This document shows positions 1 to 64,000 of a stretch of DNA of 64,000 bases, piece by piece. The notes beneath the pieces were generated by a model that worked only from the letters and a program-made list of their open reading frames with translations, was not told the origin of the DNA and did no database searches. The translations under genes were made by a program, and so were the position numbers. Numbering within the stretch: position 1 is the stretch's first letter; the number at the start of each line of letters is the position of its first letter. Origin of the DNA: Mytilus edulis (taxonomy: Eukaryota); contig NC_092346.1 in the NCBI RefSeq assembly GCF_963676685.1, forward strand, positions 26,226,001-26,290,000. Direction: 5' to 3'.

Positions 1-790
1 ATTCTGATGTTGAAGAACGTGTGCAACTTCTACATGTGTCAAATTTGAGGATAGTCAGCTTTTAATGAATATGAAGAACATGTGTGCAACTTGTACATAT
101 GTCAAATTTTAGAAAAGCCTGATTTTGAAGAACATGTGTTCAACTTTTAGTGTGTTAAATTTAAGGATAGTCTGATTAGATGAATGGCAAGAACATGTGT
201 ACAACTTTTAGTGTGTCAAATTTTAGGACGGTTTGATTTTAATGAATTTTGAAGATCATGTATTTTTCTTAGTGCGTCAAATTTTAGGATAGTCCGATTT
301 TGTTGAATTTGAAGACAATATGTACAACTTTGAAGTGTGACATTATAGATCAATCTGTTTGGATGAATGTAAAAAACATGTGTACAACTTGTAACTGTGT
401 TGAATTGTATGAGTCTGATCTTGATGAATGTTGGGAACATGTGTACAACTTCCAAGTATATCAAATTGTAGGACAGTTCTATAGTGTTGTCTTAATGAAT
501 GTTGGGAACACGTGTACCACTTCTAATTGTGTCAAATTGTAGGACAGTCTTAAAGTCTTATCTTGATGAATGTTGGGAACATGTGTACAACTTTAAAGTA
601 TCAGTATCAAATTGAAGGACAGTCTGCATGGATTAATGTTTAGAACATGTGTAAAACTTTTAAGTGTGTCAAAGTTTATGACAGTCTGATTTTGATGAAT
701 GTAAAGAATGTAAATTCCGATTTTATTGGGCGCAAAGAGGTGAACATATGTAAAAATAAGAGCGACACATTGTAGGATAGTTCGATTTTG
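1..790. repeat. Degenerate ~60-bp tandem satellite, truncated by the window start
   Basis: The motif TGATGAATGTTGGGAACATGTGTACAACTTT...GTGTCAAATT(G/T)TAGGA(C/T)AGTC recurs about every 60 bp. ORFs 216-464 and 300-542 are by-products of it. Confidence 0.9.
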
Positions 791-2371
791 ATGTAACTTT
801 GTTCAACTTCTAAATGATTCTAATTAATTCTTATTTGGATGTACAGCTTCTAACTGTGTATATTTTTTAGACCGTTTTATCTGTCCACAGATTTTTATAC
901 TCACAAAAATATACGTTTTAGCAGGTGTGCAACTACTAAGTGAATCTTCTTTGAGTTCACAAGAATATATTTTAGATGTACACGTACATACAGCAGGTGT
1001 TTAACTTTTAAATGTGCATCTTCAAGCAGTGAAACAGCAATTGTTGGCATTAATTATTGTGAAATTAATCAATTCCTCAATCATGTATGATTGGTTTTTC
1101 AAGAAGAAAATTTTAGTTCCCTTTGAATGAATTCCATATCTTTTGTATTTTTCAATGTGAAAATTCAATTTGCCAAAATTTAATTGTTCAGGTAATTAAC
1201 AACTTATTTTGGATAAGGGTTTTACGTCCTTCCCAATAAAGCTACTAGGCAGTCTGGCTAATAATAATAAGTTCATATTGGCTTGTGTACTAGTATTATA
1301 AATAGATAAAAAGAACAAAGCATATTGTAAATATTAGACTTTCTTTATGAGGAATACAGAGTATCTCATACAGAAAAACAATCAACTTTTCTTAAAATAT
1401 GTTTTTAAATGATTTTTTTAGGGAGATTGGGTCTATATTTTGGGCTTACTGAAGCTTGTATTCTAACAGTATTAGTTAAAGACAAGAAAAATGTAAAATT
1501 GTGTAAATGTGAGACTTTGTTTATGAATAAATGGCATTTAACTATAGTGTCTTAATCATTGTTGTGTATATATATATATCAAACAGTGAAAACACTACTA
1601 GTAGGTATTTTCAAGATAATCAGGATAGCTTTACAGGAAAAATTCCAAATGCTCTAACTGAGAATCCTTAAACTATACTACACTCAATGAAGCAACTCAT
1701 AATTAATGATATTTAAGAGACATTCAAGGATAATTTGTTTCCTTATCAATATTTAGCAAGCTGAATTTTATAAAAATGGGGAATATATCAATGGGCAATC
1801 AAAAACCAAAATCAATTAATGACAAAAACTAGTCCACCAAACTACAAATTGAGTAACACATACTCCACTTTACTCCAGGGGTGAACTCAGGTGTTCTGGA
1901 AGCGTTAGCAGTAAACAGTTCCAACTCCACTATTGACTTCTATTGTGTTACTATTGCAAGTAAAAACTGCTTCAAACTTTCAATTTCAAAGTGCACAGAA
2001 ATCAAAATCTACCACAGAAAATGATAATATGACTTTAACATATACATGTAGTTTATATTTAAATGGAAACATTACACAGGGTATGAATATAAAGGATTAA
2101 TGCCATTGAAATGGCAATGAATGGCATTGTAATGGCATTAAAGAAAGTCAACAGGCATTATTTTGTTTTCTCATGGTTTACATTCTATCATGGAATGAAT
2201 CAGGATAAAAAGAAATGCATTATCTTATCTTGAAATATCTGTTCAAAATAATGCATCTTGACAAGTGTAATTGCAATGAAAACTGTGAAACTGACTCAAG
2301 ACATCACCAACTTTTGTACAAATGATCCACTAAATAATATAAGCACACATAAAAAGGAATACTCTTATATA

Positions 2372-5300
2372 TCAAGTTATAAATTGTTTTAATTTATCCA
2401 TGGTTTTAATAGACAAGTTAACACATTCCATCCATTTGTTGTTTTCAGAGTTTGTGTATGTCCGTAAATTTTCTGTGAATTGTAATACCATCTTTAAACA
2501 TCTGAAAAAAAATGAAAAAAAATTGAATATACTGTAGAAACAATAATTTTCGTGTGGTTCAAATTTCGTAGTTTTGTCTCTCTATAAGATTTCATGGGGA
2601 TTTAATTTTGTGTTTTCTTTAAATGTAAGTGGTATTATAAGGAAGCTAAATTTTCGTGGGGGTTTTAATTTCGTGGATATATTCTTTCTATGAAATAATT
2701 ACCGAAATTAAATACTCCACGAAAATTTCTGCTTCTAAAGTATATTATTATATCACAAAATAATGTATTTACTAAATGTACTATATATTGTAGCTGACTG
2801 GAGAAGTCCAGGTGACCATAAGTTACCACTCCAGTCAGATTGATTAATCAATTGATTTGTGTTTAACATCACTATCAGCACTGTTGGATATTTCTTGTTG
2901 GCCATTTTACATTGGTGGAGGAAGTCAGAGACCCCAGAGTCAATTAAGATTGGGTTTGAAGTTTGAACCCACCTGTCATGTGCCCTACTCAAACTCACAA
3001 TCTCAGTGTTGACAAGCTAGTGAAACAGTAGTTGAAACTACTTAGACCACTAAGCTGCTGAGGCCCATACTCCAGTCAGAACATAGGGCATGATATATAT
3101 TAGTACAAATGAATCTGTACAAATGCAATTTTCAACCTAACATTAGATTTAGAATCACACAAACCATTATTTATAATATAAAAGAAAAATTGAAATAAAA
3201 TTGAGAATGGAAATGGGGAATGTGCCAAAGAGACAACAACCCGACCATAGAAAAAAAACCACAACAGCAGAAGGTCACCAACAGGTCTTCAATGTAGCGA
3301 GAAATTCCCGCACCCGGAGGCGTCCTTCAACTGGCCCCTAAACAAATATATACTAGTTCAGTGATAATGAACGCCATACTAATTTCCAAGAATTTACACA
3401 AGAAACTAAAATTAAAATAATACAAGACTAACAAAGGCCAGAGGCTCCTGACTTGGGACAGGCGCAAAAATGCGGCGGGGTTTTGTGAGATCTCAACCCT
3501 CCCCCCTTTACCTCTAGCCAATGTAGAAAAGTAAACGCATAACAATACGCACATTAATTCAGTTCAAGAAAAGTCTGAGTCTGATGTCAGAAGATGTAAC
3601 CAAAGAAAATAAACAAAATGACAATAATACATAAATAACAACAGACTACTAGCAGTTAACTGACATGCCAGCTCATGATTTCATCATATGAACATCAGGC
3701 ACAATCCTTCCCTTTAGGGGTTTAGTATCATACCATCATAACATATATGAGAAGAACATAACCCGTGTCATGCCAACAACTGGTTTTTGAATAAATATGT
3801 TTAGTTCCGATGCAAAGACCCTATAAGTGAATCAATATTAACGCCAAAATATGTGTTTTTTTCCAAGTTATTTTTCCAAATTTTTTTTTTTAATAATTGT
3901 CAGCAATGCTATAAAGATTTCCAGAACAAAAATTGATGTTCTGTAACATATTTCCTAGCAATGATAAAGAAATGTTTCCTTTATGCTGATTTAACCAATT
4001 ACTTTTTCTAATTATAATTTCCAATTTAATCATCGTGTGACAGAAAAATATTTGTCATGTCCTTCACGTCTTTATTATCATATTGTCATACAAGACTGAA
4101 CAGACATCAGAAATAGTTAATAATTCATAAGTAATCATAATTTTAAATGGAGCTTTGAACTTACAACTTATTCATATCAATTCAAGCTAAGCATGTTTTA
4201 AATACTCCCTCTTCCAACCCCCACCCCCCAAAAAAAAAACAACAACAAAAAAAAAAACAATACAAGAATGTGTTGCTATTTGATATTATGCCCACCTCAG
4301 CGTAAAAACCTTGGTTTCATGTTATAATAAACCAACCAAATTATTTTATATTTTTCATGTTGGTACCTTTCATAGCCATTGATACAGTATGGTTTTTTTT
4401 TACCATTGTTGGAAGATTGTAGGGTTGTCTTTAATTGCTTACATTCATTCCATTTGTCTTATTTGCATTCTTACCACATCTCCTTTAATAATACTTTTAT
4501 ATTCGTAAAATTAGAATCAAATTAATGTCACATTACTTCATGGTGAGAAACTTATTATGAAAAGATCACCATAACATATAATCTACATGTGTACTAAGGA
4601 TCAAGTTGAGTTGCTTTGTGGTGACAAGCCTTAACTTAAAATGGACAAATGGAAGGACCGAGACATCGATTGAAAACAATACTATCATAAGAGGGGTAGA
4701 GCATGAGAGGCAGAAAAAATGAATGGGATTCTTATTTCTAAAATATGTGCTTAATAGTGAGGTTGAAACTGGAAATTTTTAGTCATTCAATAATATTTTG
4801 TTTGGAAGATTATTTTCCCTATTTCATCACTTACGCTTGCAATTAAAAAATATATTATGGTTACATGGTGGAAATATTAAAATTTTTATGTACATGTATT
4901 CGTTATAGCCAAAAAATTGCTACAAGATGAAGATCACACATATCAAATAAAAACTTGCATTTATTTTGATATATCAATAAGGATTATTTTTCTTCTGATA
5001 GAGAATATTAAAGTTGCATTAATCAATTTTACAATTTGTCATTGATCAAAATTTTTCTAGTTATGTTAAAGGACATGAAAAAAACTTGCATGCAAACTTT
5101 TTTGTAAATGATCAGAGACTGTTACAGTTCTGTAATTTATATTACATAAGAGGAATTTATTTTTGCCCTTTGTAGTCCGCACTACTATCTAGTGTTTGTC
5201 AGACTTAGCTGAACCAAATGACTTAAGCCATGATAATTAATTCATAAGAAAGAATACAGTAGGATTGTAATTAAAACTTTTTTGTATTGATTTCAATGAG

Positions 5301-8300
5301 ATATCATTTGTTTTGTGAATATTCAATGAACTTATAATGACTTTAGGTACCAGCGGTAAATATATACATGACAACAGCACGTCACAATTTGAAACACCAA
5401 CACATAAATTTAATATCCATATAAATGATAAATCTGTAATAGCTCTTATTCAATTAAAATATTAATGATGTTGAACACCACTACACTAAGTAATACATTA
5501 ACCCATATATTTGACATTTAGTCTAATGTTTAAAGCTCTGTTTACAGCCTTTCTAGTTATTAATAATTTCAATTCAGGAAATAATGTAATATCCATGATA
5601 ATAATAATTGGGGAAAGTGTCCATGGGACACAGGATGCCCCCAATTGCATATAACATTATAAATGGACATAACTCAAGAACTGTAAAAGTGATGCTACCC
5701 TAATTTGTACTTGATATGAGTTTTGTGGTAATCAGCATTGTTTATATTTTTCATAACATTGAGTTCAGGCAAACTTAAGTCATCAATTTTTCCATTCGTA
5801 AAAGGGCATAACTCTAGAACGGTATAAGTGACGCCACCAAAATTCAAACTTGATCTGTGTTTTGTAGTAATAAGCTTAGGGCTTGCTGTAAAGAGTATCT
5901 CTCACAGCGAAGTTGGCATCTGATTGTGAGGTGTTATACATGAGTGTATTGTGTATTGGCCATCGAGCATCCTCTTGATTGAATTCGTCTAAATTACATG
6001 CCGGGACAGTCTCAAATGTCTCAAATAACATCGCTATTTGTTTGTTGGTTATATTTCCTACAACATGAGGAAGCAGATACTGCGCAAAGAAGTAATTTTC
6101 TGATGATATCAAACCCCAGTTCCATTATCATGTAGTCTATTTTTGCCCTAATTTTGTTTTCAACATGCCGATGTGCAAGCAACTGCATGTTGACTTTAAG
6201 GCAGCGACGTGCCTGTGTATAGTGTATACCTGATTACACGTTAGAAACACTAAGAACTTTCTGTATAGCCTAAAAAGAATGAATGACATTGAAAACATCA
6301 GAAAACACCTAAAACTCAAATTTCTTTAAATAAATAGCGAAATAAGACTCAAGTCCAAACTGTTGTGTTCCATCCAAATTGATTTGAATGGGATTTCCCC
6401 AACTAGAGGCTCCTAGGTATGCACATTTTAATAATTTATATACTATGACAATAGTTTATGTGCATCAGCTAATTCCCAGCATATTATTATGAATAATTTA
6501 GTTGTTATCTTCTACTGATCTACGATGGCTTCATTAACATTTAAATGCATAGTCAACGAAAAATTGACAATCGATCAATCCAAATTAGCGCAGGAGTTAC
6601 CTATCTCTAGTTAATTGAGCTGCTAGCTGATTGGCTCTCTAAACCAAAAGGAAGTGATCAGAATCCAAAATTTTTGTTTTTAGCCTACTTAAAATTGTTG
6701 CCCTATCAAACAGTTAGATATATTATGGGGAGGGTCTGAATTATTGGGGTTAGTCCTTAAATAATACAAGTATGCCATTTTATGGCAAGCCGTTTGTATG
6801 CAGATTTTGGCAATTTACGAAATCAAAACTCCTAGCAACTAGAATTTTTCCTCAAACCATGAAAATGGCCACAACAATAAATGAATCTACAGTACTCAAG
6901 AATATTGTAATGGAGTACATTTTTGTAGTACAATATTTCTAAGTAAAATTGACTAGTTGAAAGAAGAAAAACGGTTATTTCATCACTGGTTTTAGTTGTT
7001 ACTATATATCTTACTTTATATGTTTTTTTTCTTCCAATTTCTTTGTTTCTATTGTAACCAGGTCACATGTGGTCAACCATACAATCAAATGTACACTCTG
7101 GTGAATTATAAAACAACTGGAAGGAAATGTTATAACAACAACAGATTAGGAATTTCAATTATTTTTTAAATTAAACAAATTACAATAGAAGCACTTAATA
7201 TTATTATCTGATCTTTTAGTTTAAATATCTCAGTCACCAGACTTTCTGAAAAAAAACATCAAACAGGAATAAAAAAATTCTAAAGTTAATCGAAAAAAAT
7301 GGAATATGTTCAAATTACCATAGCAAAATTAAAAGTTTTTTTCTATTCAAATAAGTTCTTGATGATTTTTTAATTCAATAGCAAATATTTTCATTTCGTA
7401 AGGTTGAAAAATTTCTATTCAAATACTCTTTGATCCTTTCTGAATTAACAGCACTTTAAATTTTTAAGGTTTTATAGGCCACTACTTTTAATTGATTTCT
7501 AAAATAAAAAAAATAAAACAATAGAAATTCATTGGAGTACAACAATTCATTTGAAATTGAAAGCATAAATATCTAATTCTTGAAATTTGCAATGCAAATT
7601 ATGAAACTAATTTGTCATGCCTCAGCGCTTATGGACAATAAGATACCTACCAATTAATCAACGATTGTAGATTGTTTCTTTGACGTGAACGTAATGTTTT
7701 ATTTTTTAATTGTTCCTGACGTGTTTGAAGTGCTGTAAACACTTGAGTAATCACAGTTTCACATTCTGTTACAATTCTCAATAATAAATTTATAATTTCA
7801 CCATCTTGATTCCCTGACCCCGAATCCTGTAAGAAGAAAAGAACATCATTTTCTAATACAAGAATTTCAAGGTTTGGCTTCATTTTTTGTGCTAATTAAA
7901 TGAATAATGTTTGCAAAACAATGACTTTTGTTTTTAAATGTAATGAATGTTTTTTTTTTCTGTTTTCTACTGTAACAATGAACAGTTTGTAGCTAAAATC
8001 AAAGTACATGTACCAATATCTGTGAAAAAAGTGATAATGTAATTTGTATAAGAACAAGTTAAATTTTGAGGAAACTATATGTAACCATGGTAGCTATATC
8101 TTGTCAAAATGAGTCTATTCAGGATATAGTAAATTTTTTTAACAATAAACTACAGTTTCATGCAATTTTACTTCTTATGATGTTGACCAAAGACTCAAGC
8201 TTACAAAACAGTTTAGAACGGTTCAACTCTTTTATGAAATCATGCAGCAAGAATAAAGAGAGAAGTGGGTTAAACATCAACCTGTAATACAAAAACAAAC

Positions 8301-11300
8301 AAAAACAAACCAAACAAGTGAAACTGTGAGCTTCTGCTCACTGATGAAACCCCCTTCCAAAAGTTCCTGATAAAAATGTGACGAAAAATTTTCAACTTGG
8401 CTATCAGGTGTAAAAATGATACAAGTGTTCGGTAAACAGGAAGTTGTCGAGTGATGAATCTGAAAAAGCATCACACAGTATAGCTGACTTATATCAAGCC
8501 TGAAACCAAATTTCAGAAATCCTGGTAGTGTAGTTCCTGAGAAAAATGTGACGAAAAATATTCATGGGACGGACAGACTGACTGACAGACTGACGGACTG
8601 ACGGACTGATGGACTGACAGACAGAGGTAAAACAGTATACCCCCCTTTTTTTCAAAGCGGGGGTATAAAAACAGAAAAGATGGCTTCCCCCAAACTGTAA
8701 GGGATGGCAAAAATATATTACTTTCATGGAAAAAATTGTTCTTATATTCATTCATTTTGTTTTCAATGAAAATGCATTGTCATAATTTTGTTTAATTGCT
8801 TTAGATATGTTTCGGCCTATTAACAGTATACATTGCATATATTTACCTGGTAGAAAGTAAAAAAACCAAGTCAACAACTGGGTCAAAAATCAAGTGTCTT
8901 TAGAATATGTAAAGATCTAAATTGACATATCTTAAAATTTCAAAATTTTTCTTACCTTATATCTGAAAAGAGTTTGTATTTTTATATTTAACATTTCACC
9001 AATAAATACACTGCAATCAGCAAATGGTGAAAATACTCTGAAATAGAAAAATAGAGAATCCATTAATAACAACAAATGTGACATTTATACAAATCAAATT
9101 TTTGATTTTGGTCTGAAAAGTTTTCATACTCAACATGTGATGTTCTGAGTCATGTCAAACTAGATGTGTCAAAGCGACACGAATGGCCCTGTCCCAAAAA
9201 GTTGAAAAATCTGCAATTCCAATAACACATGTGGACACAAACATGATGGTAGTCTCACATTTAAAAAATAACCTCAAAATCTGGAGGGGTATAGAAAAAA
9301 AATCCGTATAACTTTTATTTTCAATAATTTATCAAAGTCCAAAGCCTGTAATTTCAGCAAGAAAGAGCGAAGCGGAACAAGACTTATACTTGATCTGTAA
9401 CTCATCATGGGTAACTCACATATCAAATATTAGCCCAATATCTGAAGGCGTTTAGAAAAAAAGTCTGTATAACTGTGATTTTCAACAATTTCTCAAAGTT
9501 CAAAGTCTGTAATTTCAGCAAAAATTAGTGGAGGGGAACGAAACTTAAACTTGAATTGTAACTCATCATGGTTAACTCACATACCAAAAATCAGCCCAAT
9601 ATCTGAAAGCGTTTAGAAAAAAACTCTGTATAATGGTTTGTTGCGGAATGACAGAATGACGGAATTACGGAATTACAGAATTTCGGAATGTAGGACGACA
9701 AGGGTAAAAGACTAAAAGTATATGGAATCGACAACTTCGTTGCGGGGCCATAAAAATGAAAAAAAAAAAAAAGACAAACAACAGTCTGTAAAAGGCTCAT
9801 AAAAAACTAAAGATTAGCAACATAAACCCTACCAAAAAGCCAGTGATGATTTCAAAAGCTCTGGAAGAGTGAACAAATCAGGCTTCCCATTTGGAACCCC
9901 TTGTATTGCTCATGATGATGGTAAGTACATAGATGGTGTTCGGTCTCATTTGGTTATGTCTCAGTTGAGATAACAAACACAAAAGCTCTGAAAGAGTGAA
10001 TGAATCAGGCTTCCCATTTGGAACCCTTGTATTGCTCATGATGGTGGTAAGTACATAGATGGTGTTCGGTCTCATTTGGTTATGTCTCAGTTGAGATAAC
10101 AAACACAAAAGCTCTGAAAGAGTGAATGAATCAGGCTTCCCATTTGGAACCCTTGTATTGCTCATGATGGTGGTAAGTACATAGATGGTGTTCGGTCTCA
10201 TTTGGTTATGTCTCAGTTGAGATAACAAACACAAAAGCTCTGAAAAAGTGAATGAATCAGGCTTCCCATTTGGAACCCTTGTATTGCTCATGATGATGGT
10301 AAGTACATAGATGGTGTTCAGTCTCATTTTGTTATGTCTCAGTTGAGATAAGAAACACAAAAGCTCTGGAAGAGTGAACGAATCAGGCTTCCCATTTGGA
10401 ACCCCTTGTATTGCTCATGATGATGGTAAGTACATAGATGGTGTTCAGTCTTATTTGGTTATGTCTCAGTTGAGATAAGAAACATCAACTGGAACATATC
10501 TGTCACACAAATATTTTATGACTGTTAACCAACTCATGATGACAATCTTTAACATTTCTAAGCGATGACTTAAACTTTACCATTAAAAACCCTTAGTTTA
10601 ATGTTATCCTTGTATCAAAGTAGCAACACTATATCAAGGAAGTCATTATAGGAAACACAAGCTCTTCAATATTATATACAATACAACAAGGTCTAAATCA
10701 TCCAGAGCCTAGAAAACTTGTAAAGTTCCAATATAAATAAATGTCTTAAAAATATCTTTTTAAAGACAATCAGATTTTAAACGGGACATGCACATGTATA
10801 GAAGAGTTCCACTTAATTTTTAATGTTGAGATCATAACCATACTTTTTCAACCTTCATCAGCGGAAATACTCAAAGATATATCATTTATTCATCATTCAC
10901 GCACGAACTTGTCTCAGAAAAAAATATATCTTTGTAACTTTCAGGTATAGAGATGTGATTTTTTTCTGAAGCAAGTTCTTGTAACTTTCTGCCAGAACTT
11001 GCCATCATCTGATGTTCAGTACTTCTGTACTTTGATTAATGTTGAGATTTTAACCATACTATTTCAACCTTCATCAGCGGAAATACTCAAAGAGACATCA
11101 AAGAACATAAATAGAAATGATCACAGGAAAAGGAAATACTATATAATATATGACAAATTTTATTTCACGCTCATGTGGAGATTTCACTCAAGTTTTTCCA
11201 TTCTGCGACATAATTATATATTTTTACCTGTTCAAGACTTCCTGAATTGTCTTTCTAATATTCCATTTATTACATAATAGATTGATTATAGCTGTCGTTT

Positions 11301-14300
11301 CTTTTGTTATTAAATCATTTTCTTGAAAATTAGAATCAATGATTTCCTTGTCATTCCAATGGGTTCTGAAAATATCAAAAGAAAATCTAATACTACAAAG
11401 AAATAAATATGGATATAAATGCTATTGGTTTAAGATGAAACTAAAGATTATTTTCGCTTTCAGATGAAATTCAAAAATTCAAACTAAGGATCAGACTTTC
11501 TACTGGGGATAAATCTCACAAAGCATAATAATTTACAAACTGAAAATTGATTTTCAAACAAAGTAGAAAGTAAATGTTTCCTCACTTTTAAAATGATTGA
11601 CTGAATTCAAAAAATTTACAATCAGGCAAAATAAGTTTTTTTTTAGTCAATAAAAGCTTTTAAACAATATAATTGAATATTTCATTGCAGTGTTTGATGT
11701 CATTTCAAGCTATAAATCATTTAAATTGAACATTTTATAGCAAACAGATTTTTTTCCAAATAAAAGTGATAAAACAAAAAACTCATAAATGATAAGCAAA
11801 ATAAAAAAAAGGAAACCAATTTCAGTATAAACATTGCAAACAAACATTTTAATGTTACTTCAATATTGATGTGTTGCCTTAAAAATTATGCATAAACATT
11901 CCAAAGTACAATAAAATCATTACTGAAAATTGGTTTAATTGTCAGTTTATGTTGATATAATGGTACAATGCTACATTAAGGGAGACACATTACATTTACA
12001 GATATCAGGGGATTCCATTTTTCTATTACGAGGGGCGTAAAGGGGGGTATCTGCATGGAAGAACGCGAAATAAAATGCCATTTCATGATGAACAAACAAT
12101 TAAAAATTTCTTGCATGTTGATCTTTTTACCGATTTCTTCACGAAACACGGTGAATAATGAACCTTTTTCACAGCAGCACGTGAAATAAAAATGGCAAAA
12201 CACGTTGAACGAAAATAACCCCTCACCACCCTCTATTACAATTGCCCCCTTGATGTATTTACATATTTTTTAAAAGGTAACACTAGTAAAATATATTGAA
12301 AATTAAGATTTTTAAACTTAACATTAAAAAAAAGAGGACAAAATGGAATAAGATAAAATATTTTCCTCCTTTAAAGTCCAGATGATTTGTATAAGCAGAT
12401 GACAGGGTTATAACTGACTAGCTGGAATCCAGCTATGCTCGATGCATATATCAGCAGTTTTATTCAGCACATTTATTATCTTTTGTGTTACTATTTTTTT
12501 TAAACAATCATATATATCATATTAAGAGGGCTATACACATAATTCAGACAGAGAATATAAAAAGAGGATGTGGTATGATGCCAATGAGACAACACTCCAC
12601 AAGAGACCAAATAACACAGAAATTAACAACTATAGGTCACTGTACAGCCTTCAACAATGAGCAAAGCCCATACCACATGGTCTGCTATAAAAGGCCCAGG
12701 AAAGACTAGATGCTTGATAGACATAAAAGCTGTTGGCTTTTTTATTAAGCAAAGAGACATGATAACTCAATAATTTGTTTTTCTTGAGTTTATTCTACGT
12801 GCAAATTTAACATTTTAATTTTTAATTTCTAGATTTACTTTATGTTTCTAGGTCTGTTTTTCCTGTGCATAATAAAAAGGATTTATTGAATTCGAAAACC
12901 CACTTTAATTACAATATAGAAAAGGTTGGCGGTTTTCTTTTGGGACCCTGGTTTCCTCCACCAAATATTTTTATTGATCGCCATGAAATAGTACAAAAGT
13001 GTTGAAAGTGGTGTTGAACACCAATCAATCAATCAATCAACCACAGCATCATCAATAAACTGTGAATTCTGATGTACTGCTGAAAAATGATTTGCGTATA
13101 TTCTTTTTCAGCAAAACTTCAGATTTCACAGTGTCATTGTTTTGGTTAAAAAAATAACGACCATCTTTTTAAAAAAAAATTTGCAATTCAGCATTGGAAA
13201 ATAATCTTGGGACTCTAACAGTTTTAATATTTCAAGCTACTTTTCATGCATAATTCTAATCAAATATAAAGTTGTTTCCCACATGTTGAGACAATTTCCT
13301 GGTTTGAAATGGAAATAAAAAAAGAAGACAAAAAGTAAATTCTTTAAATCCCAAAAGCTTTGATGCCATAGAAACTTGAGGAATGTAATTTTTTTTAATT
13401 TTCTAAAAATTAATTGCTTTAGTGCATTAATAACAGCTGTTCTGATGAGTATATTAATAGTTCAATTTTTTTTAACATTACTTAATACTGTGTAAAATGT
13501 TCATGCAAATTTAGAATGCAGGAGTATTACATTTATCATATCTATTAAATCTTTGAAATGTATTTCTCCAGCAATACAACATAAAGCCATTATTGAATAA
13601 TAGAAATTTAATATCAAATTAACATATCCCCAATGAAATGAAATGGTGTACACATTATGATTAATTATCAAACACCCAGTAAAAAAGACTTATATCTATC
13701 ATCTAATTAGCCATTACGGTTTTTGTTCTTCTGCATAATCAAATTCATAACAAAGAAACCTCCAATGGTAGTTTTGCAGGATAAAACACAACATGTATTT
13801 TATCATTCATTATTTAAGAATTAAAAAAAAAGGTTTATAAATTATTCTTTAACATCCAAAATTCGAAGATAAACAAATAACAGATCCATGAAAATTGGAT
13901 GTTTTTCATGCTGTAAAATTTTCATAATATTAAATGAAACATACATCTTCCCTAACAGAACTTTCAGATTTGATCAAAAAGAACTTTTAAGAACTTTTAT
14001 TTCATCAATTAAATTTTACAAAAAATTAGCATCTGACTTTAAGAACTTCTATATTTGATCGACAAAATTTTATGAAACTTTGGCATACGACTTGAACTTT
14101 TATATTTGATTGACTATATTTTAAAAAAAAAAGGGCATATGACTTTAAGAACTTTTATCTTTTGACAACTAAATTTAGTAATACTTTGGAATTTGACTAG
14201 GAACTTAAGCAAATATGCCAATCCCTTGTCATTGCCTCAATATAGGTGCAACATCACTAATTTGGGCCGGGCTAGAAAGCACATACCAGAAAGTAATACA

Positions 14301-17300
14301 TATCTAACACAAAATAGTCCCTACGCATGAGTGTAACTTTCTAAACATGTAGAATATATATGTTTTTTTTTGGTATCAAATGAGAGCTGAATGACTGGTG
14401 ATCATTGTAGAACACTTTTTGACTCATAATTTTGGATATTTAAAAAACTGCACCAAATTTTAAAAAGAAGGTACATTTTGCCTGTTTGTCATGTGTAGGT
14501 ATATCCGAAATTATGGGAATCAGTTCTTTCTTATATGCCATTAAAGGTATGTTGATTTTTTCAGTACAAGGCACTGTAAAGTGTAGCTTTGACATGCAAT
14601 GAATGTCACTTTATTTGAACTTAAAATGAAAAAGCTGGGTCTGCTTGAAATAGAGGAATTTAATATAGAAAGCAAAGGGGCCATGAATTAGTGGTGTACT
14701 TCCTTTTCTGTCGGTGGGGCTTAAATTAATCATAAATTAATTTTCTAGATGTCAGTAATATGTTAATTTTATGTTAGTAGCTATATATTTTTCATAAAAT
14801 AACCACAAAGACTCGTTAAAAAACAACTGCAAGCTCATGGAACATTTTTGTGGTAGGGTTGGTGTATCTCAATCTCAAGATTTCGGATTAGTGTTTTTGC
14901 ATTCTGTCTTTCTTTAACTTGTTGTATTCTACAGCCCACACTAAATTTGGAATGCTTGTCAAAATTCTTTAAAGCCTAGTTGATCCATTTATTTAAAACA
15001 ACCCTGTTACCATAAGAGTTGATACACTGTCTCTCAAGTGGGTCTCATTGGGGTCTAAGCATGACGCAGGATTGCTGATTTTTTGTAAGCGTGACACGTG
15101 AAAGTCAAATTATTGTGTCGTGAAAACGGGAAATGAGGTCTTGCGGGATCCGGGAAATGATAAAAAAATTGAGAATTGCTTATGTACATAGTGTAAGCGG
15201 GATACAGGAATCTGACAATACAGTAAGTGGGATCCGAGATCAGAACCCCCCATTGAGACCCCTCTCAATCATTACCTCTGATCTAAGGTGTAAGTATATT
15301 CTATATGTTTATTAAATTGTCCTGCAATCTTTGTTACTTCCTTGATCTAAAAAAAATAAATAAGTGCATACAGATAATATACTTATATCATGAATATATA
15401 GTATTATTTGTATGTAGTGATTCCTCATATTACATTTATTAAATATTATATATCTCTCAGCAGCTCAAATACAGCAATAACTAAAAGACGACATCAAAAG
15501 TTCAATGTAGGATAAAAAACTTAATTGATATAGTTTTTTCTCTGACCACCTACCCCCTCTTGGCTTTTGCACCATTTTTGACCCATCACCCATCCTCCCC
15601 CACCCCAAAACTATTTGAATTAAGTTTTTTATCCTTCTTTGAATTTTTGATGTCATCCCTAATGTGTTTAATATTTTTATGCAATGATCGATAAACATAG
15701 CATTCTCAACAATGCCTGCTAAGAATGATTCTGACAACAGAAATAGGAATGTTACACATCATTTTATAGATAACTTAATATAAATTTAAGACATAACAAG
15801 TTTCAGTAGATTAATCCCTGCGGAAACAAAGCGATTTGGTATTTTGTGTTATATTACATAAGGTATAATATGGTGTTGTTTTTTTTTCGAGAGGACATGT
15901 GAAAGAAATAGAAAAACAGGTCCTGATTTTTTTAGACAAACTCTTTATAATCTTCAGAATTTCACAGACCAAAAAAATCCTTTTTATCTTTACTAAAGTT
16001 TGTTTACCAATAACATATGAAATATATCTTAGTATGTTGGTTGTAAGAAGTCCTTAAAACCTTATTTCCCCTCTTTTGTTTAGAATAAGTATTTTTACAA
16101 AAAATTACTAGCAAACTTACATACTTACAATAGTTTTTTAAAATAAAAATTTCCTACCTTTGATTTTACTAATGATACTGGGTGAAACAAGGCCTCATAC
16201 TGATTTACCCAAGATGCAATTCTCTTTAGCCAGGGCTAAAATAATAAAAGGCAAAAATCACATGTATCAATAGATCCTACATTCTGTGTATGTGATTTTG
16301 CAGAGGTATTTAATAGTTGTCAACAATATAAATACTTTTTATCCATTTGAAGAAAAATCGAATAATTTAAACATTCGTCATTTTTTCTAGTAATTTATAC
16401 TGCACGAGGTAACAAATTTTGTAATAAGGAAACACCAAAGATTAAAAAGTTGCATACAAAGTTACTCAAATGAACTATTAAATTATTTTTTCAAAATACA
16501 AAAAATAGCACATGGTTCCATGATGTACTGGTACAAAACATATATTAACCTTTTTACAACAGTCATCTGCAGGCTGGTACTTTGATGTTATGTGTACTGT
16601 TACTATGACAACAGCAGTACATAGTGACTTGGGAAAAGTAAAAACATCTGCTTCACCATGACTTAGTCTATCTCGTATACGTGGTCCACTTGGATATGTT
16701 AGCAAATCCATTAATATTTCCTGATAATAAAACAAAAAGCATTTGAAGTGGAATTCAGTTGAAATTCAATGTTTTATAGGTATTATGAATTTCATTCAAT
16801 GTTGCCTTTGCGAAAAAGAGATTCTATTTAGAATTCTTAAGGTGGTACCCAACACTTTCTCTAAAATTAATTTGGCTCGTTTAATTTTCATAAAATTTTG
16901 ACAAAGTATTTACTTTGACCCTTTAACAAAAATATAAAAAATTCAAAAAATTTGAACCAAGCGTTTTATCAGAAAAATTACACTGGTTATATAGCAGTTT
17001 GACAAACACTAATTTTGATCATTGAGAAGCTTTATATTGCCTTCACAAGGCAACGTAATTAAAACGTTTAGCTGATATTACAGAGTTATCTCCCTGTAGT
17101 GTTAGGTACCACCTTAATTGCAATTTTCTCTCTCTCCTTCTCTCTCACAGCTGCTAGGGAGAGAAATTAGATCACTGTTCAAGATTCATATTATTATAAT
17201 CATATTGTGCAATGCAAATTATTTTCCACTGAGGTATAGGGGGATGGTTGAGATCTCACACAACATGTTTAACCCTACCACATTTTTGCACCTGTCCCAA

Positions 17301-20300
17301 GTTAGGAGCCTTTGGCCTTTGTTAGTCTGATTTTAGTTCATTTATATATTCAAGAGTTAAGTATGATGTCCGTTATCCCTGAACTAGTACACTTTTTTGT
17401 TTAGAGGCCAGCTAAAGCACCCTTCCAGGTTCAGGATATTCTTGCTATGTTGGTTGACCCATTGGTGGTCTTTGGCTGTTTTCTGTTTTTAGGCTGGGTT
17501 GTTGACACATTCCCCATTGCCATTCTCAATTTTATGAAGCCCATATCAAAGTATTTTCTCATGGGCACTGTCCATGGTTGATCTTAAGTATGTAGAATGT
17601 TTGTACACTTAGTGTTTTAATGTTTTTAGGCAGTTCAGAAGGCAAATTTGGTTTACAAATGAACATATGTTTATAAAGCTTTTTTTAGACCATATATAAA
17701 AGAAGATGTGGTATGATTGCCAATGAGACAACTATCCACAAAAGACCAAAATGACACAGACATTAACAACTATAGGTCACCATATGGCCTTCAACAATGA
17801 GCAAATCCCATACCGCATGTCTAGTTCATACTGAATGGAGAAAATTGTACAGAGTAAAGTCAGAAATGCAGTGTTCAGTTCAGTGTTTGATATTTAGAAT
17901 TAGATAAACTAACCATAATAGACTCTCCAATCTCAGATGGCAGCTTATTTTCTACATTTTCTGTGACATATTGATCAAGAATCTATCAATAAAAATAAAA
18001 GTCATTCAGCATTCATTTATTCATTAAAAATGTAAAAAGTCTTGTTTAACATTTGCTGTAATATTGCCTGTAAAAAAGTTTAATCTGTTTTCAAACCACA
18101 AAATTAAGATAAAATACCAGAAAATAATCTGAGCTCTTCAGCTTATATCCATTTGGGCCTTTAAAATCTTAGTAACTGCTCATCACACATTAATTTGGAA
18201 AATTGGTAATGGATTCATTTGTACTTTCATTTGTTGTAAGATGAACAATATCCAAATATGAGATTCTTTAATTCTATCTGTAATGCACTTTTCTATTGTT
18301 CTAAACAACTGCAACATTTCACATCTGGTCCGAGTACACAGTTTTTCGTAGTGCATTTCTTTTAGACAATAAATGGAAATGAAAAAAAATCCAACCTGCG
18401 CTTTCTTAATAATATTTTTACAGTGTTATGTACTACTTTTGGGACAAATTATATCAAAACTATAGAAAACTTCATCAGCTCTAACTCAAAATATGGACAA
18501 TTTTATGTTCAGGGGATCTTAAAATCTTTTGACAGCTTCCAGGATACTTATTTTTAAACTTTTTCAGCTGGACCAAATCACTACTTTACTTATATTTGAG
18601 GTATAAAACATAAATAAATAAATTTGAAAGGGGTATAAAACAGATTGGCAAGTAACACACTGTCCACACTAGGGACTATATTCGTGGACAACGAAAATCA
18701 AGGGACGATAACTGTGTACTCGGACCATCTGATACTAAATAGTAATGTGGAATCTGTTAAGCAATGGGAGATAACTCAATGTTTTTTTGTTTTTTTCCCC
18801 ATTTTACATATCATGTACTTTCTAATGTTGAAAGGACAGCAGTATTTGACATCTGATAGTAAATAATAAATCCATCAGTATAATCTATTAAGATAGGGAA
18901 GATTACACAATAAACATGTAATTTGAAAATAAAACAAAACCTTTAAATAAGTTTGATAGCCTACCTCATCAAGAGTAGTATATAATGTTGTTGCCTGAAA
19001 GAGCAAAGTAAATTTCATCTATTAAATACAAATAATAAAATAAAACAATGATTAGGGTTTTTAAAAAAAAGATTACTAATGATAAAGACAATACATAAAT
19101 ATCAATTTCCTTTAATTTATAATCTGGTTTAAAAAGCTGATACCGATGGGCAAAATTCCCATATTTGTTTAATTTTACACAAAAATAAAAAATTGTCAGG
19201 TTCTGTCAGATCCCTAATCATAACATAAATCTTATTAGATCATTCCATGTAAATGTAAATTGTAATCCTTTTTGATGTGTAAGAAATAGCAAAGACTCCA
19301 TGGTTCTGTTTTTGAAATTAAAAATTCAAATATTTTGGCATAAATGAATAAAAAAAACAAAAAAAACTCAGACTGAGTGAAATATTTAACAATGATACTA
19401 ACCTCAGCTGTAATGGTTCTCCCTGGACAATTGTTTACAATAGAAAACTGACATCTAAGGGCATGTTCTAACAAAGGTAACAGCAAAACCATAGCCAGGC
19501 CTGGTTTATCAGTGTTATACAAGTCTATGCAGTGGTTCCAAAGTGTTAGTTGGTATTTAGGTATGAAGCTACTGGTTTGCATTAATATCTTCATCTCTTC
19601 TGACGTCATGTCATTTATATCTGATTCAATAAAACAAGAAATCAAAAGTTATATATCTGTGGTAATATTAACTGATCAACTTTGGTTAAAACAAGCTCTT
19701 AGAAATTATGAAATAAAAAAGAATAGACAACTTTCGAGTTCGATGCATTTCCGTCAAGAACTCTGGTTTTAGTGAACATCATCCGTGCGTTTCGGGGTAT
19801 CGTCATTTCCGTTCCTATGTTGAGCTAGTAGTTTGAAAACTATAATGCTATATTGTACAAATTATTCGGCAAATTAAATTCTTCTAATTGACAATCAGCA
19901 CTGCTGTCATTAGTGAATTGTGATTAGGTTCTTACGAAAAACAAACATTATTTCTAGTTTATCCTGCACAATGACGATTACTAAAAACTTGATGAATGTT
20001 AAAAGTGCAGGGATACAGGCAATCCCCTCTATCTGGTAAATGACGTAATTAAGGCGCGCATAATTGACGAGTTTTTCCTGGTGACGGATGAACTTGAAAG
20101 TGGTCTATAAACCGGCTGTAAGAAAATTTAAAAGCATCCAGAGTCAAACATAATAAAGAGGTCAAATATGTTCAGCTAGAAGTTGTCTTGGCATGTGCCT
20201 TTCTTTTTTTCCCATACAGTATACTTCTACACTTTGAACCTCAATTCAAAGGTCATAGGAGGAGGATAATATAAAGGTTTAGATGAATCTTGTCTTGGTT

Positions 20301-23300
20301 TAAATGAATACCTGGCAATATCTCTGCATACTGACTGTCTTGATGAAATATTATTGGTGATCTATGAGGAATATCTCCTTGTAAATACTGATCCAGACTT
20401 GGTAAAACTATTAACAGAAAACATGTGTATCTGAAAAAATAAAAATAAGTCCATGTTCTTTAAATTAAGAAATAGGTGTGGTAAAGTCCTTATGTTGTCT
20501 TGCAACTGATGATGAATGGCTGTTTCATATCCAGAAAAAAATTACTTGCATATTCAGGACAAGGATATGTTAATGTGGTAAGAATAGAAACGCTGCTTTT
20601 TTGCTAAAAAGTCAAGGTAAGCTTGATTTTTAACGTGCTTCTTCACAATGTAACACTCTGAAATTATTATTCTGATTCTGAGCCCAGCAGTCTTTGCTCT
20701 TTCTCCTAAAATACTGTTTATTAGTTGATAAGCAGCAAAAAATATTTTTCCAGTCTTTGGTTTGACCCATTCAGGGGATTTATACATTCCATTTCAAAAA
20801 TGATAAATAAAATAATTGAATAACAAGAATGTGTCCAAAATACATGGATGCCCCACTCGCATTATCATTTTCCATGTTCAATGGACCGTGAAATTAGGTA
20901 AAAGATCTAATTTGGCCTTAAAAGTAAAAAGATCAACCAAAAGGGAACATGTGTATTAAGTTTCAAGTTGATTGGACTTTAACTTCATCGAAAACTACCT
21001 TGACCAAAAACTTTAACCTGAAACTTACACTTTTAATTTCTATGTTCAGTGGACCATGAAAATGGGGTCAAAAGTCTAATTTGGTTTTAAAATAAGAAAG
21101 ATCATATTACATGTATAAGGAACATGTGTACTAAGTTTCAAGTTGATTGGACTTCAGGTTCATCAAAAACTACCTTGACCAAAAACTTTAACCTGAAACT
21201 AGCACTTTTAATTTCTATGTTCAGTGGACCATGAAAATGGGGTCAAAAGTTTAATTTGGATTTAAAATAAGAAAGATCATATCATAAGGAACATGTGTAC
21301 TAAGTTTGAAGTTTATTGGACTTCCGCTTCATCAAAAACTACCTTGACCAAAAACTTTAACCTGAAGTTGGACGAACAGACAGACGGACGAACGAATGAA
21401 CGGACAAAAAGACGGAAGGACGCATAGACCAGAAAACATAATGCCCCTCTACTATTGTAGGTGGGGCGTAAAAATAAATGTAAATGTAAATTGCAAATAT
21501 ACAAGGAAATTAATGAAAAAATATAAATGCAAGTTTACATAAATGATTATTTTGCGCAGGTGGTAATCACATCAGACCTTTTCTAATTATAAAATTATCA
21601 AATAATTTGCACCTTTTATAAAAAAAAACTTACATAAAGATTTAAACATTTGCTGAAATCATCATACAGGTATATCCATTATCTAGTTAAATATTTTTTG
21701 ATCATACATTCATTCTAGTATTCATTTGGAAGAAACATTACTGAGAAGAATTAGGAGAAAGGGCTTTTTCCAGAATTTATTAAATGGGGGCATAGAAATA
21801 CACTTTTATTAAAATTTGATGGGTGGTGGTTATTCAAGGCAGATAGTGAAAACCTTTATTTGAAATAATCAATTAAAGTTTAGGGGAGGGGAGGGGAGAG
21901 GAGGGGTGGCGAGGAGAGGTTAAATAAAAAATGTCTATCCATCCCATATAAACTTAAGTTTTACTAACTGAAAAAAAGATTTAAATCTGATTTAAGAAAA
22001 AAATGTGAGTATTGTTACAACTTGCCTTTTTGAAATTTCCTGTTCTGTAGGAAATCCATGCCAAATAACATTCCTTAGATTCAATGAAATAGGTGGACCA
22101 ATAACAGCTCTTAAAACTTGAACCTGAAAAAAAGTAACACAAAATTGCCATAACCATTTTTTTTCAATCAATTGTTTTTTTAAATATTTTTTTTATAAAA
22201 ACATCTTTCCTTGAATTTTTTTACACTGAGGCTACTTTTAAAGAAAAAAAAATGATTGTCTAAATAAGAGTTGAAAGCCAATTACAATAAAGCTTATATA
22301 TTTAAATGAAGTTAAATCTGCATCGTAAATTTTGTATTATTCCTTCTTAATCCTGATGGAATATGATAAAGCAGTCATAATATAGAATATTTTATTTTTA
22401 ATATTTACATAAGAGTTAAATTTTTGTCTTGCAAAATAAATAAAATTGAGGCATACAATCTTCCAGGAAGGGAAACTCTCAATATCATTTTTATATTCTA
22501 ACCTAAAGAGACTCAAAACAAACAATACTTACAACAGTAGGCCCAAAGATTTTCTTTAGTGTTGAAGATGATAGAATATCTTTTAACATAGAAGGACAAA
22601 TGGTATTCTCTAACAAATACACCTGTAATTAAATGTTTATTACATGATTTGTGTATTTATTTATACTTGCACTAGAAACCAAGGGAGAAAACCCTATTAC
22701 AGCAAATTCCATTGAGTGTGAAGCCAAAGGTAATATCTTTGGTTAGCTTGCTTGTTAGCTGAACCGTGAAGTCATTGTTAGGTTAGGTAAATTACCCTAC
22801 TTTAAAAATAGACTAGTCTGACAGAAAACCAATCGATCTGTTTGTTGGACTATGCTACTTTGAAAGGAGGGTAGTATACCTTACCTTATAAAGACTTCAC
22901 GGTTCAGCTAACAAGCAAGCTAACCAAAGATATTACCTTTGGCTACACACTCAATGGAATCTGCTGTAAAATTAAATCAAAAGGCACCTATTACAGAGTT
23001 TACATGCTCTTTACAGACATGGAGCTGACATGGTACTTATAGGGTGATCTTATAACAAGTTGTCTTCTGTAATGTTGAATACTGCACTTACATCTTTAAG
23101 TGGTCTGTCTAGACATGGGGCAGCCAGTGTGATCTTATCACAAGTTGACTATTTGAAAGGTAAACCAGAATATAAGACAAATTATATTTTGTGACATACA
23201 ATTAGATGACGAACATTTCATTCTTTTCCCTGATGAACAAAAAAAACTTGATTATACATGTCTGTACGTCTTTTTATAGACATGGGGCAGGTAGGTTGGC

Positions 23301-24916
23301 CTTTAAACAGGTTGACTGATGTGCTTAAACCTCCAAGCACTCTTTATAAACATTGGACACAAAGGGAGGTCTTACAACAGGTTGACTTCTGTACCTACTG
23401 TTGCCTCTCTTAAGTGGTCTCTTAAAACAGGTTTCCGTTTGACTGTAATTTGGTCTATAGTAGGTTTATAAATACTCTAAGGTTGACAACTGTACTTACA
23501 TCTCCAAGTGCTCTTTCTAGACAAGAAGTAACCAGTAGAAGAGCTAAATAATTGTCTGTTAACTTGTCAGTCTTAAGTAGCCTGAAACATTCTTTGATGA
23601 CCTACAAGTTAAAAGAGTAAAAATGCAGAATAGCAATAATTTTGCATAAATTTGCAACAATTTGCAATGTGTGAAATTTAGCAATAAATTCTTTTATTTT
23701 TTTGTTTGTACATCCATATTTCAAAGGAGATTCTCATGTATCATGGTGTTTAATATATGTTCAACCTCATATGCAGGATCATAATATAGATGATTTAAGG
23801 TGAGAATTTGCTGTTCTTTGGCTGCTTACAACTGGTACATTTTTATTGTTCATTTCATACAAATCTATTTTCTAAAAATATCTTTTAATGTAATGGTATG
23901 TCTTCTTTGTTTATAAATTCTGCTCCAATATTGAGACTTTAATATTATCTTTATGTTTTATTCAGTATATGGAAACTTTACAAATTAGTTTTTACAAATC
24001 CTTAACAAATTGGTAGTGGTTAAAAAGCATAAATTTCATTTTCTTTTTTGGTTGGAAAGGCTGAAAACCAACTATGATTCAATTATATATATATATTTTT
24101 TTAAACTAAAAGAAACAGGATATAAACATTGTTGGTCCTTTTTAGAGATCTTACAATAGTTCTGACTTGTTTCATCACAAATTACAATACCTGTTCTTGA
24201 CATGTCCAAGAAATAAGGTCACTGAAATGATGCAAAAGGTCATCTACTGTCATTTCTTGAACACAATGTTCACATTCTTTAAAAAGAAAGCCAAGTCCAA
24301 AAATACACTTTTCAAAATAATCATCGCTGTTTGTATCTTCTAAACATTCATCTGTAGGAAAATACAATATTTTTTTTATTTTTTTTTCAAATATTTTCTA
24401 CTGTCATCACCTGAAACACATTAGGCATACAAACATATGAGAGGTACAATGTACCTACATGGAAATTAGATACTAGATTTGACTTTAGAATGTAATGAGG
24501 AGCAGACTCATAAACACATTTTAGGATGCCTTATCTTTCTCTCCTCTTTTATCAAGGTATAATAAATTTATCAAGGTATAATAAAGAAAAAATGAAAAGT
24601 ATTTTTTTAAATAATTTATTTGCATGCTTTTGACAGTAAAGTTAAACATGAATTTATAAATGTTCCCTGCAATTTTTTTTACCTTTTTCATTCAAATATA
24701 TTCACAAAATAGGCACCATAAAAAGTTATGTCCTACATCAATAAACTTTATTCATTGTAGTTGATAAATACCTGGTAAAACCTGTCTTAACATATCCCAA
24801 CATATAATCTTGGATGAAGACAAGAAACTAACAGGGCTTGATTCATTATGAACCCCAACCTCTGTTATCAACCTCCTGACCTTTGGAGACAATGCAGTCA
24901 GCAACAACTCAGCCAT
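2372..24916 (-). CDS. ERMARD: ER membrane-associated RNA degradation protein (ERMARD/C6orf70, DUF4209), 17 coding exons, about 659 aa
   Basis: Exons spliced by hand with consistent phases: 24772-24916, 24191-24351, 23500-23601, 22533-22622, 22026-22123, 20312-20430, 19403-19620, 18965-18994, 17914-17982, 16550-16720, 16158-16235, 15276-15346, 11228-11365, 8956-9037, 7651-7826, 7015-7116, 2372-2501 (1980 nt including TGA). Recognisable ERMARD motifs appear in order: [105 protein letters not shown] short upstream first exon near 25890-25960 is possible but not established. Confidence 0.93.
2839..3066 (-). mobile_element. Degraded tRNA-derived SINE with V-domain-like core and (TCAA)n tail
   Basis: The minus strand begins GGGCCTCAGCAGCTTAGTGGTCTAAG (A-box-like), has the core GACTTCCTCCACCAAT and ends in AATCAAT..AATCAATC. 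The same core and tail occur at 12922-13040. Confidence 0.55.
3196..3850 (+). mobile_element. Abundant interspersed repeat (AAAATTGAGAATGGAAATGGGGAATGTG family)
   Basis: The same sequence recurs in part at 17230-17533 (-), 37560-37680 (-), 39882-39980, 43990-44060 (-) and 46160-46250. Confidence 0.8.
8310..8670 (+). mobile_element. HINE/pearl-like non-autonomous element
   Basis: It has an AACAAG start, an internal duplicated block, a (GACT/GACG)n microsatellite at 8567-8622 and a 3' hairpin TATACCCCC..GGGGGTATA followed by an A-run. Confidence 0.7.
9158..9756 (+). mobile_element. HINE/pearl-like element with two ~170-bp internal repeats
   Basis: It has an AACTAGATGTGTC start, two internal tandem units, (CGGAAT)-type short repeats and a 3' hairpin CGACAACTTCGTTGCGGGGCC followed by an A-run. 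Confidence 0.65.
9855..10484. repeat. 126-bp tandem array, 5 near-identical copies, in an ERMARD intron
   Basis: The unit AAAGCTCTGAAAGAGTGAATGAATCAGGCTTCCCATTTGG...GAGATAACAAACACA repeats at 126-bp spacing and produces the 42-aa periodic ORF 9878-10360. Confidence 0.95.
12030..12233. mobile_element. MITE with GAGGG...CCCTC ends and 6-bp TSD TATTAC
   Basis: TATTAC at 12024-12029 and 12234-12239 flanks short imperfect terminal inverted repeats. Confidence 0.75.
12558..12700 (+). mobile_element. Abundant interspersed repeat (GATGTGGTATGATTGCCAATGAGACAAC family)
   Basis: Other copies lie at 17696-17818, 27040-27480, 31040-31180, 37320-37400, 42740-42850, 44285-44466, 49110-49230, 55010-55200, 56070-56252 (-) and 62590-62780. 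Confidence 0.85.
12922..13040 (+). mobile_element. 3' part of a V-domain-like SINE with (TCAA)n tail
   Basis: GGTTTTCTTTTGGGACCCTGGTTTCCTCCACCAA core, then TGTTGAAAGTGGTGTTGAACACC and AATCAATCAATCAATC. Confidence 0.55.
15038..15264. mobile_element. MITE with GGGTCTCA...TGAGACCC inverted ends
   Basis: Inverted termini GTGGGTCTCATTGGGG and CCCCCCATTGAGACCCCTC, with internal GCGGGATCCG motifs. It ends about 10 bp from an ERMARD splice donor. The TSD is ambiguous. Confidence 0.65.
16841..17113. mobile_element. TTAA-flanked MITE (Kolobok-like GG termini)
   Basis: TTAA|GGTGGTACCCAACACT ... AGTGTTAGGTACCACC|TTAA. Confidence 0.8.
18327..18726. mobile_element. 400-bp MITE with GGTCCGAGTACACAGTT TIRs and 4-bp TSD ATCT
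   Basis: ATCT|GGTCCGAGTACACAGTT ... AACTGTGTACTCGGACC|ATCT. Confidence 0.85.
19724..20107. mobile_element. MITE with TAGAC...GTCTA termini (Academ-like ends)
   Basis: TAGACAACTTTCGAGTTC pairs imperfectly with GAACTTGAAAGTGGTCTA. Confidence 0.6.
20655..20780 (-). mobile_element. SINE remnant (Meta-domain/RUDI-like)
   Basis: The minus strand reads GGGTCAAACCAAAGACT...TTTGCTGCTT...TTAGGAGAAAGAGCAAAGACTGCTGGGCTCAGAATCAGAATAAT, resembling mollusc Meta-SINE cores (from recall). Confidence 0.55.
20822..21475 (+). mobile_element. HINE/pearl-like element with about three ~180-bp internal tandem repeats
   Basis: It has an AACAAGAATGTGTCC start, repeated CATCAAAAACTACCTTGACCAAAAACTTTAACCTGAA units, a (GACG/GAAC)n tract and a 3' hairpin GCCCC..CTAC..GTAG..GGGGC. 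Shorter copies lie on the minus strand at 26628-26843 and 31634-31935. Confidence 0.85.
22700..22966. mobile_element. TA-flanked MITE with ~75-bp TIRs (Tc1/mariner-type)
   Basis: TA|CAGCAAATTCCATTGAGTGTGAAGCCAAAGG... and ...CCTTTGGCTACACACTCAATGGAATCTGCTG|TA. A decayed relative lies near 54300-54430. Confidence 0.9.
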
Positions 24917-25960
24917 CTAATAATTTTGAAAGAAAACACACATATATATAGAAATGAGTAGAATGGCATCAAAGTGTGAATAACAAGACATTGCATCTTA
25001 TTCTACTCTCAGTTTTGTAATGCTTATGAGATTGCTAATTTACACGCTTTTCTGTGTATCCCATGAACAGGGGATCTCAACATAATATTTTAGGTATAGA
25101 TGTGCACCTGGTATGTCACCACATACAGACAAGAGAGTCAGCCATGGATAGGTTAACACAAACAATGTATTATGCACAGACATCTGAACAATATATACAG
25201 CACTAAAGCTCAGAGGTTTGTGATTTTTTGTGGGGTTCCAATAGATAGTCAACGCGGCAAATAGTAACAAACCCCTCTGACTATCATAACCACCATGCAT
25301 TCTATATATCTCTGTCAAACATCCAGTTCATTCATAGTACCAATTCCCCTCAAAGTCTTTCCACCATAGCCAATTTATTTTGTTCTTTACATATGATATA
25401 TTGTATGCATAAATTGCTATTAAAGCTTGATAATGGAATATTACCCATTTAACATAATCAGAACCACTTTACAAAGTATAGTCAAACTTGCAATATGGCA
25501 GAAACGACTGTAGCCAAAACATCTTGCATCGACAAATATACAAAAAATAAAAATATAAGAAGAAAATTGACAACTCTAGTTCTTATAGCCATCATCAATA
25601 GATGTGAGAAGAATTATTAACAGATTAAAACATAACTAACAGATCAAATAACTCAATATTTGTAAACAATCATAACACCTGGCAACTCGAATCACAAATG
25701 ACAAATGTTGTGGGTTTGTCTGTAAGCAGATGAGCTGTGTGGCCATAAATAATTAAAGTGATTTCATTATGATAGCAAACAAATCATAAATTTGCTCAGA
25801 TTGACTTTGCATTTCCTTCCTGTGTGTAGCTGGCACTGTTTAGATTCGATTGCCTAAACAAATGTAAATTTTCTAATCCCAAAAAATCTACTTTCATTTC
25901 GAATGGCGTCAATAATTATAGAGTCTGTAACGGTAGAAACGTCATTTTCCGTGTATTCAT

Positions 25961-25978
25961 TTTGGCGGGAAATTCAAA
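25961..25978. promoter_or_regulatory. Composite E2F/CDE-CHR element in a putative bidirectional promoter
   Basis: TTTGGCGGGAAATTCAAA is an E2F site (GGCGGGAAA) abutting a reversed CHR (TTCAAA). It lies in a locally CpG-richer patch between the ERMARD 5' end and a plus-strand exon ending AAG|GTAAGA at 26040. Confidence 0.6.
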
Positions 25979-25979
25979 C

Positions 25980-26040
25980 ATTCAAGAGACGTCGATGACC
26001 ACAAAGGTAGTGGTGACAACTTCAAGAAATATGTAGGAAG
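25980..26040 (+). other. Putative non-coding first exon of the 1026-aa gene (start approximate)
   Basis: There is a strong donor GGAAG|GTAAGA at 26040/26041. A matching acceptor TTTTGTTTATGTTTTCAG ends about 13 nt upstream of the ATG at 27550. Confidence 0.5.
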
Positions 26041-27549
26041 GTAAGATTAAAATTATTAATATTAATTCCAGAATATTTTTAATTAGAATTTGCTTAAATC
26101 AAAAAGAACAAAGATTTATGTTATAACATCTGAATAATACTTTTTAATTAGAAGTCTAAATAAATTAAAACTTTCTTGGTCATGGAACTGGGTGACTTAA
26201 TATATAAATATCTTTTATGTGGTTTTTGTTTTATTTAAGAATTTTAGGAGGGTGCGGTGAAAATGTGAACTTTCTGATATGGTCTTGATTTTTTTCTTCT
26301 GTCCTTCAAAATACAAGTAGATTTTGCAATAAACCATCAACGACATAAAGGTGAAAATTAATGTTTTTCATAGTAGCGTAGATTATTCTAAAGTCCAAAT
26401 ATTTACCTGATTTCATGCTGATTCAGGACATGTCGAGAAATCCTCCTCCCATTAAGGTTTGTAACTCAAATGAAAAGTTATATTCAATTCAAATCAATAT
26501 GTTATTGCCTTCCAATAACAACTATTATATAATATGATAATCGTTTTATTACCTTCAAAATATTCTCCCATTGTTTTACCTGCATTTCTGGGTCTATTGT
26601 AAGGCAGTTTACAGTAAGGGTTTTTGGTTATTTTTCTGCCCCCACCTAGGGACATTATGACTTTTCTGTCTGTGCGTTCGTTCGTTTGTCCGTCTGTCCG
26701 CGTCTGTCCAGTTACAGTTTAAAAGTTTTTTGGTAAAAGTTTTTGATGAAGTTGAAGTCCAAGAGTTTTGGCACCAAATTTCACGGTCCACTGAACATAG
26801 AAAATGGTGGGGCGTCCGTGTACTTTGGACACATTCCTGTTTTAGGTTAATGTTAGTGTAAGAGTAAGGATGAATTTTGTATAGCTCTTTATAAGACCCT
26901 TAAAGTAAAAAGAAAGTATTTTTTAATAACACCAATGTTACCACTTCGCTCGCGATTAGCATAATTAGTGACCTCATTAATTGTATATATATCTACCGAT
27001 ATACAGAAGATAAAAACAACCTTATGTCCTACACATATTATAAAATTAAGGAGATGTGGTATGATTACCAAAGAGACAATTTGAACTATCCACCAAAGTT
27101 CAAATGAAGTGGATGAAAGCAGTTAGAGTCCGGAAACCGTACGGCCTCCAACAATAAGAAAACCCCAAACCGTTTAGTCGGCTTTAAAAGGCCCTGCATG
27201 AAAAATATGAAACAATTTAATTGAGAAAACTAACGGCCTAATTAATGTCAAAACAAATTACGAAAAACAAATATGTCAGACACGAACCAACGACAACCAC
27301 TGAACTACAGGCTCCTTCCTGACTTGGGACAGACACAAAACGTGAGAATGTGACGGGGTAAAACATGTTTGTGAGCGTTCAACACTTTCCCTTAGCACAA
27401 CACAAGAACAAACTATGAAAATCAGTTGAAAAAGACTCAACTCATTAGCTGGTGATCGATTAAAAGCAGAAACTCATCAAACAAACACAGACCGCACAGG
27501 ACATGGTATAATGGTCATTTTTGTTTATGTTTTCAGTCAACGCACATAG

Positions 27550-30500
27550 ATGTCTGCGGGTAGAAAGTCAAAACCGAGTGCTTCGCAAGAGGATTCTACT
27601 CCAGCAAAGAAGCAATGCATGGACTTGCTTTTTCATGATGACTCTTCTGTTTCCAAGTTCACGTGGCCAGAAGATGGAAGTGAGTCATCATCATGGCAAA
27701 TTTGTGATGCGGATGCAGGGGATAACTCTAATCCACCAAGCCGTGATGCCACAAATCCACCGAGTCGGGGTAACTCAAATCCACCAAGTTTAGAATCTAC
27801 AAAGACAAATAATTCTTTGAGTAGTGAAGCATTGGATAAAAAGAAATTGATTGAAGATGCATTCGAACAGAATTCTTCACAGTCGACTGCTCCGTTTGTA
27901 TTCCCAAAAACTCCAGCAAATTCTGAAAATGATCTTTCATCACCTAGCACATTTAGCACATCAGGAGAAAGTAACTGTTCTTCACCAAGCACACTAACTT
28001 ACAAAAGCACAAAACAATCCAACAAAAGATTGTGTTCTCCTTGCAGAACACCAAATAATTCTGAAAACGATATTTCATCAACGGGCATATGTAGCGCATC
28101 ATCAAAAAATAATCGTTCCCCACCAATCACAGTCAGTAGCAAAAACACAGACCAATCCGACAGTAGATCGTGTTCTCCTTGCAAAACACCACAAAATTCT
28201 GAAAATGATTTCTCTTCAGCCAGCTCATGTAGCACATCAGCAGTAAGTGATTGTTCTTCACAAAGCACAGTCACTGAAAGTAATTTCTCATCAAGCACAA
28301 CTTTTGAATGTGATTCTTCGCCATCAAACACAAGTATTGCAAGTAGTCAACTTTCTGACAGCACTATCTCACAGAACTCTCAGGATGGCTTGTCTGAAGG
28401 CATACAATCTAAAAAATCTGTCGGCTCGGAAAACAGACAAGTTCCAACTAAACAAACCCGCCTAACCGATTCAAGTGATAGTGATTCGTGTGAAAGTGAT
28501 TCATCCCTAGACCAAGAAATAAAAGCAACACCAAAAGGAAAAAGAAATAATCCTCCTGCAATAAAGGTACAGGATACAAAGGTTCCAGAAAAAATGCACG
28601 ATGACCACGACAAAGAAGAAACAAACATTTTTAAGAATGTGAAAGGTGACAAAACTAAAGAACAGAATCAATCAAAAGGCAAAGACGAAGATAAATTGAG
28701 TGATGACGAAGATGATGTCAGTAATTATTCCGATGAGGATTATTATTGTAATAGCTCTTATTCTGGTAGTGGTAGCGAATATGAAGTTTCGGATAAGTCT
28801 GTTCAATGTAATGGCATATCTCCTCTTCATATCAAGACAAAGGTCGATAGACAAGCGTTTGTAATGAAAATCATGAAAGCGTTCAAATGCAACTCTCTGT
28901 ATGACTCGTTCTGCTTTACTTTGCCTCGGTCAAAGGATGCAATTGACGGATACAATATGACGGTCAATGGATTACTTAGTTTGGCCGATCAGTGTAGGTT
29001 TGGTCTAATCGAGTCGACCTCGATGAACTTTCCAAGTAAAGAATCCATAGATTTCGCAGAAGGAGTTGTCGAAGATATGAGGAAGAGATATAAGGATTTG
29101 TGTCGAGAAGGAGAAAATAGTAACAGTGATTCCCACCATTCTTCAGAAGAAAGCACAAGTAGTATTCTGGAGAAGGAAGTTGACAATGATCTCCCCCATA
29201 ATATTATATTCATGGTTTCCGATGGAATCAAAGACATTGTGTCGACCTGGAGTGGACAATTCCAGGTTTCTACTAATCCAGTTACATATATTATGTCGCT
29301 CCGAATGTTCGATTATAAGCCTTCATTTTCAAACAATATTCGACCAGTTTTCGGTCAGAAACCTGATTTGACGGATGAATTGTGTAAAGATATAGTCAAT
29401 GAAATGGAAAAGTTCGAATGTTCGAGACAATTGCGATTGGATGTAGACTTCCGAACTTTTGAAAGTCTTACATTTTTCAAATGTTCCGAAAACGAAGCTT
29501 TGCTACTTATAAACGTTAAAAGTCCAGCTACATTTTGCCAAAGACTCGTAAATAGCAGCGCCATAGACAGAAACGATTGGCAACCAAGAGACAATTTTCT
29601 CCCTTTTGAGCATGGATGTTATCAGGATTACGTTTTGGTTCTAGGGGGCGTAGTCTCTGAACTTTCAAGTATAGCAGCACAGATAACTGTAGCATTTCCA
29701 AGCGTTAAAATTTTAAACAAAGATATAAACGAGTTTTTGCTCTATCATATCTCGGTAAATACCTCGGGGAAATATAGAAATTTAGAAACTAACGGCAGAC
29801 ACAGAAAATCAACAAATTTGTCTGTTGATCGTCGAAATAACATCATTGATGTTTTGGAAACAAATCATCTTCTTTCAAAAGACAAATGTGAAGAACTAAG
29901 AACAAATATAACAATAACAGAAATTAACTCCAGACTGGGTTCCGAATGTAATGGTTTTGATGGTACGGAATTCCATCCATGTTTCACTGATTACTTAAAC
30001 TATAAATGTTTAGATGTTAGTGAACTGGAGCATCAACTCTCAAGGAGATGTAATATTTCAGAGAAAATGGCTGATGCCAAACTTTTGGATTACAATCCTG
30101 ATTCCAATCCTGATTCCCAGAACATGAGCGTAGCAGAATACCTGGCTTCAAATTCAAATTCGAATTTTTATTATTCTTTCTGTAGCTCAGAAATTATTCC
30201 CAACGACACGTGGCATTGTAAAGTATGTGGCAAATGCAACCAAGAAAACGAATGGCACTGCCCAAAATGTGACAAATGTTCTAAAGCACAACCAGCATGC
30301 CAGCACTGTGGATATGCTGGATATACATATATAATTAAACCAGGCTCGGTGGATGAATCCATGGCGCCAAAATTTGATTGGAAAATCAACTTGAGTACGA
30401 CAGATGTTCCTGATTGGTCTGTTACTCTCGATCATTCGACCGAAAAAGCTTCCTTCAGCATGGACGATTTCATGCAGGATGAGTTTGGATTGATCGATCC

Positions 30501-30630
30501 TATGGCATTTTTGTTGGGTTCTGAGGCTAGAGGCGGCGGGAAAAGACAAGGTCGTCGACTACAAAAGTATGAGAAAAAGATTGAAGGAAATCCTAAAATG
30601 TTAGCGGCAGCAGGATGTATATTGCAATAA
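27550..30630 (+). CDS. Uncharacterised 1026-aa protein (paralogue 1): Ser-rich disordered N-terminus, predicted PH-like domain, Cys/His zinc cluster, C-terminal CaaX (CILQ)
   Basis: Uninterrupted 3081-nt ORF in very AT-rich DNA, with a splice acceptor just upstream of the ATG. It shows collinear similarity to the ORF at 58244-60927 over the C-terminal ~600 aa. Confidence 0.92.
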   Translation: MSAGRKSKPSASQEDSTPAKKQCMDLLFHDDSSVSKFTWPEDGSESSSWQICDADAGDNSNPPSRDATNPPSRGNSNPPSLESTKTNNSLSSEALDKKKLIEDAFEQNSSQSTAPFVFPKTPANSENDLSSPSTFSTSGESNCSSPSTLTYKSTKQSNKRLCSPCRTPNNSENDISSTGICSASSKNNRSPPITVSSKNTDQSDSRSCSPCKTPQNSENDFSSASSCSTSAVSDCSSQSTVTESNFSSSTTFECDSSPSNTSIASSQLSDSTISQNSQDGLSEGIQSKKSVGSENRQVPTKQTRLTDSSDSDSCESDSSLDQEIKATPKGKRNNPPAIKVQDTKVPEKMHDDHDKEETNIFKNVKGDKTKEQNQSKGKDEDKLSDDEDDVSNYSDEDYYCNSSYSGSGSEYEVSDKSVQCNGISPLHIKTKVDRQAFVMKIMKAFKCNSLYDSFCFTLPRSKDAIDGYNMTVNGLLSLADQCRFGLIESTSMNFPSKESIDFAEGVVEDMRKRYKDLCREGENSNSDSHHSSEESTSSILEKEVDNDLPHNIIFMVSDGIKDIVSTWSGQFQVSTNPVTYIMSLRMFDYKPSFSNNIRPVFGQKPDLTDELCKDIVNEMEKFECSRQLRLDVDFRTFESLTFFKCSENEALLLINVKSPATFCQRLVNSSAIDRNDWQPRDNFLPFEHGCYQDYVLVLGGVVSELSSIAAQITVAFPSVKILNKDINEFLLYHISVNTSGKYRNLETNGRHRKSTNLSVDRRNNIIDVLETNHLLSKDKCEELRTNITITEINSRLGSECNGFDGTEFHPCFTDYLNYKCLDVSELEHQLSRRCNISEKMADAKLLDYNPDSNPDSQNMSVAEYLASNSNSNFYYSFCSSEIIPNDTWHCKVCGKCNQENEWHCPKCDKCSKAQPACQHCGYAGYTYIIKPGSVDESMAPKFDWKINLSTTDVPDWSVTLDHSTEKASFSMDDFMQDEFGLIDPMAFLLGSEARGGGKRQGRRLQKYEKKIEGNPKMLAAAGCILQ

Positions 30631-30762
30631 AATATGATAAAAATCAGAATTTACTTCTCTTTCTTATTTTACTCAACTGTTTGAGCAAACAACGTGTCGC
30701 TGTTGAATTGGATTACTTTCGAGTTTGTATTGCAGGAAAAAAAATCCAAGGGTTCCTTCAAC

Positions 30763-30973
30763 GAGGGGGGAGGGGGGGGCATATACCTTTTTATGTTAAC
30801 CTGTTTTGGCCTTTTTCAAGGTGTTGTTAACTGTTATTTGAGATGAATTTAAACTGTTAACTGTTTTAAACCCACTGTGTTAACTGTTATCAGCATTTTT
30901 GTATTTCTTATTAACTGCTTTTACCAAAATCCAGGTGTAATTAACATGTTAACAGACCCCCTATTGTCCCCTC
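30763..30973. mobile_element. MITE with GAGGG...CCCTC ends and near-perfect 6-bp TSD (TTCAAC/TTAAAC)
   Basis: Purine- and pyrimidine-rich inverted ends, internal TGTTAACTG repeats and flanking 6-mers that differ at one base. Confidence 0.65.
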
Positions 30974-32231
30974 TTAAACACACAATTGGTTTATGTTGCC
31001 TTTTATTCATACACATTTAATTCATGCTAACACAAAAATATGAGATGTGGTATGATTGCCAGTCATTGAAGACAACTATCACAAAAAACTAAAGGACGAG
31101 CATGTAAACAGATATATATTTATGTGCGGCCTTCAACTATGAGCAAAATCCGTACTGTAAACTAAGCTTAGCTATAAAATTAACACAACAGATAATAAAT
31201 CAATAAATGAAAATAATTTTGGCATACTAGTATAACAACTCCCACTTATAAGCCCATGGTAAAGACACATAATTAATGTCAATACAATTAAAATATAGGT
31301 CTTTGATTTGGTTATCCTTTTATGATATATTTTCGGGCACTCGACTTACATAGATCTGAATTTCAACTATAAATTGAAGTTAAGTGGTAGTGTTATTGAC
31401 AGTTAATCATGTTTGTGAGAGCTCAACTCGCTTGTATCCTTGGACAGTGGTGCAACATAATAACAACTGTAAAAATCAGTTGGAAAAGCTAACAAAAAAC
31501 TAAAAAAAATTTAACACCAATCAAAAAGTTCTCGCAGTTGCTGAAAGCTAATGAAATACGTATTTCTTCTTTTAAACAAACCATGGTATCGATCTCCGAC
31601 TTTCTTTCACGTCTTTGTTCTTTACTAGAATACTTTTTATGCCCCACCTTCGATAGTAGAGGGGCATCATGTTTTCTGGTCTGTGCGTCCGTTCGTCCGT
31701 CCGTCTGTTCGTTCGTCCGTCTGTTACACTTCAGGTTAAAGTTTTTGGTCAAGGTAGTTATTGATGAAGTTGAAGTCCAATCAACTTAAAACTTAGTATA
31801 CATATTCCCTTAGATAAGATCATTCTAATTGTAATGCCAAATTAGAGAATTTATTCCAATTTCACGGTCCAGAAAACATAGAAAATGATAGGGCGAGTGG
31901 GGCATCCGTGTACTGTGGACACATTCGTGTTTATTAATCAAAACGAATAAATCAGGGCTTGCTTCATACAAAATAATCAACTTAGATAAACCAAAATCTT
32001 GAATGAAAGATTGACAAAACATTCTTACTCTGAATCTGGTATCAAGATTGTTTTTATGTTTGATAGGCGTTTTTTCAAGAGACAGTCTGCATTCCAATGA
32101 GAACCATGTTCACATCGACTGGTTCCTTTTTTGTCACACATTCTCCACATATAAGACTTTTTAAAAGAGGAATTTGAAAGGAAAGTTCGAAGGAGTAAGA
32201 AAAATAATGGAAAAATTTAATATGTCAAATA

Positions 32232-32672
32232 GAATCATATTCAAAACAGTGTGGTCCTGGCCATTGATTGACGATCTGAATTATCCCATTGACTGGGACA
32301 GATTAGGTGAACGTTTGTCTGTAACGACCATTGCTCACTTCTTACTTATTATAGAATTTAGACTGTGGGGTCACCAAAGGTTCTTAACGCCTCTAATAAT
32401 AAAAGAATTCGAAAAATTATTCAGGAATAACCTTTATGTTTTGATTTATATTATTGATATAAATCAACACATTGTATTATTCCGGATTCGTTTTTCGAAT
32501 TGATTTATTTAGGTGTTGAGAACCTTTGGTGACCCCACAGATTCAGCGTCTTTAACAAGTACATAGTGAGCAGTGGTTGTTACCGACAAACGTTCACCTA
32601 ATCTGTCCCAGTCAATGGGGTAATTGAGGTCGTCAATCAATGGCCAGTACCACACTGTTTTGAATATGATTC
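32232..32672. mobile_element. Nested palindromic MITEs: outer TA-flanked element with ~110-bp arms, inner element at 32363-32540
   Basis: Outer: TA|GAATCATATTCAAAACAGTGTGG ... CCACACTGTTTTGAATATGATTC|TA. Inner: CTGTGGGGTCACCAAAGGTTCT ... AGAACCTTTGGTGACCCCACAG. Confidence 0.8.
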
Positions 32673-32930
32673 TAAAAGGAAACGTAAGTTTGATCAAATC
32701 GCTAGCAGTTCAAAAATATCAGTTCCAATCAAATTACAAAGAAGGCACAGAACCAATTCAAAGCAAAAGACAAGATATAAAAAAAATCCACACAAAATGC
32801 ATGTCAAGTCGCAATAAAATAAAGAAATGAGAGAAGAGAAAGCAGATAAAATGATTTAGGGAATAGTCCGAAATGATACATTAAGTATAAAGGTTGGACT
32901 AGGTTAACCGAGCATAAAACTATACAGAAA

Positions 32931-35900
32931 TATTATAACAATAATATTTGGAATTCGTATTGTTGTTTTATGTAGTATGTTGGTCTGCATAGTTAGTTGT
33001 TCTTTAAAGACCCAAACTCTCAACAGACGAATGACTCTGTGAGGGTTGGTCTTGGAATCTTTCCATGATGGGGGAAACTAGCTGGGAACAATGCCTTCGG
33101 TGGTGTACGGCATTGCTGCCGCTGTAAAGGCAGGCCGGGCGTTGTTGCCGATGTAGAGGCAGGCCGGGATCGACTGACACCTATAAGTTTCAAAATTCAA
33201 ACTTTTTTAATAAAATAAATAAAAACAAAAATAATACAAAACAGTTACAAACAACAATAAAGTAAAACAAATATTTTCAATTATTTCCCTAACAGAAAAC
33301 AATAAATATTTTGAATAAACTTCATTTATGATTACTATTTATTATCTTTATTTTAGTTAAACTTATTTAAAATATTTTACTTTAAATCTTAATACTTTTA
33401 AAATCATGACTTACCTATAAGTTTCAAAATTCAAACTTTGACGTCTCAAAGCAGAATTTCTACTTATATAGCAATCACTTAATGACTTTGGTACTAGTTT
33501 GTGCCCTATAGTTTATCAAAGTTAAATTATTGACGTAAGTTGACCATGTCAACCATTGTCCGAAGTTTATGACTTTTTTGTTCATTCTATACTTTCAAAC
33601 AAAGATTTAAGTAATATTTGTTCTATCAGAAAGTTATTTGACCAAAGAAAGTTAGTTTGACCAACGTGAAGTTTACTTGAACTAAAAACTGGACATGAAA
33701 ATTTATCCAATATGTATGTCAAATATCTGTCACAATACATCACTCTCCTTAGAAATTTTGGACTCCAAAATAAAATAAATAATAAAGAAAATTTTAAAGA
33801 AATTGTGTATTTTTATGTTTACTATATTAGTTTGAAAATGGATTTATAACTTTTAATTATTAGTGTAAGTAAATAATCAATATCCATTTTTAAACCTCAA
33901 AACAATATAGAAGACAAACAATTGAGTGATGAAAAAAACCAATGGATGCATAAACATACATCATTTACTTTTTGATTTTAAGCGGGGGAAAAAACTTGAA
34001 CTTAATTCTAATATTTTTCTTTTTTTTTTCTTTCTTTCTTTTTTTTTCATTATTTAGATTCCTTAATCATACTATTTAATTGGTGTTTTTATCTTTATTT
34101 GTTTTATAACTTAATTGATGTTATGATGATGAAATACTATTAAGTATTAATTTTAAATCGTTGTTCTTGAAAGTTTGTTACTCACATGCTTACAAATGAA
34201 CGTTAATTTTTACAGTTGATGAAATGTAATTAGAAATATATGCAAAGTGTTTAAACAAAATGTTGCAAAAATATATGAATTATGAAAAACTTAAATAATC
34301 TTAAACAGAATTTGATTTTGCTTTTATCAGTCTCTAAGTTACTGTCTTATCATTTTGATGGCGTTCCTACTCTTGAGGTAACCCATTTTGTCAATTGATT
34401 GTGGCGTCCCTGCTCCTGAGGTGACCCATGAGTATATTTTGTATGGCGTTCCTTCTTGTGAGGTAACCCATTATATCTATTAATTGTGGCGTCCCTGCTA
34501 TTCAGTTAGCCTGAGCATTATGCGTGCCTATATATGAATATATATTGAATTATTATAACTCTGTACCGGTATTATATTATTCAAAATGTACAGTAAACGG
34601 CAACAAGAATTTTACTAACTTGTTCCTAATAGGTAACTCACAAACAAGGATATTTACGTTATGTAACCCTTAATAAAGTGAACCTAATCTTAAAGACGAC
34701 TGATTGCAAATATTAATCTTGACATGCGTTTGAAATACAAACATTCAGTTCTAATTAACATCATTCTGAAAATGTTATTCAATGGATGATTTAAATGAAT
34801 AAAATTTTACAATACTTTATGAAAAACATAATTTTAAAACTTGTTTAGACAGTCTTTTAGAAAAGTTGTTCTTAAAATTTTAAGACATGAAACGCAATAC
34901 AATTTGTGAAATGAAAATGAACATTTTGTTTCATAGCTGAAAATTTTAAATTAAAATTTAGATTTTAGAAATAAGCTTTTGATGTACTCACAGTTTCATG
35001 AAAATATATGTTTACAATGAAAATACACAACAACATAAATTTAATATTATTGTCACTGATGTTGATAAAAGTTCTTCTCTTATAATAATATGTAACAGTT
35101 CTTCGATATTCAGCTGATGTCGTTGTTCAATGGTGTATTCTAATTATTCACAAATAAATCATTTACTGGAAATATATATAATTAAATAGTCCGAACGGTA
35201 CGAAAATAATGTTCAACTGTAAATATTCCGGTTCGAATTGTCGAAACACTGTCTTAGTTTCTGGCATGCTATTATGATAGGTGTCGATGTTTGGCGTCCA
35301 ACATTTATTAACGGGCCTCCACCAAATATTATAACAATAATTTATGGAATTCGTATTGTTGTTTTATGTAGTATGTTGGTCTGCATAGTTAGTTGTTCTT
35401 TAAAGACCCAAACTCTCAACAGACGAATGACTCTGTGAGGGTTGGTCTTGGAATCTTTCCATGATGGGGGAAACTAGCTGGGAACAATGCCTTCGGTGGT
35501 GTACGGCATTGCTGCCGCTGTAAAGGCAGGCCGGGCGTTGTTGCCGATGTAGAGGCAGGCCGGGATCGACTGACACCTATAAGTTTCAAAATTCAAACTT
35601 TTTTAATAAAATAAATAAAAACAAAAATAATACAAAACAGTTACAAACAACAATAAAGTAAAACAAATATTTTCAATTATTTCCCTAACAGAAAACAATA
35701 AATATTTTGAATAAACTTCATTTATGATTACTATTTATTATCTTTATTTTAGTTAAACTTATTTAAAATATTTTACTTTAAATCTTAATACTTTTAAAAT
35801 CATGACTTACCTATAAGTTTCAAAATTCAAACTTTGACGTCTCAAAGCAGAATTTCTACTTATATAGCAATCACTTAATGACTTTGGTACTAGTTTGTGC

Positions 35901-36133
35901 CCTATAGTTTATCAAAGTTAAATTATTGACGTAAGTTGACCATGTCAACCATTGTCCGAAGTTTATGACTTTTTTGTTCATTCTATACTTTCAAACAAAG
36001 ATTTAAGTAATATTTGTTCTATCAGAAAGTTATTTGACCAAAGAAAGTTAGTTTGACCAACGTGAAGTTTACTTGAACTAAAAACTGGACATGAAAATTT
36101 ATCCAATATGTATGTCAAATATCTGTCACAATA
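32931..36133 (-). mobile_element. Non-autonomous LTR retroelement, 3203 bp, with two 807-bp LTRs
   Basis: Direct repeats at 32931-33737 and 35327-36133 are identical by eye apart from two substitutions near their left ends. TSD GAAA at 32927-32930 and 36134-36137. PBS TGGTGGAGGCCCG on the minus strand at 35312-35324, and PPT-like AAGGAGAGTGA near 33740-33750. No gag or pol ORF. Confidence 0.88.
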
Positions 36134-36195
36134 GAAACGTGAAAGAAGACCAAAAAAGTGCGAGTGACAGATTATCTGTTTTTCTCAGTGTATTA

Positions 36196-36450
36196 GGGAC
36201 GACATCAAAAAATCAATGAAGGATAAAAAAAATTAATTCAAATAGTTTGGGGTTGTTTTTTATGTTTGTTTTTTTTTTGTTGGAAGGAGGGCAAACTTGC
36301 TGCAAGTTTTGTTTAATTGACATCGATTTTATATATATCCTTATTAGTCAATCAATGTTTCAAAAATTAAGTTAAGAGAGGGGGTAGGGGGTCATTGAAA
36401 AAACTATATGAATTAAGATTTTGATCCTACATACTTTTGATATCGTTCCT
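36196..36450. mobile_element. MITE with GGGACGACATCAAAA-type TIRs (PIF/Harbinger-like)
   Basis: AGGGACGACATCAAAA ... TTTTGATATCGTTCCT. A related copy lies at 15480-15662. Confidence 0.6.
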
Positions 36451-37049
36451 GAAAATAGATATAGTAAATTATCAGTCGCTCTAAACAATGCGAAATTAAT
36501 TAGTTCATTCGCTGCGCTTCCTCGCCGAAACTAACGTTTACATAGGGCTAGAATCTGATATTTGTGCAGAAACCAGAAAATGTATACAATCAATATTGCC
36601 TTTTCAATATCAGAAACGAATTGACCCTATATTTCTGAGAGTCTCTGTTTGCCATGTTTGTAATTCGTGAATTGAATGTTTTAGCATGAATTAGGCCTCT
36701 GTTCTCCTCCTTAGAATGTGATCCGTTTTATCATTCTGTGATGTTTCAAATACAAGTATAACTTACTATATTGCATGGAAATGTTCGTTGTTGAAGACCA
36801 AATGTCAACCTTTTAATATTAAGATAATCTGTACAAAAAGGTTTGGCAGTTTGGGGTTTTCCTGCATGCCGCTTGCAATATTAAAATGCAGAGTGTTTGC
36901 CTGCTATCCTCCCTGAATATACCACTGTTGAATATCATTTTGATGTTTATAGAAGAAAGTTTACAAAACAGAAACGGTAACAAGAATGCACAAAAATTTG
37001 AGTTGACTTAAATTTGTAAAGCACAATGACGAAAAGAAAACCCAACGCA

Positions 37050-37320
37050 CAACAGAACACAGACCAATGTACAAAATTCTACACAACACTAAACAGCCCA
37101 AATTACAACAGTCCACACAACACTGACTATAAAGATCAACGTACAACAGTCCACACAAAACTACACAGATAAACTTACAAAAGTCGACACAACACTAAAC
37201 AGCCCAACTTACAAAAGTCCACACAACACTACAAAGATCAACCTACAACGGTTCATACAAGACTACACAGATAAACTTACAAAAGTCCACACAACACTAA
37301 ACAGATTAAATTACAACATA
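37050..37320. repeat. 34-bp CA-rich minisatellite, short array
   Basis: About 8 degenerate units of the type ACAGTCCACACAACACTACACAGATCAACTTAC(A/C). Confidence 0.85.
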
Positions 37321-38016
37321 GATATAGGAAGATGCAGTATGAGCGCCAATGAGACAAGTAAACCAGTATTTGTCAAGGTACGGCCTTTAACACGGAGCCA
37401 CACTATATATATGTGAAAGAACAAGCAGTACTGCAAGCCGAGCTAGCAAAATGACATCCCACCCCTAGCATAAGCCATCACTGGCTACAGAGAAAAACAA
37501 AGATTCTTATGATATGATTGAAATTGCGAGAAAGTTAGATATCATAAATTGCAATAAGGGGTTTAATTTAGGTGCCAGCTGAGGACCGCCTCCGACCCAT
37601 CGGTGGCATTCAGCTGATGTCTGCTTTTTGGTCGGGTTGTTGTCTCTCTGGCATATTCCCCATTTCCATTCTTCATTTTATTAAGAAGATGGATAAAAAT
37701 AGTGGTAAACTAAAAATAAAGCAAAAGTGTGGGCCATACCTTACTAGGGGAACCCAAAGAAAAATATCCTATCCCCGCCCCACATACACACAAAACAATG
37801 AGAAAGTGTACAATAGCATTACACAGATGAGAATCTGCAAAAAAATAATGTAAATGTGATAAGGGGATAACAAATGTTTACTACAGTGTGTAAACATAAC
37901 TTCTTCCAAAAGTAAAACCCAAAATATAGTCAAATGATAAAAATAAAATAATAGGCGCAGAAGTTAATATTTTCAGTAATATCTCGTCAAAGTCTCATAA
38001 ATTTTCGTTCATCAGT

Positions 38017-38248
38017 TAAAGCAGCACGACGGGTGCCACATGTGGAGTAGGATCTGCTTACCCTTCCGGAGCACCTTAGATCACCCCTAGTTTTTGTGGG
38101 GTTCGTGTTGTTTGTTCTTTAGTTTTCTATGTTGTGTCATGTGTTCTATTGTTTTTCTGTTTGTCTTTTTCATTTTTAGCCATGGCGTTGTCAGTTTAGT
38201 TGGGATTTATGAGTTTGACTGTCCCTTTGGTATCTTTCGTCCCTCTTT
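38017..38248 (-). mobile_element. Interspersed repeat inserted only in duplication copy A
   Basis: It is absent at the equivalent site of copy B (CATCAGCTAAAGCGCGG near 44490) and is bounded by TAAAGC on both sides. Confidence 0.75.
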
Positions 38249-39252
38249 TAAAGCGCGGAAGCGGATAAAAAATCGCATCAAAACTACGAACGGACGAACT
38301 TCTCTGTCACTGTATAAGGCGGAATATGACTAAAACACAATGTACGAAATTGATGATGACTTGGGACATTTACCACAGCATGGAAGGAATCCGAAAAAAA
38401 ATGTTGCGCTTCCATTCACATCGACGTCATAAACAAACATCTCCGCTGACAACGTTATTGTCGAAGTATCGGCAATAGATTACACAAGGATAAGTTTTCA
38501 GAGTTTTAAATATTAATCCCTCGCAGCCTTTCAGAAGATAGTGGAAATCAAAAGAGAAGTGTGGTGAGTTTTTTAACCAAGTAATTATGTTTTCCATTTC
38601 AAAAAGCTAATCAGACAAAAAATGAAAATCATCTTTAAGGGAAATTTTATTTAAGGCCTTCATCGCCTACCAGTTAACGTAAGTCTTCTTTTCCATTGTC
38701 TTGAACTGAGTTCGTTACGTTAATGAGAAGGTCGTTGTTCTATCTCCTAATAAAGTATTAAGACATATTAGTGTATGTTAAATTTGCTGATTATCCTCTA
38801 TACTTCCATAGATTTTGCGATAAATTCAGTTTGCCTAGACATCTAATTCTAAAAGTACCTTTTACCTTAAAATTGGAGCTCTATGATACAGTAATCTGAG
38901 ATAAAATGCATGCAGGGTCAATATTAACTTCTCTTAGCTGGGTAGAATTCGACAAATTAGATATGTTAAATTTCGTTTATTCTAGAATCATTTGCAGGGT
39001 TTTAAGCCATTTGAAAGTTGAAATTAAGCAAACTTAGAGTAAATGCATTGGTGAAATGAATGTTTAAGAGCTATCTTAGATTTTTCTTTTCATTCATACA
39101 ATATAATAAGTAGTCATCAAGAACAATCAAATATAATATATAGTTGCCCAATCAGACTGAAGTTTTGAAAGGGGATATAGGGGAGGGGTAACAACGAATT
39201 TCACAATGCATTTTAAATTTTCTCTATTATCTCATCAATCAACAGGATAAGT

Positions 39253-42200
39253 ATGGAGTCCCAAGAAGAAAAGGTACATCAGACAGCAGCTGTCTTGTGT
39301 GAAGCGATCGTCAGTGTTGCATCATTCCATTTCACCCTTGAACAATGGGAAGTAGTGGAAGTTGACATTAGAGCTGCTGAAGGCAGGGAATCTGAATTGT
39401 TAAAGGAATTAGGTATGTTCGTCAAATAGTCTTCCTCCTCTGTCTTCGCGGACACTTCTGTATTATAAATCAAAATAAAGATCGTCGCTAATGATCCTTT
39501 TGTACATTTATTGACCACTACTAGTATTTTCTAAACCTTAATAAATGGAAACCGTATAGTTTTGTATAATATATCATTAAAGATGCTATTTTGGTAAATA
39601 ACTAAATTGTCTGTAGATAATTTATATACTAGTATCTATTGATTCAAAACTGAGTAAACTATGATGTTCATTGTATAATAATTGGTCATTTCTCAGATAA
39701 AATAAAATATCATTCTGGTTCTCTGTTCTAAGCCTTACAATATGTCAAGGGCAACATCGTCTCGCGTCTATACAAGTGGTATCTTAAATTTATCAGATAC
39801 TTTTGTTCATTGTTAGTTTGTTGTCTCATCATGTACAATATACCCGTTATCTCCCCAATGTTGAAGATCATTGTGATATATAAAATTGAGAATAGAAATG
39901 GGAAATGGGGAATGTGTCAAAGAGACAGCAACCCTACCAAAGAGCAGGTAATAGCCGAAGTCCACCAATGGGTTCCTTCAATGCTATCACACAGGGTCTG
40001 TTTCTCAATTTAGACAAATTAAAAGATCAGAACACAACTGCAGAAGAAAATATAGAAACAGAAGACAATGAATTGACAGTTCCAGACGACACTCAATGTG
40101 TAGATGATATATTGAAAGACTTAGGGGAGACACTAGACGAAGTAGAACAGCAGAAGACATTAATGATAGCAGCAGGTAATGACGTCACTGCTTCTTGAAT
40201 TCACCTTTCTTATTGAACATTTTATTTGGTTTAGTTTGAATATATTTTATTTCCTACATCTTAGACACAAGTACGTAATACTTACTAACTCTTCTCCATA
40301 ATTGAGTCGTATTCCTTGAGTTCTGTTTGTTTTTTGCTTTTAGTTAAATTAATAAGTCCTTTCAGCTATACCTATAAGTTCCTTGTTTCATGTTATTTAC
40401 TATGAGTTGAATAGTAGTACAGAGTTTGGTCGTTCATTAAACATCAGTAAATAACATAAACTGTGAAAGTCGATTAATTTGAAGTAATTGGATATTAAAA
40501 GAATTATTTGATGTTTCATCTTTATTTTTCAGTTTACTAAGTTTATTTATTTTTGTCATTTTATAGAACCAACAGAGAAAACGACGAAAGATGCCAGATA
40601 TGTTTTTAAGGTAAATAGTAATAGGAAAGATGCTGACGACAGCAATAATCTAACATGATATACGGCTGTGAAATATTAATGGGTTCGTGGACCGATATCT
40701 TTTTTATTGCTTTTCTTTGTCCTGAATATGTACGAACTATTTGCCACTGAACGTGGATGGGACTTTTTGCTGTACAATTTAAGATGGTTGATTGGTGGAT
40801 TGATTGATTGCTAGATTTTTTTGATAATGTCCTGCAGAAAAATACTAAGCAATAAAATATAGACTTTTTATATAAAGTGCAAATACAACATGCCTCTTAC
40901 AAATATTACTAATGGAACCGGTTTGTTCGTTCTTCTTTGACTACTTTTTTGTGTTTATTGGTTCGTAGTAGCGGGGCGATGTTGGTTGCTGTAGTCTGTT
41001 GTACTGTACAATAGTTCGGAAATTCCTGGGTTTTTTTTAATGTTTTATGAGATATGATATTATTGATAATTTCCTCGAATGATTATGAAAAAATTATGAC
41101 ATCAAAGACTACATACACGATGGGTTATTGTTTTTTATAGGATACAGTCCAGAATTTTGATTTAAATGGAGCTATTAGCAAGCAAAGGAAAAGGGAAATA
41201 AAGAGGGAAAAACGCAAAGCAAAGAAAGAGGAGAAAATAAAAATGAAAATAGCCAAAGAAGAAGAAAAAGTCGTGCAGTTGTATTTCAAAGCAGTTGACA
41301 ACATTATGTCAAGGTACAGCAAGGAAGTTAGAGTACAACACAAGAAGGAAGAAAAGAGGAGGAAGCAAATGGAAAAGGTGGAGAAAAAAGCCTTAAAGAT
41401 GTTGGAGAAAGGTACATATTCATTTTATTAAAACGTACACTTGTAGGGGTTTTCTACTTAATATTGTCTTATTCTTAATTTAACCAACACATGCCAATGA
41501 TGAATAAAATATCGTACAAACTCAAAATTTATGAATTAAATAATATATAAATTATTTCCTTTAAAAGTTTCTTAAACAATGGTTAGATTTACAATTGGAA
41601 CACTGAACATCAAAGCTTCTTATGAACTGAATATGTGTTGTAATTCTTTATTATTAAAACCCACTAAATATAATTAATGTTAAAAAAAGAACAACAAAAA
41701 CTCATTTAATTCAATAATAAAAACCAGTTGCTAATTCAAAACTTTGCTTCTCGGACGCTGACGCTTTTCGTGCCGTGAAAATGTTTGTTTAAAACATTCT
41801 TTAAATTACAGCAAATTAAACATAAAAAGTAAAACATGGTCAAATTGTTGATACTGAAACAAAATATGTTGCATGCAATAAAAAAATCATTTTTGCACGT
41901 GTGTCTTAATTGTATTTTAATGTCTCGTTCAACGTAAGAACACTAGTGTTGTTTTATTTCTTTAATTTTAAAACTTTATAAACTCATTTGAGTGTAACAC
42001 TTACCTTTACAGAAATAAAGAAAAGAGAGAAAGAATGTGTCAATAATGAAAAGAAGAAACCGGCTCAATCTTTAGATTTGAATAAAAAGCACAACGATAC
42101 AAAGAAAAGCATAGCAAAGAAAGTTACAGGGAATAATAAGGACTATGAGAAGAAAGAGGCTCACACTGTTGATGATGTAGAGACTAAAGAAATTGCCATG

Positions 42201-42389
42201 AAGAATAGAAAGGAAAAAAAAAGAGAAGAAAAGGTCATAGATCAAAAGGAGAAAGATTCTCAAACTATGGATATTAAGGAGAAAAACATTGTTAGAATAG
42301 ATACAACCATTGATGGAAAGAAGAACACATTTTCAGCAAACATTCGTGCATTTTTCCAGATCTTTTCTTGTAACAAAGCTGTAGTTTGA
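39253..42389 (+). CDS. Uncharacterised Lys/Glu-rich protein, tandem copy A, 5 coding exons, 337 aa
   Basis: join(39253-39412, 40014-40175, 40567-40610, 41141-41411, 42013-42389). All introns are GT-AG with consistent phases and no stops. The protein runs MESQEEKVHQTAAVLCEAIV...IRAFFQIFSCNKAVV. A probable 5'UTR exon ends GTG|GTGAGT at 38563. Confidence 0.85.
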
Positions 42390-43119
42390 TAAATCGTTTT
42401 TGTATAAAATTAAATTTTCTATATTTTTCACTGTTTTTGTAATTATTTTTCTGAACTTGATCAGTCAAAATAGTATAAGCTGTATTTAGGGATTACACAA
42501 ACGGACCTGCCTCTCGTAAGATGTAATTCGCCGGGAACTAAAAAGATAAGTTCGATCACTGATTCAGGGCTTTATTGAATACAAATGAATAAAAAAAGTC
42601 CAAACAAAACAAAGGCACATAAAAAGTACTATCCTATTGTACTTTCTATGGTCCAAGAGCTGTAATTTTGTGAAAGTAGTTACTCAAAAACACGAAATCG
42701 GCTGGTACCTAACCATCTTACACATTCTAAAAATCATAGAAATAAGAAGATGCGGTATGTTTAAGCTTGCTAACAAGACATCTAGTCACAGTGACGTAAA
42801 TGTATGCAATAATAGGGCACAGTATGGCCTTCAACTATGATACAAAACCCAGTAGGCTAGTAGCTCCTACAAGACATATCCAATCTCGAAAACCATAGAG
42901 TGACAGACACCGTACTTATATGGCAGACAACAACCAAAGACTACCACACACTATGAACAACGAAGGTCAAAATTAAACAAACAGGTTTAAACAAAGTTAC
43001 CAAAGATACCACTGTAAAATATTTAACAATTTTTCGAAAATCATCACTTTTGAAAAAAACTGTTTCATATCCTTCACAGGTAAATGAAAAAAAAAAATTG
43101 TCGATCCACACAATACTAA

Positions 43120-43970
43120 AAAGATCAACAGTCCGCACAACACTACACGGATTAACTTACCACAGTCCACACCACAACACTACACTGTTCAACTTACAAC
43201 AGTCCACACAATACTAAACAGATCAACTTACAACAGTCCACACAACACTACACGGATTAACTTACCACAGTCCACACAACACTACACGGATTAACTTACC
43301 ACAGTCAACTAAACAATACACAAGAACAACTTACAACAGTCCACACAAAACTACACAGATCAGCTTACAACAGTCCACACAATACTAAAAAGACCAACTT
43401 AACATAGTCAACACAACACTACACAGATCAACTTACTAGTCAACTAAACCATCAGGGGACCAACTTACAACAGTCCACACAATACTAAACAGACCAATGC
43501 AACATAGTCCACACAACACTACACAAATCAACTTACCACAGTCCACACAACACTACACAGATCAACGTACCACAGTCCATACAACACTTCACAGATAAAC
43601 TTACCAAAGTCGACGCAACACTACACATATCAACTTTCCACAGAACACTCAAAACTACACATATCAGCTTACCACAGTCCACACAATACTGCAAATATCA
43701 ACTTACCACAGTTCACACAATACTAAACAGACCAACTTAAAACAGTCCATACAACACTACACATATCAACTTACCACAGTCCACACAACACTACACGGAT
43801 CAATTTACCACAGTCCATGCAACACTACACGGATCAATTTACCACAGTCCACATATCACTACACAAACCAACTTACCACAGTCCAAACAACACTACACAA
43901 ATCAACTTACCACAGTCCACACAACACTACACAGATCAATTAACCACAGTCCACGCAACACTACACAGAA
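43120..43970. repeat. 34-bp CA-rich minisatellite, long array (about 25 units)
   Basis: Unit ACAGTCCACACAACACTACACAGATCAACTTACC, the same family as 37050-37320. Confidence 0.95.
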
Positions 43971-45541
43971 TATGGAAAATATAACCAAAACTTCAGCTGA
44001 TATCTGCTGTTTGGTCGGGTCTCTCTGACATATTCCCCATTTCCATTCTTAATTTTATTAAGAAGATTTATGGATAAAAATAGTGGTAAACTAAAAATAA
44101 AGCAAAAGTGTGGTCCGTACCTTACTAGGGGAACCCAAAGAAAAATATCCTATCCCCCGCCCCACATACACACAAAACAATGAGAAAGTGCACAATAGCA
44201 TTACACAGTTGAGAATCTGCAAAAAAATAATGTAAATGTGATAAGGGGATAGAAGTTAATATTTTCAGTAAAATCTCGTTAAATATATAAAAAAAAAAAA
44301 AAAAAGAAGATGTGGTATTATTGCCAATGAGACAACTATCCACAAAAGACCAAAATGATACAAATATTAACAACTATAGGTAACCATACGACCTTCAAAA
44401 ATGAGCAAAGCCCATACCGCATAGTCAGCTATAAAAGGCCCCGATAAGACAATGTAAAACAATTCAAAGTCTTATAAATTTTCATTCATCAGCTAAAGCG
44501 CGGAAGCGGATAAAAAAATCGCATCAAAACTACGAACGGACGAACACACATACGTACGGACGAACTCAGAGTCCTCCGTCACTGTATAAGGCGGGATGTG
44601 ATTAAAATACAATGTACGAAATTGATGATGGCATTTACCACAGCATGGAAAGAACCCGAGAAAATGTTGCGCTTGCGCTAATTCCATTCACATCGACGTC
44701 ATAAACAAGCATCTCCGCTGACAACGTTATTGTCGAAGTATCGGCAATAGATTGCACAAGGATAAGTTTTTAGAGTTTTAAATATTAATCCCGTGCAGCT
44801 TTTCAGAAGATAGTGGAAAACAAAAGAGAATTGTGGTGAGTTTTTTTTAATGTACTTTATAAGCAAGTAACTCTGTTTTCCATTTCAAAAAGCTAATGAG
44901 ACAAAAAAGGAAAATCATCTTTAAGGGAAATTTTATTTAAGCCCTTCATCACCAACTAGTTAAAGTCTTCTTTTCCATTGTCTTGAACTGAGTTCGTTAC
45001 GTTAATGAGAAGGTCGTTGTTCTTTCTCCTAATCAAGTATTAAGACATATCAATATATGTTAAATTTGCTGATCATCCTCTATACTTCCATAGATTTCGT
45101 GATTAATTTAGTTTGCCTAGACAGCTAATTCTAAAAGTACTTTTGACAATAAAATTGGAGCTCTATGATACAGTAATCTGAGATAAAATGCATGCAGGGT
45201 CAATATTAACTTCTCTTTATCTTAGCTGGGTAGAATTCGGCAAATTAGATATGTTAAATTTCGTTTATTCTCGAATCATTTTCAGGGTTTGAAGCCATTT
45301 GAAAAGTTGAAATTAAGCAAACTTAGAGTAAATGCATTGGTGAAATGAATGTTTAAGAGCAAGCTTAGATTTTTCTTTTCATTCATACAATATAATAAGT
45401 AGTCATCAAGAACAATCAAATATAATATATAGTTGCCCAATCAGACTGAAGTTTTGAAAGGGGATATAGGGGAGGTGTAACAACGAATTTCACAATGCAT
45501 TTTAAATTTTCTCTATTATCTCAACAATCAACAGGATAAGT

Positions 45542-48500
45542 ATGGAGTTCCAAGAAGAAAAGGTACACCAGACAGCAGCTGTCTTGTGTGAAGCGATCGT
45601 CAGTGTTGCATCATTCGATTTCACTCTTGAACAATGGGAAGTAGTGGAGGTTGACATTAGAGCTGCTGAAGGCAGGGAATCTGCATTGTTAAAGGAATTA
45701 GGTATGTTCGTCAAATAGTCTTCCTCCTCTGTCTTCGCGGACACTTCTGAATTATAAATCAAAATAAAGATCGTCTTTTATGATCCTTTTGTACATTTAT
45801 TGACTACTACTAGTATTTTCTTAACCTATGGACAAATTATAACCTTATGTTTTGTATAATATACTGGGTTTGCTATTTGGGTATAAATTGTCTGTACATG
45901 ATCTATGTCTATTGATTAAAAAAATGAGTAAACTATGATGTTCATTGTATAATAATTGGTCATTTCTCAGATAAAATAAAATATCATTCTGGTTCTCTGT
46001 TCTAAGCCTTCAGTGACAATATGTCAAGGGCAACATCGTCTCGCGTCTATACAAGTGGTATCTTAAATTTATCAGATACTTTTGTTCATTGTTAGTTTGT
46101 TGTCTCGTCATGCACACTATACCTGTTATCTCCCCAATGTTGAAGATCATTGTGATATATAAAATTGAGAATAGAAATGGGGAATGTTTCAAAGAGACAG
46201 CAACCCTACCAAAGAGCAGGTAATAGCCGAAGTCCACCAATGGGTTCCTTCAATGCTATCACACAGGGTCTGTTTCTCAATTTAGACAAATTAAAAGATC
46301 AGACCACAACTGCAGAAGAAAATACAGAAACAGAAGACAATGAATTGACAGTTCCAGACGACACTCAATGTGTAGATGATATATTGAAAGACTTAGGGGA
46401 GACACTAGACAAAGTAGAACAGGAGAAGGCATCAATGACAGCAGCAGGTAATGACGACACTTCTTTATTCTTGAATTGAACTTTGATAATTGAACATTTT
46501 ATATGGTTTAGTTTAAATATATTTTATTTCCTACATCTTAGACAAAAGTATGTAATACTTATTAAATCTTCTCTATAATTGAGTCGTATTCCTTGAGTTC
46601 TGTTTGGTTTTTGCTTTTAGTTAAAATGATAAGTCCTTTCAGCTATATCTATAAGTTCCTTGTTTCGTGTTATTTACTATGAGTTGAATAGTAGAACAGA
46701 GTTTGGTCGTTCATTAAACATCATGAAATAACATAAACTGTGAAAGTCGATTAATTTGAAGTCATTGGATATTATAAGAATCATTTGATGTTTCATCTTT
46801 ATTTTTCAGTTTACTAAGTTTATTTATTTTTGTCATTTTATAGAACCAACAGAGAAAACGACGAAAGATGCCAGATATGTTTTTAAGGTAAATAGTAATA
46901 GGAAAGATGCTGACGACAGCAATAATCTTACATGATATACGGCTGTGAAATATTAATGGGTCAGTGGACCGATATCTTTTTTATTGTTTTTCTTTGTCCT
47001 GAATATGTACAAACTATTTGCCACTGAACGTGAAAGGGACTTTTTGCAGTAAAATTTAAGATCGGGTTGATTGGTTGATTGATTGATTGCTAGATTTTTT
47101 TGATTATGTCCTGCAGAAAATAACTAAGCAATAAAATATAGACTTCTTATATAAAGTTCAAATAAAACATGCCTCTAACAAATATTACTAATGGAACCGG
47201 TTTGTTCGTTCTTCTTTGACTACTTTTTCGTGTTAATTGGTTCGTAGTAGCGAGGCGATGTTGGTTGCTGTAGTCTGTTGTACTGTACAATAGTGCGGAA
47301 ATTCCTGGGATTTTTAAATGTTTTATGATATTATTGATAATTTCCCCGAATGATTATGGAAAAGGATGACATCTAGGACTACATAAACGATGGGTAATTT
47401 TTTTTTAAGGATACAGTCCAGAATTTTGATTTAAATGGAGTTATTTTCAAGCAAAGGGAAAGGGAAATAAAAAGGGAAAAAAGCAAAGCAAAGAAAGAGG
47501 AGAAAATAAAAATGAAAATAGCCAAAGAAGAAGAAAAAGTCGTGCAGTTGTATTTCAAAGCAGTTGACAACATTATGTCAAGGTACAGCAAGGAAGTTAG
47601 AGTACAACACAAGAAGGAAGAAAAGAGGAGGAAGCAAATGGAAAAGGTGGAGAAAAAAGCCTTAAAGATGTTGGAGAAAGGTACATATTCATTTTATTAA
47701 AACGTACACTTGTAGGGGTTTTCTACTTAATATTGTCTTATTCTTAATTTAACCAACACATGCCAATGATGAATAAAATATCGTACAAACTCAAAATTTA
47801 TGAATTTAATAATATATAAATTCATTTCCTTTAAAAGTTTCTTAAACAATGGTTAGATTTACAATTGGAACACTGAACATCAAAGCTTCTTATGAACTGA
47901 ATATGTGTTGTAATTCTTTTTAATTAATACCCACTAAACATAATTAATGTTAAAAAAAGAACAACAAAAACTCATTTAATTCTTTTTAATTAATACCCAC
48001 TAAACATAATTAATGTTAAAAAAAGAACAACAAAAACTCATTTAATTCAATAATAAAAACCAGTCGCTAATTCAAAACTTTGCTTCTCGGACGCTGACGC
48101 TTTTCATGCCGTGAAAATGTTTGTTTAAAACATTCTTTAAATTACAGCAAATTTAACATAAAAAGTAAAACATGGTCAAATAGTTGATACTGAAACAAAG
48201 TATGTTGCATGCAATAAAAAACACATTTTTGCACGTGTGTCTTTTTTGTATTTTAGTGTCTCGTTGAACGTAAGAACACTTGCTTTATTTTTATATTTTA
48301 TTTTTAAAACTTCATAAACTTATTTGAGTGTAACACTTACCTTTACAGAAATAAATAAAAGAGATAAAGAATGTGTAAAGAATGAAAAGAAGAAACCGGA
48401 CCAATCTTTAGATGGAAAGAAAAAACAAAACGATATAAAGAAAAGCAAAGCAAAGAAAGTTACAGGGAATAATAAGGACTATGAGAAGAAAGAGGCTCAC

Positions 48501-48752
48501 ACTGTTGATGATGTAGAGACTAAAGAAATTGCTATGAAGAATAGAAAAGCAAAAAAAGGAGACGAAAAGGTCATAGATCAAAAGGAGAAAGATTCTCAAA
48601 CTATGGATATTAAGGAGGAAAACATTGTTAGAATAGATAACACCATTGATGGAAAGAAGAAAACATTTTCAGCAAACATTCGTGAATTTTTCCGATTTTT
48701 TTCTTGTACACACAAACGACAGGAAATGGACAAAGCAGCAGCTGTAGTTTGA
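45542..48752 (+). CDS. Uncharacterised Lys/Glu-rich protein, tandem copy B, 5 coding exons, 346 aa
   Basis: join(45542-45701, 46286-46447, 46844-46887, 47410-47680, 48349-48752). Exon sizes and phases match copy A except for a 9-codon longer C-terminus. A probable 5'UTR exon ends at 44835. Confidence 0.85.
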
Positions 48753-49517
48753 TAAATCGTTTTTGTATAACATTAAATTTTCTATATTTTTCACTGTTTT
48801 GTGTTTTATTTTCTGAATGATCAGTCAAAATAGTATAAGCTGAATATATGAAGGGTTGACAGAAACGGACCTGCCTCTCGTAAGATGTAATTCGCCCCGC
48901 GGAACTAAAAAGATAAGTTCGATCACTGAGTTAGGACTTTATTGAATACAAATGCATTAGAAAAAGTCAAAATAAAACAAGGGCACATAACAAGTAGTTT
49001 ACTTATTGTATTTTCTATGGTCCAAGAGCTGTAATTTTGTGAAAGTAGTTACTCCAAAAAACAAAATCGACTGGTACCTAACCATCTTACACATACCAAA
49101 AAATCATAGAAATAAGAAGATGCGGTATGTAAAAGCTTGCTTGACAAGACATCTAGTCACAGGGACGTAAATGTATTCAATAATAGGACACAGTATGGCC
49201 TTCAACTATGATACAAAACCCAAACTGTATAGTAGGCTAGTATAGCTCCTACAAGACATATCCAATCTCGAAAACCATAGAGTGACAGACAACAACCAAA
49301 GACCACCACCTAATTATATGCTCCTCAGACACTCAAATAATGTGTCAGGGTTCAACATTGTTTGCTAGTTCTCGAAACACTCTTGAGTGTTATTAACACG
49401 CATGGAATAGAGTTGCAACAACACACCACTAGACTAACCAATGAATTCAGTAAAGCCCGTTAATTTTGTCTTCTTCCTAGGCGTTTCTAAATATGCTACT
49501 TGCCGGTATTATGCATA

Positions 49518-52500
49518 CAGCCCGTAACAGAGTAGTGATCGAATTCGCGTTTCTTTACCGTCAGAATAAGTTACGTTATCGACAAACTTATTTCAGAAGT
49601 GACATTTAATTTTCTTCATCGACAAAATATTTCATGTCCAACGTGTAAGTTTTCATTGTTTAAGTCGAAGTTTTTTTAACACAGTAAAACATTTTTTATA
49701 ATCAACCTCTGTCATTGGCATTTTCATTTTAACGGTAAAGGATCAAATACGGGATCTCCGAAATTTCTATCATTTGTTACGAGGAAATCATTATTCAATC
49801 GAACATATGTCTTTGTTCATGACACATATTATGAAATACAAAGGAGTTGAAATGATCAAATACTTTCGAACTGACGGAAACAAAAATACATAATCTAGAA
49901 TGTGTGTTCTGTCATAAACAATGGCTTCGTCGTGCGATCTTAGCTGTAGTTGGTGCGACCTCGATAAAATCTTTATCAATTTAGAATAAGCGATAAATAT
50001 TCATGACTACAATGACGAGCATTAGCCTTTTAAAAAGGGCTATAGTCGACTCTTAGCTGATGAAAATGGAAAGTGCTCTCGCTTTGTAGATTAATTCATT
50101 TAGCCACTTGGATCAATCAACAAATTTTACCACACACGTGAGGTCACACGTTATGAAGAAGTATATATCGTTTAACGTTGTTGTTTACGAAACTCCAGAA
50201 GATTCGACTATTTATAGATAAAATTTACCTGTGTACCAATATTATGAATATGCATGATTAATGACCAGGCAAAATCTAATTGCTAATATAGAGAGGACAA
50301 ATCCGATACTCTACGGGATTGACGGACATTTACTAGATTTGGATTGTCCTAACCAATCAATAAATTTTGATTATTCACGTCTCGGAATATCTTCCAATCA
50401 GGTAGCAAGAAAAATTCACGCACTAACTGTGCATCGTTCAATTCTTAATGAGTCGATAATAATGAATTTATTGGAGTCACATCCACTGTTTCTACTGTAA
50501 ACACGAACTCGTCGGTTAGTGCAATGAAGACACTTTTATAAATTGAGATTGTTGGTTTATTCTTTACACCTTCGAGGTATTAAAATTATTTCAGTGTTTA
50601 TTTAAAGTTAAATTTATTTTCAAATCTCTTCTGTTTAAAATTGTCGAAACTTCTGTTTAAGATTTCTGTGGTAAACTATCTATTCTATAGTTAGGACCAT
50701 TTTATAATAAAAACCCTTTTGTTCAAGAATACTTTCTTTATAGAAGTATAGATCTGCTGGTTATAGATTTTTTTTTTATAACTTTCATTATTGTGACGAC
50801 GCGCTATGAAATCCAGATTAATTTATAAATGAAGTTGTATATAAATGTTTGGTCATAAACACAAATCTTTTAAACAGTTCGACGAGTGCGTCAATGTTAC
50901 AGTAGTCTGTTTACTGTAAGTTACTAAGCTTGGCCCGATTCATCTGTTATTTATGGAAACTAATTCACCACTTTCTGAGACATTCATTTTTATTTCACCA
51001 TCAGACATGGAGCTACATTTGTAACTAAAGGGAAACTCTCAAATTAAAGAAATTTGACATGATATACTGAAACTTTCTTATAATCAATTAAACGACTGCT
51101 TTTCTTAGATATGTGATTTTTCATGGTCAAACATTTTCATTGTTAACGGACATTTTGAGATTTTGTAATGTAAAAAAATCAACATTCAAAATTTAGAACT
51201 TCATGAACATGTACAGGAAGCTGAATTATTGCACATCTATGTACTACTTAAAATTGTACTTCGATCTGTTGCGTCCTTAAAATGTTCTGACCGTCCTAAG
51301 ATTTAATGTACGGAAATGTTTCGGTAAATTAAATTCAAATCCGAATTGAATGTTTATGACACACAAAAAGAGAAACCAGAATCTCTTGATGACCAAACGT
51401 ATGTACATGTTGGGGCGATTTAGAGCTTTTCAGAAGCTCAGTGAGATTCCATCCTTGTTGAAAGCCTTGTGGAGACCTTTATATTTTTAAATTCCCTCTG
51501 TTTTTCTCATGGATGGAGAGTGGTCTCTCTGTAAATTATCCCGTATCTTTTCATTTTCCTATTTACCGAAGGTTCCATGTGAAAATTTCCATTGGATCAT
51601 ATCTGTTAAACTGAAATAAATTTCCTTCAAATCGAAGTAAAAAAATACAAATGTACCCTTTAACATTTGAAATGTTGAAGAAAAAATTGCTCTATATTTT
51701 AAGTTATTGACGAATATTTGAAATTTAAACCTCTATAAGATGTGATGTACGGCATTTCATTTTATCATTGGTAATGATCCATATCTGACAGAGAAGAAAT
51801 ATTCATAATTCTCAGAAAGTTTTCATAAATATTGTTAGATACCACTAATCGTTTCAACAATCAAGACAACAGAAACAAACAGGGGAAAAAAATATGAAAA
51901 TGAAAAGATATGACTTAAGTGTTAGCATGTTCAGGGAGACGGCACTCAATTTACAAAAAAATAATTGATGTTTTAAGGAACTGTAGAGGTCTCCACAGGT
52001 TTTCAACAAGGGTAGAATTCAAAACCTTGAATATGAAATCCATGATACTTTTTCTGTGCGGTAGTTATATCTACAAAATCCAATCATGTACATGACATAT
52101 AATACATGTATATTCATACATGTATATTTATATATTGGGAATTTATTTTTGTTTCCAAACAGAATTATAAGGTTATGTATAAGTGCCTCCGTTCACTGCA
52201 CAATTGTAAATTGTCTTCCTAAAGACCAGCAAAAATAAATGGCACAAGTTCACGAAGTCATAAAAAAGTCGTATAATTTACGTTATCGAACAAAAAATCA
52301 GAAATACGGAATATTATATGTGAATGGTTAGGAAATCCGTTTCCCCTACATGTTTTAAAAGTCAAAGAAAAATGTTTTCCCTGATACAAACGTTTTAAAA
52401 GAACCAGCTTTGTGCATAACATATAGACAATTCGACTGGATATAAGGAAGTTAATATGTTTACTCTGATTTGAAATTATCTTTTAGAACTTTTTTTAGTA

Positions 52501-53305
52501 ATTGAGAACCTATGTTGTTTATGGGTAATAGGTGAAATGTTGCATGATCCCTCAAAATGACAGCAAGCGCAGTTTTCCGGACGATTTTCATTTGTACACT
52601 GCTAAAAACTGTCAGGTCCTGGCCATGGTATATTTTGGAGAATTTTTTTTTACTGATTTTTACTAAAAAAATTATTCTCTGTGTGTGCCATTGCAAGAAA
52701 TAGTTTTGCTCGTTATTTTGTCATATTAAAAAAAATTCTCAACAAAATTTTCCCGTTTAAACTGTACTAGAAAAAGTTTGGCATGTGAAACGGACGAAGA
52801 CATATTCTAACAGAAGTACAAATACCAGTCCTCCCTTTTGTGTATACATATGAGAAAACATTTCAAAGTTATTGATTGAATTCAAATCCATCACACATAC
52901 GGTACACATTGTAGTCCGAAAAAATAAAGGACTTCATTCCTATCAAGCACCTTTTTAATTGTTTACCAGTATATTTCTTTTAGTTTTGGGTAAAATTGTA
53001 AAGGAAATAATACTATCAAGATGTCCTTCCATAAATCTTTTTTTTCTGTTCTGACTTTGAAGAAATGACTACTTTTCGCCCAATCGATATGTTGCATGGA
53101 CATATTTTGTTTCATATTATTAGAATTATTTTCAATATTATCGGTATTAAACTTGATTATGGACACATGAAAGTTTGTCAGCATTGTCAATCTTTTAACG
53201 TTAAAGTACCAATAGTTCGGTCACTACTCAATTAAGTTTGTCGATAACGTAGCTAATTTTGACGGTAAAGAAACATCAATTCGATCACTTCTCTGTTACG
53301 GGCTG
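49518..53305. mobile_element. 3.8-kb TA-flanked TIR DNA element with no intact transposase
   Basis: TA|CAGCCCGTAACAGAG..GTGATCGAATT..GTTTCTTTACCGTCA.. at the left end and its reverse complement ending ..CTCTGTTACGGGCTG|TA at the right end. The TIRs are imperfect and about 75 bp long. Confidence 0.8.
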
Positions 53306-53807
53306 TATGTTCAGTAATTTTCCATCTTATATTTACAGTTTGTTCTTATGTTGTACTGTTTAGTTACATCACTGTCCTGTGATAGGCTGGAGTTGAGCAT
53401 TCACAAACATTAGTAACACTATCACATTGTCCAGTCTGATTAGAATGCAGTCATCTCTTAATTAGAGTCCTCGTATATATAATATCATATTAGGATTACG
53501 AAACCAGAGATCTGCATTTTAATAAGATTTTTAGAATCGGTGTCCAAGAAGAGGATGTAATAACCTTCAAATTTATTTTATAGTACGTCTTTCTATGTTG
53601 TGATGTTACACTATTGTTTCGGTAAGGGTGAAGGTTGGTACCTATTGAAACGTTTAAACTCACTGCATTTGTTTGCACGTTTATTATATAGATTAGACCG
53701 TTGGTTTTCCCGTTTGAATAGTTTAACACCACTGAACAGCAGCCCTGTTCTACTAGTAACAAGATGGGTAGTCTTGTTTAACCAATTGCTCACGTAATAT
53801 GATGTGC

Positions 53808-53968
53808 CAGTGGCGGATCCAGAACTTTTCCTAAGGGGTGGGGAGGGCTCTAACTGACCTAAAAGGGGTGACGCTCCAGTCATGCTTCAGTAATTCCCTA
53901 TATAAACAACCAATATTTTTTCCACGACAAAAGGGGGGCGGGCCCCAGCACCCCTCCAGATCCGCCTA
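53808..53968. mobile_element. Short GC-rich MITE (GGCGGATC...GATCCGCC)
   Basis: Inverted ends GGCGGATCCAG and CCAGATCCGCC. A decayed relative lies at 55813-55915. Confidence 0.7.
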
Positions 53969-54804
53969 TATGTAACTGCTGATCCCAGTCAGTGAACCCC
54001 TTTTCGGTAATCACAAATCTGCAACTGTGACGGTAAACCATTATGATGTATATATACTGAGCAAAACAGCAGGAATATTTTTCAGCCGTATGGTATTTAC
54101 GTATAGATAGGAGTTATCAAGGGTGTCAAGTTAAGGTGTTTTCATAAGTTTGCCACAACCCCACTTTTCAGTCTATCATGACGTGACGTACTTCACTAAA
54201 ACGAAATCATTGATACCGCTTTTACGCCAAAAAAATAATCTTTTCTCTTCCTCTTAACTTCAGATACCTTTTACATCAAAAAACTATACTAACCTCCAAT
54301 CAGAGTATGCTAGTCCTAAAGACAGATAAATTGCATGGTTATATGTCGGACTAGTCTACTCTTAAAGAAGGGTAGTGTACCTACCATCTATATGACTTCA
54401 CGGTTAAGCTAGTAATTAGCCAAAGACATTTCCGTAAGTCATTTTGGTATTATATGCAAATTAAATTGAAATATATAATTATTAACACAGCTATAATTCT
54501 GTGAATTTTTTTTTATTATTAAAAATAGGTGTTCGAAATCTAAATCGGATTTTAGTCAACTCTCTCCGATATTGATCTGTAATTCGCAATGAATTTTGAC
54601 AGATAGCGGGAAAATTATATCATTAGTGATTAGGAAAGAGAACAGCTCAGAGAGGGCAGGTATAAAATCAAGACAGATAAGACACAATCATTTAGTGTTC
54701 ATGATGAGAAATGAAAACTTTGTATTAGGATCATGAACATTTATAAAAGTTTAAAATATTCTGAAACAAAAAAAGCAAATTATGAAGAACATGCATAATA
54801 AACG

Positions 54805-54869
54805 CAATAAATGCAACTAGATTACATGTATATAACATTTATATACATGTAATCTAGTTGCATTTATTG
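54805..54869. repeat. Perfect 31-bp inverted repeat with 3-nt loop
   Basis: CAATAAATGCAACTAGATTACATGTATATAA-CAT-TTATATACATGTAATCTAGTTGCATTTATTG. Confidence 0.95.
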
Positions 54870-55425
54870 TGTTTACAACATAAAGTTTACATAGAACTTT
54901 TAAAATAAAAAGAAAAAAAAAATATTCACCTATATAAACTAAAATTTTTCCAAATTATGCATTTCCCCAATTGGTGTGCTTCTAACTGTTCAGTATTTAT
55001 AAAAAGAAAAAAGAAAATGTGGTATGATTGCCAATGAGACAACTGTATATCCACAAGAGACCAAAATGACACAGAAATTAACAAATATATGTCACTGTAC
55101 GACCTTGAACAATGAGCAAAGCCCATAATGCATAGTCAGCTTTAAAAGGCCCCAAATGACAAGTGAATTCAAAGAAGAAAACTGCCTTATTTTTTAAGCC
55201 AATTTCTAGCAATTCAAGTGAATCACTTTTATTGCCTATAATTGACAAATTTAGTCTTTGTTGGTCAAATAGAATTGTTACAGTTCTATACATGTTTTTT
55301 TTTCTTCATTAAACCAATTGAGAGGCGCTATGATTACAAACATGGACATCAATTAGTGCTTACATGTACATGTATAAATGCATATATACAGACTTGTGAC
55401 AGTAGAAAAATTTATATGGAGATAA

Positions 55426-55747
55426 AACAGGCTATTATTTGAACTTGGAATTATTTTTAATTATGGAATTTCCATAATTTCTTGTGTCTAAAATTTTTAG
55501 TAAATTCTAAGTTTATTTGGTATTATAATCTTTTGAGCGGTTAATAACACTTTCCATTAAATGTATTTTGGTTAGATAGTGTTGTGCGCGGCACAGTACA
55601 TTCTATTGAAAATATACTATTTACTTTGTAATAGAAAGTGTTGTGCACAGCACAGAATAAACATGGAATTTTTTTTAAATTTTAATAACAAGAAAACAAG
55701 CAAATTCCATAATTAAAAATAATTCCAAGTTCAAATAATAGTCTGTT
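55426..55747. mobile_element. MITE with ~45-60-bp TIRs
   Basis: AACAGGCTATTATTTGAACTTGGAATTATTTTTAATTATGGAATTT pairs with AAATTCCATAATTAAAAATAATTCCAAGTTCAAATAATAGTCTGTT. Confidence 0.85.
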
Positions 55748-56249
55748 ATAAATACAATTTGATATTAAACAAAACAATTAACAGGTTGGGACCCCCTCTC
55801 CAGGTGAGGGACAGTGGCTGATCAAGAAATTTTTACATGTGGCGGCCCACTCCAGTCATGCTTGCCTTCTGTGATTCCCTGTTTAAAAAAACCCTGTCCT
55901 CCTCTAATTGCACCTCTAAGGGGTACTCCTTAAATGAGGGACTGTCAGTCAATCAAGGGGTCACTTTGCTGTTGTAGAAAATAAAACAGAAAAACTTATT
56001 GTTTGTTGATGAGTTACATATAAGTTTTTTGTTCATATGTTATTCCGGGTACGCGTACGTAAATAAGACAGTTAGTGTCTTGTTTGAATTGTTTCACATT
56101 TGTGATTTCGGCCGGGGCCTTTTATAGCTGACTATGCCACATGGGCTTTGCTCATTGTTGAAGGCCTAATAGTGCCCTATACTTGTTAATTTCTGTGTCA
56201 TATGTTATCTTGTGAAGAGTTGTCTCATTGGCAATCACACCACATCTTT

Positions 56250-56973
56250 TTTTAGGCTCACCTGGCCCTATTGGGCCAAGTGAGTATTTTTTAGCGTCCG
56301 TCCCCTGTTGTCGTCATTAGCTTTTTACATTTTAAACTTCTATAGAACCACTGATTGGAATGAAACCAAACATGGCATGAATGTTCCTTATGAGGTGCTG
56401 GCTAAGTGTTGTTACTTTAAAGCTGATCCATCATCAAAGATGGCCGTGGCTGCCAGCAGGGGACTTAGTTTAACATAGAACCCTATGGGATATACATATA
56501 AATGTCTTTTTATAGAGAACAACTGAATGGAATGAAACCAAACAGGAATGTTCCTTATGAGGTGCTGACCATGTGTTGTTACTTTGAAGCCGATCCATCT
56601 GACATCTAAGATGGCCGCCAATCATGCCAATGGATGACTAAGTTTTACATAAGACCCTAGGGGAAATACATACAAATGTCATCTTTTAGAGAAACACTCA
56701 ATGGAATGAAACCAAACATAGCATGAATGTTCCTTTAGAGGTTCTGACCAAGTGTTGTTACTTTGCAGCCGATTCATTATCTAAGATGGCCGCCAGGGGG
56801 GAACTAAAGTTTAGCATAGGAAAATCTTCTTTTAGAGAACCACAGAATAGAATGCAATATTTAACCAAATTTGGTCTCAATCATTATTTAAGTACCTGTT
56901 ATGATTTTTATCTTTTTTCAAAAATTCAAGTAGAGTTAGGTGAGCAACACAGGCTCCTGAGAGCCTCTAGTTA
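56250..56973. mobile_element. HINE/pearl-like element with about three ~180-bp internal repeats
   Basis: Subterminal hairpin GCTCACCTGGCCC..GGGCCAAGTGAG, repeated GGAATGAAACCAAAC..AATGTTCCTTATGAGGTGCTG..AAGATGGCCG units, and the terminus GGTGAGCAACACAGGCTCCTGAGAGCCTCTAGTT. Confidence 0.8.
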
Positions 56974-57752
56974 TATTAGCTTTGCTTTTGACTTAAAAGG
57001 GGAAAATTCTTTATAATTTCAAACAACTTTTCTCACTTTCTTTTAATATTGGAGAAGATGCAAGTCAATGAATATTACAAAATTCTTGGAAATGTTTTGA
57101 CCATATGATACCAGGTAGACGTATAGTTCTTTGGGAAAAGTTTCTTCAAATATTATAAATATGTTCCCTTTTGTACTTTTTGAAGTGGTTTTTCAAATGT
57201 ACAATATTTAAAAGGGGTGCTCATTACTTTGAGGGGTTAACCCTTATTTTGTTCCCAACCTGAGTAAAGTTGTACTATAAAAAAAAAATGTAATCTCCTT
57301 TGAAACATTTATTAGGTACTGATTATCAGATTGTCTGCAAAATGATATTGTAAAATATCAGCTGCAAGTTACAAAATGAAGATTTTTTGTATTCTTCCTA
57401 TTGTTTCGAGCAGCTGCTATTTTACAATCTCTATATACAGATTTCGGGCTGTATTTGTGTCATTTGAAGTGTCATACCCCTAGCCAGGTGGGTTCAGGGG
57501 GTTTGGACACCCCCCGCCTTGAAAACAAATAATCACTGTTAAAGTCAATGTTCTGTTCGAATTGTGACTGTGAAAGTCAAGTTTGTGAGTCCATCAAAAC
57601 CCCAAATTGGAAATTCCTGGCTACAGGCCTGAGTGTTTTTCTGTGTTTCACCAGCAAACCAAAAGATGACTTGATAAGTTCAGGTCAGACTTATTATAAA
57701 CTAATATTTTTCTATTTTCAGTCCAGAAAAGCTTCTTATATACCGAAGTAAA

Positions 57753-60700
57753 ATGGATCCAGGCTTAGAAGAAAAAGGTAATAAATTAAAGATAAAAAAG
57801 GTAGAAACCAAAAAAGTACATTTTGGTTCATTTACGGTATATTTAGCCAAAGTGCTTCCTTCATAAAAAAAAATCTAATGAATAATCACATATAAAAACA
57901 TGAACAACAGCAAAAAAAAAAAAAAAATTGATTTACACTAGGTTACATATCAAAATAAGATCTGATATTGTCAATGTAAATTTACCCCAGAATAGAGGTC
58001 TCCTACGAACCTTTATTATAAACATTACCATAATATCTGTTCCAGTTGGAACAAATATAATAATGATAAGGTTTAATTATGGTCAAATGTGTAAAAATTA
58101 TAAATGCATAAAGAAGATTTTTTTTTCTGGACATAGGATAACTAGTTTACAACTGAATCAAAATCGAAAAAAAAATAATTCCACACCGTTTTACATTAAA
58201 ATTTCCTCTTTATTCATAAATCTTGAATTTTTACCTTTTTCAGGATCAAACAATAGTGCCGGTTCTGAAACACCTATGGATACAGCTGAAGGGTCAAGTG
58301 ACTCCAAAAGTCCTAAACGTAGTAAAAATGATAAGTTACTAGACTCTGACTCTAGCAGTCCATGGTCTGACTTTCCCAGCTTGAGTGACGATGATTCATC
58401 TGAGGAAGAAGACATTGAGGAAGGTGAACGCACAAGTCAGATTAAACTGGACAGATTGTTCTGGTATCTTTATTCTAGGTTATTGAAAGATAAAACATGT
58501 TTAAATGACATTTACACAGACCTTTTTGCTAATCCTGGACTTTATGACAAGTTTAAATTCATCAAGAAAATCATGAATGCTTGTGAGTTTGGACCAACCT
58601 TTGATACTTTTTGTTTTTCCCTGCCAAGGCCAGATAATATGGAGAACGATTTCAAAAGAGCTGTTCACAGCATGAAAGAGCTTCTAAAGAAGTGTCAAGA
58701 TGGGTCTGTTACAACAACTTGTATGAATTCTTTAGATTTTCCTTCGGAGTCATCCAAACAAATGGCGGAAAAATTATTGCAGAAGTTAAAGAAGAAACTT
58801 GAAAGAGAACCAGTTGAACAACCCAAACAAGATAAAGCTCTTCGTGAACAAACAAAGAAGGCTGAACAAATCCCAGATAAGGGGGTCAATGGTACTAAAA
58901 ATGATGATCAGGACACAAGTTTTAAAGAAAAAGCTTCCTCCAATGCATCAAATACAAGTAAAAAAGAAACCAGTTCCAAAAATAATACTAGTTGCAAGGA
59001 AGACAATACCAGTCTAAAGGCCGCAAATTCTCAGGATCAAGAAAAGAAGGTAAATGGTTCTAAAACAAATGCTGGTTCCTATTCTGAAAATGATGATCTA
59101 AAGGACACCAGTTCTAAAGAAAAAGCTACATCCAAAGCATCAAAAACTAGTAAAAAAGAAACCAGTTCCAAAAATAATACTAGTTCCAAGGAAGATAATG
59201 CCAGTCAAAAGGCCACCAGTTCTAAGGATCAAGATAAGCAGACACCAGATGATCCAGATGCAGAACATGATCAGAATGAGGAAAGCATAGACGAAAACCA
59301 GGAGGAGCACAATGATTCAGACTGGGATTATTATGGAGCTGAAGAGGAGTTTGATGAACTTACAGAGGATAAAAAAATAAATAAGATTCTTGCAAATAGC
59401 TTCCCACATAATATAATTTATTTGCTGTCGGATGGAAAAACAGATATTATACCATCTTGGTGTGGTCAGATACAGGTTCTTGTCAATCCTGTCAATAAAA
59501 TATTGTCATTTTTGATGTATGATTATGTACCATTGTATCCAGATGATATAAGAGGAGCGATATTAAATGGAATGTCAGCACCAGTTGTCCGTAGAAACAT
59601 TGCTAAGGAACTTGAGAAGTTTGAATGTTGCAGACTGTTAAGGATGGATGTTCCACTAAAAAGCTTGGAAGAATTGTTTGTAGTTCAGCCAAATGATAGG
59701 GAGTTCCTCATATTTTCAAAATTGACTCCTCCTGCAAAATTTTATCAGAGATATATCAGTGTCAGTTGCAGGGATCGAAATAATTGGAGTGAAAGGCAGC
59801 CATTTTTACCTTTTGAAGGTCATTCGTTTTCCGATTGTTCAAGAAAGTATATGCTCATTTTTGGTGGAGAAGTTTCAGAGATGTCAGACATCATGGCACA
59901 GATAATTGCATGTAGACCAGAACAAAAAATATGTACTGAACCAAAGGGAAAAATTACTATGGTGGATCTAATAGAAAAATTAAATGAAAATGGTGATCCA
60001 GAAAATTCCAGTGCAATTAACACTCACTCTAGAGAGGAGGAGACTGAGCATCAAAATATAGATGTTAATATAAGGCACAGGAACAATATATTGGACATGT
60101 TGATTAAGTACAAAATTATCAATGAAGATCAGGGTGAAAAAATTAAACAGAATGTGGATTTGAAACAAAAAAAGCCACAAAATAAGAAGATAAACAACTT
60201 TCTTGACAAGCTAGATCTTGACCCATGTTTGAAGGATTATGTCAATTTTGGATGTGAAGATGTCAGCAAATTGGAGAAGCACTTGACAAAAAAATTAGAA
60301 GCTGGAGAATATGGCCATGAAATGGAGAGCTTGATGTTGAAATATCCAGAAAGATACAACTTTGATGATATAACAGTTGCTGAATTCCTTAATGCAGAAA
60401 AAGAGGATAAAAGCTATAGGACTCTTTTTTATTCCTTTTGCAGGTCTGAACCAGAACAATGCGACTGCACATGGCACTGTAAGGTATGCAAGCAGTGCCA
60501 GGATTGGAGATCTTGGCATTGTTCCAACTGCAACAAATGTGCATATGGCATATCAAATTCCATATGTGAATATTGTGGCTATAAAAGTTCTGGAAAATTT
60601 ATTCTTCAGCCTGATTCATATCACACAGAAAAAATAGAAGCATATGAAGGAATGTATACTTGTAATAAAATAAAAGACCACTGGAATTTAAAGTTGTCCA

Positions 60701-60927
60701 TAGATGATGTCCCGGATTGGACAAAAGAGGTGAAAGTTGATGATGAAAGTTCAGGAGACTTCAAGCTAAAAGATTATATAAACAGGGATGACCTTGGAAT
60801 AGTTAACCTTTGGGCATTGGCTATAGGGTTGTCTGGTAGTGGTCCAAGGAGGCACATTGGTCGTTTCTTCACTGAGTATTTTAGATATCAAATTGCAGAA
60901 AATATTCCTCTGATTGTGTTACATTAA
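57753..60927 (+). CDS. Uncharacterised ~902-aa protein (paralogue 2): same conserved blocks and zinc cluster as 27550-30630, no CaaX
   Basis: join(57753-57777, 58244-60927). The micro-exon MDPGLEEK+G (acceptor TTTTCAG at 57721, donor AAG|GTAATA) splices in frame to TTTTTCAG|GATCA. The first ~105 aa of the listed ORF 57928-60927 are intronic read-through. Confidence 0.9.
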
Positions 60928-62799
60928 TAAATGTTATGTATCTGTATAGAGAGAAAACATTTGAATAGGAGCTACTGGAAATGTACATTCTTTTGGGAAA
61001 TTGGATATTTGTTACATTTTCTTAGAAATTTTTTATTTGTGTTCTATAGATTTTTTGTTATTTATCATTCTTTGCTACCACAAAAAAGTGTTTTGTATAT
61101 CAATTTGCTTACTTCTATATATATATATATTCTTTACTGTAAGAGCATGTTGATTCGTGAATAATTAATATTAGTGCTAGGATTTGGTTTAAAAATTGTA
61201 AATATTGTGTAGTGTGAATTTACATCAAATTATTTTATTTCCAAGCTGGAGTTTTGTTGCAATGATGTGGATCATCTACAAAAAGTTATGAGAAAAATAG
61301 AGTGTTCATTTTTATGTTTGTGCTAGTTTGTAAAAATAGCATTATTGATGATGTAGATTTAGGTTTGAAATTTTCCTAGAAAATTGAGAATCAGGTTACA
61401 GCTAGTGTCTGAGTGAAAACTCTTAATTTTTTGTAAATGTAGTCAATATCTAAATAATGTTCAAGAAATTATGTAGCTTTCTGTTATAAGTACAGCTAGT
61501 GCTTCAGTTATCTAAATCATACATGTTTTTCCGTTTTGATTTGGTTCTAATTGTACAGTTTGTACATGTGGTGTTTTCCTTGAAAAATTTAGTTTATTAT
61601 TTTGACATTGAACTTTGACAAATAGGTAGTATATATATAAAGTTGAAGAAGAAAATTTTAATGCTTAAGTAAAATGGTAATTATTTTTTTTTTATATAAA
61701 GCTTGGCAAAAAAGATTTTTTCAAAATTTCAATACAGTTATAGTGGGTTACTTCCCCTTAAATTAATGATTTGTACAAGGAATACACAAACAGTGTTCTG
61801 CAAATGGTCCAGCATGATAAATGATTTGCCAAGTGGTTTTACTACCTTGTTAATGAGAGGACTTACCGGGTAACCCACAATTGTAAATGATATTTCAAAA
61901 GTTTGCACAAGAAGAAACCTTAATTGGTTAACAATTTCATTAAAAATAGATTTACTTACCAAAGACAAATAAAACCTGTTTTAGTTTCTTCCAATGTTAT
62001 TGAAATATGATAATATATATGAGTTATAAGTTTTGATTTAAGGTGAAAATTTCTTGATAATATACAAATAACTTGTATGTACATGGAATGTTTATTATAC
62101 ATTTCTGTTGTGAACATTTTAAGCTTTACATTTGACATGGCTAATTTATTTACATAAAAAAAACTTCACTTTCATTTATCAGGCAAATTGTACATACATC
62201 TTTTCTTTTTTGTCCTTTTTTGTTTGAAATAAAAATTAAATGCAAGATTTGATTTTATTTTCATGAAAGAACAGTGAAGCTGTGAAAAAAACTTGACATT
62301 TAGTTCACATGTTCATTATAATTTAAACAGTTTAAAATCTGCTTAAAATTAGGCCCAGGAATTGGCCCAGATTTTACAGTCCACTGAACAAGGAAATATA
62401 ATAGTGCAATCAGGATATGATGTCCTATTGATGCAAATTCTTTATGACCAATACAAGAAATGATGAAAAATCTTTAATAGTCTCTGTGAATAAATATGAA
62501 TTCACATCCTTTGTCTAGAGATTAGACGATTTAAGCCTTTTTGTGTGGATTAGACAACCATGTACATGTACTTCTTTGAAACACACAGACATAAAAAGAT
62601 GTGGATGAGTGTCAATGAGACAACTCTCCATCCAAGTCACAATTTGTAAAAGTAAACTATTATAGGTTTACATAAAGCCTTCAACATGGAGCCTAGTCTC
62701 ACACTAAACAGCCAGCTATAAAGGGCCTAAAAAATTACTAATGTAAAACCATTCAAGCAGGAAATCTAACAATCTAATCTATTTAAAATCCATAATCAC

Positions 62800-64000
62800 C
62801 TATGAACCGTTATAATTTCATACTTTTTATTTGACATGTATAATAAACAACACCAAAGGGTGTGTTGTAATGATTGTACAGCTTTCTAGGTCAAAGGTCA
62901 TTATCGTCAAGGTCGATGAATCTAGTTTATGTTGACAACCTAATCTTCTATGGTTACGATCATGTCTGCTCTATATCTCGAGAACCGTTATGATTTCATA
63001 CATACATTAACCAACACCAGAGGCCAGGGTGTGTCAAAATGTTTGTACAACTTCCCTGGTCAAAAACTAGTTCCAGTTGACAACCCAATCGGCTATGGTT
63101 ACGATCATGTCTGCTCTATATCTCTGCTCTATATCTCGAGAACCGTTATGATTTCATACATACATTAACCAACACCAGAGGGTGTGTCAAAATGTTTGTA
63201 CAACTTCCCTGGTCAAAAACTAGTTCCAGTTGACAACCCAATCGGCTATGGTAAAGATCGAATTCGCTCTATATCTTGAGAGCCATTATGATTTCAAAGC
63301 TAATACTTGACATGAACATTAATCAACACCAGATAGTGTGTCAAAATATATGTGTAACTTCCAAGACGAAAGGTCAAGGTCAAAAACTTACAGTTAACAA
63401 TCCTATGTCCTATGGTAAAAGATCAAGTCCGCTGTATATCTTGAGAACCATTATGATTTCAAAGCCTATACTTGACATGTATATTAACCAACACTAGATG
63501 GTATGTCATAATCTTTGTACAACTTCCTAGGTGTAAGGTCAAGGTCAAAAATTGGTTTCAGTTGACAATTATATGTCCTTTGGTAAACATAATGTCCACT
63601 GTATATCTTGAGACCCCTTATGATTTCAAAGATTATACTTGCTATATACATTAACCAACACCAGAAGGTGCGTCAATTTGTATGTACAACTTCCAAGGTC
63701 AAAGTTCAAGGTCAAAACTGGTTTCTGTTGACAACCCAAAGTCGTATAGTCATGAACCAGTATGATTTTAACGTTTATACTTGACATGTATATTAACCAA
63801 CACCAGATAGTCATACAGTATGTACAACTTCCTAGGTCAAAGGTCAAGGTAAAACAAAATTGGTTTCAGTTGACAAACCTACGTCCTTTGGTAAAGAACT
63901 TATCCGCTCTATATCTTGAGACCCGTTATGCATTCAAAGATTATAGTTGTCATGTACATTAAGCAACACCAGAGAGTATATCAAAATATATGCACAACTT
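62800..64000. repeat. ~120-bp tandem satellite, truncated by the window end
   Basis: The unit TATATCTTGAGA(A/C)CC..TATGATTTC..ATTAACCAACACCAGA..GTACAACTTCC..GGTCAAAGGTCAAGGTCA..GTTGACAA repeats about 10 times. Confidence 0.9.

What the first reader, a model, noticed from the sequence alone, without database searches (positions are those of the whole stretch)
27550..60927. Pair of diverged, essentially intronless paralogues defining an unannotated multidomain protein family
Seen in sequence: two intact ORFs of about 3 kb, 27 kb apart, share ordered blocks (paralogue 1/paralogue 2). These are [192 protein letters not shown], a double WHC zinc cluster and DVPDW. Linkers are heavily diverged yet both frames are open, which indicates an old duplication under purifying selection. 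I recognise no named gene. Single giant coding exons next to a 17-exon gene suggest origin by retroposition, domestication of a mobile element or horizontal acquisition (inference). This is the best candidate here for an undescribed system.
Basis: partly seen in the sequence, partly recalled or inferred. Interest (0 to 1): 0.85.

Follow-up and report, generated by a model that had tools for sequence, protein, structure and literature searches.

The report
Mussel PH–zinc-finger gene trio
The two long open reading frames are real, expressed-looking mussel genes (part of a tandem trio) belonging to an ancient but completely uncharacterised eukaryotic protein family that combines a PH-like domain, a three-zinc cysteine module and, in the ancestral-type copy, a lipid-anchor (CaaX) signal; they are not transposon cargo, retrocopies or foreign DNA.

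Summary
Observation confirmed. ORF 27550-30630 (P1, 1026 aa) and ORF ending at 60927 (P2) are paralogues: 32% identity over 532 aa, E 2e-83. A third paralogue (P3) lies about 9 kb beyond the window. The genome is Mytilus edulis, and RefSeq already predicts these genes as "uncharacterized protein".

Interpretation partly supported. The family has no direct Pfam hit. Profile comparison and an AlphaFold model show a central PH-like domain homologous to Pfam PF24818 (TRF2/HOY1 PH-like; fold nearest the RDR2 PH-like region). It is followed by a helical plus 12-ligand Cys/His module that has no Pfam model and only faint resemblance to ZCCHC4, DHHC and CHY zinc domains.

The same architecture occurs in a sponge, Acrasis and unnamed canonical PF24818 proteins, in partial form (zinc module) in amphioxus, and, by weaker single hits, in Physarum, Cyanophora and Paratrimastix. 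P1 and many distant relatives end in C-a-a-Q (14 of 150 representatives against 1.1 expected), a farnesylation box. P2 and P3 have lost it.

The tandem arrangement, low copy number, dN/dS of about 0.2 and a probably shared 5' intron argue against retroposition, transposon cargo or horizontal transfer. Contigs from four small, RNA-like runs cover P1 but not its unique flanks.

Function is inferred only: a lipid-anchored adaptor. An earlier scan note (s1-832671) had already flagged the PH-like resemblance.

The parts
27530..27536 (+). Probable 3' splice acceptor (ttttcag) 13 nt upstream of the P1 start codon; implies a 5'UTR intron
   Evidence: Sequence read. RNA-like contigs begin at 27535 and 27541 (table 8). 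The 5' exon was not located.
27550..30630 (+). P1 coding sequence, 1026 aa, single coding exon (stop codon included)
   Evidence: Identical protein P0001 is in the collection. Orthologues of 89-94% identity occur in M. trossulus, M. galloprovincialis and M. californianus.
27550..28839 (+). P1 aa 1-430: Ser-rich disordered region with 3 x 138-nt and 3 x 24-nt tandem repeats
   Evidence: repeat families D1, D2. Only 74% identical to M. californianus.
28840..29100 (+). P1 aa 431-517: N-terminal helical block (KIMKA..DSFCFTLPR..FPSKES), confined to the bivalve-like clade
   Evidence: Alignment A1. AF2 helices 3-94 of the model. HMM hits in 24 of the 180 collected proteins.
29173..29718 (+). P1 aa 542-723: PH-like domain homologous to Pfam PF24818 (TRF2/HOY1 PH-like), with an insertion of about 45 aa
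   Evidence: AF2 model pLDDT is mostly 80-91 here. VIA-align gives PH-superfold hits only, top ZmRDR2 7w84_A residues 106-306, Z 7.5, rmsd 3.2, 129 aligned. hhalign of A1 against the canonical PF24818 protein P0133 gives 97.3%, E 2.4e-11, and against P0022 gives 99.8%, E 2e-27.
29827..30051 (+). P1 aa 760-834: helical segment (RRNNIIDVL ... PCFTDYLNYKC) that precedes and packs with the zinc module
   Evidence: Alignments A1 and A3. AF2 model of the module has pLDDT 83. HMM hits in 50 of the 180 collected proteins.
30157..30318 (+). P1 aa 870-923: Cys/His zinc module. It has 12 near-invariant ligands (C878, H889, C890, C893, C896, H903, C904, C907, C910, C917, C920 and neighbours), enough for three Zn sites
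   Evidence: Near-invariant columns in A3 and A4, 70 and 68 sequences. Foldseek and VIA give only weak hits: ZCCHC4 6uca (E 0.05, Z 2.7), DHHC20 and Pirh2 CHY. No Pfam model matches.
30319..30615 (+). P1 aa 924-1022: tail predicted to be disordered yet highly conserved (W.I.LS..DVPDW, D.FGLIDP.AFLLG, basic patch)
   Evidence: 94-100% identical among Mytilus species. Motifs are conserved in A1. Low pLDDT.
30616..30627 (+). P1 C-terminal CILQ: CaaX (farnesylation-type) box
   Evidence: 14 of 150 representatives end C-a-a-[QSMACT] against 1.08 expected, and C..Q$ occurs 11 times against 0.18 expected.
30631..31220 (+). P1 3'UTR, with AATAAA signals around 31194-31210
   Evidence: Contig cover in runs X2, X3 and X10 falls to zero after about 31220. 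Sequence read.
57753..57777 (+). P2 coding exon 1 (MDPGLEEK + 1 nt)
   Evidence: Joined with exon 2 in a script, the translation equals RefSeq protein P0161 exactly.
57778..58243 (+). P2 intron (GT...AG, 466 nt)
58244..60927 (+). P2 coding exon 2 (stop codon included). It holds the helical block 58543-58809, a Ser/Lys-rich insert, the PH-like domain 59383-59937, helices 60064-60297 and the zinc module 60418-60585. It ends ...IPLIVLH with no CaaX box

Best explanation
The two ORFs are ordinary host genes of Mytilus edulis. They are two of three tandem, same-strand paralogues: P1, P2, and P3 just beyond the window. They come from a mussel-lineage expansion of an ancient eukaryotic protein family that nobody has characterised.

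The family core has three parts:
1. A PH-like beta-sandwich of the Pfam PF24818 (TRF2/HOY1) kind, structurally nearest the PH-like part of plant RDR2.
2. A short helical segment carrying two conserved cysteines.
3. A compact module of about 50 aa with 12 near-invariant Cys/His ligands, which most likely binds three zinc ions.

Bivalve members add an N-terminal helical block and long disordered regions.

P1 keeps the ancestral C-terminus: a conserved tail with a basic patch that ends in CILQ. This is a CaaX box of the type that protein farnesyltransferase accepts. I infer that P1 is farnesylated and works as a lipid-anchored adaptor on a membrane or the nuclear envelope. Its PH-like and zinc modules would hold a protein or nucleic-acid partner. 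P2 and P3 arose by DNA-level tandem duplication. They lost the CaaX box and evolve under purifying selection, presumably as non-anchored derivatives.

Shown: paralogy, family membership, fold, ligand conservation, CaaX conservation, tandem low-copy state, purifying selection, and contig evidence compatible with transcription of P1.

Inferred: zinc binding, farnesylation, localisation and the adaptor role.
For: Paralogy: BLASTP E 2e-83.

Copy number and arrangement: only C3 26254837, 26285272 and 26299544, plus two copies on C157. P3 is intact.

Species and orthologues.

Family size: a full HMMER scan of 1.84e9 proteins gave 157 representatives at E<=1e-3, of which 11 at E<=1e-30.

Shared architecture:
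- hhalign of A1 against Acrasis P0022, which carries PF24818: 99.8%, 336 columns.
- Against sponge P0038: 99.7%, 368 columns.
- Against amphioxus P0112: 99.5%, 159 columns.
- Against the canonical PF24818 protein P0133: 97.3% across its whole Pfam domain.
- PF24818 plus the same zinc module also occur together in P0141, P0147 and P0019.

Fold: the AF2 model and its PH-superfold-only hit list, top RDR2 at Z 7.5. Atlas leads point to PF24823 and PF24818.

Zinc module: a confident model at pLDDT 83 and near-invariant ligands.

CaaX: (binomial P 7e-12, without correction for shared ancestry).

Tree: the P1 clade is sister to (P2, P3), support 100/99.

Selection.

Transcription: four small contig sets from four studies tile 27535-30630 and the 3'UTR, with zero depth on the unique flanks 26100-26690 and 31222-31615.
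Against: - No member of the family has an experimentally known function, and no paper was found on PF24818 or PF24823.
- P1 itself does not reach any Pfam threshold, so the PF24818 link is transitive.
- Farnesylation, zinc binding and localisation are untested. The basic patch lies 15-25 residues from the Cys, not adjacent as in K-Ras4B.
- The runs used for expression are only guessed to be RNA. P2 and P3 expression was not examined here.
- PH-superfold hits at Z 5-7.5 fall in the range the tool calls common.
- The CaaX statistics treat representatives as independent although they are related.
Confidence: 0.6

Rival explanations
1. A nuclear, nucleic-acid- or chromatin-directed factor rather than a membrane adaptor. 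The PH-like domain would work as in RNA-dependent RNA polymerase RDR2 or the homeobox protein HOY1. The zinc module would bind RNA or DNA as the C-terminal CCHC domain of the rRNA methyltransferase ZCCHC4 does. The basic patch would be a nuclear localisation signal. The CaaX box would tether the protein to the inner nuclear membrane or kinetochore, as in lamins and CENP-E/F.
For: The best structural neighbour of the PH domain is RDR2. The best neighbour of the zinc module, though weak, is ZCCHC4. Rare relatives carry Chromo or CXC domains. From general knowledge, the C..Q ending is also that of the farnesylated nuclear or kinetochore proteins CENP-E, CENP-F and Spindly.
Against: All the structural similarities are weak (E >= 0.01, Z <= 7.5). 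At least one Chromo fusion is suspect: one relative also carries an integrase SH3 domain, so it may be a chimeric call on a short contig. No nucleic-acid-binding test exists. This reading is compatible with, rather than exclusive of, the best explanation.
Confidence: 0.25
2. Retrocopies or domesticated transposon cargo: single giant exons created by reverse transcription or carried by a mobile element.
For: Nearly the whole CDS sits in one exon. Copies of one interspersed repeat flank P1 in direct orientation. One or two distant relatives are fused to chromovirus integrase-like domains.
Against: - The genome has only three tandem copies, plus a diverged scaffold copy.
- P2 has a 5' intron, and P1 has an acceptor at the equivalent place.
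- I saw no A-rich tail downstream of the poly(A) signals. Target-site duplications were not specifically searched for.
- The flanking repeat is a high-copy element of about 200-300 bp that is also present elsewhere in the window. Its two copies differ by internal deletions.
- No reverse transcriptase, transposase or integrase was found in the proteins.
- The family is spread across eukaryotic supergroups.
Confidence: 0.05
3. A cryptic DHHC-type protein acyltransferase or CHY/RING-type ubiquitin-ligase zinc domain.
For: The spacing HC-x2-C-x2-C-x5-WHC-x2-C-x2-C resembles the DHHC cysteine-rich domain and the CHY/CTCHY finger. There are weak hits to DHHC (Pfam E 0.7), to DHHC20 and Pirh2 by Foldseek and to DHHC20 by profile.
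Against: The position of the catalytic DHHC His is an invariant Trp (xWHC) and the Asp is not conserved. No transmembrane segment is present: the maximum 19-aa hydropathy is 1.57, inside the PH domain. There is no RING domain. All matches lie far below family thresholds.
Confidence: 0.03
4. Horizontally acquired gene.
For: Single-exon structure.
Against: Among the 30 hit clusters looked up, every one that carries an organism name is eukaryotic, and the bivalve sequences form one clade. The ORF GC content (35-37%) is the usual coding excess over 30-33% flanks. Orthologues occur in four Mytilus species and a unionid.
Confidence: 0.02

Closest known systems
Pfam PF24818 (PH_TRF2_HOY1, TRF2/HOY1 PH-like domain) proteins that also carry the C-terminal Cys/His module. 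Examples are Acrasis kona KAL0483811.1, Paratrimastix pyriformis KAJ4454553.1, Corticium candelabrum XP_062511320.1 and the unnamed representatives P0133 and P0147
   Same: Same order of PH-like domain, helical segment and zinc module. The profile-profile match runs over 336-368 columns for Acrasis and the sponge. A C-terminal CaaX-type ending is present in several (Paratrimastix CCIS; P0045 and P0088 CPVQ).
   Different: The mussel proteins miss the Pfam threshold and have an insertion of about 45 aa in the PH domain. They also have an extra N-terminal helical block and very long Ser-rich disordered regions. None of these relatives has a known function either.
PH-like region of plant RNA-dependent RNA polymerase 2 (maize RDR2, PDB 7w84/7w82; Pfam PF24823 PH_RDR2)
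   Same: Best structural neighbour of the central domain (Z 7.5, rmsd 3.2 A, 129 residues; Foldseek E 0.013). It is also the nearest named cluster in the protein atlas (0.89).
   Different: There is no polymerase catalytic domain, no sequence-level match, and the similarity is confined to one domain.
Cysteine-rich zinc domains of ZCCHC4 (PDB 6uca, C-terminal CCHC domain), DHHC palmitoyltransferases (6bml) and Pirh2 CHY finger (2dkt)
   Same: Similar spacing of CxxC knuckles around an 'HC' pair. These are the top, though weak, structural and profile hits for the zinc module.
   Different: E >= 0.05 and Z 2.7. There is no DHHC catalytic motif, no membrane helices, no methyltransferase and no RING. 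The helical segment with two extra conserved Cys has no counterpart.
CaaX-box farnesylated proteins ending in Q (CENP-E, CENP-F, Spindly, LKB1, PRL phosphatases; from general knowledge, not tested here)
   Same: Cys at position -4, aliphatic a1 and a2 (I, L) and X = Q in P1. The ending is conserved in orthologues and distant relatives.
   Different: Only the four-residue signal is shared. The rest of the protein is unrelated.

Membership tests
Pfam PF24818 PH_TRF2_HOY1 | Direct match to the Pfam HMM above the gathering score (24 bits) | tested here: not met
   No PF24818 hit for P1, P2 or any of the 15 members of A1, even at E<=1.
Pfam PF24818 PH_TRF2_HOY1 | Homology to bona fide members shown by profile comparison over the whole domain | tested here: met
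   A1 against P0133 (PF24818 E 1.2e-23 at residues 83-197): 97.3%, E 2.4e-11, covering P0133 74-217. A1 against P0022: 99.8%. phmmer hit P0019 (E 5.8e-12 on P1's PH region) carries PF24818 at 23 bits.
Pfam PF24818 PH_TRF2_HOY1 | PH-like fold (seven-stranded sandwich capped by a C-terminal helix) | tested here: met
   AF2 gives strands 121-271 and helix 273-286. The hit list is made almost wholly of PH, PTB and FERM-F3 domains. Z values of 5-7.5 are only moderate.
CaaX prenylation substrates | Cys exactly four residues from the C-terminus, aliphatic a1 and a2, X specifying farnesyltransferase (S, M, A, Q, C) | tested here: met
   P1 ends CILQ. P2 (..IVLH) and P3 (..NFRL) do not meet it.
CaaX prenylation substrates | Conservation of the box in orthologues and relatives | tested here: met
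   CILQ or CVLQ in four Mytilus species and Sinanodonta. 14 of 150 representatives against 1.08 expected.
CaaX prenylation substrates | Actual lipid modification | not testable with these tools
   Needs metabolic labelling, mass spectrometry or farnesyltransferase-inhibitor experiments.
DHHC palmitoyltransferases | D-H-H-C catalytic motif within the cysteine-rich domain, and four or more transmembrane helices | tested here: not met
   The motif is x-W-H-C with an invariant Trp. Pfam DHHC gives E 0.7 and 10 bits against a cut-off of 28.7. No hydrophobic segment of TM strength is present.
Processed retrogene | No introns, dispersed location, poly(A) remnant and target-site duplication | tested here: not met
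   P2 has an intron and P1 has an acceptor before its ATG. The copies are tandem. No A-tract was seen after the 3'UTR; target-site duplications were not specifically searched for.
Transposon cargo | Many dispersed copies bounded by terminal repeats, with transposition genes | tested here: not met
   5 loci in 1.37 Gb. The flanking repeats are unrelated high-copy short elements. No transposase, RT or integrase domain was found.

The most novel reading that the evidence does not exclude
The mussel genes expose an undescribed, eukaryote-wide family of farnesylated proteins. A PF24818/RDR2-type PH-like domain is coupled to a new three-zinc module that has no Pfam model and no convincing PDB neighbour. 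Given the kinship of the PH domain with RNA-dependent RNA polymerases and of the zinc module with an rRNA methyltransferase accessory domain, the family could tether an RNA- or chromatin-related activity to a membrane or the nuclear envelope. The Mytilus trio would then be a natural experiment in loss of the anchor.
Probability: 0.3. Interest if true: 0.65.

Novelty: new member of a known kind. Interest (0 to 1): 0.42.

Why it matters
The genes themselves are ordinary lineage-specific duplicates. The work does show three things about the family:

1. A domain catalogued in Pfam only as 'TRF2/HOY1 PH-like' is regularly joined to a conserved zinc module that has no family model.
2. This architecture reaches from excavate protists to sponges and bivalves, with the helical and zinc part alone also found in amphioxus.
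3. Many members end in a farnesylation box.

This gives a concrete, cheap hypothesis for a family with no known function: lipid-anchored PH plus zinc adaptors. It also offers a natural anchored versus non-anchored paralogue set in Mytilus for testing it. Finally, it would justify a new Pfam entry for the helical and zinc module.

Tried and rejected
Searches that returned nothing informative:
- Direct Pfam scans of P1, P2 and 15 family members gave nothing.
- PDB sequence searches with P1 and with profile A1 gave nothing below E 0.1.
- The atlas search with P1 aa 520-1000 gave no usable hit.
- The search for homologous proteins with alignments A1 and A5 returned only near-identical proteins, because low-complexity words filled the candidate list. 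Its blanks say nothing about distant kin.
- Literature searches for PF24818, PF24823, TRF2/HOY1 and HOY1 found no paper on the domain family. I could not establish what 'TRF2' in the Pfam name refers to, and I make no claim about it.

Tools unavailable or capped:
The taxa of the unnamed ENA and Logan relatives, and the exon structure of orthologues outside Mytilus, therefore could not be checked.
- The first read-laying run failed as busy and the repeat worked.
- Complex prediction was not used because no specific partner is claimed.

Readings rejected:
- The large joint 26806->31730 in the read table looked at first like a repeat split by insertion of the gene. Alignment showed two separate copies of one high-copy repeat that contain the same segments.
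- The DHHC-enzyme and CHY/RING readings were rejected on motif grounds.
- Chromo and integrase-SH3 co-occurrences in one or two relatives were judged probable chimeric calls.

Handling of the spliced P2 model: no search tool was given the joined two-exon P2 model. All searches used the large exon by reference. The join was translated only inside a script to compare it with the RefSeq protein.
Full report
**1. The observation**

The window has exactly two ORFs longer than 200 aa between 27000 and 61500. They are 27550..30630 (+, 1026 aa, ATG) and 57928..60927 (+). BLASTP gives 32% identity over 532 residues (E 2e-83) and a second collinear block of 35% over 75 residues (E 4e-10). The paralogy is real and far beyond chance.

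**2. Where we are, and how many copies exist**

Near-identical proteins are RefSeq models called 'uncharacterized protein' from Mytilus trossulus, M. galloprovincialis, M. californianus and M. edulis. The contig length of the M. edulis record equals that of the window's own protein record. The genome is therefore Mytilus edulis, and the genes are predicted but uncharacterised.

A six-frame search of the whole 1.37-Gb assembly finds only these places:
- the two window genes;
- a third intact paralogue about 9 kb beyond the window end (P3, L004:724-3114);
- two copies on a 32.6-kb unplaced scaffold, C157.

The C157 segment is 88-90% identical to the P2-P3 segment in both coding and flanking DNA. 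It is either a very divergent haplotype or a segmental duplicate.

**3. Gene structure**

P1's ORF equals the database protein. An excellent acceptor (ttttcag) ends 13 nt before its ATG, and the RNA-like contigs start at 27535 and 27541. A 5'UTR intron is therefore likely.

P2's true CDS has three parts: a 25-nt first exon (57753-57777), a GT..AG intron (57778-58243) and one 2.68-kb exon (58244-60927). Translated inside a script, the join equals XP_071162041.1 exactly. No search tool was given the joined model; all searches used the large exon by reference.

'Essentially intronless' is thus right for the coding body. Both genes, however, seem to keep an intron at the same place just upstream of it.

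**4. Transposon, retrocopy or foreign DNA?**

- The copies are few, tandem and co-oriented.
- The repeats that flank P1 in direct orientation (about 26690-26845 and 31640-31935) are two independently decayed copies of a short, extremely abundant interspersed repeat. A third copy lies at 20827 on the other strand.
- No A-rich tail follows the poly(A) signals near 31194-31210. Target-site duplications were not specifically searched for.
- No transposition domain is detectable.
- GC content is the normal coding excess over the flanks.
- In a maximum-likelihood tree, the P1 clade (four Mytilus species) is sister to the (P2, P3) clade with support 100/99. This pair sits inside a larger clade that includes the unionid Sinanodonta woodiana.

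The trio therefore arose by DNA-level tandem duplication in the mussel lineage, before the edulis/trossulus/galloprovincialis split.

**5. Selection and expression**

Nei-Gojobori estimates:
- P2-P3: dN 0.36, dS 1.76, ratio 0.21.
- P2-C157 copy: ratio 0.24.
- P3-C157 copy: ratio 0.42.
- P1-P2: synonymous sites saturated.

Between M. edulis and M. californianus the disordered first 430 residues of P1 are 74% identical. The helical block, PH-like domain, zinc module and C-terminal tail are 92-94% identical.

Twenty public runs hold at least 78% of the sampled words of P1. Fourteen of them have contig sets of only 39-98 Mb, far too small for a 1.37-Gb genome, and are guessed to be RNA.

I laid four such runs, from four studies, on 26100-32000. 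Contigs tile 27535-30630, and in three runs they also cover the 3'UTR to about 31220. The unique flanks 26100-26690 and 31222-31615 have zero depth in all four runs. That pattern is what a transcript gives. It is not proof, because the library type is not on record.

**6. What the protein is**

Pfam finds nothing in P1, P2 or 13 relatives, and PDB sequence searches find nothing.

A full HMMER scan of 1.84 billion representatives finds 157 relatives at E<=1e-3. Eleven are full-length (E<=1e-30). Most of the others match only P1 residues about 807-927.

Relatives that carry an organism name:
- Sinanodonta woodiana
- Corticium candelabrum (sponge)
- Branchiostoma (three species)
- Physarum polycephalum
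- Cyanophora paradoxa
- Acrasis kona
- Paratrimastix pyriformis

All are annotated as hypothetical, or misnamed.

An AlphaFold model built on a 15-sequence alignment (mean pLDDT 64.5, domains 80-91) shows this order:
- a helical block;
- a beta-sandwich capped by a helix (model residues 121-286, P1 aa 550-715);
- further helices;
- small beta-hairpins.

Against 48,161 PDB representatives, the sandwich matches essentially only PH-superfold domains. The best is maize RDR2 residues 106-306 (Z 7.5, rmsd 3.2 A, 129 aligned). FERM-F3, Sin1, FACT, TFIIH p62 and REC114 PH domains follow.

Sequence profiles make the link specific:
- Several distant relatives carry Pfam PF24818 (TRF2/HOY1 PH-like) upstream of the same zinc module: P0022, P0141, P0133, P0147, and P0019 just below threshold.
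- The family profile aligns to Acrasis P0022 at 99.8% over 336 columns.
- It aligns to the sponge protein at 99.7% over 368 columns.
- It aligns to the canonical PF24818 protein P0133 at 97.3% (E 2.4e-11), exactly across its Pfam domain.

The mussel domain carries an insertion of about 45 residues, which explains why it misses the Pfam threshold. The atlas's nearest named clusters, PF24823 PH_RDR2 (0.89) and PF24818 (0.82), agree but are only leads.

**7. The zinc module**

Alignments of 70 and 68 relatives show near-invariant S-F-C, H-C, C, C, W-H-C, C, C, C, C. In P1 these are C878, H889, C890, C893, C896, W902, H903, C904, C907, C910, C917 and C920. Upstream lies the conserved pair C811/C820 in 'PCF.DY.NF.C'. 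Twelve ligands suffice for three zinc ions; this is an inference.

A dedicated AlphaFold model of P1 aa 800-935 is confident (pLDDT 83, pTM 0.74). It shows two helical hairpins packed on six short strands.

It has no convincing neighbour in the PDB:
- Foldseek's best hit is the C-terminal CCHC domain of ZCCHC4 (E 0.05).
- DHHC20 and the Pirh2 CHY finger come next.
- VIA-align's best score is Z 2.7.

The spacing resembles the DHHC cysteine-rich domain. However, the catalytic His position is an invariant Trp, the Asp is not conserved, and there are no membrane helices. An acyltransferase is therefore excluded.

**8. The C-terminus**

P1 ends CILQ. Other endings are:
- M. californianus orthologue and Sinanodonta: CVLQ.
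- Other full-length relatives: CNLQ, CSIQ, CFMQ, CNMQ.
- More distant relatives: CPVQ, CAQQ, CVLQ, CTLM, CYIM, CCIS.

Among 150 representatives, 14 end in C-a-a-[QSMACT] against 1.08 expected from the pattern's frequency within the same proteins. C..Q$ occurs 11 times against 0.18 expected. These figures are not corrected for shared ancestry.

This is the CaaX signal for prenylation, and X = Q directs farnesyltransferase (established knowledge). The preceding tail is predicted to be disordered, yet it is 94-100% conserved among Mytilus. It contains a basic patch and the short motifs DVPDW and D.FGL..P. P2 and P3 keep the motifs but have lost the Cys box.

**9. Most likely mechanism**

I commit to the following, at moderate confidence. 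P1 is a farnesylated, peripherally membrane-bound (or nuclear-envelope-bound) adaptor. Its PH-like and zinc modules bind a partner. P2 and P3 are non-anchored derivatives kept by selection.

The main rival concerns the partner and the compartment. In that reading the protein is a nuclear RNA- or chromatin-directed factor. This is suggested by the RDR2 and ZCCHC4 resemblances and by rare Chromo or CXC fusions. At least one such fusion looks like a chimeric call, because one relative also carries an integrase SH3 domain.

Nothing here tests lipidation, metal binding, localisation or binding partners.

**10. Verdict**

- The reading 'uncharacterised multidomain family under purifying selection' is supported.
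- The readings 'unannotated', 'retroposition, domestication or horizontal acquisition' and 'undescribed system' are not supported.
- The genes are new, divergent members of an existing but functionally blank eukaryotic family.
- What is possibly new is at family level: a recurrent PH (PF24818-type) plus three-zinc architecture without a Pfam model for the zinc part, and a conserved farnesylation box.
- Interest is moderate.

As a result, the taxa of unnamed relatives and the exon structures outside Mytilus are unknown.

Noticed in passing
G000:C3:26298767-26301160 (L004:724-3117), about 9 kb beyond the window end: A third intact tandem paralogue (P3, about 797 aa, 54% identical to P2, no CaaX box). 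The M. galloprovincialis orthologue is XP_076099834.1.
   Followed up: partly
G000:C157 (L002, L005), a 32.6-kb unplaced scaffold: P2-like and P3-like copies 88-90% identical to the C3 segment in both coding and flanking DNA (aa 89% and 85%, dS about 0.2), both with open frames. This is either a divergent haplotype or a segmental duplication.
   Followed up: partly
window 27719-27803 and 27909-28322: Tandem repeats inside the P1 disordered region (3 x 24 nt and 3 x 138 nt). Public contigs show length variants there: a 12-nt loss at 28155 in one run and an alternative join 27975->28143 in two runs.
   Followed up: no
window about 26690-26845 (+), 31640-31935 (+), 20827-20856 (-): Copies of a short, very high-copy interspersed repeat with a (CGTC/CGTT)n-like core. 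It reaches word depths of 1e4-1e5 in small RNA-like contig sets, so it is abundantly transcribed or embedded in many transcripts.
   Followed up: partly
window 32230-32674: An inverted repeat with 126-nt arms (90% complementary) 193 nt apart, with nested shorter inverted repeats. It looks like a MITE or hairpin element downstream of P1.
   Followed up: no
protein CAG2204477.1 (P0163), in the 90% cluster of the C157 P3-like copy: An older M. edulis annotation names a 412-aa fragment of this family 'ANO6'. This is probably a naming error or a mis-fusion with another gene.
   Followed up: no
window 58850-59330 (P2 linker between the helical block and the PH-like domain): A Ser/Lys-rich insert of about 190 aa with an internal duplication (..[19 protein letters not shown]..), absent from P1 and much shorter in P3. 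The linker is expanding rapidly.
   Followed up: no

Follow-up and report, generated by a model that had tools for sequence, protein, structure and literature searches.

The locus studied here poses a simple question: by what means was an LTR element that encodes nothing, and that lacks the usual TG...CA termini, inserted into the mussel genome? The element lies on the minus strand of the window, by which we mean the whole 64,000-nucleotide stretch of Mytilus edulis DNA that was analysed (contig NC_092346.1, positions 26,226,001 to 26,290,000). The best explanation overall, to which we assign a probability of roughly 0.8, is that the element is a recent, non-coding copy with TA ends, that it was moved in trans by an envelope-carrying Ty3/gypsy element, and that its LTR contains a split R region. 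We refer to the non-coding family as the satellite, and to the coding family as the helper.

An insertion with TATT...AATA ends

The element begins with TATTGTGACA and ends with TGTTATAATA. Its 5' LTR (35327..36133) and its 3' LTR (32931..33737) are 807 bp long each, and these direct repeats are bounded by a 4-bp target-site duplication (TSD), GAAA on the forward strand and TTTC on the minus strand, at 36134..36137 upstream and 32927..32930 downstream. The canonical TG...CA termini are absent, and it is the TSDs that fix the boundary at TATT...AATA. An earlier note on this DNA had described the LTR length, the two differences between the LTRs, the TSD and the unusual ends in the same way.

The two mismatches, at 32946 and 32948, are the only ones between the LTRs. 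Both fall within the last 18 nt of U5, a region (35327..35574 in the 5' LTR) with a hypervariable tip, in which the 5'/3' differences of other copies also cluster; for this reason they probably do not measure age. Across the first 789 bp there is no difference at all. The copy is effectively of zero LTR age, in keeping with the description of the insertion as very young.

The interior (33738..35326) comprises 1,589 bp at 27% GC, and includes a 67-nt internal duplicate (34348-34414 and 34433-34499). In six frames its longest stop-free stretch is at most 53 aa, and a tblastn comparison with eight gag, pol and env proteins of this genome gave as its best result a 10-aa match at E 0.85, which is not meaningful; the interior does lack coding capacity, as had been claimed. 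Directly after the 5' LTR come TT and then TGGTGGAGGCCCG, and directly upstream of the 3' LTR, where a purine tract had been noticed, lies the polypurine tract (PPT) with its spacer, AAGGAGAGTGATG (33738..33750; the helper counterpart is AAAGGGAGAGCGAT). LTRs with a TSD, a primer-binding site (PBS) for a tRNA, a PPT, an interior without coding capacity and dispersed copies are the features of a non-autonomous LTR retrotransposon, and all of them are found here. Direct LTRs and 4-bp TSDs exclude a DIRS or other tyrosine-recombinase element. An Rfam scan gave two matches for the interior, both far below the gathering score, and no ribozyme family at E≤1; with no hammerhead found in the LTR, a retrozyme can be set aside.

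The satellite family

A search of the 1.37-Gb genome with the LTR returned at least 62 matches, with 40 of 185 candidates scored, and at least 11 matches (40 of 73 candidates scored) cover the entire interior at 85-100% identity. The 22-mer at the LTR start has 98 matches in the genome, 60 of them exact, compared with 9 for the control, and the LTR starts displayed in the copy comparison all read TATTGTGA(C/T)AGATA. Among nine copies with paired LTRs, six have an exact 4-bp TSD at TATT/AATA (TTTC, TAAC, GTAG, ATGG, TATA and TATT); the remaining three are the C23 copy, offset by 1 nt, the copy at C10:7.80 and the rearranged copy at C13:26.29. Two solo LTRs have exact TSDs as well (CAAT and CAAA). 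At 40 further start loci the end motif was found nine times, five times with an exact TSD, and of those that missed, three show little homology to the LTR; the copy at C6:72.63 has no TSD.

The satellite, then, is a dispersed multi-copy family whose ends read TATT...AATA and whose TSDs measure 4 bp. Among the checks proposed in the earlier note were a genome-wide LTR search and an inspection of the termini and TSDs of other copies. The first rules out a single-copy sequence or a local duplication, and the second finds ends and TSDs kept.

The same data bear on the possibility that the structure is a plain local duplication, or that TG...CA ends have decayed after insertion. One solo LTR begins with TGTT, and a related family has TG...TA ends, as decay might lead one to expect. 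Against this, copies scattered over the genome, with differing TSDs, begin with TATT throughout, and TA ends are found even where the two LTRs of a copy are identical. In one satellite copy, for example, the LTRs are identical over 828 bp and have TA ends, so that such ends are not a product of decay. We regard duplication or decay as practically negligible.

The primer-binding site

The PBS of the window copy, TGGTGGAGG-CCCG (35312..35324), lies 2 nt (TT) past the LTR; its pairing with the tRNA-Ala(AGC) of this genome extends over 9 nt, followed by a 1-nt bulge and then CCCG. The position and the tRNA-Ala type had been correctly recognised, and the type can be narrowed to AGC, but the pairing contains no contiguous 10-nt match. 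The 3' end of this tRNA has 100 matches in the genome, and ARAGORN calls Ala(AGC) at both of the two loci tested; tRNA-Ala(TGC/CGC), considered as an alternative primer, agrees with the PBS over no more than 8 nt and was rejected.

Together with CCA, the 3' end of tRNA-Ala(AGC) has the complement TGGTGGAGGACCCGGGCA. Two satellite copies, C14:19.35 and C13:26.29, have this exact 18-nt complement, as does the C7 copy of the helper; the window copy and most of its satellite relatives have the bulged version, TGGTGGAGG-CCCG. Since the stretch of tRNA copied in plus-strand strong-stop synthesis is 18 nt long, the exact 18-mers are good evidence of reverse transcription from tRNA-Ala(AGC), and a mixture of exact and bulged versions is what recopying of the PBS from the primer should give. 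On the strength of the exact complements, tRNA-Ala(AGC) is the likely primer.

A probable helper family with TA ends

The earlier note had predicted that a recently active helper with TA ends should exist elsewhere in the genome. Such a family is indeed present. The route to it led from gag fragments on C11, fused to pieces of the satellite, through a gag search to a family with gag, pol and a third open reading frame (ORF3). Four copies have LTR pairs that are 100, 99.9, 100 and 99.8% identical, with ends TATTGTAATAG...CACAATA, and exact TSDs in three of the four (CATG, TAAA and TTTC), the fourth being offset by 1 nt. Pfam domains for gag, protease, reverse transcriptase (RT), RNase H as well as integrase (IN) are present, in the order gag and then PR-RT-RH-IN that is typical of Ty3/gypsy; the copies vary in which of the frames are interrupted.

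ORF3 (869 aa) contains a signal-peptide-like stretch, the motif KSKR with a hydrophobic peptide behind it, and a transmembrane segment. In a structural model of moderate confidence (mean pLDDT 57), the best Foldseek matches are the F proteins of RSV and paramyxoviruses (E 1e-10, TM 0.3-0.46). No fusion-protein sequence match was found in Pfam or PDB, and the closest named homologs are labelled Mytilus. We therefore describe the third open reading frame as a predicted F-type (class I) envelope. Three features go beyond the earlier note: this putative env gene and, described below, a stretch of U3 probably taken from the helper and the internal LTR repeat with its predicted intron.

Several other candidates were tried and rejected. 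A pattern spanning the PBS junction had 16 matches; of nine examined, eight were unrelated to the satellite LTR and none had an LTR pair, and these loci look like variants of another common repeat. A looser PBS pattern had 45 matches, compared with 21 for its control, and 20 new loci plus one in the window yielded no helper, one of them being a DIRS element; a 12-mer pattern stood at the control level (412 versus 352). Gypsy, LINE, BEL-gag and host open reading frames near LTR-start matches are neighbours of the satellite rather than parts of it. The Gypsy element next to one solo LTR (L127) has TG...CA LTRs of its own, and both an integrase reading frame past the C9:4.44 copy and an RT fragment at C9:4.49 are placed far from the helper in the trees.

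The relation between satellite and helper

Satellite and helper have in common the TATT...AATA ends, the 4-bp TSD, the PBS, the layout of the LTR and the core of the PPT (AAGGAGAG / AAAGGGAGAG). In addition, a 215-bp block of U3, at LTR positions 34-248 of the satellite (35886..36100), is 92% identical to positions 124-347 of the helper LTR. Younger satellite LTRs contain the helper's block at 90-93% identity; in an older subfamily, the part upstream of the TATA box is of unrelated sequence. We infer that the block is a segment captured from the helper, and it is plausibly an enhancer. Apart from this block the two LTRs are not alike, and between the interiors there is no detectable nucleotide or protein similarity. 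Thus, the satellite is not a simple deletion derivative of the helper.

Chimeric loci provide a second line of evidence. At locus L119, satellite U3-R1-intron (in the terms introduced below) passes into helper intron-R2-U5-PBS-gag, and then into a satellite end, PBS and interior. In the mosaics at 45-57 Mb on C11, helper-like gag is joined to satellite interior. Template switches of this kind suggest that RNAs of the two families have been packaged together. On the combined strength of the shared cis signals and the chimeras, we consider it very probable that the satellite is mobilised in trans by this helper.

It is important to ask whether some other autonomous element could be the main source of mobility, either a coding parent of the satellite with an TATTGTGACAG LTR or a TG...CA relative with a tolerant integrase, in which case the U3 block would reflect occasional recombination only. 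Neither the interior nor most of the LTR is, after all, related to the helper that was found; this genome contains many Gypsy families with an Ala PBS, 4-bp TSDs and near-identical LTR pairs; the searches scored part of the candidates; and a single haploid assembly can lack elements. A gag-pol region bounded by the satellite LTR, as a coding parent would have, was found at none of 40 LTR-start loci, nor at any of 21 PBS-junction loci, one of which lies in the window. Among the resolved families, moreover, only the found helper combines TA at both ends with a short repeat that has ATTAAA just before its second copy, and the chimeras involve this same family. We thus judge it quite improbable that another element is mainly responsible. 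With 113 of 2,088 integrase candidates scored, some other TA-ended family could still be the main helper; in this sample seven helper integrases are 88-100% identical, and the next value drops to 58%.

The origin of the TA ends

Trees were built from elements of this genome alone, with RT from 19 and IN from 25 of 26 loci. In both, the helper elements form one clade (support 100/98 for IN and 100/99 for RT), placed among relatives with TG...CA or CA ends. The support for its sister group in the IN tree, 94/99, lies below the tool's threshold. The sister group and the other resolved relatives end in CA, with the exception of one TG...TA family elsewhere in the tree. Since the TA...TA clade is nested among CA-ended relatives, TA...TA is likely the derived state, and the TA ends are likely to have arisen from TG...CA in one lineage.

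Two routes fit the observed ends: an outward shift by 3 nt from a TG...CA core (TAT-TG...CA-ATA), or substitution of TG by TA and of CA by TA. The ends of the sister family, GTCACAACA (known from the 3' end alone), together with a solo LTR that starts with TGTTGTGAC, favour substitution over the outward shift. A single genome here contains a sister that ends in CA, a relative with TG...TA and the TA...TA members themselves, a natural system in which to study how the recognition of ends by integrase shifts from CA to TA.

The repeat inside the LTR

The satellite LTR contains a perfect 27-nt repeat, at LTR positions 299 and 533, which is kept even where the LTRs compared are no more than about 84% identical. 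The first copy, R1 (35809..35835), starts 31 nt past the putative TATA box, TATATAA (35860..35866), and ends with AG|GTAAGT, a predicted splice donor; its 5' end is the predicted transcription start. The second, identical copy, R2 (35575..35601), is preceded by ATTAAA (35602-35607) and contains the predicted RNA 3' end and the predicted acceptor AG. Between donor and acceptor lies a predicted GT...AG intron of 234 nt (35577..35810), which includes the ATTAAA and is missing from some copies of the family. In the 3' LTR the two copies occupy 33413-33439 (R1) and 33179-33205 (R2).

This arrangement is not restricted to the satellite. The helper LTR has a 28-nt repeat of its own in the same layout, and eight related families have repeats of 54-70 nt, with copies 0.4-1.4 kb apart. 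In total, 10 of 15 families examined have an internal repeat of 27-70 nt (with one mismatch in two cases), compared with at most 17 nt in shuffled sequences. All ten have GT(A/G/T)(A/T)G after the first copy, and A(A/T)TAAA either inside the repeat or at a distance of 5-9 nt ahead of copy 2; this second copy ends at AG, and the repeat is near-perfect over distances of 0.2-1.4 kb. Five of the ten have a TATA-like motif at a distance of 27-32 nt upstream, and the strict motif is absent from the other five. The five families without the repeat are two single-ORF gag-pol families with LTRs of 0.8-1.0 kb, one with a partial LTR, and two short-LTR controls.

Introns are normally purged from LTR elements by reverse transcription. 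We propose that the internal repeat is a split R that regenerates the LTR intron, a mechanism that the layout of the repeats makes probable. Pol II would start at R1, about 30 nt past the TATA box. Splicing in the 5' LTR would join R1 to U5. Within the 3' LTR, cleavage of the RNA would take place inside R2, just past ATTAAA and ahead of the acceptor AG; since cleavage precedes the acceptor, the intron could not be removed there and would stay. The satellite RNA would be co-packaged by the helper Gag and primed by tRNA-Ala(AGC). Strong-stop DNA, consisting of U5 and R1, would then jump to R2 at the 3' end of the RNA, rebuilding U3-R1-intron-R2-U5. Each cycle would overwrite R2 with R1, so that the copies of the repeat should be identical within a family and different between families; a jump to R1 instead would lose the intron. 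Finally, the helper integrase would trim the short spacers and join at ...AATA-3', leaving a 4-bp TSD. If the split R is real, an intron can survive reverse transcription indefinitely, and the boundaries of the repeat predict the transcription start and the splice site from DNA alone, which is directly testable on RNA.

Scanning 68 satellite LTR starts, we found two copies of the repeat in 33, one in 10, three in 1 and none in 24, many of these last being fragments. At four satellite loci a single repeat leads directly into U5, as is also seen in the helper. Such LTRs are what a jump to R1 would produce, and they are equally explained by simple recombination between the repeats.

The link between satellite and helper might be correct and the repeat nevertheless be an ordinary duplication or insertion scar, such as an enhancer duplication or a long TSD, with no role in splicing. 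LTRs often contain tandem repeats, copies with a single repeat persist, and the RNA reads, from divergent relatives, provide no transcript evidence either way. A scar would not, on the other hand, be expected to recur in ten families whose repeat sequences are otherwise dissimilar, near-perfect over 0.2-1.4 kb and always with a donor at copy 1, an AG at copy 2 and a poly(A) hexamer; and it is lacking from both families with a single gag-pol ORF, whose LTRs measure 0.8-1.0 kb. We consider a scar unlikely, and retain the split R as the preferred reading of the repeat.

RNA reads

The RNA reads compared with the element carry the label of another species, most of them at less than 95% identity, and a spliced R1-U5 read is indistinguishable from R2-U5. 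In the unstranded run X24, molecule ends pile up at 35570-35590, and depth is 42-48 in U5 versus 4-5 in the adjoining intron bin, with 1 of 285 reads at ≥95% identity. This step in depth is compatible with a spliced leader, in reads that derive from divergent relatives. In the stranded runs X21-X23 the first mates fall on the satellite sense strand, and in X23 the same holds for the helper; if the libraries are of the usual type, this would correspond to antisense RNA, again in reads mostly below 95% identity. The X4 contigs, whose RNA origin is a guess, have very high depth on the U3 block common to satellite and helper.

Comparison with known systems

Mouse VL30 and the plant LARDs and TRIMs have a non-coding interior, keep their PBS and PPT, are mobilised in trans and recombine with their helpers. 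The satellite in the window resembles the VL30/LARD type; it differs in its invertebrate host, its errantivirus-like helper, its TA ends and its predicted intron-bearing, split-R LTR. It offers a natural system for a non-coding satellite that parasitises an envelope-carrying element of an invertebrate.

Bivalve Gypsy elements with an F-type env have been described among the mollusc errantiviruses (PMC13524379). The helper is like these in its gag-pol-env order, predicted F-type envelope, furin-like site, fusion peptide, long LTRs and tRNA PBS, whereas the element in the window encodes nothing. Searches of that paper's main text found no mention of non-autonomous elements, of target sites, of LTR ends or of splicing.

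Termini other than TG...CA are known from two groups. In insect errantiviruses of the Zam clade the LTR ends read AGTTA...TAAYT (PMC3601003), a different motif from TATT...AATA, which here marks one lineage nested among canonical relatives. In plants, TA...TA termini occur on transposition-competent elements, along with TG...TA and other intermediates (PMC9804982); the plant elements of this type are mostly Copia with short LTRs, whereas those reported here belong to an animal Gypsy/env lineage with 4-bp TSDs. The earlier note had held that standard LTR finders would miss the element. This is true of annotation based on the TG..CA motif, which misses satellite and helper alike, but TATA is a recognised class in plant screens (PMC9804982). 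Given the Zam clade and the plant elements, the TA ends alone are a modest novelty.

In the open literature, most subscription papers and Repbase lying outside the search, we found no description of TATT/AATA ends, nor of an LTR intron kept by a duplicated R. The full claim is that a split-R LTR occurs in a bivalve errantivirus-like clade and its satellite, with one lineage having switched to TA ends, and that the satellite, having taken over the helper's enhancer, could travel in enveloped particles. That all of this is both true and undescribed seems to us slightly better than an even bet. A parallel is the foamy virus LTR: its R region contains the major splice donor ahead of the poly(A) signal, and this donor can shield the 5' LTR from being polyadenylated too early (PMC3694450). 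The abstract of that paper mentions neither a duplicated R nor a complete LTR intron, whereas in the mussel elements donor, intron, hexamer and acceptor are all predicted to lie inside the LTR.

Variation at the LTR tips and among satellite copies

In satellite copies, the differences between 5' and 3' LTRs are concentrated in the final ~50 nt of the LTR; at C13:27.71 (contig and position in Mb), for example, 14 of the 15 differing columns fall there. Moreover, the U5 tips, that is, the 3' tips of the LTR, carry tandem remnants of the 'LTR end + PBS' junction at five loci (L043, L045, L052, L187 and L027). Together, these remnants and the clustering of differences at the tip suggest, from sequence comparison, that the U5 tip may be remodelled during reverse transcription.

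Larger rearrangements occur as well. Four copies have an internally deleted 5' LTR, of 252 bp at C6:16.26, 216 bp at C10:7.80, 283 bp at C14:13.85 and ~51 bp at C6:72.63; both end motifs are retained in all four despite the deletion, and an exact TSD in one of them. Other copies form inverted pairs, either head-to-head or tail-to-tail (C13:26.29, C14:19.02, C6:93.40 and C12:23.99).

Primer-binding site of the helper and tRNA genes

In the gag-pol-env helper (L232, L216, L234 and L172), the PBS overlaps the ATG directly upstream of gag, in the context TA ATG GTG GAG GAC. Two of these copies have only a mismatched PBS-like motif, and one has the exact 18-mer, complementary to the 3' end of tRNA-Ala(AGC), in tandem with such a motif. 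The genome contains large tandem tRNA arrays at C11:65.26-65.43 Mb, composed of Ala(AGC) and Asp genes in 1,370-bp units, and at C2:86.17-86.21 Mb, with Ala(TGC/CGC) and Glu.

Surroundings of the element

The satellite insertion sits between two stop-free frames of ~1,000 aa on the forward strand (window 27550-30630 and 57904-60927). They are paralogous by pairwise comparison (32% identity across 532 aa) and share a Cys/His-rich C-terminal part; a Pfam search of both found no domain. A MITE-like element (32230-32674; 126-nt terminal inverted repeats, 90%) lies ~250 bp from the satellite's 3' LTR, and a tandem array of 34-nt units occupies 37020-37316.

Other retroelements and the C11 mosaics

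A related Gypsy family (L321/L322, C11:82.59 Mb) has asymmetric TG...TA ends and the TSD CTAT, and is placed outside the TA...TA clade in the integrase tree. Another Gypsy element (L127/L184, C11:79.15-79.17 Mb), with identical 213-bp TG...CA LTRs, carries a helix-hairpin-helix ORF upstream of gag and a TatD DNase ORF downstream of pol. A DIRS element (L153, C3:25.93 Mb) has frames for RT, RNase H, a methyltransferase-like protein and a tyrosine recombinase.

Finally, between ~44.9 and 57.4 Mb of C11 (L074, L075, L172-L175, L180-L183 and L189), fragments of the satellite, helper-like gag and LTR, LINEs and DNA-polymerase-B (Polinton-like) sequences form dense mosaics, partly arranged in tandem, which would resemble a piRNA cluster.
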